In this document: piece by piece, positions 1 to 64,000 of the stretch
How positions within the stretch are numbered: position 1 is the first letter of the stretch
How the letters are laid out: every line of letters begins with the position of its first letter
Source of the DNA: a virus
Taxonomy: Duplodnaviria; Caudoviricetes
Length of the DNA: 64,000 bases
Direction: 5' to 3' (one strand)
IMG/VR virus record: IMGVR_UViG_3300050491_000011
Position numbers and translations under genes: made by a program
Notes under the pieces: model-generated
What the model saw: the letters and a program-made list of their open reading frames with translations, nothing else
Database searches by the model: none
Told to the model about the DNA's origin: nothing

Positions 1-2
1 AC

Positions 3-1661
3 ATGCTACCCGCGTTGCTCTGGATTCTGCATGCCTCGGATGCAGACCTTAAGCACATCGCTCCAATTACACGACTCGATATCACCGAAGGCGCTACTAG
101 CGACTTCCACGATGACGGTCTTTATTCCACTCGAATCTTTGGGATGGTTGGCTCCACTGAGCGTGATGAGATTTACGGCAAGATCGATCTTAAAGTAAAC
201 ATCATCCACCCCAAGGTCTATCGTGATTTGGTAGGTCAGCGCGATCTGTACAAGACTATTCTTGACGGCACCCGCATGGCTAAGTTTGACGAGGCAGAAG
301 GTGACTTCGTTGCGAGCATTGATGAGGATGCCGAAACTGGCTTCTCGTTCTTCATGCGCTACCTCGACAAGATCCAGCTGAAGACAAACAAATCTCCAGC
401 GCGTAACGAGCGGATCAAGTTCCTTGAGAAGTGGCGTCACCGTTGGTTGATGAAGAACCTCATCGTTATGCCTGCTGGTTTGCGTGACGTGGAGATGGGT
501 GAAGATGGTCGCGTGACTAAGCACGAGATCAACGAGTATTACTTCAAAGCGATTTCCATCACCAACACGATTACCCGCTCAAGCGACATGGAGTCGTCGG
601 CGTACGATCAGGCACGTCTTTCCCTGACCTTGATCATCAACGAGCTGTACAAGTACCTGGAGCGCTTCCAGGGCGGTAAGGATGGCTTCCTTAAAGATAA
701 GTGGGCCTCTCGCCGTGTACGTGAAGGTACTCGTAACGTATTGACCTCCATGAACACCACCGGTGTCAGTTTGGACTCCCCTAACGTACCGAGCTTTGAC
801 AGTACGGTGTTGGGTGTTTACCAGACAGCAGTGGGTCTTGCGCCGTTGGTCATACACTGGCTGCGCACAGGATTCCTGTCGAAGGTTATGGCGGCTGGTG
901 AAGGTGACGTTTCTCTGGTTGATCCGAAGACTCTCAAACGTACGTGGGTTTCCCTCTCGGCGTATGAGCGTGACCGTTGGATTACCGAAGATGGTCAGCG
1001 TGATGTCATCAACCACTTGATCGATAACGAAGCTCGTGGTCGTCCTATCATGATCAACGGCTGCTATCTGTCGTTGGTTTATCTGGGCGAGGATACCTTC
1101 AAGGTGTTCGACTCCATTGACGAACTACCTGCTGGCTTTGATAAAGCCAATGTCCACCCAATGACGTTGATCGAACTGATCTACCTCTGCGGGTATTCCA
1201 AGTGGGCGAAGTACTTCACGGACATCGTTCGTTATCCGGTTACCGGTGATGACTCGACTTACCCGTCGCGCATCTACGTTAAGTCCACCTCTGTTGGCGA
1301 AGTTCGCTGGGAGATGGATGAGAACTGGGAGAAGCAGACCGGCGATGAGTTCATGGCCGTTGAGTATCCGAAGTTCGGCTTGACCACGTATCACGATTCT
1401 GAATCACCGCACCCAAGCCGTCTTAGCGGCCTCGGCGCTGACTTTGACGGTGACACCGGCTCATCTACCAAAGTCATGATGAAAGAATCGCTCGAAGAAA
1501 CTGAGCGGTATCTCGGAACACGCGCTGCGTGGGTAACTCCTTCTGGAGCTCCTCGTGCGTCTGTGGTTTACGATACCTCCGAATTGGTCATCCGTAACTT
1601 GACCAGTCGATTCAATCATGTCGTTCAGAATGCTGACACTATTCGTAAGTCGGTGGACTGA
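3..1661 (+). CDS. Virion RNA polymerase beta'-like catalytic subunit (phiKZ gp180-like); the 5' end may lie at or beyond the window edge
   Basis: GADFDGD metal-binding motif (1434-1454). The N-terminus has GLYSTRIFG and the middle has IVMPAGLRD, both beta'-like. It lies directly upstream of a large beta-like gene. Confidence 0.9.
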   Translation: MLPALLWILHASDADLKHIAPITRLDITEGATSDFHDDGLYSTRIFGMVGSTERDEIYGKIDLKVNIIHPKVYRDLVGQRDLYKTILDGTRMAKFDEAEGDFVASIDEDAETGFSFFMRYLDKIQLKTNKSPARNERIKFLEKWRHRWLMKNLIVMPAGLRDVEMGEDGRVTKHEINEYYFKAISITNTITRSSDMESSAYDQARLSLTLIINELYKYLERFQGGKDGFLKDKWASRRVREGTRNVLTSMNTTGVSLDSPNVPSFDSTVLGVYQTAVGLAPLVIHWLRTGFLSKVMAAGEGDVSLVDPKTLKRTWVSLSAYERDRWITEDGQRDVINHLIDNEARGRPIMINGCYLSLVYLGEDTFKVFDSIDELPAGFDKANVHPMTLIELIYLCGYSKWAKYFTDIVRYPVTGDDSTYPSRIYVKSTSVGEVRWEMDENWEKQTGDEFMAVEYPKFGLTTYHDSESPHPSRLSGLGADFDGDTGSSTKVMMKESLEETERYLGTRAAWVTPSGAPRASVVYDTSELVIRNLTSRFNHVVQNADTIRKSVD

Positions 1662-1681
1662 TCCACGGGGATATCTCAATC

Positions 1682-4600
1682 ATGTCTGAAATGTTAAATC
1701 TCGACGTTTATGTCAGACAGTTCAGTTTGTGGCGGCAATCGGAGATCAATGCTCCGAAGCTTTACCCGATCGCAAAGCTCTGTCTGCCTAAGTTGTCGAT
1801 CCTGCATTACGCAAACGTTGACGGTGTGTCCGTAGGTCCTCAAGCATCTGATCAGATCTTTCTGACTCGTCAGGCGCTTTTGTACATCGACCACAAGAGC
1901 CGTTACATCGATCCAATTGGCAACCCTGTGAAGACCCTCAGCAACGTTGAGGGTATGATCACTGAGTACCGTCGCCGTAATCGCGCGTTTCGTCCCATGC
2001 GCAAGCTGGAGCGGCTGGAGAACGATAAACAGTCTCTGGTCATCTACAACTACTCCATGCTGGCGCACATCGTCAAGTATTCAGCGTCTTTCCGCGCTTC
2101 GTACTTCATGTGGTACAACATCTACCACGAAGTTATTCTGAACATGAACCACTTGGCGCAGGTTAGTAACCGCCAACAGTTCATTGAGATTGACCTCCCA
2201 GACGTCATCCCTCCTCTCGCTGCATTGCGTGAGTATTCGAATAACCTCACGGCTCAAACGCTGGCGAAGTTCAGGACACCTGAAGCTAAGCTCTTGGCTG
2301 ACCTCTTCATGTGGGCTGGTCCTGATCGGGCTAAGAGCCTGTTCGGTAAGCTCGAGTCCGATAACCTGAGTAAGATCAACCTGATCGTTCGTCGTTTGAA
2401 TGGCTGGGTGGTGATCAACCTCGGGTGGTTGGATTCGTTCCGTTCCGAGAAGAACCTTCCTGAGGGTCTCGATCCTAAGGAGAAGAAGCGTCGTGAGAAA
2501 GGTGAGGAACCAAAGACCTTCTCGCTGCGTTTCCTGAAGCTGTTGACCACGATCCATCAAGGCACTACGCCGATTGCCACTGAAACCGGTGATTCGGTGT
2601 TGGAAGAGCCTCTGGTTGAAGTTAACCCAGATGACGCGAAGATCGACTCGCAAGACTTCGACCTCGAAGACGAGATGACCGCGCTGGGCGATTCCAATCA
2701 GTTGATGGACGATGACGTTGAACTCTCCAAGCTTGAGAAAGAGCTGGAAGAACTCGACAAGTTGAAAGATCTGTTCGCCACTTCCGAACAAGTCGACGAA
2801 GACGGTGACCTGATTGAACAGAAGGTTATCAACGTTGACCTCATGGCCCAGAAAGCAGGTGTCGCCAAAGAAGGCGAGGCAATGCTCAACAAGGCTAATG
2901 AACTGTACGGCAAGGGGTTGCTTACCCAAGGTGAGTATCGTCGCTTAGAGCGCCTCTCAACCGTCTACGAGACACTCCCTAACCCCTACGGTGGTGAAGG
3001 TAACTTCGTTGACGCGATGAAGATCACTCGTGAAGACGTTTTGGTCGACCCTCAGGAGTTGACCAACGATTCCGTGGTGACTGATAAGTCGTTGGCATTT
3101 AGCCGTGTGGATGCTGTTGATCAGAAGTACATCAAAACTGTACTGAAGAAAGACATCATGCGTGCTGTGTCTTCGATGCAGAAGGGCGCCGTAGCGATTA
3201 CGAGTTACGTGGTCGATCGTAAGATCGATGCCGTGAACGATCGTGAGATGCACATCGTCAAGTTTGCGCCGGCTGTTGGTGTTCCTTCCACAGTCAAGTT
3301 CGAGCTTCCGACTATTCGTGAAGATGGCACGTTCCTGTATAACGGTACTGAATACCGGATGCGGAAACAACGTTCCGACTTGCCTATTCGTAAGGTAGGT
3401 CCTAATCGGGTGGCGCTGTCCAGCTACTACTCGAAGATCTTCGTTGAACGGTCGAACCGCAAGAAGTTCGATTACGGCAAATGGCTCTTGGGTCAGCTGA
3501 CCGTTAAATGTCTCGATCCAGAAGACCCGCACATCTCCAACGCTGTGCTGTCTGATGCAACCAACTTCAAAGCTGACGTACCGATGGTCTACTCGACTAT
3601 CGCCGGTAGCATTGCGGCGTTCACGGTTGACAAGCTGGATCTGTACTTCGATTACAAACACCGGATCAAGAAGTTCAACTACACCAAGGAAGAACTGTCG
3701 CTCGAGAAAGGCGGCTACGTTCTCTGCGGTCGTTCCAAGATGGGTCCGCTGGTCATGGCTCCTAACGGCATGATCTACGTCCATTGGAAGAACGAGCTGC
3801 AAGACCTGGGTACGGTTGAGTCTCTGTGCGGTATCGAGATGAGTGCTGAGTCGACGCCGATGTACATGGCTGAGATGAAGATCTACTCGAAGACCATTCC
3901 GGTAGGCTTCGCACTGGCTTACCTGCTGGGTATCGACGAACTGCTCAAAGTGCTTAACGTCGTTCCACGACGTGCATTGGTTGGCGAACGTCTGAACCTT
4001 CAGCCGGATGAGTACGCAATCCGCTTCAAGAACGAATCGCTGATCTTCAAGCGCAGCGACGTAATGGCGGGGATGCTGCTGAGTGGCTTCAACCTTTACC
4101 ATGCTGTCATCCGCAACTACGACATTGAACTGTTTAACGACAGGGATGTGTACGCTGCTGTACTTGAGCGTAGTGGTGTAGGTTCGCGCTATGTCCGTGA
4201 GCTCGATGCGTTGAACACTTTGTTCATCGACCCGATTACCGAAGACTTGCTCGAATGGATGAAAGAACCTACGACCTTCACCGGTCTTCTGGTTCGTGCT
4301 ACCGAGATGCTCCAAACCAACATGGTGCGTGTGCGCCGTGACGACAAGGACCGTCTGGTAGAAGGTCTGGAAAGGGTTCGTGGTTACGAACGTGTGGCGG
4401 GGGTGGTTTACGAGACACTCTCGAAGGCTATCCGTTCTTACACGACTCGTTCGGCTACTGGCCGGGCATCGGTTGTGGTTAACCCGAACGACACCATCAA
4501 CGCGCTGGTGCAAGATCCAACCACATCTCCAGTAAACAACATCAACCCGATCCACAGCTTGCGGGAACGGGAAGTTATCACCTTCGGTGGTCGTGGTGGT

Positions 4601-5956
4601 CGTAGCCGTCGTGCGATGGTTGCAAACACCCGTCTGTTTACTGATGAAGACATGGGCTTTATCTCGGAAGGTACGGTTGACTCCGGTGACGTGGCAATCA
4701 TCACCTATCTGTCTCCGAACTCCAACCTGACCTCTGTACGTGGTACGGTTCGGATGTACGATGCAGAACGAGACGGTGCTTCGGCATTGTTCTCCACCGC
4801 AGGCTTGCTCAGCTTCGGTGCGGACGGCGATGACCCTAAACGTCTGAACTTCATTCAAGTACAGCACGGTCACGGTATCATGACTGTGGGCTCGGAAGTT
4901 CAAGGCGCTCGTACCGGCATGGAGCGAGTAATCGCTGCCCGGATGAGTCCTGAGTTTGCTGTTACCGCGAAGCAAGATGGCGAGGTTACTGAGATCGCCG
5001 CTGATGCAATCACCGTTACCATGAAGGATGGTACTGTTGCTAAGTACCCACTCGGATTGGTTCACACGACTGCTGAAGGTTCTGTGTATCCGAACATCAT
5101 CGCTACGACCCTTAAGGTCGGTGAGAAGGTGAGCGAGTACGACGTCATTACCTACAACAAAGGCTTCTTCAAACCAAGCATGTTGGACAAGCGTCGTGTT
5201 GACTACATGAACGGTTGCATTGGCCGCATTGCACTTCGTGAAGCCACGTACACCGTAGAAGACAGTAGCTCCATCTCTGTTGATTTCGCCAAGCGTATGG
5301 GTACTTACGTCAGCAAGCTCAAGACGATTGTAGTCGACTTCCATGACGGCATTAGTGGGTTGGTTAAGGAAGGTGATAAGACTGACCTTGACACAATTCT
5401 ATGCACGATTGAAGGCGCGGTTTCGTCTGCTGCCGGGCTTTATGACGACGCTACGCGGGAGACACTCCGTAACTGGGCAGCGATGACGCCGAAGGCTAAG
5501 GCCGTGGGTGTGGTTGCCAAGGTCGAGGTCTTTTACAACGGTGAGATCGACTCGATGTCCGACAGCCTGATGTCTATCGTGGCTGATTCGGAGAAAGAGC
5601 GCAAACGCTCTGCCAAACGTCTGGGCAAGGAATATGTTCCTGCTCGCGTAGGACGCAACGTTCGTATCGACGGACACACGCTTGAAGACCGTCAGGCTAT
5701 CATCATGGTTTACATCACCACCCCGGTGGGAATGGGCATCGGCGATAAGCTGGTAATTGCCAACCAGATGAAGTCTACAGTCGGTGAGATCCTCATCGGT
5801 AGCAACCGGACTCTTGAGGGTGAGTTCATCGACGCGATCTTCGGTGCTAAGTCGGTAATTGACCGGATCGTAACAAGTCCGTTCGATATCGGAACGACCA
5901 ACACCGTCCTGCGCTTTATCGGCGAAGAAGCATACGCTGATTATTTTGGCGAGTAA
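1682..5956 (+). CDS. Virion RNA polymerase beta-like subunit (phiKZ gp178-like) with a long N-terminal extension
   Basis: 1424 aa. Has the beta-type motifs GTVDSGDVA, KRLNFIQVQHGH and the C-terminal GMGIGDKLVIANQMKSTV. An acidic segment spans roughly aa 300-380. Adjacent to the beta' gene. Confidence 0.9.
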   Translation: MSEMLNLDVYVRQFSLWRQSEINAPKLYPIAKLCLPKLSILHYANVDGVSVGPQASDQIFLTRQALLYIDHKSRYIDPIGNPVKTLSNVEGMITEYRRRNRAFRPMRKLERLENDKQSLVIYNYSMLAHIVKYSASFRASYFMWYNIYHEVILNMNHLAQVSNRQQFIEIDLPDVIPPLAALREYSNNLTAQTLAKFRTPEAKLLADLFMWAGPDRAKSLFGKLESDNLSKINLIVRRLNGWVVINLGWLDSFRSEKNLPEGLDPKEKKRREKGEEPKTFSLRFLKLLTTIHQGTTPIATETGDSVLEEPLVEVNPDDAKIDSQDFDLEDEMTALGDSNQLMDDDVELSKLEKELEELDKLKDLFATSEQVDEDGDLIEQKVINVDLMAQKAGVAKEGEAMLNKANELYGKGLLTQGEYRRLERLSTVYETLPNPYGGEGNFVDAMKITREDVLVDPQELTNDSVVTDKSLAFSRVDAVDQKYIKTVLKKDIMRAVSSMQKGAVAITSYVVDRKIDAVNDREMHIVKFAPAVGVPSTVKFELPTIREDGTFLYNGTEYRMRKQRSDLPIRKVGPNRVALSSYYSKIFVERSNRKKFDYGKWLLGQLTVKCLDPEDPHISNAVLSDATNFKADVPMVYSTIAGSIAAFTVDKLDLYFDYKHRIKKFNYTKEELSLEKGGYVLCGRSKMGPLVMAPNGMIYVHWKNELQDLGTVESLCGIEMSAESTPMYMAEMKIYSKTIPVGFALAYLLGIDELLKVLNVVPRRALVGERLNLQPDEYAIRFKNESLIFKRSDVMAGMLLSGFNLYHAVIRNYDIELFNDRDVYAAVLERSGVGSRYVRELDALNTLFIDPITEDLLEWMKEPTTFTGLLVRATEMLQTNMVRVRRDDKDRLVEGLERVRGYERVAGVVYETLSKAIRSYTTRSATGRASVVVNPNDTINALVQDPTTSPVNNINPIHSLREREVITFGGRGGRSRRAMVANTRLFTDEDMGFISEGTVDSGDVAIITYLSPNSNLTSVRGTVRMYDAERDGASALFSTAGLLSFGADGDDPKRLNFIQVQHGHGIMTVGSEVQGARTGMERVIAARMSPEFAVTAKQDGEVTEIAADAITVTMKDGTVAKYPLGLVHTTAEGSVYPNIIATTLKVGEKVSEYDVITYNKGFFKPSMLDKRRVDYMNGCIGRIALREATYTVEDSSSISVDFAKRMGTYVSKLKTIVVDFHDGISGLVKEGDKTDLDTILCTIEGAVSSAAGLYDDATRETLRNWAAMTPKAKAVGVVAKVEVFYNGEIDSMSDSLMSIVADSEKERKRSAKRLGKEYVPARVGRNVRIDGHTLEDRQAIIMVYITTPVGMGIGDKLVIANQMKSTVGEILIGSNRTLEGEFIDAIFGAKSVIDRIVTSPFDIGTTNTVLRFIGEEAYADYFGE

Positions 5957-5966
5957 ATAAAACACA

Positions 5967-5997
5967 CCACTCCCGGAAGACCGGGAGTGGCTGTATG
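5967..5997 (+). terminator. GC hairpin followed by TATG (terminator and/or late-promoter cassette)
   Basis: CCACTCCCGG-AAGA-CCGGGAGTGG at 5967-5990, TATG at 5994-5997, in the intergenic gap. Confidence 0.6.
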
Positions 5998-6019
5998 TAT
6001 ATAGTCGAGGTATTTCCTG

Positions 6020-6211
6020 ATGTCTCCCAATGAAATTAAGAATTTGCCTATTCTGGCAACCGCTATCCAACTGATCGGCGACGTAGCCCTGAACGTTATC
6101 GGCAACGACGTTGCTGCTGAAGTTGATGGCATCAAAGTCACCCAGTCTTCGGTCAAGGTATTGGCTGTTGCTTCCCTGAACAAAGTACTGAGCGAGAAAT
6201 GCCATGCTTGA
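6020..6211 (+). CDS. Small hypothetical protein (63 aa) in the vRNAP/head operon
   Basis: GAGG ribosome-binding site upstream; its stop overlaps the next start; it fills the gap between two conserved genes. Confidence 0.6.
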   Translation: MSPNEIKNLPILATAIQLIGDVALNVIGNDVAAEVDGIKVTQSSVKVLAVASLNKVLSEKCHA

Positions 6212-7595
6212 GCCTAGCGCTATTGCCGCAGCAATTCCTCTTTCCCAGATGTTGTCTGAAAAAGGCATCTCGCTGGATGCCCACGCTGACACCCCGCTTG
6301 CCTGCATCGTACGTGACGCTCCGCTGGTTGGCTTCAATCCAGGCGACGCTTCCTACGACGCTATCAGCGCTGCACTGTTGAACGCTAGCCGCGGTGAATC
6401 CCACGCTGCCATGCTGGCCGAGTGCATCGATCTGGTTACCGTATCGGTTCGCCGTACCCTGGACTTCAGCCGCAACACCGTGATCCCTCACGTCCGTCGC
6501 GTTCTGGAAGCATTCACTGCACGTCTGGAAGGCCTGGACATCGTTCCTTTGCCGTTCACGCTGAAGTTCAACTACCTGCCTGAGATCTACAAGCTGGCCG
6601 CCGGCTTGCAGTTCGTTGAGCGTTGGGAGAACAACCCAACTGCCAGCACTCCGGGCGCGTTGACTCTGGGTACTTACTCCCCAGCTGAAATCGAAAGCCT
6701 GGCACAGCTGACCGACGAAGGTGGCTTCAACGAATCCCTCAAGGAACTGTTGAGCGCTGATGACGGCCGTGGCCTGTCTGCAATCGCTGACGTACTGAGC
6801 GGCCGCGTTGGTATCGCCAACATGCCGGTAGAGTTCTCTCTGCCACTGGCTATTGTTCTGCGCAACATCGAAACGCCGAAAGAAGGCGTGCAGTCTTCGC
6901 TGACTGCGTACAACGATGCTCGCTCGGTTCTGTCCAACGTTGCTGCCAAGCGCGCTCTGGGTCTGATCGATCAACTGAACATCCAGCTCAAGAACAAGTC
7001 CCTGTATAAGGGTAACTTCGTTAAAGAGCTGGGCGTGATCGAACTGACAGGTGAGGTTTACAAGATCCTTCTGAACGAAGGTCTGACCTCTGAAGCCGTG
7101 ATCGGTAACGAACTGATCGGCCGTAAGTACATCGGCGGGCAGATGCTCAGCCCTGAAGTCATTGCTGAACTGACTGACGTCTATGCTCGCGATCACGCTG
7201 TGCGCAAGCAGGCTGTCAGCATCAGCAAGCACGAACACACCCGCAAGGCTCTGCAAGCTGTTCTGCGTGAAGACGTGAACGTGATCGCAGAGAAGGGCGA
7301 GTTCGTGATCGAAGGCGATACCGCTGATAAAGCGTGGGGTCGTCTGCGTGAGTTCATCGACGCTCTGTACGAACACAACGGTCTGCAATTCGAACCGGCT
7401 GGTGTTATCACTGCGGCAATCTGCGTGGTTTGGTACGCCCACACCGACTCGGCCCGCGTGATCGACATCATGTTCAAGATCGAGAAAGAGCAGCCTGGTC
7501 TGCCAGCGAAAGAAGTAGCCACCCTCGCCACCATTCAGTATCTGAGTGAGTGGGTCGGCAGCATGATGCTTCCATCGAAGGCTGAAGCTGCTTAA
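6204..7595 (+). CDS. Virion (head/ejection) protein, phiKZ gp177-like by position
   Basis: 463 aa with strongly biased codon usage, lying between the vRNAP beta gene and the protease block. The assignment is by synteny. Confidence 0.6.
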   Translation: MLEPSAIAAAIPLSQMLSEKGISLDAHADTPLACIVRDAPLVGFNPGDASYDAISAALLNASRGESHAAMLAECIDLVTVSVRRTLDFSRNTVIPHVRRVLEAFTARLEGLDIVPLPFTLKFNYLPEIYKLAAGLQFVERWENNPTASTPGALTLGTYSPAEIESLAQLTDEGGFNESLKELLSADDGRGLSAIADVLSGRVGIANMPVEFSLPLAIVLRNIETPKEGVQSSLTAYNDARSVLSNVAAKRALGLIDQLNIQLKNKSLYKGNFVKELGVIELTGEVYKILLNEGLTSEAVIGNELIGRKYIGGQMLSPEVIAELTDVYARDHAVRKQAVSISKHEHTRKALQAVLREDVNVIAEKGEFVIEGDTADKAWGRLREFIDALYEHNGLQFEPAGVITAAICVVWYAHTDSARVIDIMFKIEKEQPGLPAKEVATLATIQYLSEWVGSMMLPSKAEAA

Positions 7596-7614
7596 TCCTC
7601 AAGGGGCGTGACGT

Positions 7615-8337
7615 ATGCTTTCATCGGTATATAAACGCTCGAAGACCCGTGTGGATGCCTGCTTGAAAAAGGCGGGCACCACATTCATCGCGATGGAACC
7701 TTTGCGGATTCATATCCCTGAACGGTTTGCTGAACGTGGTCTGGCTGTGATCGAGGATGTCTCGTACATCCTCGGTTGTTTGGCCATCATCACCGAAGAC
7801 AACTATTACGCTCCATCCACTGTTACGGCTATGTTGAAGACAGAGCCTGACCGTGTGGGTCGTATCGTGATCGATGACGTCGGGTATATCGAGCTCAGCT
7901 ACAACAAGGGTTCAAAGATCATCGCGTCTACGGAACCGGTAGTGGTAGATAACTTACCTCACCGTATCTATACCGAGCTTCTTGGTAAAGGTCGTATTCC
8001 GTGGTATTACGATTACACCGACATTCCGTTCATCTTCCGTGAATCCCTTAAATACAATGGTGTGCGTTTAGGCGCGGACCTTGCTATTTGGGAATACATC
8101 GCAGCTCAACTGTGCCGTGACCCGGATAACCCAACCAGATACTGGCGGCAAGTTCCGAACGCCAAAGCTCTGCTGGCAACTAAGTCACCGTACTTTGTGG
8201 CTCTTCGTAACGTGAGTATTGGCTCAACCAACATGACGGCCCGTCTGGGCGGCTCTTATTTCGACCCAGGTATGACCAGTACGTTGGCGAATCCATCCGA
8301 TCGTAATGAACGGTTCGAGACGGTATTGCGTCGATAA
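7615..8337 (+). CDS. Probable small additional vRNAP subunit (phiKZ gp176 / SPN3US gp244 position)
   Basis: 240 aa directly upstream of the prohead protease, with a C-terminal LRNVSIGSTNMTARLGGSYF segment. Assignment by recalled synteny. Confidence 0.6.
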   Translation: MLSSVYKRSKTRVDACLKKAGTTFIAMEPLRIHIPERFAERGLAVIEDVSYILGCLAIITEDNYYAPSTVTAMLKTEPDRVGRIVIDDVGYIELSYNKGSKIIASTEPVVVDNLPHRIYTELLGKGRIPWYYDYTDIPFIFRESLKYNGVRLGADLAIWEYIAAQLCRDPDNPTRYWRQVPNAKALLATKSPYFVALRNVSIGSTNMTARLGGSYFDPGMTSTLANPSDRNERFETVLRR

Positions 8338-8348
8338 GGAATAGAATC

Positions 8349-9155
8349 ATGGGCATGCCTTCCATTCAATTGCCGAACTCCAGTCAGGTCAGTTCCTACA
8401 GCAGCATCGCTTTGGCGAATAGCGGCAAGAAGGGCGTTCTGAAGGACGTAGGTAACGGCTACAAAGAAATCCTACTGGGTGCCTTCGGTGCATTCGGTAA
8501 CGGCGGCTGGCTTTATGACACCGCCTCTGCAATGCGTTATCTGGAGAACGACCAAGAGTTCCTGCGGATGATGCAGGCAGGTCGTATCCGTGGCGAGTGG
8601 GGTCACCCAGTTCGTCCACCGGGTATGAGCGACCAAGATTGGTTCGTTCGTATCTGTACGATCGTTGAAGCCAACATGTGCTGCCACATCCGCCGTGTGC
8701 GTCCTTCGTTGGACACCGTGGTTGATGAACGTGGTCGTAAGGTTATCGCCCTCATCGGCGAAGTGAAGCCGTCTGGTAAAGAGGCTAAGGCCTTTGGCGA
8801 CATGCTGGACAATCCGGATGAAGACGTAAACTTCTCCATCCGTTGCTTTGCGAAGAAGAACTTCGGCAACATGACCAAACACATGACCAAGATCATCACT
8901 TGGGACTTCGTGTTTGATCCGGGCATTGCCCTGACCACCAAGTACAACACTCCGAGTATGGAGTCGAAGAGCGTCACTCGACAGCTCGACGAGGCTGAGT
9001 TCAACCTCGAACGTCTGCGCAATGGTTTCGACCATACGCGTCAGAACAACTCCGAAGAGAGCTTCGAAAGCGTTGCTCCAGCGGTTGAGATCCTAGGTTC
9101 TCTCTATGAGAAGACCAAGTCTCAAATCTTCGTCCCTACCTCCCTCGGCTGGTAA
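8349..9155 (+). CDS. Prohead (head maturation) serine protease, phiKZ gp175-like (T4 gp21-like clan)
   Basis: GEWGHP, VNFSIRC and TWDFVFDPG motifs; 268 aa. The C-terminal tail has SME/SFE potential self-cleavage sites. Confidence 0.9.
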   Translation: MGMPSIQLPNSSQVSSYSSIALANSGKKGVLKDVGNGYKEILLGAFGAFGNGGWLYDTASAMRYLENDQEFLRMMQAGRIRGEWGHPVRPPGMSDQDWFVRICTIVEANMCCHIRRVRPSLDTVVDERGRKVIALIGEVKPSGKEAKAFGDMLDNPDEDVNFSIRCFAKKNFGNMTKHMTKIITWDFVFDPGIALTTKYNTPSMESKSVTRQLDEAEFNLERLRNGFDHTRQNNSEESFESVAPAVEILGSLYEKTKSQIFVPTSLGW

Positions 9156-9182
9156 TTAGCCAACACAATTAGGACTGCATCC

Positions 9183-10547
9183 ATGAGCAAAGATCTCATG
9201 CTTCAATACGGCGTCGAATCCGGCGAAGTAGCACCAGAACCAGAAATGGCGAACATCACCGCTGAAGAAGCGCTGACCGACGTGTTGGTTGACGAAGCAG
9301 CCCAAGGCGGCGAAACTCTGTCCAGCCACATGGAACAGGTTGAAGAAACCAAGGACATCGCCGAACAGCTGGAAGAACTGGCTGATCGTACCGAAGCCCT
9401 GGCTGACGCTCAAGAAGAAAACCCGTCGGCTCCTGCCGTTCTCGATGTTGCTACCGAATCCGCTGCTCGCGAATTCCGTGCGATCATGCGCGCCAACAAG
9501 CTGCCGTTCACCGCGTCCAGCTTCGAAAGCAAAGCTACCGACAACCGCCTGCGTGACCTGGCCTCCGACGCTCGTCGTGTTCAGCGTATCGCCGAAGGTC
9601 ACCGTGCCAACCTGTTGGACCTGTCCAACGAAGGCGCCATCTCGCGTTTCCTGAACCGCGATGAAAGCAAGATCGCCAAAGGCATCAACGCCCTGGGCGC
9701 TGCCGAAGCTTCCCTGTCTGGTAGCCTGCAATCCCTGAAAGACCACCCGGTCATCATCACTCACGACGGCATCGCCGGGTTCCTGACCCAAGGTGATTCG
9801 CCAGTCCTGAACCTGAAACAGGGCGTCGAGAAAGATGCTGCTCACCTGGGTCACTGCCATGACGCAGTTACCAAGGCTCTGGCCACCATCGCTTCTCTGG
9901 CTAATGGCCTGAAGGCCAGCGGCGCTACCAAGGGCTCTTCCGTATCGAAGATCCTGAGCGGTAACTTCCTGGGTGACCTGAGCGGCTGCGCTACCAAGGG
10001 TCCTGCTCTGATGGGCAACTACGCTTTCATCGTTGATGGCGCTGCCGTACACGGCGTTCCTAAACTGAAGCGCGTTCGCAACACCGACAAGGCTGACGCC
10101 AAAGGTCGTGGCCGTCAGATCGCCATCGGTGCAGCCATCGGCTTCCTCGTTGGTACAGTCGTAGGCGCTGCGATCGGCGCTGCGATCGGCAACCAGGTTG
10201 GTAAACGTGATAACCGTGAAGGTAGCGGTGCTAAGTCGGCTGCTTCTGCTGCCGATCTGGTTAGCGCTATCAACACAGTGAAAGGCTTCAACAAGATCAC
10301 CGACTACAAAGTCGACACCGATGCTATCGACAAGGCGCTGAAAGATGCGCGTGCTTCCCTGGGCGAACTGTCTGCTGAAGACAAGACCGCTACCAAGAAA
10401 GCGGCCGACGCTCTGGAAGACGCTATCTCCCGTCTGGTGATCATCGCCGACTGCGCTTACGAGCAGGCGTTCTACGACATCACCACCATGGCAGCTGTTG
10501 TTACTGCCGTGGCCAAGCAGGCTGGTCAGCAAGCCGGCGACGAATAA
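9183..10547 (+). CDS. Internal head/ejection protein, paralog 1, with acidic propeptide and glycine-zipper segment
   Basis: Acidic N-terminus. ATES...REFRAIMRANKLPFTASSFES is shared with the next gene. Contains a hydrophobic GAAIG repeat. Confidence 0.7.
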   Translation: MSKDLMLQYGVESGEVAPEPEMANITAEEALTDVLVDEAAQGGETLSSHMEQVEETKDIAEQLEELADRTEALADAQEENPSAPAVLDVATESAAREFRAIMRANKLPFTASSFESKATDNRLRDLASDARRVQRIAEGHRANLLDLSNEGAISRFLNRDESKIAKGINALGAAEASLSGSLQSLKDHPVIITHDGIAGFLTQGDSPVLNLKQGVEKDAAHLGHCHDAVTKALATIASLANGLKASGATKGSSVSKILSGNFLGDLSGCATKGPALMGNYAFIVDGAAVHGVPKLKRVRNTDKADAKGRGRQIAIGAAIGFLVGTVVGAAIGAAIGNQVGKRDNREGSGAKSAASAADLVSAINTVKGFNKITDYKVDTDAIDKALKDARASLGELSAEDKTATKKAADALEDAISRLVIIADCAYEQAFYDITTMAAVVTAVAKQAGQQAGDE

Positions 10548-10557
10548 GGGGTAGATA

Positions 10558-11967
10558 ATGCGTGAATTCATGGAACTCATCTCGACTGAATCCAGCGTAG
10601 TTGCTGAGTCCAGTGATGGTCCTGAAGTCAGCGTATCTGGCATGTTGGTGGAAAGCACCGCCACGGAACCTAGCGTAACTGAGCACTTCGATACGATCGA
10701 AGAAACTCAGGATCTGTCTTCTCAGCTTGACGAGTTGGCAGATCACGCGGACGCCGTGGCGAAGGCTGAAGAAAACGGGGAGATCAGCTCTGAAGCTGCC
10801 TTCCTGTCCACCGAGTCGATGAACCGTGAGTTCCGCTCCATCATGCGTTCGGCTAAGCTACCTTACACTGCTTCGAGTTTCGAAGCTGCTGGTAGTGATG
10901 CTGAGCGTGCGGTGGGTCTTGCTCGCGATGCTCGTCGTGTCAGTAAGCTCGCGTTGGAACATGCAGATCACCTCAGGGACTACACCGAAGAAGGTGCGCT
11001 CCTGAGCTTCCTGCGTCGCGATGAAAGTAAGCTTAACAAAGCTCACGATAGTCTCGATCAAGTTTCCAAACGACTTCAGAAGAAGATCGCTCAGCTGTCC
11101 GAGAAGCCGGTGAAGATTCGTAACCAGGGCTTTGCCCGGTTCATGACTCGTAACAACCGTCAGGTCACCGACCTTGGCGCGGCTATCGGTTCTGAGTCGA
11201 AGTATCTGGCCAGCACTCACGATCAGATCGAATCAGCTATTAAGGCATTGGGCGTAATGTCCAACAACCTTCGTGGCCCTCAGGTTCTGTCTGCCTTGAA
11301 CGGCTTGGTCAACGCCCGTCCATTCGTGTCGGCGTCCAACTTGGGTACGGAAGAAGGTTACCTCATGGGTAACTGCACTATCGAATCCGATGAGACCGAT
11401 GGTCCTTTCCCTCACCTGCTTGTCCCTAAGTACACTCGTACTAGCGGCATCCGGGTTAAGGGTAAGTCCGTTGGTTGGGCGGCTCTCGGCGGTCTGTTCG
11501 GCGCGGTGAACGGTTGGGCTTGGTCTACCATCATCTGCCTTGGCGGTATGGCTGTAGGCGCTCCAGTCGTTGTAGGTCTCGCTTACGCAGCTCTGCCGGT
11601 AATGAAAGTAGGGTTTGGCGCTAAAGGTGCCTACGACTCGTTCCAGAAGTCCGAGGACGAAAGTAACAGTCGTTCTCAAGCATCCGCTCAAGACCTGAAA
11701 CGCGTCGTGGACATGGTGCTGGGCTACACTCGTTACACCAACTACACTGTGGATGCTGATCTGATCCGTGCAAACCTGAAGGCTGCTCGCAAGAACACCG
11801 ACGGAATGACGCCAGAACAGAAGAAGCAGTTGTCCGGTGTAATCAACGCTCTGGACACCAGTCTGGATCGGTTGGTTCGTTTGGCAAGCCAGACGTACGA
11901 GCAAGCGTACTACACGACTACCATGTCGGCTGCGTTGATCTCGGCTGCATGCAATCGTTCGATGTAA
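10558..11967 (+). CDS. Internal head/ejection protein, paralog 2
   Basis: STES...REFRSIMRSAKLPYTASSFEA, FLRRDESK and the C-terminal YEQAYY all align with the preceding gene (FLNRDESK, YEQAFY). Confidence 0.7.
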   Translation: MREFMELISTESSVVAESSDGPEVSVSGMLVESTATEPSVTEHFDTIEETQDLSSQLDELADHADAVAKAEENGEISSEAAFLSTESMNREFRSIMRSAKLPYTASSFEAAGSDAERAVGLARDARRVSKLALEHADHLRDYTEEGALLSFLRRDESKLNKAHDSLDQVSKRLQKKIAQLSEKPVKIRNQGFARFMTRNNRQVTDLGAAIGSESKYLASTHDQIESAIKALGVMSNNLRGPQVLSALNGLVNARPFVSASNLGTEEGYLMGNCTIESDETDGPFPHLLVPKYTRTSGIRVKGKSVGWAALGGLFGAVNGWAWSTIICLGGMAVGAPVVVGLAYAALPVMKVGFGAKGAYDSFQKSEDESNSRSQASAQDLKRVVDMVLGYTRYTNYTVDADLIRANLKAARKNTDGMTPEQKKQLSGVINALDTSLDRLVRLASQTYEQAYYTTTMSAALISAACNRSM

Positions 11968-11970
11968 ACA

Positions 11971-12016
11971 CATATCCCACCTACAGATGCCAAAACATCT
12001 GTAGGTGGGTTTATGC
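11971..12016 (+). terminator. Long hairpin flanked by CATA and TTTATGC
   Basis: 14-bp stem CCCACCTACAGATG / CATCTGTAGGTGGG (11976-12009) followed by TTTATGC. Confidence 0.7.
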
Positions 12017-12032
12017 CGTTAAAATCGTAGTT

Positions 12033-12043
12033 AAAAATATTAC
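12033..12043 (+). promoter_or_regulatory. Candidate phage promoter AAAAATATTAC
   Basis: TATTAC at 12038-12043 matches the phiKZ early-promoter core and lies about 75 nt upstream of the gene at 12119. Confidence 0.55.
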
Positions 12044-12118
12044 AGTCACACATCACTCGAGTACAATACAACAACGATAGCCATTCCGGATATCGTTCTA
12101 TCGACCGTGGAGGTCACT

Positions 12119-12565
12119 ATGTCTAACGCAATCAAAACCCTGCAAGCTGCTTTCGACCGTATCGAAAACGTTGTTGAATACAACGAAGAGTTCAACAACG
12201 GTACTGGCTACTTCGATCACCTCGTAACTCACGAGACTGGTCTGGAAGTTGGTCAGCGTTTCAAGATGATCACCCCAATGCCAAACAACCGCAAGGTTAT
12301 CGGCGTGGTTACTCCTGTCGGTAACGCAGTGTTCTTCGAACGCTACACCGGCGGCGAGAACGGTATCGTTGCCCGTAACATCCCATCGTCCTTCAGCGGT
12401 ATCTTCATTGAAGGTAGTGTTTCCGAAGAGTTGCTCTCGATGGCAATCGGTTCTGCCGAAGGTTACAACCGCAACATCGGCCACATGCTGAAGGCTGTAG
12501 TTTGCAAAGCTGTTGGTAATGGTTTCATGGAAGCTAAGGCTGAGAAGCCAGCAGACTTGAACTAA
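12119..12565 (+). CDS. Hypothetical protein (accessory, probably early)
   Basis: GGAGG ribosome-binding site before ATG 12119; phage-like codon usage. Confidence 0.75.
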   Translation: MSNAIKTLQAAFDRIENVVEYNEEFNNGTGYFDHLVTHETGLEVGQRFKMITPMPNNRKVIGVVTPVGNAVFFERYTGGENGIVARNIPSSFSGIFIEGSVSEELLSMAIGSAEGYNRNIGHMLKAVVCKAVGNGFMEAKAEKPADLN

Positions 12566-12570
12566 AAGAT

Positions 12571-12588
12571 TTATAGCTGCACATTGTA
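12571..12588 (+). promoter_or_regulatory. TTATAG-N4-ACATTGTA motif, copy 1
   Basis: The same bipartite motif occurs at 26671-26688; both copies lie about 45-55 nt upstream of small genes. Confidence 0.45.
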
Positions 12589-12640
12589 ATTTCGTAATAC
12601 CCCAACCCTATCGAAACAATTTGTTATTTGGAGATACACC

Positions 12641-12898
12641 ATGTCTGCTGAAATGATCACCGCTGCTGCTGAAGTTGCAAAGAATGTTTCTTACCTGCAA
12701 CGCCTGAAAGATCTGGCTACCGCTCACCCGGTCGGCGCAGTTGTCGCTGGTACTGTCGTAGCCACTGTTGCAGTGGTCGGCGGTTACAAGCTCGCCACCA
12801 AGATGTTCGGCGAAAAGAAGAAAGAGCCACACGCTGACGTAACTGTCAACGTCGACGCTCGCCCTGCTGCGGATGCGACTGCCAAACCGGCGGCGTAA
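12641..12898 (+). CDS. Small single-pass membrane protein (85 aa)
   Basis: GGAG ribosome-binding site; hydrophobic VGAVVAGTVVATVAVVGGY followed by a Lys-rich patch. Confidence 0.75.
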   Translation: MSAEMITAAAEVAKNVSYLQRLKDLATAHPVGAVVAGTVVATVAVVGGYKLATKMFGEKKKEPHADVTVNVDARPAADATAKPAA

Positions 12899-12904
12899 CC
12901 TCAG

Positions 12905-12950
12905 TCATCAGATCGGTCGGCCAACGGCCGATCTGATGATTTCTTTTTTT
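12905..12950 (+). terminator. Intrinsic terminator
   Basis: 15-bp stem (12905-12939) followed by a T-tract. Confidence 0.85.
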
Positions 12951-12971
12951 GTACTTAAACCAAACACAACC

Positions 12972-12980
12972 ACACATTAC
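12972..12980 (+). promoter_or_regulatory. ACACATTAC, one-mismatch variant of the ATACATTAC motif
   Basis: Intergenic, about 35 nt upstream of the ATG at 13015. Confidence 0.4.
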
Positions 12981-13014
12981 CAAAGGGATAATACAAACAT
13001 GTTGAGGCTTATGA

Positions 13015-13239
13015 ATGGCAATCGCCGAAACACCCTACGCTATTTACGTCGGCCATCACAAAATCCGTGAAGGGATCGAGCATCTCCAATTCCTTGGTGT
13101 ACCAGTAAAGGTTCTGGAACTCATCATCGCGATGGATGTGTTTGATTCGTCCGACACCCTTAGCCTGTACCGCAACGAGAACGATCAAACCGTTTGGGTG
13201 CTGGTTTCGCACTCTTACGAGATCCGCTGCAAACGCTAA
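13015..13239 (+). CDS. Hypothetical protein (74 aa)
   Basis: GAGG ribosome-binding site upstream; fills the intergenic space. Confidence 0.65.
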   Translation: MAIAETPYAIYVGHHKIREGIEHLQFLGVPVKVLELIIAMDVFDSSDTLSLYRNENDQTVWVLVSHSYEIRCKR

Positions 13240-13322
13240 ACCTGTAATTAGTTACAATTGTAGTAAACCCTGTGTTCGAAAGTCGAATACCCCTAACCCG
13301 TGAAATACAAGGAAAGCGCAAC

Positions 13323-13781
13323 ATGAGCAAAGAATTGAACCCTGCCGTACGTTCCCTGGCTGATGACCTGAAACCGATCATCACTCTGGACAACACCACC
13401 GGCGTGGCCGAAGCACCTGGCGCTGAAGACGTATTCGCCAAGCACTTGCCTGAAGGCGTGACCATCGAAACCGTGAAAGTCGTTCAGGACAGCCTGCTGA
13501 CCTACGCTGCTGCCCAGACCCTGGCCAACGGCGAGCTGCAACGCGACGCCATGCTCGAGAACAAAGACCTGGCCTCCGGTTCGCTGAAAACCAAGATCGG
13601 CTACAGCGCCATCGAATCCAGCTACCACCGCCGCAAGTCCGGCACTGCCATGGGCAAGCCGTGGGAGAAGTTCGGCGTTACCAATACCGACGTAACTCTC
13701 GGTGTCGGCCGTAAGGGCGCAGACCTGAAAGCAGTTGTGAACTACCTGGGCGAAGACGCTCAGTCCGTATTCGCAAACTGA
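13323..13781 (+). CDS. Hypothetical protein, probably highly expressed
   Basis: AAGGA ribosome-binding site before ATG 13323; strong C-ending codon bias by eye; followed by two hairpins. Confidence 0.8.
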   Translation: MSKELNPAVRSLADDLKPIITLDNTTGVAEAPGAEDVFAKHLPEGVTIETVKVVQDSLLTYAAAQTLANGELQRDAMLENKDLASGSLKTKIGYSAIESSYHRRKSGTAMGKPWEKFGVTNTDVTLGVGRKGADLKAVVNYLGEDAQSVFAN

Positions 13782-13843
13782 TCGCACTGCCTGGGCGCCG
13801 TATCTGGAGAAGGGGCCAACACTTCTCCAGTGGCAGCCATTCG

Positions 13844-13888
13844 TAAAGCCGGGGGTTCGCCTCCGGCTTTATGCCCTTTCTTTTTTCT
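13844..13888 (+). terminator. Hairpin + TTTATGC + T-tract
   Basis: TAAAGCCGGGGG-TTCG-CCTCCGGCTTTATGC followed by a T-rich run. Confidence 0.8.
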
Positions 13889-13925
13889 TACTGTATTTAT
13901 TTTCTCAACCAGCAGGAACTAAAGC

Positions 13926-14249
13926 ATGATTCTTCGCAATGGCGATTTCAAAACCTTTGGTACTCTTGAACGCGCACTCTTCCGTGAGTGTGGTGTTCGT
14001 ATCGTATTCCGCATCGATACCGATACCCAACTGTTCCCGAGTGTTAGGCTCACCCGTCAAGGTTATCCGATCATCATCGATCGAATGACTGTCGCCCAAT
14101 TCAAGGAAATGATCCGTGGCTCGATGCGGCGTCGGTGCGTGAGTACTAACGACGATCACATCCTCGCCAAGACTTCACTGGATGTCGTTAGTAACTGCGG
14201 CATTATCCCTGCCGGTCAAACTCTCATCAAGAACGTGATCTTCGGATAA
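13926..14249 (+). CDS. Hypothetical protein (107 aa)
   Basis: AGGA ribosome-binding site; ends at a convergent hairpin. Confidence 0.65.
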   Translation: MILRNGDFKTFGTLERALFRECGVRIVFRIDTDTQLFPSVRLTRQGYPIIIDRMTVAQFKEMIRGSMRRRCVSTNDDHILAKTSLDVVSNCGIIPAGQTLIKNVIFG

Positions 14250-14259
14250 GGGTTTGACA

Positions 14260-14309
14260 GCATAAAGACCGGGGCGTAATGCCCCGGTCTATGCCACTTC
14301 TTTTTTTTG
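14260..14309. terminator. Bidirectional GCATAAA-hairpin-TATGC terminator
   Basis: GCATAA-AGACCGGGGC-GTAAT-GCCCCGGTCT-ATGC between convergent genes, with a T-tract on the + side. Confidence 0.8.
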
Positions 14310-14627
14310 TCACCGTTTGGATGTGATCCGGTACTTGGTGCTCTTCGGCAACACAAGCTTACCGACCATCGTACCAATCATGACCTCCCCAGTCATGCTG
14401 ATCGATTCCAAACGATAGTCACTTCCTTCCAGAAAGCGGCTATCTACACAATTCTGGCTGTAGTGGATTACACCACCCACAGCTAGTAGGGCCTCCCCGA
14501 CCCTACGAACCTCATCCCTGACGTTTTCTTTGTCCAGGTATACGATGCCACAGGTTCCCACACCTTGCAGCCTCAAATCGCTTTCCAGCTCCTTGAGTGA
14601 CTCGAGCAGTTTGTGTTGTGCTGGCAT
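14310..14627 (-). CDS. Hypothetical protein (105 aa)
   Basis: Downstream of the tail tube gene on the same strand; ends at the convergent hairpin. Confidence 0.6.
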   Translation of the reverse strand: MPAQHKLLESLKELESDLRLQGVGTCGIVYLDKENVRDEVRRVGEALLAVGGVIHYSQNCVDSRFLEGSDYRLESISMTGEVMIGTMVGKLVLPKSTKYRITSKR

Positions 14628-14701
14628 AGTGCTATCTCTTTTAGTGCTTCACGGTATAAAGCCTGGACTCAACCTTTCGGAAGAGTCCAGGAGTAACGGT
14701 G

Positions 14702-15562
14702 TTACGGAGTTACCAACGAGCCTTTGATCGCATTGATCTGCTCGGTGAAACCCGTTGCAACGGCCGATACGTTGGAGTCAACGCCGGTGACGAAGTTGGC
14801 CTGGTACTGTGGGTCCATACCGCTTACGCGGACGGCGTCCATGAAGCCCTGAGCCAATTTGTCAACTGCGTAACCAACCTTCTGCCAGCCAGTCCAGGAC
14901 AGGTTGTAGGTGGCAAGCTCACCATCCTGCTGGAGTTGACGGTTACCGATGTTCTCACCAATTTCCTGATGCAGCCAGAAGTTGGTGATCAGCCAGGAGT
15001 TCTCGACGTAACGGAAAGTCTTGTCGGGCTCGAAGGCGATGATGGTGCCGCCGTACACGTCTGCCAGTTGGTCGGTAAACCGATCGCTGACGCCAGTGAG
15101 GAGCGGATGCCCGGTGTCCGGGTCCATGAACAGGTAACGAACCATGTCTTCCATGAAGCGCATGATTGGACGACGATCCTTGTCCACCACGGTGGAGGTG
15201 ATCTGCGACCGCGCACGCGATACACGGGATGGGGTCTGGAAGACCTCACCGGCGTTACCCAGCTGAGTTTCCTGGGTGTTAACAGTCAGGGTACGGTTGA
15301 AGCCGTTCCAGGACTGCATCCAGTTTTCGATGAAGTTCTTGTAGGCAGCTACGTACAGCTGCCCATTAGGAAGCATCATCAGACCGGCGGGCGCTTGCAG
15401 CACTTTGATGATCAGCGGCTTACGGATGTAGTCCGTGGCCGATGGGTAGTACTGCATGTCGGTCAGGTAGCCTTGTTGGCCCTGTACCGCCATGTTCAGC
15501 ACTGTCATCTGAGCGCGTTCGGCGTACGCCTTATTGGTCAGAGTATCTGCATACCGTCCCAT
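14702..15562 (-). CDS. Tail tube protein (phiKZ gp30-like)
   Basis: 286 aa, directly downstream of the sheath gene (3-nt gap); beta-rich character. Confidence 0.8.
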   Translation of the reverse strand: MGRYADTLTNKAYAERAQMTVLNMAVQGQQGYLTDMQYYPSATDYIRKPLIIKVLQAPAGLMMLPNGQLYVAAYKNFIENWMQSWNGFNRTLTVNTQETQLGNAGEVFQTPSRVSRARSQITSTVVDKDRRPIMRFMEDMVRYLFMDPDTGHPLLTGVSDRFTDQLADVYGGTIIAFEPDKTFRYVENSWLITNFWLHQEIGENIGNRQLQQDGELATYNLSWTGWQKVGYAVDKLAQGFMDAVRVSGMDPQYQANFVTGVDSNVSAVATGFTEQINAIKGSLVTP

Positions 15563-15565
15563 TTA

Positions 15566-17632
15566 TTAAGTCTCCGAAGAACGACGGTTTTGCGCGATGA
15601 TCGCCAGGTTTTCAACGGTGCGAGCGTTGTCACCAGCCATCTCGATATTCAGGTGCCACGAGAAGTTGCTCTGAGTATCGAACGCATCGAAATAAGCGTC
15701 TGGAGTGACGTCGACGCGGCCGTCGTACTTACCAGCAGTACGAGCGGTAACCTTGTCGTTCACCATGTCCAGGAACTGCTCATCGGTGAGCTGCGAGTCA
15801 CCCGACATTTCACGCCAGGTGATGTGCCCGATCCGCGTCAGGTTGCACGCGATGCAAACGTTGATGTAAGCATGCAGGATCGAGGTCTGCTCTTCGTAGA
15901 TCGACTGGATGCCGGCCCAGAAGAGGCGGCCCATATCGAAGTACTCGGCGTAGTTCATCCCGTTGTCCCAGTCAACCTGACGCACTTCAGGCTCTTGGGT
16001 CACGACGTTGTGGTCGCGATAACGAGTGATGGTGTTCTGCTCACCACGGCCGAACGATTTCTCGTTCTTCATCTCGCCGCCTTCAGCGCCCATGTACTCG
16101 GTGCCGAGGATCAAGATGTATTCCAGGAACGGAACGATGCCGTCGTACAGGTCGTCGATCAGATGACCGGCTTGACCGAATACGCAGAAGCGCAGTGCCT
16201 TGGTGCCGAACTCGGACGATTCCTGCTGCGCACGGAAGTGCGAACGCAAGGTGATAGCGATCGAGGAGTCTTGCGCCGGGGTGTTCAGCGGCTTCAGGAC
16301 GTCTTGGGTGCAGGTGTGAACGTACACGTCAGGACGAGCAGTGTGGAACGCCGAGAACTTCAGCTTGGTGGCAACCGGGAAGCCCGAATCCCAGACGGAG
16401 TCGTACGGCATGCGTGCGATGTCTTTGTATGGGACGCCATTGCTGCTGAGATCGCTCAGAACGCTGTCCATCACGGCGTTGAAGCTTTCGTTACCCAGGT
16501 TACCGTCTGCGCCGCCAGTCATCCACAGGTTGGACAGTTCGCCCAAGAGGATGCCGCCGTCAGCAGGACCTTCGATGATGAAGGTATGGTAAGGGTTGCC
16601 GTTGATGTCGGTGCCTGTCAGGAAGTTGAACAGGTTGACATCGGAGAGTTCTTCAGTGGTGTAGTCCGCTTCGGCCGTAGCCAATTGGGTCAACAGCGCC
16701 TGAATGTTTGCGTCGTAGAACGCGAACTTCTCGCACGGACCCCAGCCGGTGAAGGCTTGTGGGTTGTTGGCTTCGTAGCTCTTCTTGATAACCTTGCCAC
16801 CGTAGTACTCGGTGGAGGTCGCCAAGTCGATGGTGCCTTTCTTGAACGAGAAGTCCAGGTAAGGCTGGCTGCGCAGCGTGCGCTGCAAAGTAGCAGTCGA
16901 AGACTTGTTGGCACGGTTAACGAATTGAACGCGGAACAGACGAGCGCCCAGAGCTTCGGCCAGATCTTCATCAACAGGCTGGCTCGACTTGGTAGTCGGA
17001 GCGATCAGGCGCATGCCGATGTTGTTACCCTTCTCGCCTTCGAAGCGAGCCAGGCCGTCCCAGATTGGGATCTCGCGAGAGACCTCACCGCCGACGGTCG
17101 AAACCAGCAGGCCTTCAGCTTCAGCAGCAGCGCCGAAGGTGGATTCACCAGCTTGGTCATTGGTAACAGCTTTCCAACGCCATTGAGCGCGGAAACCAGT
17201 GGTCTTCTCGCCGGTAGGAATCTTGACGCCTTGAGCGTCGAGCTTCAGGCTACCGTCGGTGTTCCGCTCGTAGAGAGGAACTTGGTCTTCGACGATATCG
17301 AGAGCCAGGCGGAAGGATGCTTGTTTGGCACCAGGCGCAGGCAGACGAACGAAGATCGCTTTACCGGAAGCTTCGAAGTGACTGCGGATGAACTGCGATT
17401 GGTGGGTGAAGAACGGAGACAGCGGGTCCGTCACACCAGAACCGAACAGCAGGCTCAAGCCCGAGTCGTTTACGTAGCGACCGTTACCGTACTCACCCCA
17501 AGGTGCGAACGATTGGAACAAAGGAAGACGAATCGGAAGATTCTCGACCGGAAGGGTCAAGCTCGTTACCGTCTCGTCCTTTACGCCCCGGAACTCAGTC
17601 CGTGGCACGGAACTCAAACGACTTACAGACAT
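15566..17632 (-). CDS. Contractile tail sheath protein (phiKZ gp29-like)
   Basis: 688 aa, sheath-sized. Has DSVWDSGFPVATK and C-terminal GKYDGRVDV/WHLNIEM segments. Divergent from the gp28-27-26-terminase operon. Confidence 0.85.
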   Translation of the reverse strand: MSVSRLSSVPRTEFRGVKDETVTSLTLPVENLPIRLPLFQSFAPWGEYGNGRYVNDSGLSLLFGSGVTDPLSPFFTHQSQFIRSHFEASGKAIFVRLPAPGAKQASFRLALDIVEDQVPLYERNTDGSLKLDAQGVKIPTGEKTTGFRAQWRWKAVTNDQAGESTFGAAAEAEGLLVSTVGGEVSREIPIWDGLARFEGEKGNNIGMRLIAPTTKSSQPVDEDLAEALGARLFRVQFVNRANKSSTATLQRTLRSQPYLDFSFKKGTIDLATSTEYYGGKVIKKSYEANNPQAFTGWGPCEKFAFYDANIQALLTQLATAEADYTTEELSDVNLFNFLTGTDINGNPYHTFIIEGPADGGILLGELSNLWMTGGADGNLGNESFNAVMDSVLSDLSSNGVPYKDIARMPYDSVWDSGFPVATKLKFSAFHTARPDVYVHTCTQDVLKPLNTPAQDSSIAITLRSHFRAQQESSEFGTKALRFCVFGQAGHLIDDLYDGIVPFLEYILILGTEYMGAEGGEMKNEKSFGRGEQNTITRYRDHNVVTQEPEVRQVDWDNGMNYAEYFDMGRLFWAGIQSIYEEQTSILHAYINVCIACNLTRIGHITWREMSGDSQLTDEQFLDMVNDKVTARTAGKYDGRVDVTPDAYFDAFDTQSNFSWHLNIEMAGDNARTVENLAIIAQNRRSSET

Positions 17633-17713
17633 GTTGTACTCCCAGGAGCTAGTTCTGCGCAGAACTTCGAGGAATGGTATGGTCAGCGAACTTCAGCCGA
17701 AACGCCGAAGTAA

Positions 17714-17741
17714 GCATACTATTTTTATTCCCGCTTTATGC
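17714..17741. promoter_or_regulatory. Divergent TATGC sites (candidate late promoters) for the sheath and gp28-like operons
   Basis: GCATA at 17714-17718 (TATGC on the minus strand, toward the sheath gene) and TTTATGC at 17735-17741 (toward 17786). TATG is the phiKZ late-promoter core. Confidence 0.55.
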
Positions 17742-17785
17742 AAACGAATGTAACTTTTAACTCACATAAGTAGGAGACGCGAACA

Positions 17786-18685
17786 ATGTTCGAGACCCCA
17801 TACCAGACCACTCCATGTTCGCGGTTCTCTTTGGACAAAACCGCTGCCGCAATTCGGGCACTGGAAATCAATGAAGAACTGGTCGGAACTGACTTCAGCA
17901 CACAGGGCGTAATGCTTATTCCGCCCGGCGTAGTTGACCTCATGCCGTTCCAACAAGTGATCACTCGTATCCAGATTCCTACCATGCAAGCACCGGCTGT
18001 CATCGATGGCCGCTCGTTGATGCGCGCAGATGGTCGCTTCGTTAAAGATGATGCTGCTAAGCACGCCATCTTGGTTGCTGACTTGGTTGTGATGTGGTAC
18101 ACCCAAGAAGCTTCCTTTAAGCGTGACATGTTGAACGTCGGTGATTTCCCAGCCAAGGTTTTTATCTCCTGGCTCAACGGGGCAATCAGTCAACGGATTG
18201 GGCTTGACCTCGGTCAAAGTACTTTGGTCCGAGCGATGATCGCAATCTACTACGTTCAGCTCTTTGGTCCACTGCCTGACAATGCAACCGAGAACGACGT
18301 TGATCGTTTGATGGTTCGCGCATCCCGTCTGCTACCGGCGATGGACCCTACAACTCTTCGTGGCGCACTGGGTGAGATTCCTCAGCTCAATACGTTGAAA
18401 GATCTGGTTACGTGGATCGTTAAGGTCTTGGATTCTCCAAGAACTCATGACCTGACAGTGGCCTACGTCTACACTGCATTAGGAGCAAGCTTCGGTCCGC
18501 TCCATCGTGAAGCCGTTGCTATCGCAGTCGAATACCCGCCGATGTTCTTGGCGATGCTGTACTCCACCTGCAAAGAACGTAGCTACACCCGCACTGGCCT
18601 TGGCCGTGTTATCGAAGCGGTTATCCGTCAGGGTTCCGATAAAGAATACGTCAAGAACATGAACCACCTCATCGGTCAGAGGTAA
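17786..18685 (+). CDS. Virion structural protein (phiKZ gp28-like)
   Basis: 299 aa; first gene of the operon divergent from the sheath; synteny. Confidence 0.65.
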   Translation: MFETPYQTTPCSRFSLDKTAAAIRALEINEELVGTDFSTQGVMLIPPGVVDLMPFQQVITRIQIPTMQAPAVIDGRSLMRADGRFVKDDAAKHAILVADLVVMWYTQEASFKRDMLNVGDFPAKVFISWLNGAISQRIGLDLGQSTLVRAMIAIYYVQLFGPLPDNATENDVDRLMVRASRLLPAMDPTTLRGALGEIPQLNTLKDLVTWIVKVLDSPRTHDLTVAYVYTALGASFGPLHREAVAIAVEYPPMFLAMLYSTCKERSYTRTGLGRVIEAVIRQGSDKEYVKNMNHLIGQR

Positions 18686-18689
18686 GCAC

Positions 18690-21311
18690 ATGGTTAGTTC
18701 AACCGACTTTCTGGTTGATCACGCCTACCGGAATGCTTGGTGCAGTCCACGGCAAGATCGCCAGCACATCGTAGCACCGACGCGGATCACTAAACGCCAA
18801 GGTGCTATCGGTAACGTCAAGCTCGGGATGAAGACTTACAACCTTCCGTCGCTCGGCAAGTGGTATCACGTTTTCAACATCGGCGACCTCCCACCTATCT
18901 TGGTGGGAATGACTACAATCGTCGATAAGTGGGTATCGGTAATGGGGCAGTGTAATGCTACTTCATTGCTGGTAGATCTGTACACCGAACTCGGTTTACA
19001 CATCCCGGCCCACAGAGCATATTGGCTGTACACTCATACCGGGCAGTTGGTGCTCGCTATTTTGGACACCAAGAAGATCGCAAACCTCGGTATTGAGCAG
19101 CCGTATATCCGTTGGAGAAGCAACGCTTACTTCGATGGTAACGACGGCATGTTCCTCAATGACGGGATCGAGATCGCAGGTCTCACGCCGACTACTCAGG
19201 CTCAGTATTCGCTGTTTCAAGCGAAGTGGCGCGCTGCCAAACTGCTGCCGGGTTACGCTTGGGCCTTCGTCAACGGTAAGCGTGTCAAGGACATCAACCT
19301 GACCACTGCGGTGGTTGGGGACATCCTTGAATACACCTACGACGCTTCGGTGAAAGTTGTTACTGAACTGAAGATCAAAGATCTCAAGTCGTTCCTGAGT
19401 ACCCTCGATACCAAGGGCAAGTATCTGGTGCCGCGTGCTGGCGTGTCTGACATCATCGACTACTGCGATGACATCGATATCTACATGTTGCGCTACCACT
19501 TGACCGCCGCTTACACCGGACACTATTACCACCAGAACCAGCCGGACTCTGTTCGGATGGTAACGCATCGGGACTACTCGATTCCGCAGACTTATCTCCA
19601 GCACTTCATCGATAACATCGAAGGGTGGATCTGGAACGATGACCTGCGTCTGGAAGTGATCGTTCGTAACAGCGGCTGGACGAATCGCCCTCTGGTTAAC
19701 GAGGCGCATCGGATCAAGGAACTGTTCAAGCTTTCTGAGACTAATCGTCTTAAAGCAATGATCGGTGAGCAGTCTCTCGATATCTGGCATGCTGCGGAAC
19801 TTGAGAACAGCTTCTATCCGAAGATCATGCGTGCTGAGTTCGGTGGCATTGATCGTCCGATGGTTGAGAAAGCTTACGGGTACAATGCGATCGCTAAACT
19901 GATCTGCGACGTGCCTTACAAGGTTGCTGTGAATTCGCCGTGGGTGGATCTTCCATTCGCAGTGACGCAGTTCTCGACTGTGTTCGAATACGACAGCTCC
20001 GGCTTGCTGCTAGGTTGGTACGTTCACGATAACTCGATTCAGTATCCGGTTCACAATCCGGAAACGATGTACATCGAGAGCTATGTCGGCCGGGGCGGCA
20101 CTAAGCTGTCGACGATTTACGATACCGATCTGGTTAAGTTGGAATACGGCGTTGACTACCGGTTCTACGTTTGTGACATCTGGAACGGTGTTTCCAAGAA
20201 CAACTGGAAAGACGTAACAGGTGACGATGAGTACTACACCATCTCTAATCGGGTGGTTAGCTGGCACATCGATCAAACGAAATTCCACACGGCAATCCGT
20301 GACAGCAAAGACTTCCTGTGCCATACGCTTCAGTTGAACTATCGTGATGACCTGCTGACTCTCACCGTGAATATCGATGAGGTGTTGAGCGGGCGTGTTC
20401 CGGTTACCGACGTGATGCGTGTTCCGCCTGGTCAGTTCGATGTGATCCTTAACAAGTTCACGTTGGTTCCTGATATCGACTATTACGTCGAGTGGCCTGA
20501 AGTCTGCATCGTCAACAAGATGTATCTGAAACCGGGTGCAATGCAGGACGTGACCATTCGTGGTCGTGGCTTCTGTAACCCTGACATGACTTTGGAACCG
20601 GTCGGTGATTCTGGCTTTGTTGCTTACGAGCAGCTCAGTCATAACGCTCGGTTTAACGTGCGGGACGATAAGGTCTGCCGCATCTCCATTGCAGGTCAGT
20701 TGTACACCCGTGAAGAAGTTGCATTCAGTGAAGACGGGGCAGTGCTTGCCACTGGTGTGAAGAACGGCACGCCGTACCTGATCACTCACCCAGTGATTCC
20801 GATGATGGGCGTTACAGATACCGACACCTACACGTTGAAGGCAGTTTCTGATGCCATCGATGAGAAAGTGGAAGGGTATCTCACTCAGTACCGTCCTGAG
20901 CCGGTGCAACCGTTGCCGTCTGGGATGCCTGCGTGGTACTCGGTATTCAGTCCTTTCTGCGCGAAGCTTATCTACGACATGCTTAACGGCATTCTGTTGA
21001 TGGATGAGTTCATGGGTACTTATACCTTGCAGCAGGTCAAGGAGAAGTTGGTTGGTTACGAATGGATTCTCAAGTACGACCCTGCTATTCGGGGCGTGAA
21101 TGATGAATACGTCAAGATCGATCCGCACCCTGAAGCCGAAGTCATCGAGCTCAACATCTACCAGTATCGGTTCTTGGATCGGGCGGTCGAAGCTTTCCTC
21201 GACGGTAAGGTTCCTCTCAACCACCACTTGGTGATTGTAGAGCCTGGCTACGAGCATGAGCAGGACGATCACCCTCACCCGCATCGTTCTTGGGACGAAG
21301 TGTCGGCATAA
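18690..21311 (+). CDS. Large virion structural protein (phiKZ gp27-like)
   Basis: 873 aa starting with FLVDHAYRNAWCSPRQDRQ; synteny between the gp28-like and gp26-like genes. Confidence 0.7.
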   Translation: MVSSTDFLVDHAYRNAWCSPRQDRQHIVAPTRITKRQGAIGNVKLGMKTYNLPSLGKWYHVFNIGDLPPILVGMTTIVDKWVSVMGQCNATSLLVDLYTELGLHIPAHRAYWLYTHTGQLVLAILDTKKIANLGIEQPYIRWRSNAYFDGNDGMFLNDGIEIAGLTPTTQAQYSLFQAKWRAAKLLPGYAWAFVNGKRVKDINLTTAVVGDILEYTYDASVKVVTELKIKDLKSFLSTLDTKGKYLVPRAGVSDIIDYCDDIDIYMLRYHLTAAYTGHYYHQNQPDSVRMVTHRDYSIPQTYLQHFIDNIEGWIWNDDLRLEVIVRNSGWTNRPLVNEAHRIKELFKLSETNRLKAMIGEQSLDIWHAAELENSFYPKIMRAEFGGIDRPMVEKAYGYNAIAKLICDVPYKVAVNSPWVDLPFAVTQFSTVFEYDSSGLLLGWYVHDNSIQYPVHNPETMYIESYVGRGGTKLSTIYDTDLVKLEYGVDYRFYVCDIWNGVSKNNWKDVTGDDEYYTISNRVVSWHIDQTKFHTAIRDSKDFLCHTLQLNYRDDLLTLTVNIDEVLSGRVPVTDVMRVPPGQFDVILNKFTLVPDIDYYVEWPEVCIVNKMYLKPGAMQDVTIRGRGFCNPDMTLEPVGDSGFVAYEQLSHNARFNVRDDKVCRISIAGQLYTREEVAFSEDGAVLATGVKNGTPYLITHPVIPMMGVTDTDTYTLKAVSDAIDEKVEGYLTQYRPEPVQPLPSGMPAWYSVFSPFCAKLIYDMLNGILLMDEFMGTYTLQQVKEKLVGYEWILKYDPAIRGVNDEYVKIDPHPEAEVIELNIYQYRFLDRAVEAFLDGKVPLNHHLVIVEPGYEHEQDDHPHPHRSWDEVSA

Positions 21312-21356
21312 ACCCAATAGGGGGCGGGCAACCGCTCCCTCTACTGAGTCGAAATT

Positions 21357-23075
21357 ATGGCTGAGAATATCATCCCGTTACCGAACGGTTATACGGTGAT
21401 CACTGACGAGGATCGTGAAAAGGCGTCGGTCTTTAAGATCGCTGACCTCTACTCTTACAGACTCGTGGACGATGGCAGTGATGTTATCAAAGGTGAAGGC
21501 AAATACGTACCGAACGTCGATGACCTGGTCATCATTTATGAACTCGGCATGTTTCGTGTTAGTCGGGTGGATTACACCAGTTACGTCGCTGACCTAGAAC
21601 TCTGGGAACTTCCCAAGTCTGGTGGTGATGTTGGTGTGGTCGACGTTCTGCTCGGTGTTGGCACTGGCTACACCAGCGAAACTTGGCGGGCAATGCTGGA
21701 CACCCGCAAGCTGCCGTACACTCTGGACGTTGATGGTCGACTCCACATGTACAGCGATCTGGCGAAAGAGTTCCGTGTCTTCAAAGGCATTGACATTACC
21801 CAGACTGGCGAAGTCATCAGTGCGTATTACAACGCATCGAACGAATACGTCAATGATGCTATCCCTCTGAAGACCGTTGGTACTGACGTTGTCACTAACC
21901 TCAATATCAAAGCTCCTACAGCGGGCTACAGCACCATTGCGCTTGAAGATGGTGCATTGGTGACGGCTGTGTTCTACAGCTTCACTGGCGCGATCCTGAG
22001 CATCGCTAAGCTGCTGATCCACAACACGAACGTGATCCGCCATCCTGATGATTCGGTTAAACGGATCAAATCGATTGAGCTGATCAGTCCGTACCTGTCG
22101 ACGACTGAGCCGAACGTCCTGAACATCTCCATCTCTGCAACTGTGGCCACTCTGGCACTGCGCGGTAAGGTGACGTACATCGACGGTACGACTTCTATCC
22201 AAGACGTTGTGGATGAAGACTCGAACGGCAAGATGAAGTTGCTGGGCCTGAAGTACTGGTCTCCAACCATCACCGGTCGTTACGCCGACGTTACTCTGAG
22301 CTATGCTCCGAGTGAAGGTGAGGAATTCTCTTACAGTCAAGGCACCACTTACGCCGGCACTGTAACTGTTCCTTATCAGATCCGTGGCCTGCCAGTCGAT
22401 CCTTCGTACAGCCTCAAGCTGTTCGTGTTCCCATCGTGGATCTCGAACCTGCAAGGCTACGCGCTGGAATACTGGCTCTACGACCTGAACCGTCAGGTGG
22501 CTCGTCGTGTACCGAAAGCTGCTGTGGAATTGCACGAAGACTCCATGCCGTTCGACGGCCTGGAATACATCACAGTGCAGACCCTGAAGTTCGGTGTGAA
22601 CCTCGGCGTGGTCGATACCAGTTACGGCAGCAACCGCCATGTGCAAACAGTGCAGGTTGCGTTGCAGCGTGATGGTGGTCTGCGTGCTACCAACTGGAAA
22701 GTCAAGTTTGCGAGCAACCAGCCGGGTTACTACGGTACTGGTATCGAAGCGATCATCCGGGCTGGCAGCAGCGGCCTGAGTACCGTGAATCTGAAATGCG
22801 GTGCTGTTGATAAAGCTGCGTGGCTCAAGCTGGTCTTCGAACCACTGCAAGCACTGTACGATCCGCAAACTGAAGTGTCGGCTCCAGCACCTACTCACTT
22901 TGTCGTGACTACGAAGACTCGCGTCTACGAATTCCCGATCGGTCAGTGGGCTAACGACCTCACATTCATCAACGATCTCCAGGAAGGCGAGACTCTCTAC
23001 GTTAAGTTCCTCAAACGTAACGTCTCTGGCGATCTGCAACTGGCTGTGGCTGGTTTCCCTACGCACTCGGTCTAA
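21357..23075 (+). CDS. Virion structural protein (phiKZ gp26-like)
   Basis: 572 aa, beta-rich, directly upstream of the terminase. Confidence 0.7.
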   Translation: MAENIIPLPNGYTVITDEDREKASVFKIADLYSYRLVDDGSDVIKGEGKYVPNVDDLVIIYELGMFRVSRVDYTSYVADLELWELPKSGGDVGVVDVLLGVGTGYTSETWRAMLDTRKLPYTLDVDGRLHMYSDLAKEFRVFKGIDITQTGEVISAYYNASNEYVNDAIPLKTVGTDVVTNLNIKAPTAGYSTIALEDGALVTAVFYSFTGAILSIAKLLIHNTNVIRHPDDSVKRIKSIELISPYLSTTEPNVLNISISATVATLALRGKVTYIDGTTSIQDVVDEDSNGKMKLLGLKYWSPTITGRYADVTLSYAPSEGEEFSYSQGTTYAGTVTVPYQIRGLPVDPSYSLKLFVFPSWISNLQGYALEYWLYDLNRQVARRVPKAAVELHEDSMPFDGLEYITVQTLKFGVNLGVVDTSYGSNRHVQTVQVALQRDGGLRATNWKVKFASNQPGYYGTGIEAIIRAGSSGLSTVNLKCGAVDKAAWLKLVFEPLQALYDPQTEVSAPAPTHFVVTTKTRVYEFPIGQWANDLTFINDLQEGETLYVKFLKRNVSGDLQLAVAGFPTHSV

Positions 23076-23085
23076 GGGATACGAT

Positions 23086-23117
23086 CTAGGGAGGGCGACC
23101 TCCCTAGGTCACTATGC
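23086..23117 (+). terminator. Hairpin + TATGC upstream of the terminase
   Basis: CTAGGGAGG-GCGA-CCTCCCTAG at 23086-23107; TATGC at 23113-23117. Confidence 0.6.
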
Positions 23118-23134
23118 CGCATTGAGGACCAATC

Positions 23135-25321
23135 ATGACACTTTTGTATTTGGAACAATGGGATACGAAATATCCCAACGCGATTGCCGATACCCAGACA
23201 CGCCGCCAGACGTGGGTTAAGTTGGCAGCAAAGTACCAGAAGATGGGAGTGAAGAACTATTACTTCCACTTGGCTTTGCATAACCCTCTCTTGCAGGGGG
23301 TCGATCCATATTCGGATGACTTGACTCCTGCGCAACAGCAGATGATCTTGCTCGAGTGTTCCGAGAACTTCTGGTACGCTCTACGTGAGGTGATTCGTTT
23401 CCCGGATGCTGGTGGTGATCAGTATTTCCACTTGGATGCGAACCGTGGCAACATCGCCATGTTCTGGTGTATCTTCAACGCCTTTGTTACTTACGTACAG
23501 CAGATCCGTCAGACAGGTAAATCCCTGAACAGTCGGGCAATCATCATCCTGCTGCACATGTTCGCAGCTCAAGGTTCTGACTCCATCCTCTTCACCAAGG
23601 GTGACTTGCGTAAAGGCGAGATCAAGAACTACAAGGCTTATCGGGACGCACTGCCGAAGTGGATGTGGTACAAGGCGGACAAGGACACGGATAACCAGTA
23701 CGAATTCACTACGATGATGAATAAGAACATCACGTACTCGTACGTTCCACAAGGTTCTCCAGAAGAGGCGAACAACGTGGGTCGCGGTAAGACCCCTCGC
23801 TTCATCTACGGGGACGAAATCCCGTTCCTGCCGTACGCTGCCATTTCTCTTCCTGCATTGATCGCATCCACCACGGACTCCTTCGACAAGGCAAGGTCGC
23901 AAGGCCTGTTCCACGGTGTTCTCTACACGACTACGGCCGGTGACTTGTCAACGGATTCGGGTAAGTACGTTTACGAGAAGATCAAGAAGAAGGCGATGTT
24001 CTTCAGTGAGTCTCTGTTCGATGCTCGTAATCGTTCAGAAGCCATTGACATGATCATGGCAAACAGTAAATGCGAATCCCGCGATGCTCCGTTTGTGGAC
24101 ATCTCGTTTAACCACCTGCAACTCGGTAAGACGAACGAATGGCTGCGCGGTAAGATCGCGATGGTTTCAGCATCTCGTGACCAGATCGAACGAGACTTCC
24201 TTGGACGTTGGACTTTCGGTTCCGAGAGTAACCCTATCCCTGAGAAGATCCTCAACAAGATCCGTGACAATGCGCAACAGGCTCCGTATGTTCAGGTCGA
24301 AGAGAAGTACAAGTACCACATCAAGTTCCAGCTCCCTCCTGAGGAAGTAAGGGCTCGTAAAGCTGTAATGGGTCTCGATACATCCAACGCGGTTAACCGA
24401 GATGCCATTACTGGCGTGATGATCGATGTGGAAACCGGTGAGACGTTGATGACGTTCATGGTGAGTGAGATCAGTCTTTCTTACTTTGCCTATTGGTTGG
24501 CTCAGTTCATGGCTGACTTCCCGAACTTCACCCTGATCCCTGAGAACAAGTCCTCGTGGCTTGGTATGTTCGACATCCTTAACAGCCGTCTCCCGATGCT
24601 GGGTGTGGATGTGGGTCGTCGTATCTACTCGGATATCGTAGACAATGCTTACGGTTCTGATGCTGAGAAACGTACCTACCGAGATTACACTTCGGGCGGT
24701 GGTTCTGAGCGTAAGTACTTCCCGTTCCGTAACGACTTTGGTTTCATGACCACAGCCGGTAGTCGTGGCGATCTGTACATCGACATCCTGAAGTTGGCTA
24801 CTGTTCAACAGGCTGAGCTGATTCGTGAGCCTGCACTTATCGATGAGCTATCCAGTCTGGTAGAACGTCGCGGTCGGGTTGACCACAAAGCCTCTGGACA
24901 CGATGACCACGTAATCTCGTGGTTGATGGCTAACTGGTTCCTTCGTTTCGCCCGTAACTTGGATCACTACGGAATCGATCCGCGTAAAGTCCTTTCCCGT
25001 GTACGTTCTGTTACTGCCGGTAATGATCCTAAGGTCGTTGCCAAGAACCGTAAGCGTGAGAAACATGCGGTCGATGTAGAGATCCTTGAAGCACGTATCG
25101 AAGGTGCAGCTACTCTGATCGAACGTCGTTACTTGGAAGCCAAGCTGAAGTCTCTGATGTCTGAGGCTATTGGTGAGGAAGAGTCTGACGTAGTTTCCGT
25201 TGACCGTGTGGCTGTTAGTGAGAAGAACATTCAAACAACTGCTGCTCGTGGGATGAACCGAGATGGTCTGTTCGCAGCCGCTCGCAACATGCCTTTCCGT
25301 CCAGGCTTCAATCGTCGTTAA
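23135..25321 (+). CDS. terL: Terminase large subunit (phiKZ gp25-like)
   Basis: Walker A QQIRQTGKS, Walker B FIYGDE, coupling motif YTTT, and nuclease motifs MGLDTS and HDDHVISW. Confidence 0.92.
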   Translation: MTLLYLEQWDTKYPNAIADTQTRRQTWVKLAAKYQKMGVKNYYFHLALHNPLLQGVDPYSDDLTPAQQQMILLECSENFWYALREVIRFPDAGGDQYFHLDANRGNIAMFWCIFNAFVTYVQQIRQTGKSLNSRAIIILLHMFAAQGSDSILFTKGDLRKGEIKNYKAYRDALPKWMWYKADKDTDNQYEFTTMMNKNITYSYVPQGSPEEANNVGRGKTPRFIYGDEIPFLPYAAISLPALIASTTDSFDKARSQGLFHGVLYTTTAGDLSTDSGKYVYEKIKKKAMFFSESLFDARNRSEAIDMIMANSKCESRDAPFVDISFNHLQLGKTNEWLRGKIAMVSASRDQIERDFLGRWTFGSESNPIPEKILNKIRDNAQQAPYVQVEEKYKYHIKFQLPPEEVRARKAVMGLDTSNAVNRDAITGVMIDVETGETLMTFMVSEISLSYFAYWLAQFMADFPNFTLIPENKSSWLGMFDILNSRLPMLGVDVGRRIYSDIVDNAYGSDAEKRTYRDYTSGGGSERKYFPFRNDFGFMTTAGSRGDLYIDILKLATVQQAELIREPALIDELSSLVERRGRVDHKASGHDDHVISWLMANWFLRFARNLDHYGIDPRKVLSRVRSVTAGNDPKVVAKNRKREKHAVDVEILEARIEGAATLIERRYLEAKLKSLMSEAIGEEESDVVSVDRVAVSEKNIQTTAARGMNRDGLFAAARNMPFRPGFNRR

Positions 25322-25323
25322 CA

Positions 25324-25354
25324 GCATAAAGCCCGGCTCACGCCGGGCCTTATG
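25324..25354. terminator. Bidirectional GCATAAA-hairpin-TTATG element between convergent genes
   Basis: GCATAAA-GCCCGGC-TCAC-GCCGGGC-CTTATG with no U-tract. Confidence 0.7.
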
Positions 25355-25359
25355 TTCGC

Positions 25360-26628
25360 TTACTTCTCGTTGTGGTGCTTTGTGAAGGCCCGCAGGAGAA
25401 TGTAAAGAAGTACAGCGTTACGTACTGATGAGATCAAAACCTTGTTCTTGGACTTGATCGCGATAGTCGTAATATCTTCAGTAAGCTCACGCATCTCGAG
25501 AATCATCGGGTTGTTCGTACGACTGGCTTGATACAACGAGCGCATCTTACGAAGCAGACCTGGGATGTCAGAACTTGACACCATGGTCGATGGATTCTTG
25601 TTCAGGTAATCAAACGCATGCTGCAACGTGATCTCACAGATCCGCTGTACGCGCTTGTCAGCCCGAGGAGAGGCATTGTTGGACATGTACGACAGTGTGT
25701 TCACCAACGCGCTCTTAGGCATCGTAGGGACTGTCTTAACGATAACCTCGACCAACTCCGGGATGATGAAGTTGTTCTTATCGCTAATGATCTCCAATAG
25801 GTAACGGATGTAGCTCGAATACAATCGAGTCTTGTCACGGATCTTGAGCTCACCATCGAGTTCGATCTGCGCATCCGAGTTACGGATCTGAAGCGTTGGA
25901 TCGTGAAGCACGGTTTCAAAGACGTCCCGAATGTTCTTCAGGATATCCTTGATACGACCTTGAGTATCGTTGGCGATCTTGTCGATGTCTTTATCGAACT
26001 TGATCAGGTGGTTGTACCACAGCGTACCTTTACTGACGATGTCAGCAGCACGTTGTTTAAGCAACTCACCCCAACTGCCCGCTACTTTAAGGCCAAAGCG
26101 TTTTGATAGCTGGGCGTAGGTCGCTTGGGCGACGATGGGATCGGCGTCCCAGGTAAACCAATTAGCGAGAATAGATGTGATATACTTGTACTGGAGAACG
26201 AGAGCGCAAGCCATAGCGCCGCTGTGCCGATCACCTTCATTGAGTTTGTCCGCCGTCAGAAATTTATGGATCATCCAAAGACAGGCCAAGTTCATGACGT
26301 CGCTGGATACGTGCCGGTGAGTTACCACTTCAGGAAGAGCATGTAGATCATCCTCAAGGGAATCTTCATCCACGTCCATCACTTCATCGAACCACTTGTT
26401 CCGGTCTTCATCTTTGAATCGTACCGGATCGACGCCCATCAGGTTCCCACCGAAGAATCTGATGTGTACGTCATTCTTGTTTACGAACCGCTGTTCGTAG
26501 TCCATCACCTTACGAAGAAGCTTCTGATCAAAGACAAGGTGGGAGCAGTGATGCTCAAACACTTCTTTGATGTTGCGCATCGTAGGTGTGTGACCGTTGA
26601 TTGTATCTCGAATCATCGAAGTCCCCAC
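25360..26628 (-). CDS. Conserved jumbo-phage protein, probably virion-associated (convergent with terL)
   Basis: 422 aa helical protein with FFGGNLMGV; its position next to the terminase matches recalled chimallivirus synteny. Confidence 0.65.
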   Translation of the reverse strand: MGTSMIRDTINGHTPTMRNIKEVFEHHCSHLVFDQKLLRKVMDYEQRFVNKNDVHIRFFGGNLMGVDPVRFKDEDRNKWFDEVMDVDEDSLEDDLHALPEVVTHRHVSSDVMNLACLWMIHKFLTADKLNEGDRHSGAMACALVLQYKYITSILANWFTWDADPIVAQATYAQLSKRFGLKVAGSWGELLKQRAADIVSKGTLWYNHLIKFDKDIDKIANDTQGRIKDILKNIRDVFETVLHDPTLQIRNSDAQIELDGELKIRDKTRLYSSYIRYLLEIISDKNNFIIPELVEVIVKTVPTMPKSALVNTLSYMSNNASPRADKRVQRICEITLQHAFDYLNKNPSTMVSSSDIPGLLRKMRSLYQASRTNNPMILEMRELTEDITTIAIKSKNKVLISSVRNAVLLYILLRAFTKHHNEK

Positions 26629-26670
26629 CCTGTTAGGGTTCTTTAGTCACAGGATACCTAACGCAAATTA

Positions 26671-26688
26671 TTATAGTCCTACATTGTA
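26671..26688 (+). promoter_or_regulatory. TTATAG-N4-ACATTGTA motif, copy 2
   Basis: Same motif as 12571-12588; 45 nt upstream of ATG 26733. Confidence 0.45.
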
Positions 26689-26732
26689 CTCTTAGAATAA
26701 CCAACACTAACCGACCGTAGGAGGTCAACGCA

Positions 26733-26912
26733 ATGAGCAATCAAGCAACTAATAAGCCGATCTTTCTGCGTTCCGGTGATGATCTTGACTGCGATTGCGG
26801 TCGACGGGGAAGCGTAAAGATTCCGTATAACCCAGCTCCAGGCAAAACCTCGTACCACGTTTTCTGTGATGATCATTACGATGATTGGAAGGAAGACAAC
26901 AAAGGGTCTTAA
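26733..26912 (+). CDS. 59-aa Cys/His micro-protein (absent from the ORF track)
   Basis: GGAGG ribosome-binding site at 26720-26724. Translation is MSNQATNKPIFLRSGDDLDCDCGRRGSVKIPYNPAPGKTSYHVFCDDHYDDWKEDNKGS. Confidence 0.7.
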   Translation: MSNQATNKPIFLRSGDDLDCDCGRRGSVKIPYNPAPGKTSYHVFCDDHYDDWKEDNKGS

Positions 26913-26914
26913 AG

Positions 26915-27103
26915 ATGTCTCAGCAAGAACCTTCAAAGCTCCAATCGGTTTGCTCTCAGTGTGGGCAGCAATCCGAAACGTTGTTCACCACAGCGTTAAA
27001 CATCGGCGGGATCAGCACGGTTGTACCGAATGTCTGTCCTCGTTGTATTTCTTCTAAGGGTGACGTTAGCAAGCATCTTGCCGACTACTCACCAGAAGCA
27101 TAA
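26915..27103 (+). CDS. Zinc-ribbon micro-protein (62 aa)
   Basis: CSQC...CPRC; starts 2 nt after the previous stop. Confidence 0.65.
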   Translation: MSQQEPSKLQSVCSQCGQQSETLFTTALNIGGISTVVPNVCPRCISSKGDVSKHLADYSPEA

Positions 27104-27134
27104 GGACTTGCCGGGGTTTTCCCGGCGCTTATGC
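27098..27134 (+). terminator. GCATAA-hairpin-TTATGC element
   Basis: GCATAA...GCCGGG-GTTTT-CCCGGC-GCTTATGC. Confidence 0.6.
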
Positions 27135-27171
27135 CGCTAAGCACGATTTCTAACTTCTTAAGGATTCCAAG

Positions 27172-27903
27172 ATGATCACCACTGACAACGCTCCAGTAAC
27201 CGCCCTGCAAGCTGCTTTCGCTCACGTTCAACAGGAACATCTGGTAACCGCTGCTGAGTTCCCAGTCGTTTGGTGTAATGCGCCTGAAGCCGAAGTCCTG
27301 AAAGCTTACAACGTCGACGACGGCAAGATGTTCCTCACCGAGGCTGAGTTCCAAGAGATCATGTCAAACTCCGCCAATCGCGCCAACGTTGTTCAACTCT
27401 TCGGTACTCCGAAGCGTGCAGATCTCAACGTAGACCTGTATCGCAACAAAGGTGTCGAGAACAACGTAGACCTGTCCGGCATGAAGTGGGTTATGGCTAT
27501 CCCTGACCTCGACCTGACTTTGGCTGAAGAAGTTCCAGTCGAAGTAGTTCCAGGTCCAATCGAAACCCACATGGGTCTCAGCGTACCGCGCGTCATCGCT
27601 CATGAGGTTCTGGACATCCAGGCTAAAGAAGAACCTATCGTCTGGAACAAGACCGATGGGATCATCGAATATCTCCACATCTTCAAGAACATCCCTACAA
27701 AGGACCTTGATGTGGAATGTTCGTCCAAATGCTTCCGTGAACTGATCGTCGGTCTGAAACGCATCCTCTGGTTCAATGATGATCTCAACGTCGAACTGGC
27801 GCGCCGTCTACGTAAGGAAGGCTTCCCAGTCAACTACGTTAGCTACAAACGTGAACTGACTGTTATCGTACACCCTGATGGACCTTTCGTCTGGAAGGTT
27901 TAA
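27172..27903 (+). CDS. Hypothetical protein (243 aa)
   Basis: AAGGA ribosome-binding site; typical codon usage; followed by a terminator at 27919-27958. Confidence 0.8.
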   Translation: MITTDNAPVTALQAAFAHVQQEHLVTAAEFPVVWCNAPEAEVLKAYNVDDGKMFLTEAEFQEIMSNSANRANVVQLFGTPKRADLNVDLYRNKGVENNVDLSGMKWVMAIPDLDLTLAEEVPVEVVPGPIETHMGLSVPRVIAHEVLDIQAKEEPIVWNKTDGIIEYLHIFKNIPTKDLDVECSSKCFRELIVGLKRILWFNDDLNVELARRLRKEGFPVNYVSYKRELTVIVHPDGPFVWKV

Positions 27904-27918
27904 ACTGAGTCCCCTTTA

Positions 27919-27958
27919 CCTCGCTACTTTTACTCTTTTGAGTAGCGGGGTCTTTTTT
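27919..27958 (+). terminator. Intrinsic terminator
   Basis: CCTCGCTACT / AGTAGCGGGG stem followed by a T-tract. Confidence 0.7.
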
Positions 27959-27983
27959 CTTTGTCCCAAAGTTGGAGTTTCTC

Positions 27984-28556
27984 ATGCCTCTTAGATCCGA
28001 ACGCGATAAACTGCTGTTCCTCTACATCTCTTCCGATGTGCCGATCATCACTCTCGAGAACTACGAGAAGTGGTACAACATCTACGTCGTCTTCCCAGGC
28101 GATATCGTTGAAGCTATTCCAGGTGATCTGGTCGCTGAAGCATGTGGTAATCACGGATTACATATTGACCATGATTACCACCCTCAGCTTCTGCACAACT
28201 TGGCTAAGATTTACTGTGGTCAAGTCGATCATCTGGCGCTTGAAGTTGCTGCTGGTCGCTGGGTTCTTTCTGGGCACGGTAGTATCGGTGATACCGGCTA
28301 CATCGTCGATCAGGAATTTGAAGACACGATGTTCGAAGCCGCTGACGACAACTCGTTCGAGATGGAGCGTAATGTTCGCTGCTGTTGCTGCGTCAAGGTA
28401 GCACGGGAACAGTTCAAGGTTTCTCGCCGTATCGATCCTGTCGGTGAACACAAGCTGTTCCGCTTCTGCTCGGAACATCTCAAAGAGTTCAACGAAAATC
28501 GCCACAATTGGGTCGAAGCACACTTCAGCAAACCCCATCTGTCTCTCGTAAACTAA
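27984..28556 (+). CDS. Hypothetical protein with a C-terminal Cys/His cluster
   Basis: GGAG ribosome-binding site before ATG 27984; CCCVK...FCSEH near the C-terminus. Confidence 0.75.
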   Translation: MPLRSERDKLLFLYISSDVPIITLENYEKWYNIYVVFPGDIVEAIPGDLVAEACGNHGLHIDHDYHPQLLHNLAKIYCGQVDHLALEVAAGRWVLSGHGSIGDTGYIVDQEFEDTMFEAADDNSFEMERNVRCCCCVKVAREQFKVSRRIDPVGEHKLFRFCSEHLKEFNENRHNWVEAHFSKPHLSLVN

Positions 28557-28582
28557 CTACTAATCGACTGAGGAAGTCACGG

Positions 28583-29314
28583 ATGTTTAAAATTACAGCG
28601 CTGCACGTTATCGATGAACTGGGTCCTAAGTTCATGGAGTTCTTGAAGAAGAACCAACTGGTGGAGTTTGTCACCGATCCTGCTGGCTATCTGGATGAGA
28701 AGACCGTTATCGGTACTATCTTCTCGCTGGCTTACGGCAACGGTGTTCACTCCTCCCAGTTCGAGGAATGTAGTAAGCGCCTTGTTTCATTGTTGGGTGG
28801 GCATGTGCCTGAAGAGTTGGTCGATGAGCTTCTCTCGCAGGCACTGGGTTATCGGGATAGAGCTCAACTTCGTTCCAAGGCTGTAAAGCTGAAGTTCAAG
28901 TCGAGAACGTATTACTACCCGAGTGTGTGGCGTCACGGGATGACTGGCCGTAAACAAATCTTCGAGCCAGACTCCATTGCTCCAATCGACGTCAAGGTAA
29001 AGGTCATTGACTACTGGACGCTGTTCCAGGAACGTGGTTATGAAGATCAACCGACCACGTACTACACTCCAGTTGATTACATGGTTAAGGTGGCATTCCA
29101 CTACAACCAATGTCGTAAGACCTTGAAGGAATGTGCGCGTGACATGCAGATCCTGTCGTCTGGTCAACTGACCCTCGGTGATTCGTACAGACTCCTAGCT
29201 AAGGCGATGGGGTACGAGTCTTGGTATCATGCCAAAGTTTCATCCGCTCCTGATGAGAACATCGAAAACTTACGTAACCCACGTCCAAGCATCGGCGTCT
29301 ACGCCCAACACTAA
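28583..29314 (+). CDS. Hypothetical protein with two copies of a small helical (HTH-like) module
   Basis: GAGGA ribosome-binding site before ATG 28583; ELLSQALGYRD and RLLAKAMGYESW are internal repeats. Confidence 0.75.
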   Translation: MFKITALHVIDELGPKFMEFLKKNQLVEFVTDPAGYLDEKTVIGTIFSLAYGNGVHSSQFEECSKRLVSLLGGHVPEELVDELLSQALGYRDRAQLRSKAVKLKFKSRTYYYPSVWRHGMTGRKQIFEPDSIAPIDVKVKVIDYWTLFQERGYEDQPTTYYTPVDYMVKVAFHYNQCRKTLKECARDMQILSSGQLTLGDSYRLLAKAMGYESWYHAKVSSAPDENIENLRNPRPSIGVYAQH

Positions 29315-29326
29315 GAGTTAAGTCTC

Positions 29327-30823
29327 ATGACCATCCGCGAAGAAGTTATCGCTTTGAAACCCCAAACAACCGAACGTGAAACTCCTACTCGTATCTTCGG
29401 TGAAGCTGAAGTTCGTCAGACGTACATCACCAAGGCTAAGTTCGAAAGTGCTGGTCGGGGTTCCTTCAATCCTCTCGTCCTACTCGGCGCTAATGCCGAC
29501 TTCGACGGTAACGCATTGAGCAATCTGTTAGACGATGGTTTAGTGAAGTCTGAACAGTTAAAGCAGGTTCTTTTCACTCGAGGTTACCCGACAGACATCA
29601 ATTCCAACATCTCCCTTACTCCAGATGCGTTGGCTGATTACTCGCGCTTTATGTCTGAGCTGCAAACCACCACTGTTCTCGAGACAGCGGAAGCGGCCAA
29701 AGCTCTGATCATGGAAAGTAAACCTCTTGATGAGAGTGAGTACTTCAACCGTAAGATGTTAGCTAAGGCTGAAGCGACTGAACAGCGCATCCTTAAGTTG
29801 ATGGAACAAGGGATGACTCGCGTTGAGGCTGAGCAGGTAGTTGCTTATAATGCGGATCAGCTCAACAAGATGCGTCAGAAAGAATGGCGTCAACACATCA
29901 ACAGCTACGAGTTGGGTGGTCCTGACGATCCGAACCGCCGGCCGCTACGGAATGACCTGTACGACGATGCGATTGTCAATCGCCGGTATTCTTCGGTAGA
30001 GTTTCATGTGAATGCAATCGAGGACCACATCAACAGCATCCTGTCGGTCAAGGAGGCTGGTTGGGAAGGTCGGGTTATTCGTCTGCGTGAATTCCAAGCC
30101 AAGCTGCTGACTCCACTTGAAGAGCCTAAAGCTATTGAACCTGAGGAGCCGCCACCGCCACCACCTATTCTGGACTTCAGCACTGGTGATCTGGAAATGC
30201 CTGAGCGGTTCATCATCAAGGACCTCAAAGGCTTCGAGTTCAATCCAGATACCAAGTTCGATGGCCTACGTCTGCCGTATGACTCCTGCCTGTTTGTATT
30301 GGGTGATGAGTTGAAGGCTGTCGTTCTGGCTACTCAGGAAGACGAAGACGTCATCACTCTGAAGCTTCTGTCTGAAACCAAGACAGATATCCCTTGGCAC
30401 GCCACTGCAACGCTGTATGCGCGTCTTCAAGGCGATAAGGTTAAGGTTCGTTGGGGTAACACTAAACGCAGCCTGGATAAGCGTTTGGGTATGGTGTCGT
30501 CGATCCTTGCTTTCATCGCTGGTGAGCAGCTTAATGAAGTTGAGATCGAAACAGTTATCACCGCTCCTGAGCAAGATGTCCCACCACCTAAGCCGGGCAA
30601 CTGCTACAACGTGGTTAGTCTGGTACAAGGTCGTCGCGGTAAACGTACTGATTGGAAAGGTGGTACTCACGCCTCTCCTCGTGAACACAAACGCAAAGGT
30701 CACTGGTGGCCTGGCAAACACGGTCCTATCTGGATCAAGGCTACTATCGTGAACAAAGGTGTTCTCGGTAAAGTCGATAAAGAATATCACGTTACTAAAA
30801 TTGAGGAGGTTGTAAATGCCTGA
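29327..30823 (+). CDS. Multidomain accessory protein: N-terminal NADFDGN (RNAP-like) segment, helical middle, polyproline linker, C-terminal HxRxGHW domain
   Basis: NPLVLLGANADFDGN (29468-29512), EPPPPPP linker, and GGTHASPREHKRKGHWW near the C-terminus. Confidence 0.8.
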   Translation: MTIREEVIALKPQTTERETPTRIFGEAEVRQTYITKAKFESAGRGSFNPLVLLGANADFDGNALSNLLDDGLVKSEQLKQVLFTRGYPTDINSNISLTPDALADYSRFMSELQTTTVLETAEAAKALIMESKPLDESEYFNRKMLAKAEATEQRILKLMEQGMTRVEAEQVVAYNADQLNKMRQKEWRQHINSYELGGPDDPNRRPLRNDLYDDAIVNRRYSSVEFHVNAIEDHINSILSVKEAGWEGRVIRLREFQAKLLTPLEEPKAIEPEEPPPPPPILDFSTGDLEMPERFIIKDLKGFEFNPDTKFDGLRLPYDSCLFVLGDELKAVVLATQEDEDVITLKLLSETKTDIPWHATATLYARLQGDKVKVRWGNTKRSLDKRLGMVSSILAFIAGEQLNEVEIETVITAPEQDVPPPKPGNCYNVVSLVQGRRGKRTDWKGGTHASPREHKRKGHWWPGKHGPIWIKATIVNKGVLGKVDKEYHVTKIEEVVNA

Positions 30824-31148
30824 CGTACCAGCTGAATCCGAAATCACCCGCATGCGTAAGATTCACAGCGATGCAGTGATCGATCCTGATGCTCCACCGA
30901 AGACCATGGAAGAACATATCGGCGAAGTCGAGAAGTTCCTCACCAAACCTGCTGTACCGGCGGCCCTTGCTCCATGTGATGACGAGGTATTCAAGAAAGG
31001 TGTAAGTCTTGGTTTCTTCGACATGCCTAAACTGGAGGCGGAAGCTTACTGCGTCGAACAGTCCAAGATAACTGGACGTAAGCATGACTGGCACTATGTT
31101 GGTGGTCGTGTTCACATCAAGGCTATGCCTGAAGTAGAAGCTGAGTAA
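30816..31148 (+). CDS. Hypothetical protein (110 aa)
   Basis: GAGGAGG ribosome-binding site; overlaps the previous stop; followed by a terminator. Confidence 0.75.
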   Translation: MPDVPAESEITRMRKIHSDAVIDPDAPPKTMEEHIGEVEKFLTKPAVPAALAPCDDEVFKKGVSLGFFDMPKLEAEAYCVEQSKITGRKHDWHYVGGRVHIKAMPEVEAE

Positions 31149-31151
31149 ACG

Positions 31152-31192
31152 AGTAGCCTCCCTTCGGGGAGGTTGCTTCATTCTTTTTTTTT
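31152..31192 (+). terminator. Intrinsic terminator
   Basis: AGTAGCCTCCC-TTCG-GGGAGGTTGCT followed by a T-tract. Confidence 0.85.
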
Positions 31193-31536
31193 GTAAGAAA
31201 TGATCTCGGTGCTTATCTCTATGCATCACTCTAATTCATCTTGGGAAAGAGGAGGAAGGGTGGTGTTTACGAAGTAAACACCGGGTTGGTGGTGATAGGG
31301 ATAGACTAGACTCCGTAGCGAAATGAGTGAAACGATATTGAGTAGGAGTATCTTTAGTAGCGAGGAACTCGCTAAGAGGAATTAAGTTTTAACAAAACGT
31401 CCTAATGATATTTATAGGGCGTGTAAAAGGATAGGCCTACTGCCTATCCGAGTGAAAGTGCTTTTATGCTCTTTACTTAAAAAGCCCTAATGAAATGTAG
31501 GCAACTGCTCTTAATTGTTTTTCGAGGATTTCACCG

Positions 31537-32043
31537 ATGACTGAAGCTGAAGAGAAAGAGAAAGCAGCGAAGGCTGTAAAGGATACACAACCGGGTATGC
31601 ACCTGCGATCTCTGCCCGACGCTCGTGAATCGGGTGAGGTCATGATCGAACTCCCAACCACCATGCCGTTTGATGATGGCGTGAATGGATTGATTGAAAG
31701 TCTCGAAGCTAAGGGCTTTAAAGTTCGTTGGCGCCGTGAAGGCGAGGCTTCTTTCGAAGATGCATCTGAAGGCATCGACACTGGTCGCCCAGTAGCCGGT
31801 ACTCAGAATGGTGATAACAACATCATCAATGGCGTGAGCTTACCGAAGGTGGACGATCACTCCGTCTACAAAGTGGTAAAGCTGGTGCGCCCTGAAGATA
31901 CCGTCAAGGATGGCGAGAGCGGTTTGCTCTACCTGATGAATGGTAATGGTGATGTAAAGGAATACCTTCAGAATGAAGGATTCCTCGTTGTGGATGAAGA
32001 AGAACAGTTACACACTGCGATTCTGGAAGATGGTGAGGCGTAA
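31537..32043 (+). CDS. Acidic hypothetical protein (168 aa)
   Basis: GAGGA ribosome-binding site; follows a non-coding region of about 390 nt. Confidence 0.7.
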   Translation: MTEAEEKEKAAKAVKDTQPGMHLRSLPDARESGEVMIELPTTMPFDDGVNGLIESLEAKGFKVRWRREGEASFEDASEGIDTGRPVAGTQNGDNNIINGVSLPKVDDHSVYKVVKLVRPEDTVKDGESGLLYLMNGNGDVKEYLQNEGFLVVDEEEQLHTAILEDGEA

Positions 32044-32050
32044 ACTTGCG

Positions 32051-32079
32051 GCATAAAGACGGGGTGGGATTACCCACCC
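32051..32079. terminator. GCATAAA + hairpin between convergent genes
   Basis: GCATAAA at 32051; GGGTGGG-ATTA-CCCACCC at 32062-32079. Confidence 0.6.
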
Positions 32080-32096
32080 TATCCTAAACTGCTACA

Positions 32097-32109
32097 GTTA
32101 TACATTACC
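32097..32109 (+). promoter_or_regulatory. GTTATACATTACC candidate promoter
   Basis: Identical 13-mer to 58253-58265. Confidence 0.5.
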
Positions 32110-32119
32110 AACACGTCAA

Positions 32120-32959
32120 TCAGTACTTAGGTCTTGCACCCAAGGACAGCTTAAGGATTTTACGCTTAAGCTCCTGATCAGCAAGCATGCCGACTTTCTT
32201 CCAATCGACGTTGAGGTAATCCATGTACATCTGGTCAGCATCAGCGTAACTGTCGACAATCTCCCGGATACGTCCGAGACTTGCGCCAGCACGAATCTGA
32301 CCTTCATCCAGATCGATGATCAGGTTGTTGTAGATGTACGCCTTGACGGCACGGAAGACGAGTTCCGCAAACTCCGAGTAGTACATCGGGTCAAGGTTGT
32401 TGAAGTTCGCCTCGTGGGACACTCTGACACGTACTGCGCCGTCACCGACCAATTGGTTGATGTCGTTTACCAGAATCGTGTTAATACCTACGAGTTGAAC
32501 GTATGCTGTACCCATTACGGTACTGCCGCTAACGGCCCGCATGATGTCACGACCAACCATGAGCATATCGCCAGCACGACGATCGAAACCTGAGTTAGTA
32601 CTGCTACTCAGGCCTTGAGTCAAACCGTAGATAAGTTCATGAACAGTTGTGATGTTCCGACCACCCAATGCTTCACGGGGGAATCGGTACACTACGTTGT
32701 AAGCATCGATGAAATCAACTTCCGCAAAACACAACGGAAGGAACATTTCAGTACCAGAGTTCAGGTTGACATCGATTGCAACACGAGCCTCAATAACAAG
32801 CTCGCGGATACGCTGATCAATTGACAGCCCATTGACGTTATCGAAATAACGCTCTTGGCGAGTTGGGTCGTAACGCTTTGGCATGAATGCTTGCTTCAAG
32901 ATATCCGGTGGAATACCGTTCTTGACACGCATGATTGCCACTGTAACCGGATCTGACAT
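32120..32959 (-). CDS. Conserved jumbo-phage hypothetical (probable virion) protein, divergent from phuZ
   Basis: GGAGG ribosome-binding site before ATG 32959; 279 aa. Confidence 0.7.
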   Translation of the reverse strand: MSDPVTVAIMRVKNGIPPDILKQAFMPKRYDPTRQERYFDNVNGLSIDQRIRELVIEARVAIDVNLNSGTEMFLPLCFAEVDFIDAYNVVYRFPREALGGRNITTVHELIYGLTQGLSSSTNSGFDRRAGDMLMVGRDIMRAVSGSTVMGTAYVQLVGINTILVNDINQLVGDGAVRVRVSHEANFNNLDPMYYSEFAELVFRAVKAYIYNNLIIDLDEGQIRAGASLGRIREIVDSYADADQMYMDYLNVDWKKVGMLADQELKRKILKLSLGARPKY

Positions 32960-33042
32960 AACGAATCCCTCCAATAGGACTCAAGTGATTTCGCTTGAAG
33001 CCTCTTACCATTGTTGCACCAACCATCCATTAGGAGCTGTAC

Positions 33043-34050
33043 ATGTCTGAAGTAATCAACACTGGCCTGATCAACGTTCGTCCTCGCACTATCCGTTTCT
33101 ACGCCTGTGGTGGTACTGCAATCAACCAACTGCGCGCTTACCGTGACAACCATCCGGGCGAGCCGCGTCTGCACGGCGACGAGAAATACAGCTACATCGA
33201 TACTTCCTTCGCCAACCTCGACGGCGCTCTGCTGTCCGAAACCTTCACCCTGAAAGGTGTCGATGGTTCCGGTTCCAACCGTAAACAGAACGCGGCGAAG
33301 ATCGTTGCTGCGCTGCCTGAAATCATGTTGGCTCATCAGGCTGCTGATTTCAACGTCGTGATCTTCTCTCTGTCGGGCGGTACTGGCTCTGTTGCCGGTC
33401 CGATCATTCTGAAAGAACTTCTGGCCAAAGGTCACAAAGCTGTCGGCGTTACTTCCGCAGCCTTCACCTCCGGCAAGAAATCCTCCAACGCCATCGATAC
33501 CCTGACTGGCCTGGAGCTGGCTGTTGCGTCCGTCGGCCGTCCGGTTGTTCTGAGCTACACCCCGAACGATCCGAACAAGACCGATTCCGACAACAACATC
33601 AAACCACTGTTCGTTCTGCAAACCCTGGCCAAATTGGCGAGCGGCAAGAACGGCCATCTGGATTCGTCCGACGTGGCGAACCTGTTCGACTTCCACACCG
33701 TAACCAACTACAAGCCATCGCTGGCTCTGCTGGATGTTTACGCCGGTGAAGAACAACTGAAAGCTGACGTCACCAGCGCCATCGGCATTGCCGGTTTGCT
33801 GAAAGACCGCACCAGCGTCATGCCAGCTATCAACGCTGCGTACGACACTGTGGGCTACCTGCCTGAAGACAACCGTGACTTCGCCAACTCCTTCTACTTC
33901 GTCGTTTCCATCGAGAAACTGAACGGCGTCGTGAAAGACATGAACGACCGCAAAGCTCAGGCTGAACTGAAAGAACGCGTCACCAACACTGTCTCCACCC
34001 TTGCTACCGCTGGCGTTGTGGTAGATGAAGCAACCGGCCTGGTCCTCTAA
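33043..34050 (+). CDS. phuZ: Phage tubulin PhuZ
   Basis: FYACGGTAIN nucleotide-binding loop, tubulin signature SLSGGTGS and an acidic-hydrophobic C-terminal knuckle (VVDEATGLVL); 335 aa. Confidence 0.93.
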   Translation: MSEVINTGLINVRPRTIRFYACGGTAINQLRAYRDNHPGEPRLHGDEKYSYIDTSFANLDGALLSETFTLKGVDGSGSNRKQNAAKIVAALPEIMLAHQAADFNVVIFSLSGGTGSVAGPIILKELLAKGHKAVGVTSAAFTSGKKSSNAIDTLTGLELAVASVGRPVVLSYTPNDPNKTDSDNNIKPLFVLQTLAKLASGKNGHLDSSDVANLFDFHTVTNYKPSLALLDVYAGEEQLKADVTSAIGIAGLLKDRTSVMPAINAAYDTVGYLPEDNRDFANSFYFVVSIEKLNGVVKDMNDRKAQAELKERVTNTVSTLATAGVVVDEATGLVL

Positions 34051-34068
34051 GACCTGAGCCGTAATTAG

Positions 34069-34099
34069 ACTGCGGGGCCAAGTGCCCCGCGGTTTATGC
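34069..34099 (+). terminator. Hairpin + TTTATGC after phuZ
   Basis: ACTGCGGGGC-CAAGT-GCCCCGCGGT-TTATGC. Confidence 0.65.
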
Positions 34100-34125
34100 T
34101 CTTAACATGAAACAGGTATACGAAC

Positions 34126-34350
34126 ATGGCTGTAAATCTGAATATGCGTTTTGTCTGTGACCACTGCGGTAACGTAGACGATCTGCATCACACTCATCAA
34201 TCGGGCGGTAACGGTTTTGAATGCCATCGTTGTAAGTTTGGCTACTGGCACAACCACTTCTCCGAAGACAAGTACGATGAAGTCCACCACGTCTGCACCA
34301 ACCGCGTCAACCCATACTTCAATGAAGACGGTTCACCGAAGTTCTGCTAG
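34126..34350 (+). CDS. Zinc-ribbon micro-protein (74 aa)
   Basis: CDHC...CHRC plus further His and Cys residues. Confidence 0.7.
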   Translation: MAVNLNMRFVCDHCGNVDDLHHTHQSGGNGFECHRCKFGYWHNHFSEDKYDEVHHVCTNRVNPYFNEDGSPKFC

Positions 34351-34361
34351 AACCACAAACG

Positions 34362-34407
34362 CTAGGAGATCCGTAAAACGGTCTCCTAGTGGCGTTCTTT
34401 CTTTTTT
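34362..34407 (+). terminator. Intrinsic terminator
   Basis: CTAGGAGA...TCTCCTAG stem followed by a T-tract. Confidence 0.7.
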
Positions 34408-34517
34408 GTTATCACGGTATTCATTTGTAACTGAAACGGCTCCTATGCATCCTGTAGAGCCTTGTAGATGTATTTATCTACAAAACGACCTAATCATGTA
34501 GGCTATAGGGGACACGT

Positions 34518-34910
34518 ATGTTCGAGAATTTAGAGTTACCTGACAGGGTGCTAGATGAAAGACACTTCACAGTTGTCGACATCACCGATCAGGTCGATCT
34601 GCTTAAGAGACACGGTCCATTCCATGAACCAGTAATGGAAGCATGGATGGCGCGGCACTACGCTAAGAATCATGGCGTAGCTTGTGTTAGTGCTAGTTTG
34701 TTCGATAGACCAGCCGAGCACAGCATGTTTGAAAGAATGCAAATGTCGTTAACTGCGACAGAGCTAGGGCTTCGTCCTGTTGACTTCCTTCCAGAGCCAG
34801 AAGATAACTGGCTGGATGAATGCGGCGTCTGGTTCTACGTTCGTGGAAACTATTTAGCAATGGGGAATAGCCGTGCTATTGAAAAATGTTGGCGACGACT
34901 GCGTAATTGA
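34518..34910 (+). CDS. Hypothetical protein, first of the small-gene array
   Basis: GGGGA ribosome-binding site; 130 aa. Confidence 0.7.
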   Translation: MFENLELPDRVLDERHFTVVDITDQVDLLKRHGPFHEPVMEAWMARHYAKNHGVACVSASLFDRPAEHSMFERMQMSLTATELGLRPVDFLPEPEDNWLDECGVWFYVRGNYLAMGNSRAIEKCWRRLRN

Positions 34911-35325
34911 TTTCTCAGAGATCAGTGACAATTTCTTCGGTGAAGCTACAAAGTTTACAAAAGAGCCAACATCCAGAGATAGACGAACTGTAGAACGTGT
35001 AGTTGGCGAGATGTTCGATGACTACATGACGAAGAGCATGACTTGGACTAAATCGTTCCATGACTTCAATGAGGGGTACTTCATCAATCGGTTGCCTAAG
35101 TGCTGCCGCGATCATCCGAACATCCGTACGATCATTATCGATGTTTACGATGAGATCTCCGATGTGATGGCTGAGGTGATGTCATTGCCTACATGGTACG
35201 ACGTATCAATGCGTGTATCAGGAACCGCCATCCGTATGGAGGTCGGTGAAGACCAGCGTATAGTTCAGTGGACAGAAGAGCACGGTCATGAGTATTCGAC
35301 TAACTACAACGGTAAAGGATGGTGA
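34873..35325 (+). CDS. Small acidic hypothetical protein (array member)
   Basis: 150 aa, acidic, with a C-terminal beta-hairpin-like YDVSMRVSGTAIRMEV. Confidence 0.65.
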   Translation: MLLKNVGDDCVIDFSEISDNFFGEATKFTKEPTSRDRRTVERVVGEMFDDYMTKSMTWTKSFHDFNEGYFINRLPKCCRDHPNIRTIIIDVYDEISDVMAEVMSLPTWYDVSMRVSGTAIRMEVGEDQRIVQWTEEHGHEYSTNYNGKGW

Positions 35326-35779
35326 TACTAACGTCCACGCTGTGGACGAGTGGTACTCACGGTTCAAATACACCATGGAGAACAATGGTACAGAGCTCCG
35401 TTGGCTTGACAGGGATGTAAGGAAGTTGATGGTAGACACCGCTCAACTGGTTCTTGATCCTTACTCATCCTCTCTCCAACAGCTCGTTACCAGAAACACC
35501 CGCAATCGGAGGCAGTACCTTGACCTCTTAGATCAGCTGGTGGAGTTCGACAATGAAATTCGGGAGGTTATCAGGGCGTGCTGTGGCAACGGCGGTACAG
35601 TTGCTGACGTCTATATCCCCCACGACAAACTTATACTCGTCTTCCAATTGGAAGAAGTTCGGAGGCCCAATGAAACTGGATTTGAAACTTATATCGAATC
35701 TTGTCGAGGAAGCGGTGAATACATCCACCCAGAACTCGACAAGCACCTCAGGCACTGGAGATCCATCGGCGGCGCCTAG
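35288..35779 (+). CDS. Small hypothetical protein (array member)
   Basis: 163 aa with VADVYIPHDKLILVFQLE; the exact start is uncertain. Confidence 0.6.
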   Translation: MSIRLTTTVKDGDTNVHAVDEWYSRFKYTMENNGTELRWLDRDVRKLMVDTAQLVLDPYSSSLQQLVTRNTRNRRQYLDLLDQLVEFDNEIREVIRACCGNGGTVADVYIPHDKLILVFQLEEVRRPNETGFETYIESCRGSGEYIHPELDKHLRHWRSIGGA

Positions 35780-36209
35780 CTATTCGTATAAGTACGTTAT
35801 TGTTGATGTCGGTGACTTCAACATGACTGACATATCCGAAAGCACGTTGATCGATCCGGGCGCTCTACTGAAGGCTGTATTGAAGTACGAGTTCTGGGAC
35901 GACGACTTCGACTTCAAACATCTGTCTCAGGACATCCCAGATCCGTCTGAAGGCAACGTATCTCTGGCACTCGACGCTTGGTACGCCGACAACGTAGATC
36001 GCATGCACGACACGTTTGAGTTTCTGCGTGATGTACGGCCGGCTGTTATCAGCGACTGCATCATCGTACACGGTCAATGCCTGATCGAAATCTGTAAGGC
36101 GTTGTCTCCTGAAGCCCAACTTGAATTGGACGATCCAGATCTCCACCTCGAGCCGGCTACGGATCTGGACGAGGATGACGCGGACGTTCAGGACGAAGGT
36201 GATGAATGA
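35670..36209 (+). CDS. Small acidic hypothetical protein (array member)
   Basis: GGAGG at 35661-35665 before ATG 35670; very acidic C-terminal tail. Confidence 0.65.
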   Translation: MKLDLKLISNLVEEAVNTSTQNSTSTSGTGDPSAAPSYSYKYVIVDVGDFNMTDISESTLIDPGALLKAVLKYEFWDDDFDFKHLSQDIPDPSEGNVSLALDAWYADNVDRMHDTFEFLRDVRPAVISDCIIVHGQCLIEICKALSPEAQLELDDPDLHLEPATDLDEDDADVQDEGDE

Positions 36210-36613
36210 AACTCGGAAGGGGAACACCGCGTTCTCTGATCGTGGATATCGATAACGAATTCCACGAAGCTCTGGTACGTTTGGGCGATCATGTCCCTTC
36301 GTACGAGCGAAACCAGTTCATCCAGTACACCGCTAGCATTCTGTTGATGTCGTTGTTGATGTGCGATAGGGATGGTGCAGTCGATGCATTCGAACGCATT
36401 ACCTCTCTTGCACACATCGATGACCAGAAGAAGCATGCGACTATCTGGGGTGAGTTCTTAGCGTTAGCCAACTACTTCCACAGCCACTACTACCATCATG
36501 ACGAATTGATAAGGGATCTTGAAGACATGATCCCTAAGAACCCGAAGGAATTCGCGGAGCTTATATTCGAGGTAGAGGTTGCTGAGAAGGGTGGTTATCT
36601 GAAGGTGAGTTGA
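36206..36613 (+). CDS. Small hypothetical protein (array member)
   Basis: ATGA overlap with the previous stop; 135 aa. Confidence 0.7.
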   Translation: MKLGRGTPRSLIVDIDNEFHEALVRLGDHVPSYERNQFIQYTASILLMSLLMCDRDGAVDAFERITSLAHIDDQKKHATIWGEFLALANYFHSHYYHHDELIRDLEDMIPKNPKEFAELIFEVEVAEKGGYLKVS

Positions 36614-37051
36614 ATGACTACAAACCGTGACTCGATTCGGATCATTGCTGAGATCGACGGACACGGCAGCCAGTGCTTATTCAATATCGCTGATGACTTG
36701 CAGAAGATGCCAGACTTTGAAGGTGAAAGCCTCGATTATCTGGCATCTCTGGTTCTCAGTTCGATTGTTGACTATTGGTGTCTAGCGGAGATGGACGAAC
36801 TGTCCTACATCCTAGGCGCCTGCGATGAGTACGATGATGTTGAAATAGGTCGTCGGGCTAAACGCGCACTAATGGATCTGTCGAAAGCCGATCTTATCGA
36901 TTTCCCGGATTTCTATAACACCAAGCTAACTCTGGTTGAGATAGCGCAAGAGCAGGAGAAGAAAGGTTGGAAGAAGTACAGGTTCACTGAGCCTGAAGTT
37001 AACCCCAACCGGAAGTTCTTCGTTGTCTGGATGGAATACCTCGAAGATTAG
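36614..37051 (+). CDS. Small acidic hypothetical protein (array member)
   Basis: Abuts the previous stop; 145 aa. Confidence 0.7.
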   Translation: MTTNRDSIRIIAEIDGHGSQCLFNIADDLQKMPDFEGESLDYLASLVLSSIVDYWCLAEMDELSYILGACDEYDDVEIGRRAKRALMDLSKADLIDFPDFYNTKLTLVEIAQEQEKKGWKKYRFTEPEVNPNRKFFVVWMEYLED

Positions 37052-37060
37052 GGAGGTCAG

Positions 37061-37378
37061 ATGTTGGAAACAGAACAATTTGTTATCGAGATAAATCCTA
37101 ACCACGGCGTATCTGACTCCGCCGTGGGTTTTATGCTGTCTAACTGGGTATTGGACTCCGCTGCCCGTAAGGAATGGCTGAGTACGGAAGTGCTGGTTAC
37201 CCTCACCCATGACTACAACCTCAACCTTAAAACCATTGAGAAGATGTCTGGTGATGTACTGGATGCCTTGGAGGACTGCGGGTTATATGCGCAACTGATG
37301 ACCGACGATCGCAGGCTTAGCTCAGTAACATGTAGGGTTAAGCGCGATGTGGCATTAATTGATCTGGAGTGGACATGA
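37061..37378 (+). CDS. Small acidic hypothetical protein (array member)
   Basis: GGAGG ribosome-binding site; 105 aa. Confidence 0.7.
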   Translation: MLETEQFVIEINPNHGVSDSAVGFMLSNWVLDSAARKEWLSTEVLVTLTHDYNLNLKTIEKMSGDVLDALEDCGLYAQLMTDDRRLSSVTCRVKRDVALIDLEWT

Positions 37379-37746
37379 AAGCAAATACGTTACCAGCTGT
37401 CGCCAACAAAACGATGATCGCTGTTCACAACGACTCACTCAACAGCTTCATTAATACCGAGGATCTATCAGAACACGTCAAGGTTCTATCAGGGATCGCG
37501 TTTGATTTCGTAGCAGCGATGCCAATCTGTCAATATGTTTATAACTGGCCGCCTGCTGAAATCATCCTCGATCGCTGCACCGGGAAGTCAAAGCTTTCCA
37601 CGTTATACAACGCTTTGTTCGATGAACTGTCTGAGAACGGATACCCAGTGTCTGTCCTTATGACCATGCAGGTTGTCCAACATGTCCCGAAACGATATAC
37701 CTTGCTTTCCGTACCACTCGCGTCGCGCCTCGGGAGCCTCCACTGA
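37369..37746 (+). CDS. Small hypothetical protein (array member)
   Basis: Overlaps the previous stop; 125 aa. Confidence 0.65.
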   Translation: MDMKANTLPAVANKTMIAVHNDSLNSFINTEDLSEHVKVLSGIAFDFVAAMPICQYVYNWPPAEIILDRCTGKSKLSTLYNALFDELSENGYPVSVLMTMQVVQHVPKRYTLLSVPLASRLGSLH

Positions 37747-38110
37747 TAAGGAGTTCATCGTTGTAGATATTAGCGACCTTGTTCGTGAGTTCTGCAATGA
37801 TGTCGACAGGCAGGTGGAAAGTCTCTCGTACGACATCGAAGGCATCATCAGACAGTATTCGGCTTACCGCCATGTAGGACGGTATGATGAGATCGTAACA
37901 GGTCTGTCAAACAAGTTCCTAGAGCTAGGTTGCGTAAAAGTTGAAGATGATGCGCCAATAATAGCAAGAGCTGCCCTCACGTTGTATCGTGCTATCACCG
38001 ACCATATTCGAGACTTAGAATACTTGGTCGGAGCAATCCACGATGTGAAGTTGAAGCTGAACAGTATCAACCGGCAGATAAGATGTAACGCAATCATGAT
38101 GGTTATCTAA
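37673..38110 (+). CDS. Small hypothetical protein (array member); start uncertain
   Basis: 145-aa ORF with IVVDISDL and a C-terminal IHDVKLKL. Confidence 0.6.
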   Translation: MSNMSRNDIPCFPYHSRRASGASTDKEFIVVDISDLVREFCNDVDRQVESLSYDIEGIIRQYSAYRHVGRYDEIVTGLSNKFLELGCVKVEDDAPIIARAALTLYRAITDHIRDLEYLVGAIHDVKLKLNSINRQIRCNAIMMVI

Positions 38111-38128
38111 CCAGTACGGAGCTGTTTC

Positions 38129-38494
38129 ATGAAAAACCACTGTATCGTAGGCTACAGTCCGGGGTTCTACGATTACCTGCAATCAGTGGGGTATCGTGAA
38201 GTCCCGGAACAAGTGTCAGCGGATGAACCGGACTCCCCTCTGGCCTCCATCGACACACAGTTCGTAAACTGGGAACGCGTTGAGTTCCTTGACTACCTGA
38301 CCAATTGCATGATCGGTATCGAGTCTATTGATCCGGATTATCGGGCTACCGTTGAAAGTCTCTATGAGGCTATTGATGACGATGATTTGAGACAACTGGT
38401 CGAAGAAGGTTCGATCGAAGATTTGATATTTAATGACCGAGGCTATTATCTGGCTCGGCTGGAGAGTGTAAATGCCCCTCAACGAATCTTTTAA
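38129..38494 (+). CDS. Small acidic hypothetical protein (array member)
   Basis: GGAG ribosome-binding site; 121 aa. Confidence 0.7.
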   Translation: MKNHCIVGYSPGFYDYLQSVGYREVPEQVSADEPDSPLASIDTQFVNWERVEFLDYLTNCMIGIESIDPDYRATVESLYEAIDDDDLRQLVEEGSIEDLIFNDRGYYLARLESVNAPQRIF

Positions 38495-38867
38495 AGGGAA
38501 GGTGCTCAGTTTCGAGCTGAGCTCTGGTATCCGGTATACGAACTACAAGCTGCTGGCCCTGCTCGATGTGGGGACGGTTGTAGCGGTGGGTTTCCAAGCA
38601 GCAGGGGAACATCACCAGAACTTCCCGTACATGCCAGCAGATACTCCAGATGACTTCACGGCGTATTCGTATGCCAAGTTCGTCGATCCGGAGAACAAGA
38701 TCCTGTACGTTGGCGTCCCGTGGATCAAGGAAGGTTCGATTACCGTCCTCGACAACGTCAACTACAACTGCCTGCTCCTGAACCCAACCGCTGCCGAGAT
38801 GGACACCTTCCGTTCAATCCTCGTGGCCTCTGGGTTCGAAGGACGATTCAAGCTCACCGTAGCCTGA
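38472..38867 (+). CDS. Conserved chimallivirus hypothetical protein directly upstream of the DNA polymerase
   Basis: GGAG ribosome-binding site; beta-rich, with VGVPWIKEGSI. Confidence 0.7.
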   Translation: MPLNESFKGKVLSFELSSGIRYTNYKLLALLDVGTVVAVGFQAAGEHHQNFPYMPADTPDDFTAYSYAKFVDPENKILYVGVPWIKEGSITVLDNVNYNCLLLNPTAAEMDTFRSILVASGFEGRFKLTVA

Positions 38868-38872
38868 TCACG

Positions 38873-38919
38873 CACATCCGCCAGCCGAAAGGTTGGCGGA
38901 TGTGTAGCGTCTTTTTTTT
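38873..38919 (+). terminator. Intrinsic terminator
   Basis: 14-bp stem with a GAAA loop, followed by a T-tract. Confidence 0.85.
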
Positions 38920-38976
38920 GTTTTGTTGAAAGATACAAACCGTGCCAACAATACGTAGAGTACCTCAGAGGTTTGA

Positions 38977-41109
38977 TTGATGGCTAACGATAACCCGTTC
39001 CTCTTACCAGTAGAGGAATACAAACGTGACATCGATGTCAAGAAAGGCTATATCCAACAGGTAGCCAAGTATCTTTCACTTCAGCTTAAACTCCCTTACG
39101 AGAACACGCTGAAGTACGTCCTTAAGAAAGTAGCTAAGGGCGGCATGTTTGCATTCAAAGATCCTGCAATGCAGCAGTTGATCAAGAAGGCTCGCGGTCA
39201 CCGGGTAGAAGATGAAACCACCTTCCTCGGTTATATCGAAGAGATTCGTGAGTCCGGCCGTATCGTTTCCCCGTCGCTGGTGGTTTACGAACGCCCAGAA
39301 GTAGAACGTTCCGTTACAGCTGAATGGCTGGACGATAACATCGCGGCTCGTAAGAAGTCGAAGAAGGCGATGTTTGAGTTGAAGCAGATCGGTGAACTGA
39401 TGAAGTCTGCTCTTGCGGACTATGATCAGAACGCCCGTAAGATCCGTATCAACTCAGTTTCCGGTATGCGCGGCTTTGAAGGTAACCCAATCTTCTTGGC
39501 AACCGGTCACTCCAGTCTGACATCTATGTGTCGGGCAGCAGCGGGGTACGGTAACGCCACTGTTGAAAGGTTCATGGCGGGGTCGAAGCATTACCATACG
39601 CCAGAGATAGCCAAAGCCAACCTGACAGCCATTACGACTATTGAGCAACTAAGTCGTGTCCAGTTGGTGATCGATGAGTACAACCTCGTCTATCCAAACG
39701 TGGATGACGTGGTAGCAATGGTTAAGCGTTCTGCCGAATTGTACTGGGACATTCCTCACGAGATGGAATTGATCCGCGGTATGGCAGAAGGGATGACTCC
39801 ACTGGAACGTGCCACCGTCTGCTACTCGGGCGACATGTACCACTTGGCTAAGTTCAACCCAGAAGTTGTTCGTAACCTGATGGGTGAGATGATCGCCATT
39901 AATATCGATGACATGGAAGACGTTGATACTGACGCCATCCTCATGACTGTCGATACCACGGCCATCGCTTACATCAACGCCCTGTGTGCAAACATCCTGA
40001 AAGGTAGTACGCACAAGCTGGTTAAAGAGAACAACCCGGCAGGGTGGCAGACCATCGGTCGTACAGCACAACGCTTTAAAGAGGCGTCTGCGAAGTACGC
40101 AACCCTGATCACTAACCTATTTGCGCCTAAGCATCTTCCGCCGACTGTAGCCGCTCTCAAGGGCATTCAGCGCCGTGTATGTCTGGCAGCAGATACCGAC
40201 TCCTCCATCTTCAGTACTGAATACTGGGTTGAGTGGTACACCGGCAGCATGAAGCGTGGGGAAGTAGAGGACCGTATCTGGTATCTCGCCACCTACATGT
40301 CGTGCCAGTGCATTGCGCACAGTCTGGCAATGTTGTCGGCTAACGTTGGTGTGGAACGTTCGCAACTCTTCCGTCTGGCAATGAAGAACGAGTACGCCTT
40401 CCCGGTGTTTGCTCTGACCAACCTTGCTAAGCATTACTTCTCCTTCATGTCCATGCGGGAAGGTAACGTTTACGAAGAGAATGAACTGGAGATCAAAGGT
40501 GTGGAGCTGCGTGGTTCTACTGCGCCTAAGCACATCTTGAAGGCGGCTGAGGAGATGATGGAGAACATCGCTACTCACGTCAACGAAGGTCGGAAGATGA
40601 ATGCGGGTAAACTCCTGCGGTTCGTTGCTGATCACGAGATCGAAACCATCCAGTCCATTAAGCGTGGGGAATACAAATACCTACGTTCTGCTCAGATCAA
40701 GCCGGACAGTAACAAGATGCTTCACCACGAACTGTGGCAAGAAGTGTTTGCTCCTAAGTACGGTGAATCTGTAGCGCCACCGTATCCATGCGTAAAGATC
40801 ACTTCTGAGTTGTCTAACAAGACTAAGACTCAGGAATGGTTGGCGGGTATGGAAGATCAGGAGCTGGCCAAGCGTATGGCAGCGTGGATGATCAAGTGGA
40901 ATCGTAAAGAGATCACTACCTTCTATCTGCCGACCATGGTTATCAAGAATGGTGGTCTTCCAATCGAACTACAGGAAGCTGCAAACGTCCGGAAGTTGGC
41001 CTACCAGATCAACTCAGGCTTCTACCGGATCTTGGAGTCTACTGGCCTTCATTTGGTGGATCGTAACAACTACCGTCTCATCTACGACTTCTTGGGACTG
41101 ACAGCATGA
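38977..41109 (+). CDS. Family B DNA polymerase, polymerase-domain subunit (phiKZ gp50-like)
   Basis: Motif B-like KIRINSVSG, motif C ADTDS, and IKGVELRGS. No N-terminal proofreading domain is apparent. Confidence 0.88.
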   Translation: MMANDNPFLLPVEEYKRDIDVKKGYIQQVAKYLSLQLKLPYENTLKYVLKKVAKGGMFAFKDPAMQQLIKKARGHRVEDETTFLGYIEEIRESGRIVSPSLVVYERPEVERSVTAEWLDDNIAARKKSKKAMFELKQIGELMKSALADYDQNARKIRINSVSGMRGFEGNPIFLATGHSSLTSMCRAAAGYGNATVERFMAGSKHYHTPEIAKANLTAITTIEQLSRVQLVIDEYNLVYPNVDDVVAMVKRSAELYWDIPHEMELIRGMAEGMTPLERATVCYSGDMYHLAKFNPEVVRNLMGEMIAINIDDMEDVDTDAILMTVDTTAIAYINALCANILKGSTHKLVKENNPAGWQTIGRTAQRFKEASAKYATLITNLFAPKHLPPTVAALKGIQRRVCLAADTDSSIFSTEYWVEWYTGSMKRGEVEDRIWYLATYMSCQCIAHSLAMLSANVGVERSQLFRLAMKNEYAFPVFALTNLAKHYFSFMSMREGNVYEENELEIKGVELRGSTAPKHILKAAEEMMENIATHVNEGRKMNAGKLLRFVADHEIETIQSIKRGEYKYLRSAQIKPDSNKMLHHELWQEVFAPKYGESVAPPYPCVKITSELSNKTKTQEWLAGMEDQELAKRMAAWMIKWNRKEITTFYLPTMVIKNGGLPIELQEAANVRKLAYQINSGFYRILESTGLHLVDRNNYRLIYDFLGLTA

Positions 41110-41324
41110 GTGATATCGAATCTATTGACATGTTCTCTGCGAATACCCAGTTCCCAGAAGCTGGGGATATTTGTGAACGCTTCATGGTTCAGATCTTTGG
41201 ATCGGTTGCGAAGATCATGGATCATATTCGCGATGAGATCGTGCGTGGCGAGAAGGCGGTGATCGGCATTGTTCTTAACCGTAAGGGTACTTCCATCGAG
41301 GAGTTCTTGGGGGTGAGTGAATGA
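41106..41324 (+). CDS. Hypothetical protein (72 aa)
   Basis: ATGA overlaps with both neighbours. Confidence 0.65.
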   Translation: MSDIESIDMFSANTQFPEAGDICERFMVQIFGSVAKIMDHIRDEIVRGEKAVIGIVLNRKGTSIEEFLGVSE

Positions 41325-41725
41325 GGCGGTACAGTGAACTACTGTTAAACAAACCTCTAGGTGATGGACCTAAGCCTCAGATCGATATGACCAAGGGCGG
41401 TCAGGGCTGGGTTCCTTGGCAGGCAGCGATGTACCCAGGTTCTAAGTTGTTCGAGTTGAAGGCTACCCACGGCCTTCCTCTCGATATAGCTGTGGACCGG
41501 GTCATCAATCTGGAGAAGCTTCGTATCGAATGGCCAAGCTTTATTGAAACGGCCAGGAAGAACGGGTGGTGGGATTACATGACGATCGAGGCTATGGAAG
41601 TAGCCCTGACGGATGCTGACGTAAACCGGTTGCTGCGGGATGAGATTATCCTTAGCGCCAAACAGTATATGTTGGCCAATCCAATCGATCTATCCACAGC
41701 TCTGGTCAGCAAGACAGGAGAGTAA
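41321..41725 (+). CDS. Small protein with an alanyl-tRNA-synthetase-like motif
   Basis: GSKLFELKATHGLPLD resembles the AlaRS G..AFKLYDTYGFPLD segment. Confidence 0.6.
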   Translation: MRRYSELLLNKPLGDGPKPQIDMTKGGQGWVPWQAAMYPGSKLFELKATHGLPLDIAVDRVINLEKLRIEWPSFIETARKNGWWDYMTIEAMEVALTDADVNRLLRDEIILSAKQYMLANPIDLSTALVSKTGE

Positions 41726-41727
41726 CC

Positions 41728-41859
41728 ATGTTGATGAACGTCCTCTTGGGGCCTGACGGCTTACCAGCCATGTCACCAGTTCCCGGTGTAACTGAAGTGC
41801 CACCAGAGCCAGAAGTAGCCGAGGAACCTACCGAAGAAGTTGAACCGGTAGACGAGTAA
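41728..41859 (+). CDS. 43-aa acidic, proline-rich micro-protein (absent from the ORF track)
   Basis: AGGAG ribosome-binding site at 41716-41720. Translation is MLMNVLLGPDGLPAMSPVPGVTEVPPEPEVAEEPTEEVEPVDE. Confidence 0.55.
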   Translation: MLMNVLLGPDGLPAMSPVPGVTEVPPEPEVAEEPTEEVEPVDE

Positions 41860-41862
41860 ACA

Positions 41863-41900
41863 GCATACAGAGCGGGGCAGTGCCCCGCTCTGCTTTATGC
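41863..41900. terminator. Bidirectional GCATA-hairpin-TTTATGC element
   Basis: GCATA-CAGAGCGGGGC-AGT-GCCCCGCTCTG-CTTTATGC between convergent genes. Confidence 0.75.
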
Positions 41901-42980
41901 CTTGGGCATGCGTTCTACAACCAGTCTCTGAAGCCGCTCATTCAAGAAAGAGGAGGCAGCTCCAGTAAGACCATTATCAAACGTCTTCTCTTCCTTGACT
42001 TGGATGAAGGTTCGTTTGAGGATGGTTGTTTCTGGGAGGATGCGGTCATATCCGCTCTTAGCAGCCAATGCCAACATCACCGCAACGGAATCCATCTTCT
42101 GCGCCATGAGTGCCCACTCTACTTGATAGGTAGGAGTCATGGATGGAAGACAAACGCTGTCGAGGTAGTTGCTGCCAAAGATAGTCGGAATAGAAGCCAT
42201 CATCTGCCCACCAGTCATTGCCTTACCCGATACCTTATTAAAGACATCAAAGATAATAGCCTGACCTTCAGCATTGACGGATGTCTGGCTGGATGGGAGG
42301 TTGGTCCTGACGCTACACTCTTCACGAATGTTTAGATCGACCATCAGCTTATTGAACAGAGCCACGTTCAAGTGACTCTTAACCATGTTCAGTAGAACTA
42401 CCTGAGTCAGGAAAGCTTCAATCAACTTGCCGGGGTTAGCTGCCTGCCACATCTTCCACTGTGCCGCTAATAGAGGAATGTCGATGTTGATGACAGCCAA
42501 GTCTGGCTTATCGATAGTGATGGAGTTCTTGACACCCAGCTCTACCATCGTCAGATCACTGATTGGATGGTTGACCACGGTTACTGCCTGAAGGTCCTTC
42601 CAACCACGCCACAGATCCATGACGGTGTAGGATTCATCCCGCGAATACAGGATGATCTCAGGACAACCCGGATAGAAGACGCCTTCTGTGAATAGGGTCC
42701 CTTTGCTGAAGCTGGAGGCAATCCCCAGACCTGAACACATTCGTCTGGCAGAGATCTCACAGTCAGACATGTACTTGACCAGATCCCCACTGAATTCCAC
42801 GTTGAGGCTGATCAGGATCTTGGACAATAAGTGAGAGCTGTCAACACGACCCGGATAACTGGTGCGCTCGGTTACGTACCGCTGGTAGTTCTCGTTAACC
42901 CGCCCACGCAGATAGTCCATCCGGGGGAAGGCAAACGGAGAATTCTCGAACCGTGTGGTTCTATTAAGTAGCTGATACAT
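41895..42980 (-). CDS. Conserved chimallivirus protein divergent from chmA (probable virion protein)
   Basis: 361 aa, on the opposite strand between the DNA polymerase and chimallin; synteny. Confidence 0.7.
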   Translation of the reverse strand: MYQLLNRTTRFENSPFAFPRMDYLRGRVNENYQRYVTERTSYPGRVDSSHLLSKILISLNVEFSGDLVKYMSDCEISARRMCSGLGIASSFSKGTLFTEGVFYPGCPEIILYSRDESYTVMDLWRGWKDLQAVTVVNHPISDLTMVELGVKNSITIDKPDLAVINIDIPLLAAQWKMWQAANPGKLIEAFLTQVVLLNMVKSHLNVALFNKLMVDLNIREECSVRTNLPSSQTSVNAEGQAIIFDVFNKVSGKAMTGGQMMASIPTIFGSNYLDSVCLPSMTPTYQVEWALMAQKMDSVAVMLALAAKSGYDRILPETTILKRTFIQVKEEKTFDNGLTGAASSFLNERLQRLVVERMPKA

Positions 42981-43144
42981 TTCAATGCCCCGGATAGATG
43001 GTTGCGTAAAAAGTTACACATGTTCACTATTATATAGTAGATCCCTCGAAGACACTCGTAACCCGAGTGTCTCGACAGCGTCTGCTACCCCTGCACGCTG
43101 TTTAGAGTCATTTTATTTGGATCGCGACCAACTTATTTTGGATG

Positions 43145-43215
43145 ATACATTACCGTCTAGCATATAGAAACACGCTGATGGATTTGAATCTAAAAACATT
43201 ACAGGTATACATTAC
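43145..43215 (+). promoter_or_regulatory. Three tandem CATTAC-type candidate promoters upstream of chmA
   Basis: ATACATTAC at 43145-43153, AAAAACATTAC at 43192-43202, ATACATTAC at 43207-43215. Confidence 0.6.
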
Positions 43216-43461
43216 CTTGATGAGTTTAACCATTAAAGATAAGGAACGTCGAATTGATCTAGGTAAAAAGTCACACAGCAACAGAATCTTAAGACCCGTA
43301 GCGTAAAGCCGATTAAGGTACATTCGGTTCAAGCCCGTGCTATTCACGACGGTGGGTATTGCCGGGAATCCCTGATAGCGATAAGGGTAAGAGTACCGTA
43401 ACGCCGTATTGGCACCATCGCAATAAATGTGTACACAAAAAATCTTTAGGAGAGCAGTACT

Positions 43462-45474
43462 GTGAGCAAAGAAAACGACGGCTTCGAAATGAAAGACGAA
43501 CCAACCACCCAACGCGCTGAAGCACCAGCTTCTGAGCGTCGCGAAGAACGCCGTGAAGAGCCACGCCGTGAAGAACGTAGCACCCGCCGTGATCGCGATG
43601 ATCGTGAAGAAGGCGAAGAACGTGCGTTCACAATTGCAGACATCGGCCGTACCCTGAACGTTCGTCCTTCGAGCGGTGGCCTGTCCGACGCAGCTCTGTC
43701 TGCTCTGATGACCGCGTTCGAGAAGAACAAGGCATTCGACAAACCGAACCTGCCTGATGCAATCAAGCGCGACCGTTTCAAAGTGATTCCGCTGGACGGC
43801 TCCCTGGCCAAGTCCTCGCTGAACTCGCTGCTGGTAACTCTGCCAATCGTCATCGGCGCTGGCAAGGCTACCCTGGTTTACGTTCTGACCATCGAACCAG
43901 CTGGCGGCCATGGCACTCGCAGCCAGGTCGATCGCGGTACGACCTACGACGCCATCGTCCTCCCTGAGGACCAACTGGCTACCAAGCCGTACAAACGCGC
44001 CATCGAAGATCAGGTCTCCGGCCTGAACAAAGATGCCAAGGTTGTGGTGATCGGTTCGCAAGTTCTGCTGTCGTCGGTTGTGGCGAAGCTGAACAAAGAA
44101 GAAAACAGCGCCGTCGTCGATCGTATCTTCGACAACGCCCTCGATGCACTGTGCGGCTATCGCGAAAACCTGGTCGACAAGGCCGGTGGTTCCCGCAACA
44201 GCGCATTCCGCATCAGCCCGAAAATGATCGGCCGCACCGGTCGTCTGGAAACCACCTGGAACTACAGTGGCCAGCCAGGCGAAGACAGCTCGGGTCAACC
44301 GATCCGTTCTGACTGCACCGGTAACCTGTTCTACAGCGAAGCCAGCAACGAAGACGACAACCAGTACGACCGTACCCCAATGGGCGAAATCCGTGCCGGT
44401 ATCGACCTCTTCCTGGCCGACAACCGTGAACAGCAGAACGGTCCTTCGTTCAGCCGTCGCCGCAAGTCGCAAGAAGATGGTGAACCGTTCATCCAAGCGG
44501 TATTGAACATCACCTCGATCGCGCCTGCTGCGAACTTCCCGTTCTCCCTGGAACTGGCGCTGCTGCTGTTGGCTCAGGCCAACCTGCAATCGAACGACTA
44601 CCGCTGGGCTTCCCAGCTGCGTCCTCGCACTGCAATCAGCAACCCAGACGGCACCGGCGTGATGAAGCCTACCAGCAACATCAACTGCCTGCACCTCTTG
44701 AATCCGAACCGCGACTTCGCCAAGATCTTCGACGACGTGTCTCCGAACATGGACGACAACGATCTGAGCGATTACCTCGCGTTCACCGTGTTCCCGAAAC
44801 TGGCGATCGGCATGATGATCCCATCTTCGGGCGAGAAGTCCTCGGTTCTGTCGATCTTCGAAAGCATCGCGACCACTCGCGATACCGACGTTGCTCGTCG
44901 CCACACCAAGACGCTGTTCGAAGCTGCCGACGTTCTGTCGGGTAACCGCTTCAGCCGCGCCTACAAGGACCTGGCTGGTTCCGTCGACGTAGCTCCAGTT
45001 CGTTCGATGGGTACTCGTCAACTGATCGGTACTTGGGTCGACACTCAGGGCAACCTGCGTGACCTGCGTGAATGGAACGTCCAGTCTCTCCTCACCGAAG
45101 TTGGCGAGAAGAACATCGATCTGGTGCAGGACTTCCAGTACACCTACGAAAACGACCGCAACACCGTGGACTTCTGCCTGGCAGAACGTCTGGGCTACCT
45201 CCAGAAGGTTGTTCCGGGCATCCGCGTTACCACCACTGCACCGCTGCTGGGCTTCGAGCCTGACTTCCTGGAAGCGCTGTCGCGTTCCCTGGACGCAGCT
45301 GACATGTCGAGCTACATGACTGCCGAAGGCGGTCTGAACACTCGTCGTCACGTTGGTGGCAGCGCCTACTCGCAGCTGGCAACTTCCGACATCGGCATCA
45401 GCCGTCGTCGTGGTTCCGACCGTACCACTGCCGATCGTGGCCGTGGCGGTCTGTTCGACTCGATCGACTACTAA
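43462..45474 (+). CDS. chmA: Chimallin, the major phage-nucleus shell protein (phiKZ gp54 / 201phi2-1 gp105-like)
   Basis: 670 aa with charged disordered N- and C-terminal tails and very strong codon bias. Has GTWVDTQGNLRDLRE and LAER motifs. Lies between the DNA polymerase block and the nvRNAP beta' gene, the canonical position. Confidence 0.88.
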   Translation: MSKENDGFEMKDEPTTQRAEAPASERREERREEPRREERSTRRDRDDREEGEERAFTIADIGRTLNVRPSSGGLSDAALSALMTAFEKNKAFDKPNLPDAIKRDRFKVIPLDGSLAKSSLNSLLVTLPIVIGAGKATLVYVLTIEPAGGHGTRSQVDRGTTYDAIVLPEDQLATKPYKRAIEDQVSGLNKDAKVVVIGSQVLLSSVVAKLNKEENSAVVDRIFDNALDALCGYRENLVDKAGGSRNSAFRISPKMIGRTGRLETTWNYSGQPGEDSSGQPIRSDCTGNLFYSEASNEDDNQYDRTPMGEIRAGIDLFLADNREQQNGPSFSRRRKSQEDGEPFIQAVLNITSIAPAANFPFSLELALLLLAQANLQSNDYRWASQLRPRTAISNPDGTGVMKPTSNINCLHLLNPNRDFAKIFDDVSPNMDDNDLSDYLAFTVFPKLAIGMMIPSSGEKSSVLSIFESIATTRDTDVARRHTKTLFEAADVLSGNRFSRAYKDLAGSVDVAPVRSMGTRQLIGTWVDTQGNLRDLREWNVQSLLTEVGEKNIDLVQDFQYTYENDRNTVDFCLAERLGYLQKVVPGIRVTTTAPLLGFEPDFLEALSRSLDAADMSSYMTAEGGLNTRRHVGGSAYSQLATSDIGISRRRGSDRTTADRGRGGLFDSIDY

Positions 45475-45500
45475 GTCGGCAGATGCGGTAAACTGACACG

Positions 45501-45536
45501 GGAGGAGGGGTTACCCCTCCTCCTGTTTCTTTTTTC
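45501..45536 (+). terminator. Intrinsic terminator after chmA
   Basis: GGAGGAGGGG-TTA-CCCCTCCTCC followed by a T-tract. Confidence 0.85.
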
Positions 45537-45555
45537 TTTATCTGCGAGAAGTGCC

Positions 45556-47046
45556 ATGGATTTGATTAATTACGATATCTACGAGCCACGTCAGCGTTAT
45601 CCGGGGCGGAAGGGTATCTATCCGATGATTGAAGACTTCGACAAGATGTTCAAGAACTTGAGCATTAAGCCGATGTTAGCAAACGATCTGGATCTCGAAA
45701 CAGATGAAGGTAAGCAGAAGTTCAACGATCTGGTCTACACTAAGTACGACGGGGATGTATTCTCGAACGTGCCATCGTGCCCATGCCGTAAGACTTCCGG
45801 TGGTAGCCGTATTCATGACAACTGCATTCACTGTGGTTATGAAGTTCTGCCGATCACTGAACAGACGATCGAACCTATCGTCTGGGTAATGGCGCCCCCA
45901 GAAGTTCCTGGGTTCATCAACTTGACAATCTACCGGTTGCTCAAGGCCAGATTCACCAAGTCCTCATTCAGCGTCTTCGACTACATCCTTGATCCAAAGT
46001 ACCGCCCTCCTAAGCTTAACAGCAAAGAAGAGCGTCTTATTGAAGCGATCGTACCTACTCGTGGGTTGGTCTACTTCCATAAGAACTTCGATGAGATCAT
46101 GTCCAAGTTGTGCGCAATCAGGCACTTCGTAACAGCGGCCAAAGCTGCTAGCACGATGCGATTCATCGATCTACACAAACACCTGATCTTCTGTCGTTAC
46201 ATGCCGTTCCCATCCAAGATTGGTTTCATCGTCGAAGATGTGGGCGACCGTACGTATGTCGATCCAAAGATGGCGCCCGCACTGGATGCGCTCATCTGTC
46301 TTGGCAAGGTAGCATCGGCCAAGCGCATCTCGCTGTACGATCTTGAATCCCGGATCGCACGGTCAAGCAATAAGCTCTGCACCTATTACTCTGGTAACGA
46401 GCATCTCAAAATCTTTGACAAGAAAGGAGTATTGCGAAAACTGGTTTACGGTGTATCCCCGCACTTTACCTTCCGGACGGTGATTACCTCGAACCACAAA
46501 CCTCACGATCACGAGTCTCTCGAGATTCCATGGGGTTCCGCTGTTCTGACGTTTAAGCTACACATCGCGAACAAGCTACGGAAGGAGAAGTATACTCCTA
46601 ACGAAATCTTGACGCTGATCTACGATAACGTCCTCCGCACACACCACCGCATTGAGAAGATCTTCGACGAGCTGATCGCCGAGTCTCCGGGTGGACGTGG
46701 GATGATGGCAGGCTTTACGCGGTTTCCATCGCTTAAGCGTGGTTCTACGCAAGGCTTCTATATCGACACGATCAAACGTGACCCTACCCAATTGAGTACA
46801 TCCATCTCTGTGTTGACGCTTGTAGCGCCTAACGCCGACTTCGATGGTGACTACATGTCTGGACAATTGGCACTGGATAACGTGACTACACGGGCTTTCG
46901 AGCGCCTGAAACCAAGTACTGGGTTCATGGATCTCAAGAAGGTCTTCGGAGTGAGCAACCACGCCAACATACCGGCGCCGGTGATCTCAACTATCAACGC
47001 ACGTATTGAGGAAGGAAACGACCTATCAGTACCCATGGGAGATTGA
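45556..47046 (+). CDS. Non-virion RNAP beta'-like catalytic subunit (phiKZ gp55-like)
   Basis: Zinc-binding CPC...CIHC, RFPSL and NADFDGD (46831-46851). Confidence 0.92.
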   Translation: MDLINYDIYEPRQRYPGRKGIYPMIEDFDKMFKNLSIKPMLANDLDLETDEGKQKFNDLVYTKYDGDVFSNVPSCPCRKTSGGSRIHDNCIHCGYEVLPITEQTIEPIVWVMAPPEVPGFINLTIYRLLKARFTKSSFSVFDYILDPKYRPPKLNSKEERLIEAIVPTRGLVYFHKNFDEIMSKLCAIRHFVTAAKAASTMRFIDLHKHLIFCRYMPFPSKIGFIVEDVGDRTYVDPKMAPALDALICLGKVASAKRISLYDLESRIARSSNKLCTYYSGNEHLKIFDKKGVLRKLVYGVSPHFTFRTVITSNHKPHDHESLEIPWGSAVLTFKLHIANKLRKEKYTPNEILTLIYDNVLRTHHRIEKIFDELIAESPGGRGMMAGFTRFPSLKRGSTQGFYIDTIKRDPTQLSTSISVLTLVAPNADFDGDYMSGQLALDNVTTRAFERLKPSTGFMDLKKVFGVSNHANIPAPVISTINARIEEGNDLSVPMGD

Positions 47047-47047
47047 C

Positions 47048-47674
47048 ATGGCTTACATCGTAAGTGCTGATGATGACGTAATCCACGCTGCCACTCACGG
47101 CATCATGGACAGGGATGACTTGAGCTTCCTGCGAGATCGCATGGACAGCGCAATGACATCTGCTGGCGGATATGCATCCAGCTTCTTAAAGGCAGCTAGC
47201 GAAAAGCTGGCTAACTTCGATCTCGGCCGTCTACGGGATCGCGTGAGCGGCCTGCGGGATAGGTTCGGGAAACGTTGGGATGAAGATCGCATCGTTCTTC
47301 TGGCAACTCGTGAAGGGTTGCGTAATGCTAAACCGAAGATGCGTCGATTCACAATGGCTGAACCAAGAACCCGACTTCTCTGGCAACAGGGACGCTTGGA
47401 AGGCTATGGCGAATTGTACGAAGACGAAGAACCAGGCATGATCGGACGGGATCACACTCCGTACCGTGAAATCATGAACGGCGCTTACGTCAGCCACGAC
47501 ATTCCGGATGAGGATCACTTCGTGACCTACCTCGGCGTGCAGGATGAACATGGTGATGAACCATGTACGTTCAATGAGAAAGAAATGACCCGTCATGGGA
47601 CATGGGCAGCTCAGCGTGGTTTCATCGATGAAGGCAAGCAAGATCCACTCAGCCCGATTGGTAACACACTGTAA
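47048..47674 (+). CDS. Conserved nucleus-block hypothetical protein
   Basis: ATG 47048 directly after the nvRNAP stop; 208 aa. Confidence 0.7.
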   Translation: MAYIVSADDDVIHAATHGIMDRDDLSFLRDRMDSAMTSAGGYASSFLKAASEKLANFDLGRLRDRVSGLRDRFGKRWDEDRIVLLATREGLRNAKPKMRRFTMAEPRTRLLWQQGRLEGYGELYEDEEPGMIGRDHTPYREIMNGAYVSHDIPDEDHFVTYLGVQDEHGDEPCTFNEKEMTRHGTWAAQRGFIDEGKQDPLSPIGNTL

Positions 47675-47681
47675 AACGTAG

Positions 47682-47707
47682 AGCCCGGTGAAAGCCGGGC
47701 TTTATGC
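47682..47707 (+). terminator. Hairpin + TTTATGC
   Basis: AGCCCGG-TGAAAG-CCGGGCT-TTATGC. Confidence 0.6.
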
Positions 47708-47738
47708 CACCCACTTTATTTTTGTTAGGAATAGATGT

Positions 47739-48275
47739 ATGTTTTTAGTTAACGCGATGTTCAAACAACCCACCGCAGAAGATCCTGAAGCATTCGTAGA
47801 AATGACCCTCGAAGGGTCAAGCTTCGATACACGCGAAGATATCCTTCCAGAGTTAGGTATTGCTCTGAGTACAACTGACATCAGGTTTAGCTGGGAAGAA
47901 GCCCATGGTTTCGTAGCCGTATTACGTGGATATGGTAAAGACATATCCACGTACATGGTTCCTTTCAAGTTCGATAGTGCTGAATTCGGTGCTGATGAGT
48001 TCAGTCTGTTAGACGGACATCGTGTTGCCGAAAGAATCGGCATGATCGTTGCCGGTCAAGTGGAAGAGTATGATAGACCATCGTGCATCTACTTCATGGA
48101 TGAGTTGGAAGATATCAGCTATAAACCTTACGTCAAAGGAATGTATCGTAACCGTAAGTACGGGGCAGCTTTCTTCGTACATGGAGCAAGGCGGGGAATA
48201 CACGCTAAACCACCATCTAAAGATCCAGGAGCTGAACATGTCGAAACACGTAGGGCAATACACGACCCGTTGTGA
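47739..48275 (+). CDS. Hypothetical protein
   Basis: AGGA ribosome-binding site before ATG 47739. Confidence 0.55.
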   Translation: MFLVNAMFKQPTAEDPEAFVEMTLEGSSFDTREDILPELGIALSTTDIRFSWEEAHGFVAVLRGYGKDISTYMVPFKFDSAEFGADEFSLLDGHRVAERIGMIVAGQVEEYDRPSCIYFMDELEDISYKPYVKGMYRNRKYGAAFFVHGARRGIHAKPPSKDPGAEHVETRRAIHDPL

Positions 48276-48456
48276 AATCGCATTAGCTATCCTAAGCATG
48301 GAGGAGGATAACGCACTTACGCCAGAACAGGGCGATGTATTAGTTGTAGCCACGATGGAAGCTCCAGATGACGCTGTAATGGAAATCTCTCTCGCTGATA
48401 CCGGTTATCTGGTTAAGCTCACCTCAGGCAAGACTACTATCACGGTAGATCCGTAG
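48238..48456 (+). CDS. Hypothetical protein (72 aa)
   Basis: AGGAG at 48227-48231 before ATG 48238; overlaps the previous ORF by 38 nt. Confidence 0.55.
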   Translation: MSKHVGQYTTRCEIALAILSMEEDNALTPEQGDVLVVATMEAPDDAVMEISLADTGYLVKLTSGKTTITVDP

Positions 48457-48459
48457 GCA

Positions 48460-48507
48460 GCATAAACACGGGGAGCTTCGGCTCCCTAGTGCTTACTTCT
48501 TTTTTTT
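48460..48507 (+). terminator. GCATAAA-hairpin intrinsic terminator
   Basis: GGGAGC-TTCG-GCTCCC followed by a T-tract. Confidence 0.8.
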
Positions 48508-48546
48508 GTCCAAATAGGATGTCCGATTCTATTAGGCAGATCCGTT

Positions 48547-48972
48547 ATGGCCACTAAAGTAGCAACACTCGGTAAGGCCGGTTGTGTCGAAGATATTGAT
48601 CTCAAGATCGATTACATGATGTGCTGTTACTTCTTTTCGAAATACAGCCAGACAACCTACTTCAAAGACAACGTACACTCGCTTACAAAGGTCATACAGC
48701 AATACGGCAACGATCCCTTTGCCATTGCTGAGAAGTTGAAACAAGACCTCTACAGCTTCCTCTCAGAAGGTTTCACGAATGTGACCTTGGATGTTACTTT
48801 GGACACCACAACGGTGGGTCCAGGTATTTCTTTACTAATCGAGGGAATAGTAAGCGACGGAGACAGCATCGATGTAGATTCACGAAGCATCGGTTACGCT
48901 CTCACCGCCAAAGATTCCATGCTTAAAACCATCCTAAACACCAACAGCGGTACTCCGCTGTACTCTTCCTAA
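48547..48972 (+). CDS. Conserved hypothetical protein, possibly T4 gp25-like (sheath initiator / baseplate wedge) fold
   Basis: 141 aa with a helix-then-strand pattern (LKQDLYSFLSEGFTNVTLDVT). The fold call is an inference. Confidence 0.5.
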   Translation: MATKVATLGKAGCVEDIDLKIDYMMCCYFFSKYSQTTYFKDNVHSLTKVIQQYGNDPFAIAEKLKQDLYSFLSEGFTNVTLDVTLDTTTVGPGISLLIEGIVSDGDSIDVDSRSIGYALTAKDSMLKTILNTNSGTPLYSS

Positions 48973-48981
48973 GGAAGCACC

Positions 48982-49500
48982 ATGTCCACCGAAATCAAAG
49001 AAGCAGCAGTTGAAGCAGCAGCCCCTCAAGCAATCATGATGCCAGAAACTCCTGAGCAGCTGAAAGTGTTCGTGGCCGCCGCCGTGACCGATCTGCTGAA
49101 CATCCCGGAAAACGCTACCCACTTCGCCCGCGTCGTTCTGTCCGGCGCCCTGCGCGCTCTGAACAACGAAGCTCAGCACAAAGCCCAACTGGCCATGCGT
49201 CCGGTCCTGACCCGCACTCCGTACCCAGGTTGCCTGCGCGCCGTGATCACCGCCAATGCCGAAGCCAGCGACGAGCCGCTGACCGTGGACATCACCATCC
49301 GCGAAGTTGGCAGCGAAGAGTGGACCGACTCGAAAGCCTCCCCAGTAGTTCTGCAAGAGCTGGCCAAGCTGGTTCTGTCGCAAGCTACCGTGCCTGGCGA
49401 CGTGTGGTACATCACCACCAACCAAGCGGTCGACAAGCAGCTGGACGCAGCCGCTGAAGCCCTGCTGAACCAGGCTCAAGCTGACGCCGAACCGGTTTAA
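48982..49500 (+). CDS. Hypothetical protein, probably highly expressed
   Basis: AAGGA ribosome-binding site; strong codon bias; followed by a GGGAGC-TTCG-GCTCCC hairpin (49514-49531). Confidence 0.8.
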   Translation: MSTEIKEAAVEAAAPQAIMMPETPEQLKVFVAAAVTDLLNIPENATHFARVVLSGALRALNNEAQHKAQLAMRPVLTRTPYPGCLRAVITANAEASDEPLTVDITIREVGSEEWTDSKASPVVLQELAKLVLSQATVPGDVWYITTNQAVDKQLDAAAEALLNQAQADAEPV

Positions 49501-49549
49501 TTACCGGCATGACAGGGAGCTTCGGCTCCCTCGTCTCAAGGAGTTCTTT

Positions 49550-50251
49550 ATGTCCCGCACTGGTTTACCTCGTGAAAGAAAGCCTGTAATCCGCAACAAG
49601 CCCCGTGAGGATCTTGAGGATAAGGGCTCTGAAGCTTATCGGGCTTATGTCGCGGAAGGTCTGGAACGGATGGCTAAGGCTGCCACAGAGATCAACGACT
49701 CCACGGCTGAGCGTAAGCGTAAAGTCCCTGAGCAATACTTCGTCAACATCCTACTGCCGGTTCTGCGTAAGTGGATTCGTCGGGAAGAAGTTGAAATCGG
49801 CCACTACCTGAACGTAGCCGATGGTCTCAACAATGAGATCGAAGTTGTCGATCAGGAAGGCGTGAAACTGTACGATGTGCCCCCATTGTTTGTAGACGTA
49901 CCCACTCGAGTGGCGCGTCATGAACCGGGTGTCAACATTCCGACCATCCACAAGATGGTTCAGATTCAGGGGATGCATGTTGATAACAACGACATGCGTC
50001 AGGTCTTTACGATCGAGAACGATCTGGTAGACATCCTGGCTCCGCGTGCAGAAGACGCCTCCAAGACGCGATGCTTGGTGATGTTGTGCCACATCTACGA
50101 CCGCTATGAGCTACCTCTTGAGGAACTCGTTGGCGAAACCCTCGCTCCCGTTATTGCAGCGGCCTTACGGGCTGCTAAAAAGCCCGGCTCTAAAGCCATT
50201 GTAGAGAGCGGTAATAATGCAAGATCAGACGACGACTTTATCATCGACTAA
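49550..50251 (+). CDS. Conserved nucleus-block hypothetical protein
   Basis: AAGGAG ribosome-binding site; 233 aa; overlaps the start of the SbcD gene. Confidence 0.75.
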   Translation: MSRTGLPRERKPVIRNKPREDLEDKGSEAYRAYVAEGLERMAKAATEINDSTAERKRKVPEQYFVNILLPVLRKWIRREEVEIGHYLNVADGLNNEIEVVDQEGVKLYDVPPLFVDVPTRVARHEPGVNIPTIHKMVQIQGMHVDNNDMRQVFTIENDLVDILAPRAEDASKTRCLVMLCHIYDRYELPLEELVGETLAPVIAAALRAAKKPGSKAIVESGNNARSDDDFIID

Positions 50252-51404
50252 AGGCACCGTCATTAAGGTGGGGCTTAGCCGCCTCACCTACGCTATCAGA
50301 CAAGCGGGTGACCTGCTTATCGCTGTTATCAGCGACGTACACCTCGGCCATAGCCGAGTCAAGTCTGCAAAGATTATCGATGTACTGGAGAAGACCTTCC
50401 ACGAAGCGCGCATGATTGCTCTGGATGTGATCATTATCTCCGGTGATCTGTTTGACAAGCGTCTGGCTTATGACAGCGATGACGCGTTTGTAATCACCCG
50501 GTGGATGGAACGGTTCCTGAGACTGGCTGCGAAACACAACGTAGCTATACGAATCCTTGAGGGTACGCCTAGCCACGACAACAGACAGTCCCGCTGGATG
50601 ATTCAGTACAACGAAATGATTGAGGCTAACGCCGACATCAAGTACTACGAGAACATCGTCATTGATGAACTCATCCCCGGTGGTCCGACTGTTCTGTATA
50701 TTCAGGATGAAGTGAACCACGACGCTAACAAGACCTGGAAGATGGTTCAGGAATTGATGCGGGAGCAAGGCGTAGATCAGGTAGACTTTGCCGTAATGCA
50801 CGGCATGTTCACTTATCAGGAGCCTGTACGCAGTATCTCGAGCCACCTTGAGGAACGGTACGAAGCAATCGTGCGCCACTTGATCATCATTGGTCACAAC
50901 CACCATCACACGACCAGTGGAAAGATTCGAGTACCATCTTCTACAGAAAGACTTAGGTTTAACGAAGAGGATGACAAAGGACATCTCCAGTTCTGCTATT
51001 CCCCAACGGATGGCGTTTACGATGAGTTCTTTGTGGTCAATGAAGAAGCAACACTCTTCACGACAATAGATGTAGTGGGCAAGACACTCAACCAAGTGAT
51101 CGCAACCCTCAAGAAACTCAATGGCAGCCCAGACGGTAGTTGGTTCCGTTTGAAGCTTAGCCGAAACGATGAGGCTTATACAGCCTTAACCCGAATAACC
51201 GTAGAGTTCCCGCAGTTCAACATCTCCACCAAAGTAGTGGATGGCGTTGGCGACCTCGATGTAGATGACACTGGATTGGTTGTTGAGACCGTGACCCTGA
51301 CTTCGATCAGGCCAGACACGCTCATGCAGCTTATCCTCCCACGTCTCGATGGTACGCCTGATGACATCATGAGGGAGATCGTGAAGGTGCTGGAGAAAGG
51401 CTAA
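50217..51404 (+). CDS. sbcD: SbcD/Mre11-like metallophosphoesterase nuclease (phiKZ gp65-like)
   Basis: Calcineurin-like motifs SDVHLG, SGDLFD, GTPSHD, MHG and GHNH. Confidence 0.9.
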   Translation: MQDQTTTLSSTKGTVIKVGLSRLTYAIRQAGDLLIAVISDVHLGHSRVKSAKIIDVLEKTFHEARMIALDVIIISGDLFDKRLAYDSDDAFVITRWMERFLRLAAKHNVAIRILEGTPSHDNRQSRWMIQYNEMIEANADIKYYENIVIDELIPGGPTVLYIQDEVNHDANKTWKMVQELMREQGVDQVDFAVMHGMFTYQEPVRSISSHLEERYEAIVRHLIIIGHNHHHTTSGKIRVPSSTERLRFNEEDDKGHLQFCYSPTDGVYDEFFVVNEEATLFTTIDVVGKTLNQVIATLKKLNGSPDGSWFRLKLSRNDEAYTALTRITVEFPQFNISTKVVDGVGDLDVDDTGLVVETVTLTSIRPDTLMQLILPRLDGTPDDIMREIVKVLEKG

Positions 51405-51417
51405 CAGGAAGAGATAC

Positions 51418-52275
51418 ATGACCGTTGAGAATATTTCACGAGAGAAGCTGTCCGAAAGAGCCATGGGACAGTTTCCAATCTCCATTGCTACAAGTCTGGC
51501 AATTGAGTCTCTGGTCGGTATCCTTCCTGAGGCTCCTACGGACGCGCCTGAGATCTTCAAGCGCGACCTGCTACTGATCAACATCCGTACCCTTATCCGC
51601 AACCTACTGGGCTCTGTGGACAAGGAGGCACGCGCATTACTCGAAGAGTACACGATGGCTGAAGCCGTCAGTAACGAGATGCGTGTAATCGAAGAGATCA
51701 TCTCTGAGACTTCGGATGGTCGCTGTGAAGTGAAGTTCTATCACTGCACTTACGGTGATGTTCCACGCAAGTACAAGCAAGCGTTGTTGAAAGGTCCAAC
51801 CACAACAGCGCAACACATGTACTGGGCTCAGAAGAATCTGGTGATCAAGAATCTCCTGACTCAATTCGAGAGCGGTTCTCCTATTGAACAGTGGACAACT
51901 GACTTCCCGGACTTCAATTACAAGACAGTGCTTCTGACGCATTATCCGGTGGACCTGCTACAAAGGTATCGGTTCACCTCGCTAGCGCTCTTAGAATCGC
52001 ACACAGGGGCTATAAAGACACCTCTTATGTGGAACACGAAGTTAGTCAGTGGGAAGGAACATCCGAACCTTCCTTTTGACAAGATGACCTTGCAGATGTT
52101 TGGTGATGGGATTCTATTCAGCCCGATGCCTATCAAGATCCGCAAACGTGTTCTGGAGCTAGCCGAGACCTACAAATGGACTCCGGCTACCACTAAGGCT
52201 TTGATCATCGACTCAGCTGCGTCTCGGAAAGACCCAGCCTTGGAGATGTTGATCAAGGATCTCTATAGTGCGTAA
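51418..52275 (+). CDS. Conserved chimallivirus protein (phiKZ gp66 position), possibly nuclease-like
   Basis: 285 aa with LLINIRTLIRNL; lies between SbcD and the ChmC-like gene. Confidence 0.65.
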   Translation: MTVENISREKLSERAMGQFPISIATSLAIESLVGILPEAPTDAPEIFKRDLLLINIRTLIRNLLGSVDKEARALLEEYTMAEAVSNEMRVIEEIISETSDGRCEVKFYHCTYGDVPRKYKQALLKGPTTTAQHMYWAQKNLVIKNLLTQFESGSPIEQWTTDFPDFNYKTVLLTHYPVDLLQRYRFTSLALLESHTGAIKTPLMWNTKLVSGKEHPNLPFDKMTLQMFGDGILFSPMPIKIRKRVLELAETYKWTPATTKALIIDSAASRKDPALEMLIKDLYSA

Positions 52276-52340
52276 ATAGTTATGAATAGGGACAATGGAA
52301 TGTCCAGAAACCACATTCATCCTCCCTCAGGTGATTTTAC

Positions 52341-53153
52341 ATGTCGCAACAACCCGAAAAGAAACGCCGCGAACCAGAAGCCATTGACGACGGTAAACTC
52401 CGTCTGTACGGCGCTCCTCAAAAGGAAGGCGCACGTCAGACAATGATCCGGGTGAAGCTGGATTCGAACAACAACAACCCGATCATCGAGGTCGACTTCG
52501 GCTACAAGACCGAACCGAAAGCGGGCAAGTCTGAAGGCTTCCCTGTCAAGATCGATACGCCGATGGCGCCGATCCCTTTCCGTACCCTGATGAACCTGAT
52601 CGTCCGCGTTGCGAACTACAACGGCGAAGTGTCGTTCGAAGTCGACAACTGGGGCTTCCCATTCATGTGGGATGCGGATCAGCGTAAGAGCGTTCGTGCC
52701 AAAGAGAAGATGATCATCTCTCGCTTCCAAGTGGCCAAACGTGAAGACGGCGTTGTAACCTTCGGCATCACTGCCAAAGGCAAGCCAGACATGGTTCACG
52801 AGTTCAAATCTGACGAATACCACATGATCATGCAAAATGGTCAGCCGGTTGACGTGAAGATCTCCAGCCGTGAAGCAGCGATCGCTACAGCCGAAGCCTG
52901 GCTGGAAGTGTACTACGAGCGTTTCACTAACAAGTGGGAAGAGCCTGAGTACCAGAAGAAGCGCCGCCTGGAAAACATGCAGAAAGCTCAAGGTGGTGGT
53001 GGCGGTTACCAACAGCAGCGTCAGAACAATGGCGGCGGTGGTGGCAACTACAACAACAACCAACAGCAGCGTCCTCCTCAGCAACAGCAACAGCAATCTG
53101 CGCCGAACCTCGGCGACGGTGGCAACGGCTTTGACGACGATATCCCTTTCTAG
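52341..53153 (+). CDS. chmC: ChmC-like nucleic-acid-binding protein (phiKZ gp67 position) with a Q/N/G-rich tail ending in DDDIPF
   Basis: Beta-rich core plus a low-complexity GGGGGYQQQ...NNNQQQ tail; directly upstream of the gp68-like gene. Identity rests on recalled synteny. Confidence 0.7.
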   Translation: MSQQPEKKRREPEAIDDGKLRLYGAPQKEGARQTMIRVKLDSNNNNPIIEVDFGYKTEPKAGKSEGFPVKIDTPMAPIPFRTLMNLIVRVANYNGEVSFEVDNWGFPFMWDADQRKSVRAKEKMIISRFQVAKREDGVVTFGITAKGKPDMVHEFKSDEYHMIMQNGQPVDVKISSREAAIATAEAWLEVYYERFTNKWEEPEYQKKRRLENMQKAQGGGGGYQQQRQNNGGGGGNYNNNQQQRPPQQQQQQSAPNLGDGGNGFDDDIPF

Positions 53154-53175
53154 GGTCTGAGAGCATTTAGCGTTT

Positions 53176-53216
53176 GTGATACAGGGCCTCACAGCCTTGT
53201 ATCACGGGCTTTATGC
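53176..53216 (+). terminator. Hairpin + TTTATGC
   Basis: GTGATACAGGGC / GCCTTGTATCAC stem followed by TTTATGC at 53210-53216. Confidence 0.65.
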
Positions 53217-53241
53217 CGCCTTAACGTAAAAATACACAGGC

Positions 53242-53250
53242 ATACATTAC
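53242..53250 (+). promoter_or_regulatory. ATACATTAC candidate promoter of the gp68-picA-gp70 operon
   Basis: Exact motif about 45 nt upstream of ATG 53294. Confidence 0.6.
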
Positions 53251-53293
53251 TTATTAGAGCAAGCACCATATAGTGACCAAGCGGAGTGTATTG

Positions 53294-54883
53294 ATGGAAT
53301 TCAGCATCACTGGATTTACCAAACGAAGTTTCTCAGCCGTCGCAGTTTCTCATCCCGGTGAAAACGATATCATCATCAATGCCGCAGGTTACGCTAACGC
53401 GAAACCCGGTGCAGTAAAGAATGATGAAGAGTTCGGAATGCGCGTCGAGCTGTTCAGCGAGATCAACGATCTCATCAGCCGTTATAGCAAGGGGGAACAA
53501 CAAAAGCTGTACGATTGCTACGCCCGCCTTGACACGGTGCTGGACTCGTACGGTACAGATGTGAAAGCCAGTGAGTTCATGGAGCTGTTGCAAGATATCG
53601 TTAAAGGTATCTTCGACATCGTGAAGTTCGAAGACCTGCGTGATTACCTGACCAGTAATAAGAACATCAAGTTCCCCGCAGAACTGGCTGACACTTACGT
53701 TACAGCAGATAAGATCACTCCGATCTACATGGAGCGTACTTATCTGAAACGGGAATACATCGATCTGGCAGCAGTGGCATTGGGCCTGCGGTGCATGATT
53801 CCTGTTTGGGGTGCTTTCCTTCCAATCGCTATAAAGGAAGAAGGGCCGAAGAAGAAGGAGTACGTTGCGTACAAGCTTCTGGATACCTGCCTGCTTAAGG
53901 AGTGTCCTGCATTCGATCGTCTGGAAACTTACGTTCGGGCAAACACTACCGAGATGGAACACGAGATGGCTATCATCTTCGAGTTCCTGTCATCTGAGGA
54001 GATCCCTGTCTTCTTGATGGCATTGGCATTGATCCGTAAGGTTTCGATTGCACCGTTGTCCGCTGAGACGGATAAGGATCACTTGATGAAGGTGGTCTTC
54101 AACTACGTCTGCGGTAACAACAACAGACTTCCAGCGGCATTCGGCGGTAACATCCGTTCGAAGATCGATGTGGAAGCAGCAACAGACGACAATAGTTCGG
54201 TCTGGTGCTACTACAAAATGAAGGAGCAGATCAGTACTGGCGACCTCTGCATCTTCCAGCTGTACATCACCGATTATCTTGAAGCGGCTCGCGCCATTGA
54301 TCAAGAGATCACCGACGAACAAACCGAGATGTGCGTAGCACGCGCGCAGAAGCTGGCACGGTTTGATCCGAATGACGCACAGATCGCTCTCTGCATCTGG
54401 GTAATGTCTACAGTGGTAGCAGGTTGTGCGATCGAGATGTTCGACCGTAACACTCTGTTCACGGCCATGGGTATCTCCCAGACCGTACTGTGGAAGTGGG
54501 GTTTCCATCAATTGGCAATCCTGCAAACAGCAGCTCCCGTCCAGATGGCTGACGACGAGATGATGACCCCGGTTCCTAGAACCAAGATCAGCGACGAGAA
54601 CATGAAACAACTGGAATACATCTATCCTTACACAATGCCGGAGAGCAAGAAGGATAGTGGTCAATCACCAAACGTTGGGGTACGTGGGGTAGAAGACGCG
54701 GCAAATGTATTCTTCAAGAACGAATGGGAACCTCAGTGCCCGCGCCAATTGGCAGCGAAGTTCGAAAGGTCAGACGTTACCCGGCGTCTCCAGGTTTCCA
54801 GTGACTTCCGCGATGAGCTGGCTGAGTTGTTTATCAAGCTGGACGGTTACGTACGTCACATCCCTATCCCGGTAATGGACTGA
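53294..54883 (+). CDS. Non-virion RNAP promoter-specificity subunit (phiKZ gp68-like)
   Basis: About 530 aa, helical. Lies between the ChmC-like and PicA-like genes and upstream of the beta/beta' pair. GGAG ribosome-binding site. Confidence 0.75.
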   Translation: MEFSITGFTKRSFSAVAVSHPGENDIIINAAGYANAKPGAVKNDEEFGMRVELFSEINDLISRYSKGEQQKLYDCYARLDTVLDSYGTDVKASEFMELLQDIVKGIFDIVKFEDLRDYLTSNKNIKFPAELADTYVTADKITPIYMERTYLKREYIDLAAVALGLRCMIPVWGAFLPIAIKEEGPKKKEYVAYKLLDTCLLKECPAFDRLETYVRANTTEMEHEMAIIFEFLSSEEIPVFLMALALIRKVSIAPLSAETDKDHLMKVVFNYVCGNNNRLPAAFGGNIRSKIDVEAATDDNSSVWCYYKMKEQISTGDLCIFQLYITDYLEAARAIDQEITDEQTEMCVARAQKLARFDPNDAQIALCIWVMSTVVAGCAIEMFDRNTLFTAMGISQTVLWKWGFHQLAILQTAAPVQMADDEMMTPVPRTKISDENMKQLEYIYPYTMPESKKDSGQSPNVGVRGVEDAANVFFKNEWEPQCPRQLAAKFERSDVTRRLQVSSDFRDELAELFIKLDGYVRHIPIPVMD

Positions 54884-54923
54884 AAAGTTCAATCCCCTAG
54901 AGTATTAAGCACAGGAGTAATTC

Positions 54924-56513
54924 ATGGAACTTGTTAAACTTATCTTCGTGGAAACTGAAGGCAGCGACACTCCAGTCATTCGCCCTTACGAAACCTCGTT
55001 GAAGAAAGACGACCTCGATCTGTTTGCAAAGGCAACCGATGATGGTGCGAACCTCAGCACTATCCGGCTGGCCAAGGTTGTAGCTCCACTCCTCGGTCCA
55101 TCGAACCGCCGGCAGCACAAGTCCCACATCGCCAACGGCTGGTCCGAATCCCGGATCATGTTCGGCATGGTTGTTAAGGTGATGAACCGTGACAACGCCA
55201 GCACCTACGAGTATATCGTGGGCTATACCGACAACAGCGAACACGCCCGTCGTGGCGACACCGCGAAGTTCGATGCTGGCATGAAAATGTACTTCAATAA
55301 CATTACGAGGGTTCACATGCAGGAATCCCGTCACCGTAATGATAACATCTGGGTGCCGAAGATTCAGGCGCATGACCAGATCCTCCTGCGTTCCAGCCTG
55401 ACCGGTTCTGATCGTGGCACTACCCGTGGCGGCGATCGTCCAGTTACTCTGCGTCCTACCGACTTGTTCAAGCGCGGTGGTGCAGATGCGGCATTCGGGT
55501 CGTTCATGCGTGATAACGATTCGAACGTAAACAATACCGTTGGTTCGTTCAGCTCGGCTATCCGTGCATCGAACGTTGTCAACAACAGCCAGACCGCATA
55601 CGCGGCCCGTAACCTGAATGCGTGGATGCAGGCGAGTAATTCGCCTAACGATGCGTACGTTGGTGACGGTAATGATGAAGACACCATCCAGGCAGCTTCT
55701 GATCGTTTGGCAGAGAACTCTCTGGAACTCGATCCGTATCTGGAGCGTATCAAGCGTGATACCAATATTCTCCGTGAAGGTTGCATTACTTTCGGCGAAC
55801 TGATGGACATGAACGAAGACTTCGATGAAGATCGTCAGTTGATGTTCGTTCCGTTGGACAAGCGTAAGCGCGGTGGTTTCATCAACAACTCCGCATGGGG
55901 TGAAGATACCAACGAGGCAATCGCTGCGACCATCATCGCAAACTCCCTGCCCGGCATTCTGATCAACTCGATGTATTCGTCGGTATCTGGTCTGGTGCTG
56001 AACAGCCGTGCGCGCTTCGGCGAGTACAAAGTGGTCTGCTCTGAGCCAACTCCGTTTGCTCCAGGCATGTCGGTTAAGGCGAACTGGCCATACTTCGAAA
56101 GTCAGATCGAACACGTTCTGATGGAAGAAGTTGGTTGCGGTGGTGCGTTTGAGTTTGAAGCGTACATCGACGCGAACATCGACCAGTACATCAAGATCCG
56201 TATCCGGATGGATGGTGGTGAAGAAGCATCGTTCAACTTCCCAGCTTACGCGTCCAGTCTTCTGGCGCCTACGCAGGATAAAGACTTCAAGTCGCTGGAC
56301 AAAATGTCGAAAGGCGTTATCGATCTGGCTTCCGGTCTGTCGAACATGCGGATGTCTCGCGCAGGCATCGGGTCTCAAGAAGATGGTCTCAACACTGGCA
56401 GCGAAAGCCGCATCAAGTTGGGCGCCAGCAAAGAGCCTCGTTCTCGTGACAATGATTACAGAGCCGCTCCAGCAGCAGCCTCTGGCGATAAGAAAGGTGG
56501 TAAGGGCTGGTAA
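54924..56513 (+). CDS. picA: Phage-nucleus import factor PicA/Imp1-like (phiKZ gp69-like)
   Basis: 529 aa with VIRPYET and IANGWSESRIMFGMVV; canonical position after the gp68-like gene. Confidence 0.75.
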   Translation: MELVKLIFVETEGSDTPVIRPYETSLKKDDLDLFAKATDDGANLSTIRLAKVVAPLLGPSNRRQHKSHIANGWSESRIMFGMVVKVMNRDNASTYEYIVGYTDNSEHARRGDTAKFDAGMKMYFNNITRVHMQESRHRNDNIWVPKIQAHDQILLRSSLTGSDRGTTRGGDRPVTLRPTDLFKRGGADAAFGSFMRDNDSNVNNTVGSFSSAIRASNVVNNSQTAYAARNLNAWMQASNSPNDAYVGDGNDEDTIQAASDRLAENSLELDPYLERIKRDTNILREGCITFGELMDMNEDFDEDRQLMFVPLDKRKRGGFINNSAWGEDTNEAIAATIIANSLPGILINSMYSSVSGLVLNSRARFGEYKVVCSEPTPFAPGMSVKANWPYFESQIEHVLMEEVGCGGAFEFEAYIDANIDQYIKIRIRMDGGEEASFNFPAYASSLLAPTQDKDFKSLDKMSKGVIDLASGLSNMRMSRAGIGSQEDGLNTGSESRIKLGASKEPRSRDNDYRAAPAAASGDKKGGKGW

Positions 56514-56553
56514 AGCCCTTTTCACAAAACCCTATTAATGACCACGGGAATCA

Positions 56554-57831
56554 GTGATGAGTGTAAGTAAGCTCGATCGAATGAATGCCTTCAATCGGAA
56601 GATCCTACTCGAAGTAGGCGTTTTCGAAGAAGAAGTTGATGATGGGCATCTGTCCTATCTGAAGGACGGTAAGCCGTCTCCAGTAACCTTGAACAAGACG
56701 CGCCTGTGCATTACTGTACAGCGTATCCTGAAAGAAGGTCTGGGTGAAGAACGTACCGGGTTCCAGCCTCTTGCTGAGCAGATCACCGAAGGTCCAAGTC
56801 CTGTACTGAACGCCTTCAAGAACTACATCGGTGAGCGCATCAAGGCAACGGTTCGCCATATCGGCCTGTCGTTGATGGAACTGGCATCCGACTCCAAGCG
56901 GCATAAAGGCATGTCTGCCAAGGCTTCCAAGTATCTGACCGCTCTGGCAGGTATTGGTGAAGTCGATGAAAAGACTGTCGATACCATGCGCAAGGTGTTC
57001 GATGCGGTAAGTCAGGTTCCTGAGAAGCACCTGATCTCCATTATCCTGAAGGCTAAGACCGACGACGGTAGTCTGCGTCAATCGTTCGTATCCTTTCCGA
57101 TCATGGATGAAGCCGATAGCGAAGAGACCGAAACCTTCTTTGGCGTGAAGATGCCACGGAAGACCAAGGACAAAGCGCTGATTGTATCGGTTCTCGAATA
57201 CATCCTGGGCGACGAGCCAGCTCGCAAGATGTACACCTCCGGCAGTAAGAACGGCAACTCGCCGTACTTCCACAGCCTGTTGTTGTCCTTCCACAAGCTG
57301 GCAACTCGGTTGAACGACATCCTCAACGTGCATTCGGCCAAGTGCCCATCGTTCGAAGAGCTGAAGTTCAATCTGGACTGGACCGACGAACTCGATAACT
57401 TCGACGACTTCGCGAAGGTTTGCAGCCGAGCAGTTCCTGCTCTGCCGGGTAACACCGGTAAGGAAATCGACGAAGAACGTTCTGCGTTCGAAGCAAGTGC
57501 AAGTGATGTTGGTGCCGATGATGATCTGCCGTGGAATGAACCTAAAGCCAAACTCAGCATCGGTAGCGATGACGAGAAGCGTCCGGCCGCTGGTTCGAGT
57601 TTCCGCGACACTGTTAACAGCTCTCGTTCGAGCCGTGATCGTGATGATGATCGCTCGGATAGCCGTTCGAATCATGGAAGCTTCCGTGACCTGATGGGTG
57701 GCAAGAGCCGTGACCGCGATCGTGATGATCGTGACAGCCGTCGTGAAAGCCCGAGCTGGCGCTCAGGCCGTGACCGTGACGACCGTGACCGTGATAGCGG
57801 CCGTGGTGGACGCGGTGGCCGTGGCTGGTAA
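56554..57831 (+). CDS. Nucleus-associated protein (phiKZ gp70 position) with an RD/RS/RGG-rich C-terminal tail
   Basis: 425 aa ending ...RDRDRDDRDSRRESPSWRSGRDRDDRDRDSGRGGRGGRGW. Confidence 0.75.
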   Translation: MMSVSKLDRMNAFNRKILLEVGVFEEEVDDGHLSYLKDGKPSPVTLNKTRLCITVQRILKEGLGEERTGFQPLAEQITEGPSPVLNAFKNYIGERIKATVRHIGLSLMELASDSKRHKGMSAKASKYLTALAGIGEVDEKTVDTMRKVFDAVSQVPEKHLISIILKAKTDDGSLRQSFVSFPIMDEADSEETETFFGVKMPRKTKDKALIVSVLEYILGDEPARKMYTSGSKNGNSPYFHSLLLSFHKLATRLNDILNVHSAKCPSFEELKFNLDWTDELDNFDDFAKVCSRAVPALPGNTGKEIDEERSAFEASASDVGADDDLPWNEPKAKLSIGSDDEKRPAAGSSFRDTVNSSRSSRDRDDDRSDSRSNHGSFRDLMGGKSRDRDRDDRDSRRESPSWRSGRDRDDRDRDSGRGGRGGRGW

Positions 57832-57837
57832 TTAGCA

Positions 57838-57882
57838 GCATAGAGAGGCGGGGACTTCCCCGCCTATTCTACTTTTCTTTTT
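57838..57882. terminator. GCATA-hairpin bidirectional terminator
   Basis: AGGCGGGGA-CT-TCCCCGCCT between convergent genes, with a T-rich 3' side. Confidence 0.75.
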
Positions 57883-57887
57883 GTCCC

Positions 57888-58229
57888 CTAACTAGCGTTC
57901 AGGCTAGTACGGTAGATTTGTTTAAACCGCGCAACCAAGGCCATGTCAGGCACGAGGATGTGGTTGATCGTTTCATCAATCTGGTGGATAGAGGTAAACC
58001 CGTTAACTCGCATCACCAGATAATGATCCTCAAGTGGTACGCTGTTCGCTAAAAGGAACTGCGTTAGGTCGAACCTGTAGAGATATCCAGTCTCAGGAGC
58101 TACCGGTACTTGACGGGTGGAATCCGATTCTCTGAAGTACATGATCAGAGAGTCTACGTACGTCCGATATTCTTGAGTGAGTGTGAAGCTTGAGGGAGAC
58201 GCTACGATCCACTTGGAGATGCCAGTCAT
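57888..58229 (-). CDS. Small antisense gene, possibly LysM-like (T4 gp53 / tail X-like baseplate) protein
   Basis: YRFDLTQFL...YLVMRVNGF...ILVPD pattern; AGGTAAG ribosome-binding-like site. Confidence 0.55.
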   Translation of the reverse strand: MTGISKWIVASPSSFTLTQEYRTYVDSLIMYFRESDSTRQVPVAPETGYLYRFDLTQFLLANSVPLEDHYLVMRVNGFTSIHQIDETINHILVPDMALVARFKQIYRTSLNAS

Positions 58230-58252
58230 GTGCTTACCTATAAAAGTCTTGA

Positions 58253-58265
58253 GTTATACATTACC
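58253..58265 (+). promoter_or_regulatory. GTTATACATTACC candidate promoter of the nvRNAP beta/beta' operon
   Basis: Motif about 42 nt upstream of ATG 58307. Confidence 0.6.
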
Positions 58266-58306
58266 GAAATAGAATCTCAGCCCAAAGTAATAAGGAGACC
58301 GATTGA

Positions 58307-60487
58307 ATGAATCCATTTGATCCAACCGATCATTTACCTCAAGAGCGCTACACCATTCCGCCGGAGATGGTTCCGATCAGTGGTTTGAACTCTCAATTCA
58401 AATGTGTCTCTGGTGCCCGTCAGGCAATGTTCACCGGTAACCTGTCCCAAGTATTGATCGTGGATGGCCGTACCCGTAAACGCCAGCAGACTGGGTTGGA
58501 ACGTGAGATTGCCAAAGCTACATTTAACCATCAGTTTCCTCGTGAAGCTGTGGTACTGGCAATCATCCCCCGCTTTACATCCCGTAACTTCGGCGATAAG
58601 TTCCAGATCAACCCGTTCGATCTGGTGATCTACGAGGATTGGGAAACGAAAGAACTGGACGTGGTTGAACTCAGCAAGTTTCACGTAATGCACCAGCATT
58701 ACGGGTTTGAGTTCGAGTACGATCAGGACGTCTACGACGCCATCACCAAAGGTAAGCGCTTCAAGGCAGGTACTGTAATTGCTCGTTCTCCGGCTGTAAC
58801 GGATGATGGCGACTACATGTACGGTCTGGAAACCAACGTCTGCATGATCTCTGATCCGGCAGGTACTGAAGACGGTGTAAAGATCAGTCAGAGTTATGCC
58901 AAGCGTATTCGCTCGACAGGCTTTGAAAGTCGGATTGCTCGCTTCGGCGGCAGCCATTACCCGATTAACTGGAACGGTAACCTGGAAGAGTACAAACCTA
59001 TTCCAGACATCGGTGATTTCATCCAGTCAAACGGTCTGATCTGCGCTTCACGGCCTTTCGATCCAAAGTACGATCCAGTCTACATGACTCGTACTAAGCT
59101 GCTTAAACCGCAGTATGGGTTGGATACACCGCTGTACGGCGTACCTAACGCTCAGGTCGTAGACATCCGAGTCCTTCATAACGATAGGCTGTCTTCCCCG
59201 AAACTACCTAAGGAAATGACTAAACAGTTCCTGAAGTACTACGAGGCTGACCAAGAGTTCTACACCAAGATCGTTAAGACGTGCCTCTGCCGGAAAGGTA
59301 ACTTCCTGGCTGACGACGTTGCAATGTCTCCACGTCTGCGCATCCTCCTGTACGAAGCAATCGCACGTAGCGGTGAGCGTCTGCTGGAAGAAGGCATCTG
59401 GCCGAAGAGCAAAGCCGACCAACTGCGTGTTCGCACGAAGTATCGCGGTGAGATCTTGGATGAGTTCCGTGTGGAAATCATCTATCAGTACAAGACCTCT
59501 GTGGGCGAAGGCCCTAAGGTTACTGACCAATCTGGTGGTAAAGGCGTTACTTCGGCGGTTGCTCCAGACGAAGACATGCCTACTGACGAGAACGGCGTAC
59601 GCGCCGACGTAGTGATCTTCTCGAACTCTACGGTAAACCGCCTGAACAACGGTCGTCAGCATACTCAGGTTATCGGCGCTGCTGGTCGTGACATCATCAA
59701 ACGTGTACGTAAGTCCTACGGTCTGCCACCTGTTGGCGCGATCGACAAGGCTGAAGTCAAGCGTGTGGTGACGTCTCAGAACAACGTGGCTGTGACCATG
59801 AAGAACTTTGCGTACATCATCGGCTTCTATAAGCTGGTGGCTCCGGCGATGTACGAACGTCTTACTCGCAACGATATCATTCCGCAAGGTATTCACTTGC
59901 AGCATGTAATCGAAGTGATCATGGACGGTGAAGTTGACCACGGTCTGTTCCTGCAACTCGCTTCCAGTGATGAGGTCTACATGGACCAAGTCATCCGGGA
60001 GATCGAGGCTGGTCCGTACATGCCAGACTTGACTCCGGTTAAGTATCGGAATCTGGCTGGTGAGATGGTAACTACCAAGACCAAGATCCTGATCGGTCCT
60101 GACTACTACCTGCCTTTGGAGAAGACGGCTACCGACGGTTCCGGTGTATCGTCCTCCAAGACAAACCACTTCGGCGTTACTGCCCGTCTGACGAATGCTG
60201 ACAAGTATTCCAGCCCTGGCCGTGAAACCGTAACCAAATCTACCGGTGAGTCCGAAGCGCGTAACCACGCTCACGCCTACGGTGCTGAGCCCCTTGCTCA
60301 CATCATGGACTTGAACTACAACCCGGTGGTTCACAAAGAAGCCTGTATGACGATCCTCACTCACGAGACACCGACCAACATCGAATGTCTTGTTGACCGT
60401 GAGAAGTTTAAGCTTGGTGGACATCGTCCGCTGGCTTACGTTCGCCACATGATGGCCGTATCTGGTAAGAATATCTCCAGGGAGTAA
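58307..60487 (+). CDS. Non-virion RNAP beta-like subunit, C-terminal half (phiKZ gp71-73-like), uninterrupted
   Basis: SGARQAMF, TEDGVKIS, GPKVTDQSGGKGV, ADVVIFSNS and TGESEAR, all beta region H/I-like motifs. Confidence 0.9.
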   Translation: MNPFDPTDHLPQERYTIPPEMVPISGLNSQFKCVSGARQAMFTGNLSQVLIVDGRTRKRQQTGLEREIAKATFNHQFPREAVVLAIIPRFTSRNFGDKFQINPFDLVIYEDWETKELDVVELSKFHVMHQHYGFEFEYDQDVYDAITKGKRFKAGTVIARSPAVTDDGDYMYGLETNVCMISDPAGTEDGVKISQSYAKRIRSTGFESRIARFGGSHYPINWNGNLEEYKPIPDIGDFIQSNGLICASRPFDPKYDPVYMTRTKLLKPQYGLDTPLYGVPNAQVVDIRVLHNDRLSSPKLPKEMTKQFLKYYEADQEFYTKIVKTCLCRKGNFLADDVAMSPRLRILLYEAIARSGERLLEEGIWPKSKADQLRVRTKYRGEILDEFRVEIIYQYKTSVGEGPKVTDQSGGKGVTSAVAPDEDMPTDENGVRADVVIFSNSTVNRLNNGRQHTQVIGAAGRDIIKRVRKSYGLPPVGAIDKAEVKRVVTSQNNVAVTMKNFAYIIGFYKLVAPAMYERLTRNDIIPQGIHLQHVIEVIMDGEVDHGLFLQLASSDEVYMDQVIREIEAGPYMPDLTPVKYRNLAGEMVTTKTKILIGPDYYLPLEKTATDGSGVSSSKTNHFGVTARLTNADKYSSPGRETVTKSTGESEARNHAHAYGAEPLAHIMDLNYNPVVHKEACMTILTHETPTNIECLVDREKFKLGGHRPLAYVRHMMAVSGKNISRE

Positions 60488-60518
60488 TCCCTGGCGGTAC
60501 AACGTAGGAGCGTGTTAA

Positions 60519-62498
60519 TTGGCAAGTCACCGTCGATTCAGAGCCCGTGATCTGTTCGAACAAATGGTACATCTTTGGCCGTGTAAAGAATACGAGGAGT
60601 TCATCCTCGAGTTTGATGACGGCGATACGATGACCACCACAACAATCAATACCCAGATCTCCCGCAAGCTCTGGTTGCCACACGAGGTGTACAACAAACT
60701 CGGCATCTATAAACGTCACCACATCGGTAACGGTTCGATGTCCAATGAACGCATCCATGAAGTACAGGCTGCGATCACTGAAGACATGTACAACACGTAC
60801 GGTGAGAAAGGCTTTAACCGTGAAGAGTTGTGGCGACACAACTATTACGGCACCAACCGTCTGTACAACGAATCGATCATCGAGTATGCGGCGTATGTTC
60901 GCGGCAGTAACTCGTTCGACTTCAGCCATCTGTACGAGTATCCGCCAATCCACAAGATCCGGACCGAATGTAAGCCTAACAAGCTATCAATCGAGAAGGC
61001 TTACGATGCGGCGAAGTTGGTTCTGGAACGTGACCCTGCATTGGCACGTAACGTAATCATCTCTGACCTGCGGGCTGGTCTGCTCAAGATGGAGCAGTTG
61101 CTTCAGATCCTCATCGTGCGTGGCTACAACACCGACATCGATGGGCACGTATACAGCAAACCAATCATGGGCAACTACTTCGCAGGGATTCATGATCCAG
61201 CTGAAGCCATGATGGAATCCACACTGGCCGCTAAGGCTATCATCTTTACTGGTGCGCCGCTCGAACAAACCGAGTATGCAAACCGGAAGATGCAGTTCAC
61301 TACCCAGCAGGTTGACTTGCTGGTAATGGCTGACTGTGGATCGACTGAGTACGGAGAGATTGAGATCACCAAGTTCAGGTTCAAAGCCATGGACGGTCTC
61401 AACTATCTCGATCCTGATACCAACAAGCTGAAACCCCTGCGGATGGCTGACACTCACCTGATCGGTGAGACACGCAAGTTCCGTCTGGCGTTCAACTGTA
61501 AGTACCGGCATCACAACAACGTCTGCAAGATGTGCTACGGCTTGCTGGCGTATAACGTGCCGTTCGGTGCTAACATCGGCCACATCGCATCTACAATGAC
61601 CCAATCGGAAGTATCTCAGGCAGTGTTGAAGGTTAAGCACTCTGAGGCGTCTGCTTCTTCTGATCCGATCATCATTCAAGATGAAGAAAGACCGTACATC
61701 CTCCCAGCATCTGAAGGTCACCAGATTCGTCTGAACCCAAGGCTGGGCGTTAAGGGTATTCCGCTGATGCTTCGCGGTGGTTACTCTCAGGGTGTTCACA
61801 ACGCATCGAAGCTGCCTGTACTGAAACGTAACGATCTGCGTGCTGGCGTAAACATCGCCAAGTTCAGTCAGTTCCGTGAAGTCAGCTTTGAGCTGCCTAG
61901 CGAGAACAAGCAGTCGAACCGGGTACACGTCACGGTATCCCGTGGCGCTCGCATGTCGAACCTGACTCGTGAGTTCCTGGACTACTTCCTGAAGAAAGGC
62001 TTCCGAATCGATGATGATGGTTATTATCGGATTGATCTGAAGGATTGGAACTTCGACCTGCCAGCCTTTGAAATGCCAAACCGTCACGGTAGCATGAAGG
62101 ATCACGCAGCAGTAGTGGAAGTAATGATCCGCTCTACTCGTGACTCTAACCAGCGTCACCTCGGCCGGTTGAAGCAACTCAAGGACTATGCTAACCCAAC
62201 TGAAGCAATGTTGGATACGCATGAACTGATCGCGCTGAAGGTTCCTGTTCACTTCACCCACGTCGCTATTGTGTTGCTGTCTATGATGGTATCCAGTACG
62301 AAGTCCGGTGATTACAGGATTCCACCTCTGGGCGAACCTACACGGTTTGCTAAATACGATCACGTAATCAGTGGTCGTTCCATGGGTGCGTTCTTCGCCT
62401 ATCAGGGTGGTCGTAACCTGCTAGATACACTTGAGCAGTACATGATGAACGAACGGGAACAACATCTGCTTGATCCACTGCTGATGCCCGGCTGGTAA
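60519..62498 (+). CDS. Non-virion RNAP beta'-like subunit, C-terminal half (phiKZ gp74-like)
   Basis: TTG start; DCGS; zinc site CKY...VCKMCYG; IGHIASTMTQSEVSQAVLKVKH bridge/trigger-like region. Confidence 0.88.
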   Translation: MASHRRFRARDLFEQMVHLWPCKEYEEFILEFDDGDTMTTTTINTQISRKLWLPHEVYNKLGIYKRHHIGNGSMSNERIHEVQAAITEDMYNTYGEKGFNREELWRHNYYGTNRLYNESIIEYAAYVRGSNSFDFSHLYEYPPIHKIRTECKPNKLSIEKAYDAAKLVLERDPALARNVIISDLRAGLLKMEQLLQILIVRGYNTDIDGHVYSKPIMGNYFAGIHDPAEAMMESTLAAKAIIFTGAPLEQTEYANRKMQFTTQQVDLLVMADCGSTEYGEIEITKFRFKAMDGLNYLDPDTNKLKPLRMADTHLIGETRKFRLAFNCKYRHHNNVCKMCYGLLAYNVPFGANIGHIASTMTQSEVSQAVLKVKHSEASASSDPIIIQDEERPYILPASEGHQIRLNPRLGVKGIPLMLRGGYSQGVHNASKLPVLKRNDLRAGVNIAKFSQFREVSFELPSENKQSNRVHVTVSRGARMSNLTREFLDYFLKKGFRIDDDGYYRIDLKDWNFDLPAFEMPNRHGSMKDHAAVVEVMIRSTRDSNQRHLGRLKQLKDYANPTEAMLDTHELIALKVPVHFTHVAIVLLSMMVSSTKSGDYRIPPLGEPTRFAKYDHVISGRSMGAFFAYQGGRNLLDTLEQYMMNEREQHLLDPLLMPGW

Positions 62499-62506
62499 TT
62501 GACAAA

Positions 62507-62537
62507 CATATCGGCGGGGTAATCCCCGCCTTTATGC
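62507..62537 (+). terminator. CATA-hairpin-TTTATGC element
   Basis: GGCGGGG-TAAT-CCCCGCC followed by TTTATGC. Confidence 0.65.
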
Positions 62538-62560
62538 TCCAATTTATAAGAGAGGTTGTA

Positions 62561-62977
62561 ATGGCTAAGCAACAATTTGTATCTGTAAGGTTTGAAGGGG
62601 ATAGCGCCTCGACTCTCTTCAGCGGAGTCGTTTATAAGAAGCTACCCGTTAAAGACGATGCGTTACGTTTCCTACATATCGAACGTAAAGGCAACACTAA
62701 CTTCATCTTCGATGCTACCCGCGCCGTAGACGAGCTTCCAGACTCTCTGGCGATAACTTGGGAACGTGAAGGTGCCGGCGCAACATTCACACTGGCCGAG
62801 CGTAAGTACGCGGTCAGCATCTATACGGTAATTGATGTTGAGCGTGACAGCCCGTTCTACTTCCTTGACGAACTTCCTGACGGCACATGGCGTCTATGCC
62901 ACAGCAAGTTCTTTATCCCATGGCATCATGATTGCGTAGAAACAATCACAATCCAGAAGGTCCAATACACTGACTGA
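62561..62977 (+). CDS. Hypothetical protein
   Basis: GAGG ribosome-binding site before ATG 62561; followed by a hairpin at 63005-63026. Confidence 0.65.
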   Translation: MAKQQFVSVRFEGDSASTLFSGVVYKKLPVKDDALRFLHIERKGNTNFIFDATRAVDELPDSLAITWEREGAGATFTLAERKYAVSIYTVIDVERDSPFYFLDELPDGTWRLCHSKFFIPWHHDCVETITIQKVQYTD

Positions 62978-63128
62978 GTTGTCCAAGGAAGTCCAGTAGT
63001 GTCCGAGGCGGAGTGATCTCCGCCTTAACTCTGGGTTTTCTTTTGTGGTAAGAACTAACTAGAGACGTATATCTATTATAGGCGAAGTGTGCCGTAAACG
63101 CACTAGGTAGATATTTGGGGAGAACGTC

Positions 63129-64000
63129 TTGAAGATCGACGTCTATAGCCATTCGTTCATGGTCAGTGATTTGAACGAGCGACAGAAGAAAGCCGTCGAA
63201 CAGTTCTGCAAAACACTCATCCAGCATGAGATGGTTATTGAAGACGGCCGTAAGGAAATGGTGGCTGCACGGGTGTTCGCATCCTCTACAGCTGCCAGAC
63301 AGTACTACCGTTTCCACATCAACATGAAGGTAGAATTCTTCCAGACCCTGAACTACAACTTCATTAAGTCTGATGAATTCACAATCGTTAAGCACGATAA
63401 CACTCCAACGGATCGCTTCAAGGTTGAACATGAAGTAATCCACTTGTGGCCACCCCGTCATCCTCAACCGGCTATCATTAACCACGTTGTGAATGAGGAG
63501 GGTAGTAACAAGGTCGTAACCCTCCAGACTGGTAAGGGTAAGACGGAGCTGACGAAGCACTGCATGCACCAACTGGGGCTACGCACTGCTATCTTCATGA
63601 AGGGTGGTTATCTAGACCGTTGGGTGCCTGACCTTGAGTCATCATTCAAACTGAAGCGCGGTCAACTCCTTGTTGTCCGAGGAAGTCCAGCGCTGAAGGG
63701 TCTGATGGAAATGGTGCTGGAGAAGCGTGACATCGGTAAGGTCATCCTTATCTCCACAAACACCTACGTCAACTACATCAAGGAATTCGAAGCGGAAGGG
63801 TACGATTCAGGTTTCCCTATCGCTCCTATCGACTTCTTTGAGATGTGCGGTATCGGTTTCGGTGTACTCGATGAGGGTCACCAATATCCACACGCCATCA
63901 TGAAATTCTTCGCGTACATGAACATCCACAAGTTCCTGACCTTGTCTGCAACACTCGACACCAAAGACAAGTTCATGAACAAAATGTACGAGATCATGTA
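63129..64000 (+). CDS. SF2 DExH helicase (phiKZ gp75-like), 3'-truncated by the window end and missing from the ORF track
   Basis: TTG start after GGGGAG. Motif I LQTGKGKT (63522-63545), motif II DEGH (63870-63881), motif III SAT; open frame to the window end. Confidence 0.9.
   Translation, partial: MKIDVYSHSFMVSDLNERQKKAVEQFCKTLIQHEMVIEDGRKEMVAARVFASSTAARQYYRFHINMKVEFFQTLNYNFIKSDEFTIVKHDNTPTDRFKVEHEVIHLWPPRHPQPAIINHVVNEEGSNKVVTLQTGKGKTELTKHCMHQLGLRTAIFMKGGYLDRWVPDLESSFKLKRGQLLVVRGSPALKGLMEMVLEKRDIGKVILISTNTYVNYIKEFEAEGYDSGFPIAPIDFFEMCGIGFGVLDEGHQYPHAIMKFFAYMNIHKFLTLSATLDTKDKFMNKMYEIM

Follow-up and report, generated by a model that had tools for sequence, protein, structure and literature searches.

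Hairpins with TTATG tails as probable transcription terminators of an uncultured phiKZ-like soil jumbo phage

Intergenic hairpins of the window

The DNA analyzed here, a window of 64,000 nucleotides, derives from an uncultured jumbo phage of soil that is phiKZ-like and encodes chimallin, as indicated by PHROG matches to a vRNAP-like beta subunit, further RNAP subunits, a nuclear shell protein, tail sheath, and terminase. The shell protein together with the beta-like RNAP subunits identifies the phage as a chimallivirus that itself encodes multisubunit RNAPs. Its nearest cultured relatives are ~40% identical at the protein level, the only virion protein compared is <30% identical to phiKZ-like records, and its G+C content is 51%, versus 37% in phiKZ. 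No near DNA match to the window was found among deposited phages, an exact 40-mer search of IMG/VR returned no match, and no Rfam family reached threshold anywhere in the window. Among the sequencing runs listed for this DNA and for close relatives, none was of RNA. Genome-wide counts were made in a complete relative of 254 kb and 91% identity, here called G001. Since the gene maps of G001 and the window rest on our own codon model, counts by gene context are approximate.

The initial annotation had described 16 intergenic hairpins with unrelated stems and conserved flanks. All 16 are present as stable, G/C-rich hairpins with loops of 3 to 8 nt and local folds of -19 to -30 kcal/mol (Table 1), and 14 of them begin no more than 23 nt past a stop codon (3 to 23 nt), that is, in 3' untranslated regions. 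The stems proved unrelated only in part, as a few G/C cores (GCCCGGC, GGCGGGG, and GGGAGC) are reused. Two full flanks are found at 14260, 25324, 27098, and 41863, while 11971 and 62507 combine a partial 5' CATAT with a complete TTTATGC(C) 3' of the stem. The tail stands on the 3' side only at 5967 (TATGT), 13844, 23086, 34069, 47682, and 53176, and GCATA(A/G) on the 5' side only at 21306, 32051, 48460, and 57838; TATG is present on at least one strand at 12 of the 16 sites, the remaining 4 being those with the 5' word only. Among five sites thought to separate convergent genes, four (25324, 32051, 41863, and 57838) do adjoin PHROG-supported minus-strand genes, whereas at 14260 the opposing gene is a weak ORF with no family match. 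A hairpin at 31429, followed after 13 nt by TTTATGC, was absent from the original list.

The U-tract had been reported missing at 23086, 25324, 41863, and 62507, and at most UUU follows the stem at these sites. Within the tails of the window, the run of U after the stem extends no further than UUU-A-U, with none at 23086. Runs of at least six T's occur nine times on the plus strand of the window, most of them 6 to 14 nt from a stem; this second class of tail, a T-run 6 to 14 nt 3' of the stem, had been overlooked.

Table 1. Hairpin elements and associated features of the window
Position	Strand	Element	Context
5967..5998	+	Putative terminator hairpin, 10-bp stem, loop AAGA, tail CTG-TATGT	11 nt past stop of 1424-aa RNAP beta-like gene; conserved in G001
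11971..12017	+	CATAT, 14-bp hairpin, TTTATGCC	
12037-12048		Early-like promoter	3' of 11971 element
13844..13886	+	Imperfect hairpin, UUCG loop, tail TTTATGCC, T-run at 13881-13886	
14260..14308	.	Two-sided: GCATAAAG, 10-bp hairpin, C-TATGCC, ACTTC-T8	-25.3 kcal/mol with flanks paired
17714..17741	.	Comparison site without hairpin: GCATA, 16 A/T-rich nt, TTTATGC	Between divergent tail-sheath (-) and 17786 (+) genes; conserved in G001
21306..21340	+	GCATAA, 7 nt, 9-bp hairpin with GCAA loop, no 3' tail	TAA of GCATAA is stop codon of gene 18690-21311
23086..23118	+	9-bp hairpin (GCGA loop), 5 nt, TATGCC	Between virion protein gene and terminase gene
25324..25356	.	Two-sided: GCATAAA, hairpin, CTTATGT	Between convergent terminase (+) and 25360-26628 (-)
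27098..27135	.	Two-sided: GCATAAGG...GCTTATGCC	Region called divergent; 590-nt gap at left may hold small genes
31429..31469	+	Hairpin, 13 nt, TTTATGC	
32051..32084	.	GCATAAAG, hairpin, TATCC	Full tail on minus strand, past convergent gene 32120-32974 (-)
34069..34099	+	Hairpin, tail GG-TTTATGC	
41863..41901	.	Two-sided: GCATA, 11-bp hairpin, CTT-TATGCC	Between convergent genes; -27.6 kcal/mol
47682..47708	+	Hairpin, tail TTATGCC	
48460..48507	+	GCATAAAC, hairpin (UUCG loop), 13 nt, T8, no TATG tail	
53175..53217	+	13-bp hairpin, GGGC, TTTATGCC	
53242-53250		Early-like promoter	3' of 53175 element
57838..57865	.	GCATAGAG, hairpin, ATTC	Tail on minus strand, past convergent gene 57888-58229 (-)
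62507..62537	+	CATATC, hairpin, TTTATGC	At end of two RNAP-subunit genes

In the window as a whole, TTATGC (13 copies) and GCATAA (8 copies) match shuffled expectation. TATG is nevertheless found in 19 of the 44 flanks of 22 intergenic hairpins, compared with 3.0% of other intergenic 17-mers (binomial P of about 7e-18), so that the flank signal is positional rather than global; genic hairpins of the window carry it in 0 of 20 flanks. The hairpins themselves concentrate between genes, with 22 of 32 in the intergenic 10% of the window and 83 of 119 in the intergenic 11% of G001. There, TATGC is the commonest 5-mer flanking intergenic hairpins (33/166), and TATG occupies 56 of 166 flanks against a background of 4.3% (P of about 2e-34) and 2 of 72 flanks of genic hairpins. 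In both genomes, then, TATG, the core of the flank words that the initial annotation had proposed to weigh against background and to count in relatives, is enriched beside intergenic hairpins.

Tail consensus and flank pairing

The tails share the consensus (C)TTTATG-Y-Y-G-y-T, which is equivalent to YTTATKYYGT, the published motif of phiKZ terminators. This motif follows the stem in the 56 TATG tails of G001, where the next position is a pyrimidine in 56/56 and the following one in 54/56, followed by G and, two positions beyond it, by T. The G is retained even in TGTG variants, in which the A varies. The 5' word GCATAA is the mirror image of the tail, and the folds pair the two flanks, lengthening the stem. 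Furthermore, the flanks covary: CATA-AAG/CTT-TATG, CATA-CAG/CTG-TATG, CATA-GAT/ATC-TATG, and CATA-GAG/CTC-TATG pairs are found among G001, G002, Xoo-sp14, and RSL2. Tails are present at 13 of 19 convergent sites, on both sides at 8. At codirectional sites, upstream CATA (15/63) is nearly as frequent as downstream TATG (18/63), a frequency exceeding what sense termination alone would need.

The window elements are conserved in G001, where one pair at 62507 has undergone a compensatory change and where, at 11971, the whole hairpin is swapped for a different one and the flanks are kept. G001 also holds six perfect copies of a unit, CATAAAG-GCCCGGC-loop-GCCGGGC-CTTTATG, with differing loops, as well as three further copies with another G/C core; the GCCCGGC core occurs at ~12 of its sites in total. 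The near-perfect two-fold symmetry, the recurrence of the CATAAAG-GCCCGGC unit, and the swap of an entire hairpin between close relatives would all suit an element acting as DNA, such as a site recognized by a dimeric protein, a cruciform, or a small repeat that moves and spreads between gene boundaries. Stem lengths and spacings vary, however, the sites are orthologous between relatives, and no obvious target duplications were seen at the compared sites. Of the 34 four-base loops at codirectional sites, 24 read as UUCG or GNRA in the sense orientation, compared with none in the antisense orientation (P = 1e-7). DNA symmetry does not explain such a strand-specific bias, which implies that the elements are RNA hairpins, and we consider a DNA-level role extremely improbable. 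Tests of G-U versus A-C mismatches around the stems, aimed at strand-specific pairing of the flanks, revealed no asymmetry in one case (73 versus 70) and had too few events in the other.

Correspondence with mapped terminators of relatives

In phiKZ, ONT-cappable-seq placed a C-rich hairpin followed by YTTATKYYGT at 61 of 133 mapped terminators (Putzeys et al. 2024, Microlife, PMC10914365). We used the part of the phiKZ tables that spans 118 to 262 kb and holds 62 mapped 3' ends and 60 mapped starts. In that span, 3' ends range from within TTAT to ~5 nt beyond TATG, and single hairpins end transcripts on both strands (T059/T060, T070/T071, and T092/T093). Absence of transcript ends from such elements had been named as grounds for doubt; in this part of phiKZ, 3' ends appear at tails of the same kind, on both strands. 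In 201phi2-1, motif A is reported to resemble that of phiKZ and motif B lengthens the stem, eight terminators picked across motifs stop transcription in reporter assays and are active in uninfected cells with host RNAP, and 15 terminators are bidirectional (PMC11512511).

The elements of the window share with phiKZ terminators a G/C-rich, short-loop hairpin, the tail TTATG-Y-Y-G-T, a site just past stop codons, and two-way use at convergent genes, and the upstream mirror word (A)CAGCATAA can also be seen in raw phiKZ sequences. The stems differ, with CCCTCCC/GGGAGGG in phiKZ and GCCCGGC, GGCGGGG, and GGGAGC cores here. Motif B of 201phi2-1 lengthens its hairpin with A, as does the GCATAAAG arm here, and may correspond to the GCATAA arm. 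There is likewise a resemblance to bacterial bidirectional terminators (A-tract, hairpin, U-tract), which have complementary A-rich and U-rich arms and act on both strands between convergent genes. Unlike these, the phage elements have a U-tract cut to UUU-A-U and then a conserved G-Y-Y-G, and a separate, strictly one-directional T-run often lies 6 to 14 nt further on.

Judging by their sequence, the GCATAA/TTATGC hairpins are evidently this phage's version of the hairpin-plus-TTATG stops already mapped in phiKZ. Directly observed are the build of the elements, their enrichment, the tetraloop signature on the sense strand, the covarying flanks, and the agreement with the published motif. Together with the mapped 3' ends and the reporter assays of relatives, these observations make it very probable that the hairpins serve this phiKZ-like jumbo phage (Chimalliviridae) as intrinsic transcription terminators, many of which can be read from both strands. 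The terminator half of the dual terminator/re-initiation cassette proposed earlier is thereby upheld by the phiKZ motif with its mapped RNA 3' ends, the position 3 to 23 nt past stops, and the sense-only tetraloops. Mechanistically, a G/C-rich RNA hairpin, often closed by UUCG or GNRA, would form just 3' of the stop codon, and the conserved tail (C)UUUAUG-Y-Y-G-U would take the place of an extended U-tract. Being the mirror image of this tail, the upstream CAGCAUAAAG could pair with it, so that the stem would reach into the U/A-rich RNA-DNA hybrid, which is weak, and favor release; for transcripts arriving from the other direction, the same word would supply the tail on the opposite strand. 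We infer that 3' ends form in the same way in this phage and that hybrid invasion contributes to it.

Alternatively, the extended stem could mark the RNA for processing, stability, or export, with a phage protein (a ChmC-like factor or an RNase) binding or cleaving it and with 3' ends arising by trimming rather than termination. Conservation of CAUA/UAUG at the stem base beyond the needs of pairing might suggest such a mark, and ONT 3' ends do not distinguish termination from trimming back to the hairpin. However, related terminators block read-through in reporters without phage proteins, and many elements have a single flank only. Published ChmC eCLIP peaks lie 25 to 30 nt inside ORFs, near start codons, and have no motif (PMC11077065), which leaves the earlier suggestion of ChmC binding or export without support. 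We regard an RNA mark as very improbable.

TATG as a word read by phage polymerases

We asked whether terminator tails might also act in initiation. As the initial annotation correctly stated, TATG is the late-promoter core of phiKZ, with +1 at its G (PMC4666361); its non-template strand is bound by gp123 (PMC4666361, PMC12809450). Within genes, no other 4-mer is as depleted as TATG, and so strong an avoidance points to a word read by phage machinery, fitting a role as a polymerase-read word. A polymerase might stop at the hairpin and the non-virion RNAP (nvRNAP) restart at the G of the adjoining TATG, on either strand, and at codirectional 23086, 62507, and 34069 the tail does lie 19 to 50 nt ahead of the next start codon. 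Yet within the 118- to 262-kb part of the phiKZ tables, none of 15 TTATG-tailed terminators coincides with a mapped start, and P075, which follows T064 and is the sole start within 10 nt, relies on another TATG beyond the first. Moreover, just 20 of the 56 hairpin-adjacent TATG boxes in G001 face a gene on the same strand; the other 36 either are directed into a convergent gene or are on the antisense strand, positions in which a promoter would have no gene to drive. The tail shares four letters with the phiKZ late promoter but adds Y-Y-G, a longer consensus (TATG-Y-Y-G) that hairpin-free intergenic TATG sites do not have, and it abuts a G/C-rich palindrome where phiKZ late promoters, in the portion consulted, are A/T-rich. 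Restart at the tails is therefore decidedly unlikely, and the re-initiation half of the proposed cassette is left without support. Distances from TATG to the start codon show a weak peak at 20 to 40 nt; this peak does not suffice to define late promoters. A fixed phase between TTATG and the next early-like promoter box was rejected, as spacings vary between 27 and 44 nt. At 17714-17741, the hairpin-free pair resembles a late promoter of the phiKZ kind, and we propose it as candidate back-to-back late promoters.

A further explanation gives the word a role in elongation: the nvRNAP pocket for non-template TATG might grip the DNA during transcription and stall the enzyme past the hairpin, so that the tail would act as a pause or release signal in place of a U-tract. 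Mapped phiKZ 3' ends in the span covered cluster at or just past TTATG, the G is kept where the A varies, and depletion of TATG/CATA is common to Gram-negative chimalliviruses and not shared by the Bacillus phage. On the other hand, the corresponding position of the phiKZ motif is K (G or T) and late units in the same span end at both kinds of tail; the operon behind an early-type promoter (58256-58264), which the virion RNAP (vRNAP) presumably transcribes, ends at TTTATGC (62507); and the 201phi2-1 terminators work with host RNAP. SPFM22, furthermore, avoids TATG (observed/expected, 0.59) but does not use TATG tails. On balance, we think a polymerase-specific pause unlikely. T-runs in G001 are enriched behind early-like promoters (12/19 versus 21/82; P = 0.003). 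A division into T-run tails for early, vRNAP-read units and TATG tails for late, nvRNAP-read units was not adopted, given that phiKZ late units in the tables covered use both and that a TATG tail (62507) closes the RNAP-subunit operon, which follows an early-like promoter.

The TATG tail is not universal in the family, since it is missing in three other sampled chimalliviruses (SPFM22, 1/20; Aphrodite1, 0/34; AgentSmith, 3/20). The design is present in the soil lineage, Xoo-sp14, RSL2, Goslar, and an Erwinia phage and absent in some other genera. The phiKZ plan of mirror CATAA/TTATG arms around a G/C hairpin thus persists at <40% protein identity and at very different base composition, and hairpin-TTATG elements offer a dependable marker of transcription-unit ends for annotating uncultured chimalliviruses. 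A wider question is why the late-promoter core TATG lies inside a terminator tail. We can speculate, with a low expectation of being right, that the nvRNAP reads non-template TATG twice, starting where the DNA upstream is A/T-rich and stalling and releasing past a G/C hairpin. If this were true, a single word would serve at the beginning and at the end of transcription units in many chimallivirus genera, and the strong avoidance of TATG within genes would follow from both roles.

Relatives of the phage and flanks of the hairpins

The window has a G+C content of 51% and, by PHROG matches, encodes a 1424-aa RNA polymerase (RNAP) beta-like protein, two further RNAP subunits, a DNA polymerase, a terminase, a tail sheath, and a chimallin-type nuclear shell protein. 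No DNA-level match to it was found among deposited phages, its closest protein relatives are Xoo-sp14 and pPa_SNUABM_DT01 (~40% identity), and the sequencing runs containing it are DNA metagenomes from soil and rhizosphere, with no RNA run among them. Two relatives were recovered from IMG/VR: G001, a complete genome of 253,921 bp with terminal repeats and ~91% identity along the window's entire length, and G002, a more distant 93-kb contig (terminase 58% identical). A 1004-aa plus-strand ORF without a family match (14699-17713) was rejected as the shadow of minus-strand genes for a virion protein (14702-15562) and the tail sheath (15566-17632); comparable long shadow ORFs lie opposite 9183-10547, 10558-11967, and 43462-45474. 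G001 also carries ~500 additional bases (90381-91174, versus 13988-14254 in the window) adjoining the terminator at 14260.

All 16 intergenic sites proposed in the initial annotation, named here by start coordinate, hold a stable hairpin. Four (14260, 25324, 27098, and 41863) bear both flanks, a GCATA(A)-type word on the 5' side and a (T)TATG-type tail on the 3' side; 11971 and 62507 combine a partial 5' CATAT with a full 3' tail, six sites have the tail alone, and four have 5' GCATA(A/G) alone. Since counts of TTATGC and GCATAA across the whole window were not above those in shuffled sequences, the flank signal is purely positional. Perfect hairpins with stems of at least 6 bp numbered 32 in the window, 22 of them intergenic, though intergenic DNA makes up 10% of it. 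Scored within 14 nt of the stem, TATG occurred in 19 of 44 flanks of the intergenic hairpins versus 3.0% of other intergenic 17-mers (P = 7e-18) and in 0 of 20 genic-hairpin flanks. In G001 it occurred in 56 of 166 flanks versus a 4.3% background (P = 2e-34) and in 2 of 72 genic ones, and TATGC was the most frequent 5-mer adjoining intergenic hairpins. The observation of hairpins with conserved flanks is thus confirmed. The description of the stems as unrelated is not truly accurate because a few G/C cores recur. Four of the five sites said to lie between convergent genes face PHROG-supported minus-strand genes; the fifth, 14260, faces only a weak ORF. The tail was present at 13 of 19 convergent sites versus 26 of 63 co-directional ones, all counts by gene context being approximate because the gene maps came from a codon model trained on homology-supported genes.

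Anatomy of the elements and folding of the transcript

Alignment of 56 G001 tails, anchored on TATG, gave the complete word (C)TTTATG-Y-Y-G-y-T: a pyrimidine directly follows TATG in 56 of 56 tails and fills the following position in 54, after which come G (57%) and, two positions later, T, with C-T-T preceding. The full 5' flank, (A)ACAGCATAAAG, is the reverse complement of this tail. The three letters that separate CATA/TATG from the G/C core vary, and do so in concert on the two arms: AAG/CTT is the most common pair, and CAG/CTG, GAT/ATC, GAG/CTC, and CAC/GTG occur in G001, G002, Xoo-sp14, and RSL2. Folded as RNA, the elements of the window form GCAU:AUGC or CAUA:UAUG pairings (-19 to -29 kcal/mol). 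The elements have diverged less between the window and G001 than the DNA around them; at 62507, G-to-A in one arm is compensated by C-to-T in the other, and at 11971-12017 the 14-bp window hairpin corresponds to an unrelated GCCCGGCC hairpin in G001 (88598-88640), with both flanks kept. It seems that the stems of terminators are replaced over time, possibly by copying from other sites.

UUCG and GNRA loops stabilize RNA hairpins. Of 34 four-base loops at co-directional sites, 24 were UUCG or GNRA on the sense strand and 0 on the antisense strand (P = 1e-7). A palindrome recognized in DNA would give no such strand bias and was rejected; the sense-only bias indicates that the structure acts in the sense transcript. 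Convergent sites have loops of neither type, as expected if folding is needed on both strands.

Probable termination and its alternatives

ONT-cappable-seq has mapped 133 terminators in phiKZ, and a hairpin followed by YTTATKYYGT is common to 61 intrinsic ones (Putzeys et al. 2024, PMC10914365). The tail of the window and G001 elements is the same, and mapped phiKZ 3' ends lie at this motif; in the published phiKZ table, they range from inside TTAT to ~5 nt beyond TATG, and single hairpins carry opposite-strand pairs of ends (T059/T060, T070/T071, T051/T052, T092/T093, and T096/T097). Raw phiKZ sequences also contain the mirror arm, e.g., AACAGCATAA, GCCCTCCC, loop, GGGAGGGC, ATTATGTC. For 201phi2-1, the published study describes the same motif (motif A) in 59 terminators, a stem-lengthening motif B, 15 bidirectional terminators, and eight that stop read-through in uninfected Pseudomonas (PMC11512511). 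In ~42-kb samples around one conserved virion gene per phage, TATG tails were found in flanks from Xoo-sp14 (9/36), RSL2 (7/26), Goslar (5/18), Bosolaphorus (6/20), and phiKZ (14/38), and were judged absent from those of SPFM22 (1/20), Aphrodite1 (0/34), and Bacillus phage AgentSmith (3/20). The window elements are very probably intrinsic terminators of a phiKZ-like jumbo phage. Their hairpin-plus-tail type is already known from phiKZ, and the terminator tail overlaps the promoter core TATG.

The hairpin would nucleate just beyond the stop codon, and the A-rich upstream arm would then zip onto the U-rich tail, stripping the weak UUUAU hybrid and, we infer, releasing the transcript; on the opposite strand, the same element would perform the same job. 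Such a two-strand zipper would explain the symmetry of the elements, their enrichment at convergent genes, and the lack of a long U-tract.

The initial annotation had suggested a dual terminator and re-initiation cassette, or an RNA processing or export signal read by a phage protein; of these, only termination is supported. The 118-262 kb interval of the published phiKZ tables lists 62 ends and 60 starts, and no start there falls on the TATG of any of the 15 TTATG-tailed terminators. Only P075, which follows T064, begins within 10 nt of an end, and it does so from another TATG farther downstream; early promoters lie 39-58 nt past the ends. Also against restart, 36 of 56 hairpin-adjacent TATG boxes in G001 are antisense or face a convergent gene, the Y-Y-G continuation is peculiar to hairpin-adjacent TATG, and the phiKZ late promoters listed have A/T-rich upstream DNA and no G/C palindrome. 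The hairpin-free element at 17714-17741 is a likely candidate for a pair of true late promoters arranged back to back. ChmC eCLIP peaks fall just inside ORFs and lack a motif (PMC11077065), and so give no support to an export mark read by ChmC. A stall of one particular polymerase at TATG in the tail is an unlikely alternative, weakened on four counts: the phiKZ motif accepts G or T at that position (PMC10914365), both kinds of tail end late units in phiKZ, the window operon downstream of the early-type promoter at 58256-58264 terminates at a TTTATGC tail, and SPFM22 has no TATG tails despite avoiding TATG.

Second tail class, promoter-like boxes, and TATG depletion

Besides terminator tails of the TATG kind, we observed a second class, in which a spacer of pyrimidines, with (A)CTTC at its end, leads into T6-T9 and then G, 6-14 nt past the hairpin and not touching it. 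In G001 these tails are strictly one-directional (33 of 101 terminator-side flanks versus 1 of 65 on the opposite side) and occur at 12 of 19 first hairpins after early-like promoters versus 21 of 82 elsewhere. The same T-run is found in phiKZ, where it follows mapped 3' ends and precedes early-promoter boxes by ~22 nt. Candidate roles are a back-up U-tract, an upstream promoter element, or both.

Promoter-like and T-run features of the window
Feature	Position	Form or context
Hairpin-free element	17714-17741	GCATA, 16 A/T-rich nt, TTTATGC; between divergent tail-sheath gene and virion-protein gene 17786; conserved in G001
Second-class T-run tails	12944-12950, 13881-13886, 14301-14308, 31184-31192, 45530-45535, 48500-48507; also 27953, 34402, 38912	
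Early-promoter-like boxes	12037-12048, 12972-12980, 32100-32108, 43145-43215 (three copies), 53242-53250, 58256-58264	

Early-promoter-like boxes read (A/T)ACATTAC or TATTACAGTCA, often with a TAAAT-like word upstream, and are similar to the early box of phiKZ, TATATTAC. They precede genes that are early in phiKZ, namely those for the nuclear shell (43462) and the RNAP subunits (58307).

Inside genes, TATG is the most depleted tetranucleotide after trinucleotide correction, both in the window (observed/expected 0.43 sense and 0.44 antisense) and across the whole G001 genome (0.50 and 0.38). TATG/CATA ranks 2-10 of 136 for depletion in samples from eight Gram-negative chimalliviruses and 42 in the Bacillus relative. 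This depletion may reflect selection against stray polymerase signals.

Follow-up and report, generated by a model that had tools for sequence, protein, structure and literature searches.

The gene considered here, P0001, lies in a 64,000-nucleotide stretch of viral DNA, which we call the window, and its parts are collected in Table 1 together with the other features of this stretch that matter to the argument. The window encodes chimallin, PhuZ and two RNA polymerase (RNAP) sets, and its source is a nucleus-forming jumbo phage, that is, a chimallivirus. Chimalliviruses keep their DNA inside a protein nucleus, while their polymerase subunits are translated in the cytoplasm. The ORF upstream of P0001 ends at 29314, 12 nt 5' of the P0001 start codon, and the promoter-like motif further upstream is probably, from its sequence, the head of the operon that includes the P0001 gene. 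The genes of the non-virion RNAP (nvRNAP) have TACATTAC in front of them. No near-identical DNA to the window was found among cultured phages, but the family has a cultured member, Pseudomonas phage Noxifer gp262. When a partner gene was sought, the downstream 110-aa gene turned up only in close relatives and in G002, and not in Noxifer.

Table 1. Features of the window that are discussed in the text, in order of position.
Feature	Position	Strand	Basis
Promoter-like motif TTATAGTCCTACATTGTAC, putative	26671..26689	+	sequence resemblance
P0001, whole gene (498 aa): N-terminal RNAP-motif array, helical middle, proline-rich linker, AcrVA2-like C-terminal domain	29327..30823	+	
Motif b, aa 17-32, RETPTRIFGEAEVRQT; recognisable copy of a beta C-half motif (E. 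coli QRFGEMEVW; phiKZ gp73 RETAIRSFGESETR)	29375..29422	+	
Motif a, aa 33-52, YITKAKFESAGRGSFNPLVL; recognisable copy from near the gp123-type (beta N-half) C-terminus; includes 'PLV'	29423..29482	+	
Motif g core, NADFDGN, aa 56-62; recognisable copy of the beta' catalytic loop, with Asn in place of the third Asp	29492..29512	+	
Motif d, aa 71-97, GLVKSEQLKQVLFTRGYPTDINSNISL; recognisable copy of beta' region F (gp74-type)	29537..29617	+	
Motif f, aa 122-145, EAAKALIMESKPLDESEYFNRKML; recognisable copy of the beta' bridge helix	29690..29761	+	
Helical middle, aa 146-271; family motifs GMT.(V/E)EAE..AYN and GWE.R(V/I)I, not RNAP-derived	29762..30139	+	
Proline-rich linker, aa 272-282, PEEPPPPPPIL	30140..30172	+	
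AcrVA2/FinQ-like domain, aa 283-498 (~215 aa)	30173..30820	+	
HxRxxH, H454-K-R456-K-G-H459; spacing identical to AcrVA2 H286/R288/H291	30686..30703	+	
Intrinsic-terminator-like hairpin, strong; closes the P0001 operon	31151..31178	+	12-bp stem, T run
nvRNAP beta'N (gp55-type), bona fide; source type of motif g	45556..47046	+	phrog_2987, E 9e-130
nvRNAP beta C-half (gp71/73-type), bona fide; source type of motifs b, c and e	58307..60487	+	phrog_3295, E 6.5e-172
nvRNAP beta'C (gp74-type), bona fide; source type of motifs d and f	60519..62498	+	phrog_3015, E 1.8e-151

A preliminary description of this DNA had drawn attention to an apparently defused RNAP active-site loop inside an accessory protein, and much of that observation stands. 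Translation confirms NADFDGN in the ORF (within GRGSFNPLVLLGANADFDGNAL, aa 43-64, of which aa 46-64 read FNPLVLLGANADFDGNAL), and the catalytic sites that it assigned to the phage's own polymerases are real, one lying in the RNAP subunit encoded by ORF 3-1661 (phrog_2986) and the other in the beta'N subunit. In the window the P0001 gene does sit outside both RNAP groups, and it is accessory, since complete subunit sets are present besides it. A related complete genome of 254 kb has the same split and likewise encodes complete nvRNAP subunits, so that the P0001 gene is additional, and with complete subunits encoded elsewhere it is not a polymerase subunit. Several identities of that kind were considered and rejected: P0001 as the missing vRNAP beta'C, or gp80 orthologue (BLASTP against gp80, E at least 3.8), a gp79-gp80 synteny for the locus (BLASTP of the upstream gene against gp79, E 0.99), and P0001 as the phage's sole gp74-type subunit, the true one being encoded at the position given in Table 1 and also found in relatives. 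A full-length collinear gp74-type match including the trigger-loop half is likewise not found in P0001, whose match covers only positions 171-262 of the 653 of phrog_3015.

The three Mg-binding aspartates of the beta' catalytic subunit (NADFDGD) are not found in P0001, which reads NADFDGN. This resemblance is not a chance match: composition alone predicts 0.0006 occurrences of NADFDG and 0.02 of ADFDG in a six-frame translation of the window, and homologues that are only about 30% identical still have the motif. ADFDG is in fact observed three times (at 1437, 29495 and 46834), each time in a long plus-strand ORF. The term 'defused' is apt too, and the change is itself conserved: of the 22 family instances, 18 have Asn in place of the third Asp and 2 have Ser. 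As to its origin, the family HMM for this motif (motif g) confirms a source in RNAP beta', and finds its top match in the window's own nvRNAP beta'N (E 2.6e-5, 17.3 bits) ahead of E. coli RpoC (E 0.006, 10.1 bits) and the vRNAP (E 0.06), which goes against the earlier view that the loop is more host-like than phage-like. That view had leaned on the upstream 'PLV', and here the homologues divide the proposed PLV-x4-NADFDG[ND] signature in two: NADFDG[NS] is conserved, whereas the PLV belongs to a separate motif. The 'NPLV' is in fact the end of motif a, a 20-aa pattern (Y...PK..P.G.G.INP) of gp123 type that lies far from NADFDGN in other homologues. Full-text searches found no literature on NADFDGN.

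Among relatives that are 84-91% identical, four of the seven NADFDGN codons differ synonymously, in contrast to flanks that are altered or deleted, and the synonymous changes point to selection at the level of the protein. Such protein-level conservation with synonymous variation led us to reject the DNA-level roles that we had considered, namely a homing-endonuclease decoy, a repair template or a DGR target. It also bears on the idea that recombination has left behind a mosaic of RNAP gene pieces that has no function, for which one could cite the fact that such phages have split RNAP genes, which mobile introns are known to target. We regard this as extremely unlikely, since 33 members, with identities down to about 30%, retain the motifs, with synonymous changes and between variable flanks, and since the less conserved linker residues of RNAP are gone from the array.

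The family array is made up of seven short motifs, and NADFDGN is one of these. HMMs were built for these motifs from the family instances (32 homologues) and searched against 479-483 ORFs, and their top matches are the four nvRNAP core subunits, of gp123, gp71/73, gp55 and gp74 type. The motif b HMM, for example, finds phiKZ gp73 (residues 205-220, E 3.8e-8) ahead of window ORF 58307 (E 0.011), gp73 being the top match of a second motif HMM as well (E 0.0039), and motif a finds phiKZ gp123 (497-512, E 1.1e-7). Motifs d and f both find gp74 (E 1.4e-9 and 3.6e-7), followed by window ORF 60519 (E 7.4e-8 and 2.2e-5). Motif f is carried by all 33 members, motif b by 29 and motif a by 23; motif c is statistically weak, with a domain E of 0.19. 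The P0001 sequence itself gives the same picture, with motif d matching phrog_3015 (E 9.7e-14) and PDB entry 7OGP_D (phiKZ gp74 188-278, E 8.5e-7), and with P0001 matching the phage's own beta'C at E 9e-13. As a negative control, HMMs of two family motifs that do not come from RNAP match nothing in the same search of about 480 ORFs. These sequence matches show that the P0001 array carries at least one recognisable copy from each of the four beta and beta' fragments. We found no published description of a shuffled array of catalytic-core motifs in full-text searches.

What is copied is thus short, and its arrangement is remarkably fluid. The motif order takes at least 12 arrangements among the 33 members, 18 of which carry motifs from all four subunits, and two motifs that are about 28 residues apart in gp73 abut one another in P0017 and P0018. 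The sequence comparisons show an array kept by protein-level selection with the order, number and linkers of its motifs free to vary, and this combination fits a set of independent linear peptide modules. AlphaFold2 gives P0001 a pLDDT below 50 at aa 1-62 and 83-135 and places no strands in aa 1-290, so the double-psi beta-barrel that surrounds the catalytic loop in beta' is absent; on this model the array (aa 17-145, within the N-terminal ~145 residues) is probably disordered. The match of P0001 to beta'N, moreover, is confined to some 14-23 residues.

These observations weigh heavily on the earlier proposal that P0001 holds a captured beta' fragment, serving as a dead decoy or sensor for RNAP-targeting defence factors, secondary-channel ligands or NTP/Mg2+. 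The motif is RNAP-derived and the loss of its third, Mg-binding Asp is conserved, both of which the proposal would explain. However, the model of aa 1-130 has no beta-barrel and is mostly of pLDDT below 50, only 7-14 residues match and the order of the motifs is shuffled, and short shuffled peptides in such a region cannot build a ligand pocket or mimic a channel. The array is also of phage rather than host type, and the C-terminal domain, to which we now turn, suggests ribosome-linked action, so we consider the proposal very unlikely. P0001 may still have a decoy or RNAP-interacting role in another form, acting through linear peptides and not through a folded mimic of an active site.

AlphaFold2 predicts helices at aa 136-261 of P0001, and beyond them comes the domain that had been described as putatively nucleic-acid-binding and that instead resembles AcrVA2 and FinQ. 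Its best ESM Atlas match (TM 0.71 over 203 aligned residues) falls in a cluster with PF26125 in 46% of its members, and PF26125 is found on 78 of the 100 named feature neighbours given by a language model (score 0.97). In hhalign the C-terminal ~100 residues align with a 350-aa IncI-plasmid protein across the HxR block (98.8%, E 6.7e-17), which pairs with the plasmid protein's MHLRRGH. The HxRxxH of P0001 lies 44 residues from the C-terminus, and R452, H454 and R456 are invariant across 45 sequences. From these comparisons the C-terminus is a domain of AcrVA2/FinQ type, complete with the family's HxR(xxH) motif. Pfam hmmscan gave no match for P0001, its homologues or alignment A2, and since PF26125 is missing from the profile set used, the absence says nothing about family. 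Foldseek found no match in the PDB, and only uncharacterised proteins among the AFDB clusters and BFVD; profile A2 and the IncI-plasmid protein found no match among PDB sequences. Full-text searches returned no literature joining AcrVA2 with jumbo phages, and the N-terminal extensions of ten other long AcrVA2-like proteins held no fragments of other families in PHROGs.

AcrVA2, an anti-CRISPR of a Moraxella bovoculi prophage (PDB 7CI1/7CI2; Pfam PF26125, AcrVA2-like), offers a possible way to read this combination. It binds nascent Cas12a at a conserved peptide (10.1101/2022.11.29.518452, PMC13728456, PMC12908700), uses its C-terminal part to associate with the ribosome and causes the mRNA under translation to be destroyed (10.1101/2022.11.29.518452, PMC13728456), and its HxR motif (H286, R288, H291) is essential for this down-regulation (10.1101/2022.11.29.518452). 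The family is common on mobile elements, whose hosts mostly lack Cas12a (10.1101/2022.11.29.518452), and the targets of its members so far are Cas12a and probably the F tra genes (10.1101/2022.11.29.518452, PMC13728456, PMC12908700). By analogy, we think there is about an even chance that P0001 is a ribosome-associated, co-translational regulator of nvRNAP subunit synthesis, with its array serving as bait or as a pseudo-substrate or self-tag. The protein would act at cytoplasmic ribosomes and be wired to the making of nvRNAP subunits. In the bait version, the array, with its copies of core segments that lie buried between subunits, would bind nascent or orphan subunits, and the bound subunits would bring the silencing domain to the subunit mRNAs; in the other, the AcrVA2-like core would read such peptides, and the array would make the protein self-limiting. 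Either might serve to control the stoichiometry or timing of a split polymerase, or to exclude a co-infecting chimallivirus that still needs to make its nvRNAP. When the canonical motifs of the array were compared with own-RNAP variants in three genomes, there was no consistent signal of tracking or escape; the array tracks its own RNAP variants no better than those of other phages, so that an own and a rival target both fit. We rejected, on the same three genomes, the notion of an escape from the array motifs through divergence of the phage's own RNAP.

Some points tell against a co-translational regulator of this kind. The motifs are internal or C-terminal in the real subunits, while the peptide on which AcrVA2 acts is N-terminal; isolated segments of 15-25 residues from a buried core may not bind specifically; a single peptide groove for seven motifs is a stretch; and the rationale for a phage to lower its own nvRNAP has so far only been argued. 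A more pointed formulation, to which we would give a tentative and rather low probability, is that a clade of chimalliviruses has armed an AcrVA2-type silencer with peptides of all four nvRNAP fragments; the silencer would then seek out subunits that are nascent or unassembled, or be titrated by them.

One might turn the argument round and suppose that the array is a sponge, decoying hostile AcrVA2/FinQ-type silencers or other nascent-chain readers, sent by plasmids, prophages or rival phages against nvRNAP translation, with the AcrVA2-like part placing the decoy at the ribosome. The array does sit at the very N-terminus, where AcrVA2-type readers act, all four subunits are represented, and the family is widespread on mobile elements whose hosts mostly lack Cas12a (10.1101/2022.11.29.518452). 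However, no stand-alone motif arrays without the C-terminal domain were found, and the HxR residues that AcrVA2 needs for silencing are invariant, which suggests an active effector and not a passive decoy. To our knowledge no anti-RNAP silencer of the AcrVA2/FinQ type has been described, and we judge a sponge unlikely.

The presence of all four fragments could also be explained if the copies capped the sticky surfaces of the nvRNAP fragments before assembly or import, or if P0001 rode with them into the nucleus, with no mRNA decay involved. In RNAP structures the segments that were copied lie along the active centre, between the two barrels, and the split subunits of phiKZ-like phages are translated outside the nucleus, both of which would suit such a placeholder. 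We nonetheless hold it to be decidedly unlikely, because it leaves unexplained why the array is strictly linked to a domain of AcrVA2 type whose HxR is invariant. Many chimalliviruses, phiKZ and pPa_SNUABM_DT01 among them, have no array, which means that it is not needed for nvRNAP assembly.

If co-translational regulation of nvRNAP by P0001 proves true, a split enzyme would be under 'assembly-sensing' control, or the phage would have a weapon that blocks assembly of a superinfecting chimallivirus's polymerase, and in either case it would be the first target beyond Cas12a and tra for the AcrVA2 family. P0001 appears to spell out its own concern, nvRNAP, and so gives a hint as to the targets of a large family; if polymerase subunits were regulated or attacked at their cytoplasmic translation, that would be new in phage-phage and phage-host conflict. 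These ideas are testable, as there are cultures of Noxifer (gp262) and of P. fluorescens SBW25, its host. Phabio infects this host too, and in that phage the gp74-type subunit alone came up as a match.

How, then, does P0001 compare with systems that are already known? PDB 7OGP is the phiKZ nvRNAP, with gp74, gp55, gp71-73 and gp123 as its beta' and beta fragments, and the seven array motifs are recognisable copies of its most conserved segments: the catalytic loop, region F, the bridge helix, and the counterparts of beta SRMNIGQ, YMLKL..DDK and QRFGEMEV, along with the gp123 C-terminal motif, to which no E. coli beta counterpart is assigned. Unlike nvRNAP, the array has no barrel, collinearity or linkers, and it has lost the third catalytic Asp. 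TTC5 in eukaryotic tubulin autoregulation, the analogue named by the AcrVA2 authors, matches subunit supply by reading a nascent N-terminal peptide and setting off mRNA decay; it shares no homology with P0001, for which autoregulation is purely our inference. FinQ is a fertility inhibitor of IncI plasmids that lowers F tra mRNA. The profile homologue of P0001 is FinQ-sized, comes from FinQ's plasmid group and is recorded only as a 'hypothetical protein', and P0001 and FinQ would share a role in conflict between mobile elements, although the N-termini of P0001 and the plasmid protein are unrelated. AcrVA2 itself differs in lacking the 280-aa N-terminal extension, and P0001 differs in belonging to a jumbo phage that is not linked to Cas12a and in showing no sequence similarity to AcrVA2 that HMMER detects. 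Yet the top solved, ESM Atlas and language-model neighbours of aa 283-498 are AcrVA2 or PF26125 clusters, the C-terminal HxRxxH has equal spacing in both, and P0001 too is carried by a mobile element, in a family that reads short conserved peptides of its targets.

The NADFDGN peptide does lie within an accessory protein, as the preliminary description had it: P0001, the 498-aa product of the + strand ORF at 29327-30823, reads GRGSFNPLVLLGANADFDGNAL at aa 43-64, with the NADFDGN codons at nt 29492-29512, and six-frame amino-acid composition predicts only 0.0006 occurrences of NADFDG and 0.02 of ADFDG in the window. ADFDG is in fact found three times, each inside a long + strand ORF. The idea of a defused loop, its third catalytic Asp changed to Asn, is borne out across the family, where this position of motif g is Asn in 18 of 22 instances, Ser in two and Asp in two. 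Among relatives 84-91% identical, NADFDGN is constant and four of its codons show synonymous variation; the residue before it is variable, and the seven residues after it have been lost in one lineage. We no longer think, as was proposed, that an upstream PLV makes the loop host-like: NPLV is the tail of motif a, of gp123 type, which merely adjoins motif g in P0001, and the phage's own beta'N is a better match than E. coli HPLVCAAYNADFDGD (BLAST E 0.045). The expected conservation in homologues holds for NADFDG[NS]; PLV belongs to a separate motif, distant from g in other homologues (a and g begin at residues 16 and 83 in the homologue P0006, and at 23 and 143 in P0017).

Features of the window referred to in the text
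Feature	Position	Strand	Match
RNAP subunit with ADFDG	3-1661	+	phrog_2986, E 1.7e-178
Promoter-like motif TTATAGTCCTACATTGTAC, preceding the P0001-gene run	26671-26689	+	
Strong terminator-like hairpin, closing the P0001-gene run	31151-31178		
PhuZ	33043-34050		
Chimallin	43462-45474		
nvRNAP beta'N subunit with ADFDG	45556-47046	+	phrog_2987, E 9e-130
beta C-half subunit, preceding the gp74 orthologue	58307-60487		
Genuine gp74 orthologue (beta'C)	60519-62498		E 1.8e-151

A word-indexed search recovered 18 relatives of P0001 and an exhaustive one 249. The family is conserved over its C-terminal ~215 aa, a part found in stand-alone proteins of 220-300 aa as well; where members have an N-terminal extension, it carries seven short motifs (modelled at 14-27 residues) with variable linkers between them. 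HMMs made from family motif instances, independently of any prior reading of motif origin, were run against all six-frame window ORFs except P0001, together with phiKZ gp68-74, gp80 and gp123 and E. coli RpoB and RpoC (479-483 sequences). Given their top matches, and since control HMMs from two motifs that the family has in its helical middle region gave zero matches in this search, the array is built from phage-type motifs of the non-virion RNA polymerase (nvRNAP), with all four beta/beta' fragments represented.

Array motifs, their occurrence and their matches in the source search
Motif	Consensus	Members (of 33)	HMM matches
a	Y...PK..P.G.G.INP	23	gp123 497-512, E 1.1e-7
b	R..P.R..GESE.R	29	gp73 205-220, E 3.8e-8; window beta C-half, E 0.011
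c	SRMN.GRLLE	12	window beta C-half 441-450, weak, domain E 0.19
d	EQL.QVL..RG..TDI(D/N)S.IF	22	gp74, E 1.4e-9; window beta'C, E 7.4e-8
e	(Y/H)L.LLEK.G.D	11	gp73 166-176, E 0.0039
f	KAL......PL...EYFNRK	33	gp74, E 3.6e-7; window beta'C, E 2.2e-5
g	L.G.NADFDGN.L	22	window nvRNAP beta'N, E 2.6e-5; E. coli RpoC, 0.006; vRNAP subunit, 0.06

The source of motif a lies close to the gp123-type subunit's C-terminus. We take the E. coli counterparts of motifs b-g to be the catalytic loop, region F, the bridge helix, beta SRMNIGQILE, YMLKLNHLVDDK and QRFGEMEVW, segments that all line the RNAP active centre. Array motifs follow the RNAP variants of their own phage no more closely than foreign ones.

Motif order takes at least 12 arrangements among homologues, for example b-a-g-d-f in P0001, a-c-d-b-g-e-f in P0007 and a-e-b-c-d-f-g in gp262 of the cultured Pseudomonas phage Noxifer, and 18/33 members combine motifs from all four subunits. 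Motifs e and b, some 28 residues apart in gp73, adjoin in P0017 and P0018, the less conserved RNAP linkers having been lost. AlphaFold2 places no strands in P0001 before residue 295 and gives pLDDT <50 over aa 1-62 and 83-135; the region is a set of short shuffled motifs and not the captured beta' fragment originally envisaged. No array-only proteins of 90-290 aa were found. Shuffled order, lost linkers, synonymous variation, low pLDDT and this last absence together mark the motifs as linear peptide modules, independent of one another, within a flexible stretch linked in cis to the C-terminal domain. One 87-aa metagenomic protein, P0045, has motifs b and a, a g-variant NGDFDGD with all three Asp and an e-like motif, without the C-terminal domain; it may have been cut off at a contig end or be a truncated relative. 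The array is a clade-specific addition, because in some chimalliviruses the AcrVA2-like gene lacks it (pPa_SNUABM_DT01 PA10_00175, for example) and tblastn of phiKZ-group records found no P0001-like gene. Each of three genomes checked has one copy.

Could P0001 simply be a polymerase subunit? Its aa 56-149 match phrog_3015 (E 9.7e-14), covering only profile positions 171-262 of 653, and aa 57-149 match residues 188-278 of phiKZ gp74 (PDB 7OGP_D; E 8.5e-7), with 39% identity over 85 aa; by E. coli beta' comparison this stretch presumably spans region F and the bridge helix (SEYFNRK versus SGYLTRR). A gp74-type role is nevertheless ruled out by the true orthologue elsewhere in the window and in a complete 254-kb relative, where the P0001 orthologue is encoded apart from a full gp74 one. 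P0001 is not the virion (vRNAP) beta'C either, having no relationship to gp80. Two other ORFs, of 499 aa (Noxifer 67172-67486) and 477 aa (genome G002, 102743-102982), match phrog_3015 weakly at profile positions 263-355 and are probably gp80-type vRNAP beta'C rather than more motif-array copies.

The phage itself is a nucleus-forming jumbo phage, encoding chimallin, PhuZ, DNA polymerase, large terminase and two RNAP sets. Its distance from cultured phages is large: megablast against them found no match for the window DNA, and the nearest beta'C, from Pseudomonas phage pPa_SNUABM_DT01, is 33% identical. At the left end the virion polymerase genes lie side by side, the 552-aa GADFDGD subunit being followed immediately by a 1424-aa vRNAP subunit (1682-5956; phrog_3148, bit score 1417). 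The P0001 gene sits among consecutive genes without assigned function, in a run that begins after TTATAGTCCTACATTGTAC; chimallin, phuZ and nvRNAP genes are preceded instead by TACATTAC. This octamer occurs on the + strand at 32101, 43146, 43208, 53243 and 58257, just 5' of phuZ, chimallin, the gene at 53273 and the nvRNAP beta C-half gene. With one mismatch allowed, matches to TATATTAC number 8 against 21 expected, below chance, and five of the eight are exactly TACATTAC, ahead of presumed early genes; TACATTAC probably acts as an early (vRNAP) promoter element. A 110-aa gene without family assignment (30816-31148) overlaps the P0001 stop by 8 nt; the close relatives L006 and L009 have homologues of 231 and 209 aa, and one of 102 aa lies farther downstream in G002, so the copy here may be shortened.

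The C-terminal domain had been thought to bind nucleic acid, and we would now place it in the AcrVA2 family. The model of aa 283-498 (45-sequence alignment) is confident (pLDDT 83.5, pTM 0.80), and Foldseek with it found no solved relative. Its top ESM Atlas match (TM 0.71 over 203 residues) is a viral cluster with Pfam PF26125, 'AcrVA2-like', on 46% of its members, and language-model features put PF26125 in 78/100 nearest named clusters; hmmscan of P0001 was silent, with a Pfam set that lacked PF26125 and hence says nothing about it. R452, H454 and R456 are invariant in the family alignment. The family profile also finds a 350-aa IncI conjugative plasmid protein (probability 98.8%, E 6.7e-17), the aligned blocks reading GGT..RMHLRRGHIRRK..IWIRPAMIN..VDKDYQI and GGTHASPREHKRKGHWW..IWIKATIVN..VDKEYHV. 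That plasmid gene (1754-2806 in E. coli IncI-gamma/K1 plasmid pPWD4_103) is present in 224 plasmid records, from enterobacterial plasmids that are mostly conjugative (214/224 typed so); it lies just upstream of a ProQ/FinO-family gene and is a 'hypothetical protein' in every listed record. FinQ has the same size and plasmid group, and this is probably the finQ gene, which current annotation leaves unnamed.

P0001 thus joins an AcrVA2-family domain to an array of nvRNAP core peptides that is under selection and shuffled in order. It would be found at cytoplasmic ribosomes, acting on or responding to nascent nvRNAP subunits. Array copies of buried inter-subunit segments might serve as bait for nascent or orphan subunits; or the AcrVA2-like core might read such peptides, with its own N-terminus as a competing pseudo-substrate or a tag that makes P0001 self-limiting. 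Full-text literature searches gave no mention of NADFDGN and no AcrVA2 link to jumbo-phage RNAP. The family is directly testable because it has a cultured member, Noxifer gp262 (MF063068.1 229328-230545). AcrVA2 itself targets a conserved LSKT peptide among the 30 N-terminal residues of nascent Cas12a, and binding leads to translation-dependent mRNA loss (10.1101/2022.11.29.518452). Its homologues, FinQ and 'megaphage' genes included, mostly lack an accompanying Cas12a, and their divergent N-termini have suggested other targets (10.1101/2022.11.29.518452). Later summaries describe a ribosome-associated C-terminal part of AcrVA2, recruitment of a cellular enzyme by the protein, and the peptide as a transferable tag (PMC13728456; PMC12908700). 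The H454-x-R456-x-x-H459 of P0001 has the same spacing as H286, R288 and H291 of AcrVA2, the residues required for mRNA loss (10.1101/2022.11.29.518452).

Follow-up and report, generated by a model that had tools for sequence, protein, structure and literature searches.

We analysed a 64,000-nucleotide stretch of viral DNA (IMG/VR record IMGVR_UViG_3300050491_000011; hereafter the window), which encodes a phage tubulin, a chimallin-type shell protein, homologues of nuclear import factors and pieces of a non-virion RNA polymerase (nvRNAP) (Table 1). All of the genes listed in the initial annotation, from the tubulin to the helicase, were found on the + strand, at the coordinates and in the order it had given. 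That annotation had read them as a Chimalliviridae core block comprising PhuZ, chimallin, ChmC-like, PicA-like and nvRNAP genes, and profile matches, synteny, fold prediction and profile–profile comparison agreed in bearing this out. A PHROG search of both phages placed the block proteins in families corresponding one-to-one with those of PhiPA3 gp053, gp055, gp056 and gp058–gp064, and the gene order was collinear with PhiPA3 gp028–gp067, with Pseudomonas phage pPa_SNUABM_DT01 (DT01) and with 11 IMG/VR relatives. The gene set also recurred in complete genomes of approximately 240–268 kb. Positions 33043–62498 are thus very probably the conserved core block of a nucleus-forming jumbo phage of the Chimalliviridae type. 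The phage, known from soil metagenome sequence alone, is a member of an uncultured soil/rhizosphere lineage; among isolates, DT01 is the nearest.

Table 1. Positions of genes and motif copies in the window, with the matches or counterparts that identify them.
Feature	Position	Strand	Basis or counterpart
ATACATTAC early-promoter-like motif, five exact copies	32100-32108, 43145-43153, 43207-43215, 53242-53250, 58256-58264	+	
PhuZ tubulin, 335 aa	33043..34050	+	phrog_4733; PF22334; PDB PhuZ chains
Run of small ORFs without a family match	34217..38494	+	Site of lineage-specific genes (imp2, imp4) in phiKZ-like phages
Homologue of phiKZ gp49 / PhiPA3 gp046	38472..38867	+	
Divergent family B DNA polymerase (phiKZ gp50 type, DNAP-N)	38977..41109	+	PF20286 E 1e-212
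Homologue of phiKZ gp52 / PhiPA3 gp051	41895..42980	-	phrog_3938 E 3.8e-45; blastp E 7e-19
ChmA, major nuclear shell protein, 670 aa	43462..45474	+	PF25677; phrog_4795; AF2 and Foldseek
nvRNAP beta' N-terminal subunit (phiKZ gp55)	45556..47046	+	phrog_2987 E 9e-130; 7ogp_A PHIKZ055 E 5.6e-70
Imp3-like (phiKZ gp59 / PhiPA3 gp055)	47048..47674	+	phrog_3254 in common; blastp 27%, E 3e-20
Fast-evolving accessory ORF, 195 aa	47688..48275	+	No family match
Homologue of phiKZ gp62 / PhiPA3 gp056	48547..48972	+	phrog_3294 in common; DT01_150 E 1.5e-22
Clade-conserved ORF, 172 aa	48982..49500	+	No family match; positional counterpart of PhiPA3 gp057
Homologue of phiKZ gp64 / PhiPA3 gp058	49550..50251	+	phrog_5171 in common
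Putative SbcD-like nuclease (phiKZ gp65)	50217..51404	+	phrog_100 E 1.4e-39; PF00149 Metallophos
Homologue of phiKZ gp66 / PhiPA3 gp060	51418..52275	+	phrog_3229 E 8.7e-80, common to PhiPA3 gp060
Putative ChmC/Imp6, predicted Whirly-fold RNA/ssDNA binder	52341..53153	+	phrog_3284; hhalign; AF2
nvRNAP fifth subunit, sigma-like (phiKZ gp68)	53273..54883	+	phrog_3209 E 2e-92; 7ogp_B PHIKZ068 E 1e-39, full length
PicA/Imp1 import factor homologue	54924..56513	+	phrog_3141 E 2.8e-58, also the PhiPA3 gp063 family
Homologue of phiKZ gp70 / PhiPA3 gp64	56554..57831	+	phrog_3520 E 1.6e-48, common to PhiPA3 gp064
Small opposite-strand gene, position conserved	57888..58229	-	DT01_159 E 2e-8
nvRNAP beta piece (phiKZ gp71-73)	58307..60487	+	phrog_3295 E 6.5e-172; 7ogp_C PHIKZ071 E 1.2e-110; PF00562 Rpb2 domain 6
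nvRNAP beta' C-terminal subunit (phiKZ gp74)	60519..62498	+	phrog_3015 E 1.8e-151; 7ogp_D PHIKZ074 E 9e-74
Helicase (position of phiKZ gp75)	63129..63998	+	phrog_16 E 2.3e-9; cut by window end

Shell protein and spindle tubulin

The initial annotation had staked its reading on the 43462 product adopting the chimallin fold, and the fold prediction bore it out. This protein matched the Pfam profile PF25677 at 40.6 bits (cut-off 27; residues 104–623) and phrog_4795, annotated 'nuclear shell protein', with an E value of 2.3e-36 (residues 10–638). Its AF2 model (pLDDT 71, pTM 0.73) matched solved chimallins over its full length: the best nine matches in a Foldseek search of the PDB were all chimallin (entries 7sqt, 7squ, 7sqv, 7sqs, 7sqq, 7sqr, 8igg and 8fne; E 2.6e-26 to 3.4e-20, target TM 0.74–0.81), and the first match after these had an E value of 0.017. 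The charged tails and biased composition noted earlier were also seen, with residues 1–75 containing 20% E and 20% R, residues 623–670 being rich in G, R and S, and chmA having the highest GC3 among the block genes measured. Both tails, R/E-rich at the N terminus and G/R-rich at the C terminus, were conserved in 22 clade homologues; they were modelled with low confidence and carry residues that are invariant in the clade (R63, R68, P69, G72 and G73 in the N-terminal tail; G624, R629, G632, G645 and R648 in the C-terminal tail). Relative to ChmA of phiKZ, PhiPA3, 201phi2-1 and Goslar, the protein carries about 50 additional R/E-rich residues at its N terminus. Its gene starts with GTG, 7 nt after a Shine–Dalgarno GGAG.

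ChmA is only 17–18% identical to the solved chimallins and 21–23% identical to its counterparts in PhiPA3 and DT01, and identity to characterised proteins was similarly low for PicA (20%) and PhuZ (29%). Such low identity would fit a ChmA that has given up building a closed nucleus for another role, the block being a relic of a nucleus-forming ancestor; however, the chimallin fold is kept over the full length, the tail segments expected to make lattice contacts show conservation within the clade, chmA leads the measured genes in GC3, none of the dependent import and nvRNAP genes is disrupted and the gene set recurs in those complete genomes of about 240–268 kb, so we regard decay of this kind as extremely improbable. 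By analogy with characterised nucleus-forming phages, a phage carrying this block would instead be expected to form a shell in infected cells.

The tubulin matched phrog_4733 (E 1.6e-71) and PF22334 (28.1 bits, above the cut-off of 27), whereas PF00091, with 26.9 bits, fell short of its cut-off (33). Among PDB sequences it matched PhuZ entries 3r4v, 3j5v and 3zbp (E 1e-20 to 3e-18) and 9pm9 (E 7e-41). Aligned with PhiPA3 PhuZ, it conserved CGGT, the GGTGS signature and the NxIDT T7-loop region, and it has the features expected of a phage tubulin: a GTPase domain, a C-terminal domain of TubZ type and a C-terminal tail. This tail has fewer acidic residues than that of PhiPA3 PhuZ.

Import factors and their C-terminal peptides

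The labels ChmC-like for the 52341 product and PicA-like for the 54924 product both held up. The first shared phrog_3284 with PhiPA3 ChmC (hhalign probability 98.7%, E 1.8e-16), a protein with a published role (PMC11077065), and its gene lay between the gp66-like and gp68-like genes, as do PhiPA3 gp61 and phiKZ gp67. In its AF2 model (pLDDT 80 overall, approximately 90 over residues 11–220), the predicted fold was a Whirly/PUR-type tandem beta-beta-beta-alpha arrangement, and the best four of 48,161 chains compared were StWhy2 (Z 8.1, rmsd 5.3 Å, 135 residues aligned), MRP1/2, PBF-2 and Pur-alpha (Z 7.7–7.8, rmsd 5.2–6.5 Å, 124–141 aligned). A Z of about 8 lies in a middling range that can come from common arrangements, and all four matches are to the published ChmC fold. 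Residues 221–270, with pLDDT below 50, form a G/N/Q-rich tail that ends in FDDDIPF and was kept in 26 of 26 sequences (the window protein and 25 clade homologues). The tail is SSB-like, its last residues being the docking hexapeptide of bacterial SSB, DDDIPF.

The PicA-like protein shared phrog_3141 with PhiPA3 PicA (gp063; published role in PMC11087766) and aligned with it over its full length (hhalign probability 99.8%, E 1.7e-28, 468 columns), with 20% identity by blastp (E 9e-12). Its gene adjoins the gp68-like and gp70-like genes, as phiKZ gp69 and PhiPA3 gp63 do. A predicted complex of the PicA-like and ChmC-like proteins scored 0.63, against 0.02 for the best of three controls (partner pLDDT 74); in calibration, 58 of 80 solved complexes and 2 of 110 mismatched pairs attained this mark. 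One of three runs gave no interface, and the other two (runs 2 and 3) agreed in 89% of contacts, placing PicA residues 183–210 against ChmC residues 79–104. Because PicA has no sequence relative in the PDB, the model is unlikely to have passed by memory of a solved complex. These predictions support direct binding between the two proteins.

Directly after the nvRNAP beta'N gene lies the Imp3-like gene, for which 47048 is a likelier start than 47006, from which the ORF had been listed. Its counterpart phiKZ gp59 is Imp3, one of the import factors with Imp1 and Imp6 whose roles have been published (bioRxiv 10.1101/2024.03.27.586873); roles of block genes are treated further in PMC12571901. Like 47048, two more of the six genes that the initial annotation had called functionally obscure have published counterparts: 51418 corresponds to gp66, for which a mild knock-down phenotype is reported (PMC12571901), and 56554 to phiKZ gp70/PhiPA3 gp64, a nucleus- and shell-associated protein (PMC11077065; bioRxiv 10.1101/2024.03.27.586873).

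The gp70-like protein has an R/D-rich tail ending in GRGW, and W is the last residue both in the window protein and in each of the 10 relatives carrying the gene. Basic-Trp C termini are common to the PicA-like protein and the unrelated gp70-like protein: throughout the soil clade, each finishes with a basic-Gly-Trp peptide. The corresponding pair has LGLL-type peptides at the C terminus in PhiPA3 and 201phi2-1, and N/R-Phe in Goslar. Matching ends across lineages suggest a receptor pocket that is shared or competed for, for example on the ChmA lattice. On a speculative reading, to which we give rather low odds, the shell-associated factors of the block carry short, lineage-specific C-terminal 'handles' that form a docking code. 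If it holds, the code would offer the first mechanistic foothold for the gp70-like protein and make import-site assembly testable, and the co-varying peptides could steer experiments in phiKZ or Goslar.

Polymerase genes, promoter-like motif and accessory parts

Four nvRNAP genes matched chains A–D of the phiKZ nvRNAP structure 7ogp over their full length, and the beta'N subunit has the catalytic NADFDGD at residue 426. The beta gene is uninterrupted, whereas phiKZ gp71/73 and PhiPA3 gp65/66 are interrupted by an intron. An opposite-strand gene of similar size to the one preceding it occurs at the same place in 201phi2-1, Goslar, Eowyn and Xoo-sp14.

Five exact + strand copies of ATACATTAC were found in the window, against 0.27 expected, and none of 100 shuffles reached five. 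Within an extended consensus, TAAAA..TACAG..ATACATTAC, the motif is similar to the consensus published for phiKZ/EL promoters (PMC7058600, Table 2). It lies upstream of several block genes and was kept in place in 11 relatives; the divergent soil lineage has thus retained a vRNAP-type early promoter motif.

The initial annotation had called the toolkit complete; what the window holds is the core, with no match to gp123, ChmB, Imp2 or PhiPA3 gp045. A homologue of phiKZ gp123, the second nvRNAP beta piece, was absent from the 64-kb window and was found in a complete, approximately 95% identical relative (G001), about 100 kb from the block (E 5.8e-61). BLAST found no match in the window to Imp2 or the adjoining PhiPA3 gene gp045, tblastn of PhiPA3 gp044 and gp045 against the window found nothing, and single-sequence searches, which are weak evidence of absence, found no ChmB in the window or in G001. 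Among the small ORFs at 34217–38494, those at 36614, 37061, 37369, 37673 and 38129 had no PHROG match, and none of the run had a BLAST match to PhiPA3 gp042, gp044 or gp046. The 195-aa ORF at 47688 was confined to the three closest relatives, in which it was 64% identical, compared with approximately 95% for its neighbours; that at 48982 was present in 11 of 11 relatives (24–79% identity).

The absences of ChmB from the complete relative and of Imp2 and gp045 from the window, and the clade-specific ORFs at equivalent positions, raise the possibility that this lineage kept the chimallin-type block and reduced or rewired the shell system, so that its accessory parts differ from the phiKZ model; it might, for example, lack a ChmB-type portal or the Imp2/4/5 adaptors, and adaptor or pore functions might come from other lineage-specific genes (the ORF run 34217–38494, 47688 and 48982). 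The published view that Imp2/4/5 are confined to Pseudomonas phiKZ-like phages (bioRxiv 10.1101/2024.03.27.586873) is in keeping with this. However, the missing proteins are small and fast-evolving, for which single-sequence searches say little, and the broadly conserved ChmA, PhuZ, Imp1, Imp3, Imp6, gp70 and nvRNAP are all present and intact. We consider such a reduction possible but on the unlikely side, and retain the reading of a conserved core block.

Elsewhere in the block, the DNA polymerase was 42.7% identical to that of DT01 and 36% to PhiPA3 gp047, and the SbcD-like protein was 34% identical to PhiPA3 gp059. An ORF at 41880–42335 (+), which overlaps the real minus-strand gene at 41895–42980, is probably a shadow ORF.

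Proposed mechanism and comparison with known systems

From the gene identities, the synteny, the ChmA and ChmC folds and the predicted PicA–ChmC interface described here, we infer activities in the infected cell by homology to phiKZ, PhiPA3, 201phi2-1 and Goslar. The virion RNA polymerase, once injected, would use TACATTAC-type promoters, situated upstream of chmA, of the gp68-like and nvRNAP beta genes and of the phuZ region, to transcribe the block early in infection. ChmA would self-assemble by way of its terminal tails, enclosing the phage DNA in a protein lattice, and PhuZ filaments would position this compartment. PicA/Imp1, bound to ChmC/Imp6 and helped by Imp3, may license the import of selected proteins, presumably including the nvRNAP subunits of the block (beta'N, the beta piece, beta'C and sigma-like gp68). 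ChmC may aid mRNA export as an RNA binder of the Whirly-fold tetramer type whose G/N/Q tail is prone to form condensates. Inside the shell, the divergent family B polymerase together with its gp49-like partner, as well as the helicase and the SbcD-like nuclease, would act on DNA.

The nucleus-block system, with which phiKZ-like jumbo phages enclose a nucleus in a protein wall within the bacterial cell, is itself already well described, and a divergent uncultured soil phage is its carrier here. The block is textbook for nucleus-forming jumbo phages, and the main gain is a sound annotation of the soil lineage. The core (ChmA, PhuZ, Imp1, Imp3, Imp6, gp70 and nvRNAP) survives at 17–30% identity, and this divergence marks the truly conserved residues, tails and interfaces, such as the ChmA tail motifs and the predicted contact between PicA 183–210 and ChmC 79–104.

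Compared with the Chimalliviridae core block of phiKZ (gp39–gp75), PhiPA3 (gp028–gp067), 201phi2-1 and Goslar, the block agrees in gene content, order and orientation, with identical PHROG families for every conserved member. Both have the chimallin fold and a Whirly-fold ChmC whose tail is rich in N and G; both also carry four nvRNAP pieces and, ahead of the beta gene, a small gene on the opposite strand. By contrast, identities are only 17–43%, a homologue of Imp2 or PhiPA3 gp045 and a ChmB match are lacking here, PicA and the gp70-like protein end in basic-Trp rather than LGLL, and the phage is uncultured and comes from soil metagenomes. DT01 (MW735835.1), whose genes are mostly annotated as hypothetical, is collinear from the gp42-like gene to nvRNAP beta and gives the best identities of any isolate (DNA polymerase 43%, beta 40%, gp66-like 44%), but represents a different lineage, with only 23% identity in ChmA, 28% in PicA and 34% in PhuZ. 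A metagenomic survey described 1103 genomes of phages that encode chimallin and PhuZ, in 21 clusters (BMC Genomics 2025, PMC12625630); these are phages of the same kind, uncultured, 200–324 kb in size, identified by chimallin and PhuZ and drawn from soil and other ecosystems.

Chimallin fold and gene order of the block

The region 33043-62498 had been read in the initial annotation as the core block of a nucleus-forming phage, with the fold of the 43462 product, ChmA, named as a test. A single-sequence search of the PDB linked this protein weakly to chimallin (E 0.01, to PhiPA3 PhuN), and we therefore gathered homologues and used profile and fold searches. With 26 metagenomic homologues gathered, 22 of which were aligned with the query, the predicted structure had a pLDDT of 71 and a pTM of 0.73. 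Foldseek searches of the PDB returned nine top matches, all of them chimallins from Goslar, 201phi2-1 and PhiPA3 (E 2.6e-26 to 3.4e-20, target-normalised TM 0.74-0.81, identity 17-18%), followed by a tenth at E 0.017. These results show that the 43462 product has the chimallin fold. Disorder is predicted for its first 75 and last 48 residues; these segments nevertheless hold positions that are invariant in the clade of uncultured soil and rhizosphere relatives, as would be expected of segments that lace chimallin protomers together. The gene had been described as highly biased, an appearance explained by an R/E/D-rich stretch at residues 9-55 and by a GC3 of 0.69, the highest among the block genes measured.

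The window, which has a GC content of about 51% and is part of a jumbo-phage genome, carries nearly all real genes of the block on the + strand. Pfam and PHROG scans identified the genes so marked in the table, and several of the remaining block ORFs fall in PHROG families labelled 'unknown function'. BLAST comparison of window ORFs with the annotated genes of the corresponding regions of PhiPA3 and of the nearest isolate, Pseudomonas phage pPa_SNUABM_DT01 (DT01), gave a collinear one-to-one map, and each PhiPA3 protein scanned against PHROGs shared its family with the matching window ORF. The listed genes and their order were thereby confirmed, and the reading of the region as a nucleus-forming phage core block is correct on homology, fold and synteny.

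Nearly full-length ORFs also stand on the - strand opposite chmA, picA, chmC and the RNA polymerase genes (43150-45351, 54897-56525, 52317-53192, 59204-60502 and 60987-62363). All homology is confined to the + strand, GC3 ranges from 0.59 to 0.69, and these ORFs are most likely shadow ORFs arising from codon bias. A typical chimallivirus set of structural and virion RNA polymerase genes lies upstream of the block, in 3-5956 and 7615-25321: the large terminase, a head maturation protease and virion proteins, together with subunits of the virion RNA polymerase (phrog_2986; phrog_3148, 1424 aa).

Genes of the block and copies of the upstream motif, by position in the window
Feature	Position	Strand	Counterpart and family	Evidence or placement
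ATACATTAC	32100	+		upstream of phuZ region
PhuZ	33043	+		Pfam/PHROG scans
Divergent family B DNA polymerase	38977	+		Pfam/PHROG scans
ATACATTAC, two copies	43145 and 43207	+		317 and 255 nt before chmA
Chimallin ChmA	43462	+	phrog_4795, common to PhiPA3 ChmA	Pfam/PHROG scans
nvRNAP beta'N	45556	+		Pfam/PHROG scans
Imp3-like	47048		PhiPA3 gp055 / phiKZ gp59 (Imp3), phrog_3254
gp62-like	48547		phiKZ gp62, phrog_3294
gp64-like	49550		phiKZ gp64, phrog_5171
SbcD-like nuclease	50217	+		Pfam/PHROG scans
gp66-like	51418		phiKZ gp66, phrog_3229
ChmC-like	52341		ChmC / Imp6, phrog_3284
ATACATTAC	53242	+		31 nt before gp68-like gene
gp68-like	53273		phiKZ gp68, phrog_3209
PicA-like	54924		PicA / Imp1, phrog_3141
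gp70-like	56554		phiKZ gp70, phrog_3520
ATACATTAC	58256	+		51 nt before beta gene
nvRNAP beta piece	58307	+		Pfam/PHROG scans
nvRNAP beta'C	60519	+		Pfam/PHROG scans
Helicase	63129	+		Pfam/PHROG scans

The ChmC-like and PicA-like proteins

ChmC is a homotetrameric, RNA-binding protein with a Whirly fold and an N/G-rich disordered tail (PMC11077065). In the model of the ChmC-like protein, residues 11-220 have a pLDDT of about 90 and the tail is disordered. Its best four matches among 48,161 PDB representatives were StWhy2, T. brucei MRP1/2, PBF-2 and Pur-alpha (Z 7.7-8.1); MRP1 is a comparison made in the ChmC paper too (PMC11077065). A clade profile aligned with PhiPA3 ChmC at 98.7% probability; that of the PicA-like protein aligned with PhiPA3 PicA at 99.8% across 468 columns. 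The Whirly-type matches and the first of these alignments support the ChmC label, and the second supports that of PicA; no sequence relative of PicA was found in the PDB.

Considering that phiKZ Imp1 binds Imp6 directly (bioRxiv 10.1101/2024.03.27.586873), we chose the PicA-like/ChmC-like pair for complex prediction. The model scored 0.63, a mark that 58 of 80 solved complexes and 2 of 110 mismatched pairs attained, against 0.02 for the best control, with a partner pLDDT of 74. Two of the three runs (2 and 3) had 89% of contacts in common, and run 1 gave no interface. The predicted interface places PicA 183-210 against the ChmC helix/strand 79-104 and includes the clade-conserved residues F191, N204 and G207 of PicA and N103 of ChmC. 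This modelling supports a putative binding of the PicA-like to the ChmC-like protein.

The ChmC-like tail (52986-53153) consists of a G/N/Q/P linker and an FDDDIPF end, and the terminal D-[ILV]-P-[FLM] is kept in all 26 ChmC-like sequences (the query and 25 clade homologues). DDDIPF is the SSB-Ct hexapeptide, the C-terminal docking peptide of bacterial SSB (PMC5872125), of which known ChmCs have looser versions than the protein here. The only NCBIfam matches were four SSB models, which aligned with the tail end-to-end but, at E 0.02-0.09, fell far short of their cut-offs. A phmmer search of the PDB with the tail found no SSB, probably owing to its low complexity, and a search of G001, a complete relative, for canonical SSB (PF00436) was also negative, a result of limited weight.

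The PicA-like and gp70-like proteins both close on a basic-Gly-Trp end after disordered R/D-rich tails (stretches 56400-56513 and 57700-57831, respectively). Of 30 PicA-like sequences, 26 terminate in tryptophan, as do the gp70-like protein here and those of all ten relatives holding the gene. The corresponding pairs end in DLGLL and GLGLL in PhiPA3, NLGLL and GMGLI in 201phi2-1, and GNF and NRF in Goslar; no such pairing was seen in Eowyn, Xoo-sp14 or the Ralstonia phages. Compared as sequences, these termini are suggestive of co-variation across several lineages. The nvRNAP beta'C protein has a PGW end (62480-62498).

The split polymerase, the toolkit and a motif upstream of its genes

The four polymerase genes match chains A-D of the phiKZ nvRNAP structure 7ogp full-length, and beta'N contains NADFDGD. 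The literature and the PDB match ruled out that 58307 encodes the whole, unsplit nvRNAP beta and identified it as a gp71-73-type piece; the name 'beta-C' therefore stands. Unlike its phiKZ and PhiPA3 counterparts, this piece has no intron. A small gene (57888-58229, -) lies between it and the gp70-like gene, with a counterpart of like size, orientation and place in DT01, 201phi2-1 (gp127), Goslar (gp172), Eowyn and Xoo-sp14. Upstream of the block, 29327-30823 (+) encodes a 498-aa protein with NADFDGN at residue 56, whose residues 56-149 partially match phrog_3015, the family of nvRNAP beta'C; it may be an accessory protein derived from RNA polymerase whose metal-binding triad is altered.

The claim that the toolkit is complete was too strong: the window has no match to the second beta piece, ChmB or Imp2. 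The gp123-type beta piece, not found within the window, is present about 100 kb from the block in G001 (253,921 bp, direct terminal repeats), which we used for whole-genome searches. ChmB (PhiPA3 gp2) was found in neither the window nor G001, which carries limited weight. Imp2 and its PhiPA3 neighbour gp045 had no match in the window; this adaptor is restricted to Pseudomonas phiKZ-like phages (bioRxiv 10.1101/2024.03.27.586873). Between phuZ and the gp49-like gene, about ten small ORFs without family matches are packed closely together (34217-38494, +), at the position that the lineage-specific imp2/imp4 region occupies in phiKZ.

Among six genes initially called functionally obscure, the label holds for 48547 and 49550, homologues of gp62 and gp64, and for 48982, conserved within the clade only. 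Elsewhere it is partly superseded: 47048 is a homologue of Imp3, which Imp1 function requires in phiKZ (bioRxiv 10.1101/2024.03.27.586873), and 56554 is a homologue of gp70 (PhiPA3 gp64), which is nucleus-associated (PMC11077065; bioRxiv 10.1101/2024.03.27.586873) but showed no binding to Imp1 in pull-down. Antisense knock-down of gp66, the homologue of 51418, has a mild phenotype (PMC12571901). An accessory gene absent from that list, 47688, evolves fast (64% identity vs about 95% for its neighbours). ESM Atlas yielded nothing usable for the gp66-like and gp70-like proteins (pLDDT ~0.35, TM <0.45), and an NCBIfam search of the block's unannotated ORFs gave no match.

The exact 9-mer ATACATTAC occurs five times, always intergenic and on the + strand, against 0.27 copies expected; none of 100 shuffles reached five. 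The copies have the extended context TAAAA..TACAG..ATACATTAC in common. Enrichment is limited to the exact motif, since one mismatch gave 14 matches vs 8.9 expected. A core, TACATTA(C/T), keeps its position in relatives whose proteins are as little as about 41% identical, while flanking sequence diverges: it precedes the gp68-like gene in all 11 and the beta gene in nine of these. The motif resembles the published early-promoter consensus of phiKZ (TATATTAC) and EL (WTTTYAAACCTACATTATY) (PMC7058600, Table 2). We infer that the TACATTAC sites are putative early promoters, which would fit transcription of chmA, phuZ and the nvRNAP genes early in infection by the virion polymerase (PMC13282480).

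Relatives and comparison with known phages

Megablast against 50,697 phage records found no close DNA relative of 43462-47046 among isolates. Soil and rhizosphere metagenomes of several studies contain near-identical DNA, and a soil contig of another study covers 43000-47100 with 16 differences. Short soil metatranscriptome contigs that match parts of chmA (44455-45090) and beta'N (45923-46070) with 90-95% likeness originate from a related strain and are no proof of transcription here. DT01, the nearest isolate, has 43% identity in DNA polymerase and 23% in ChmA. A 2025 survey reported 1103 metagenomic genomes encoding chimallin and PhuZ (PMC12625630), so the lineage is new and the kind of phage already known. 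What the block adds is modest and lies in comparative details: the system is well described, and this member of it, though divergent, is ordinary.
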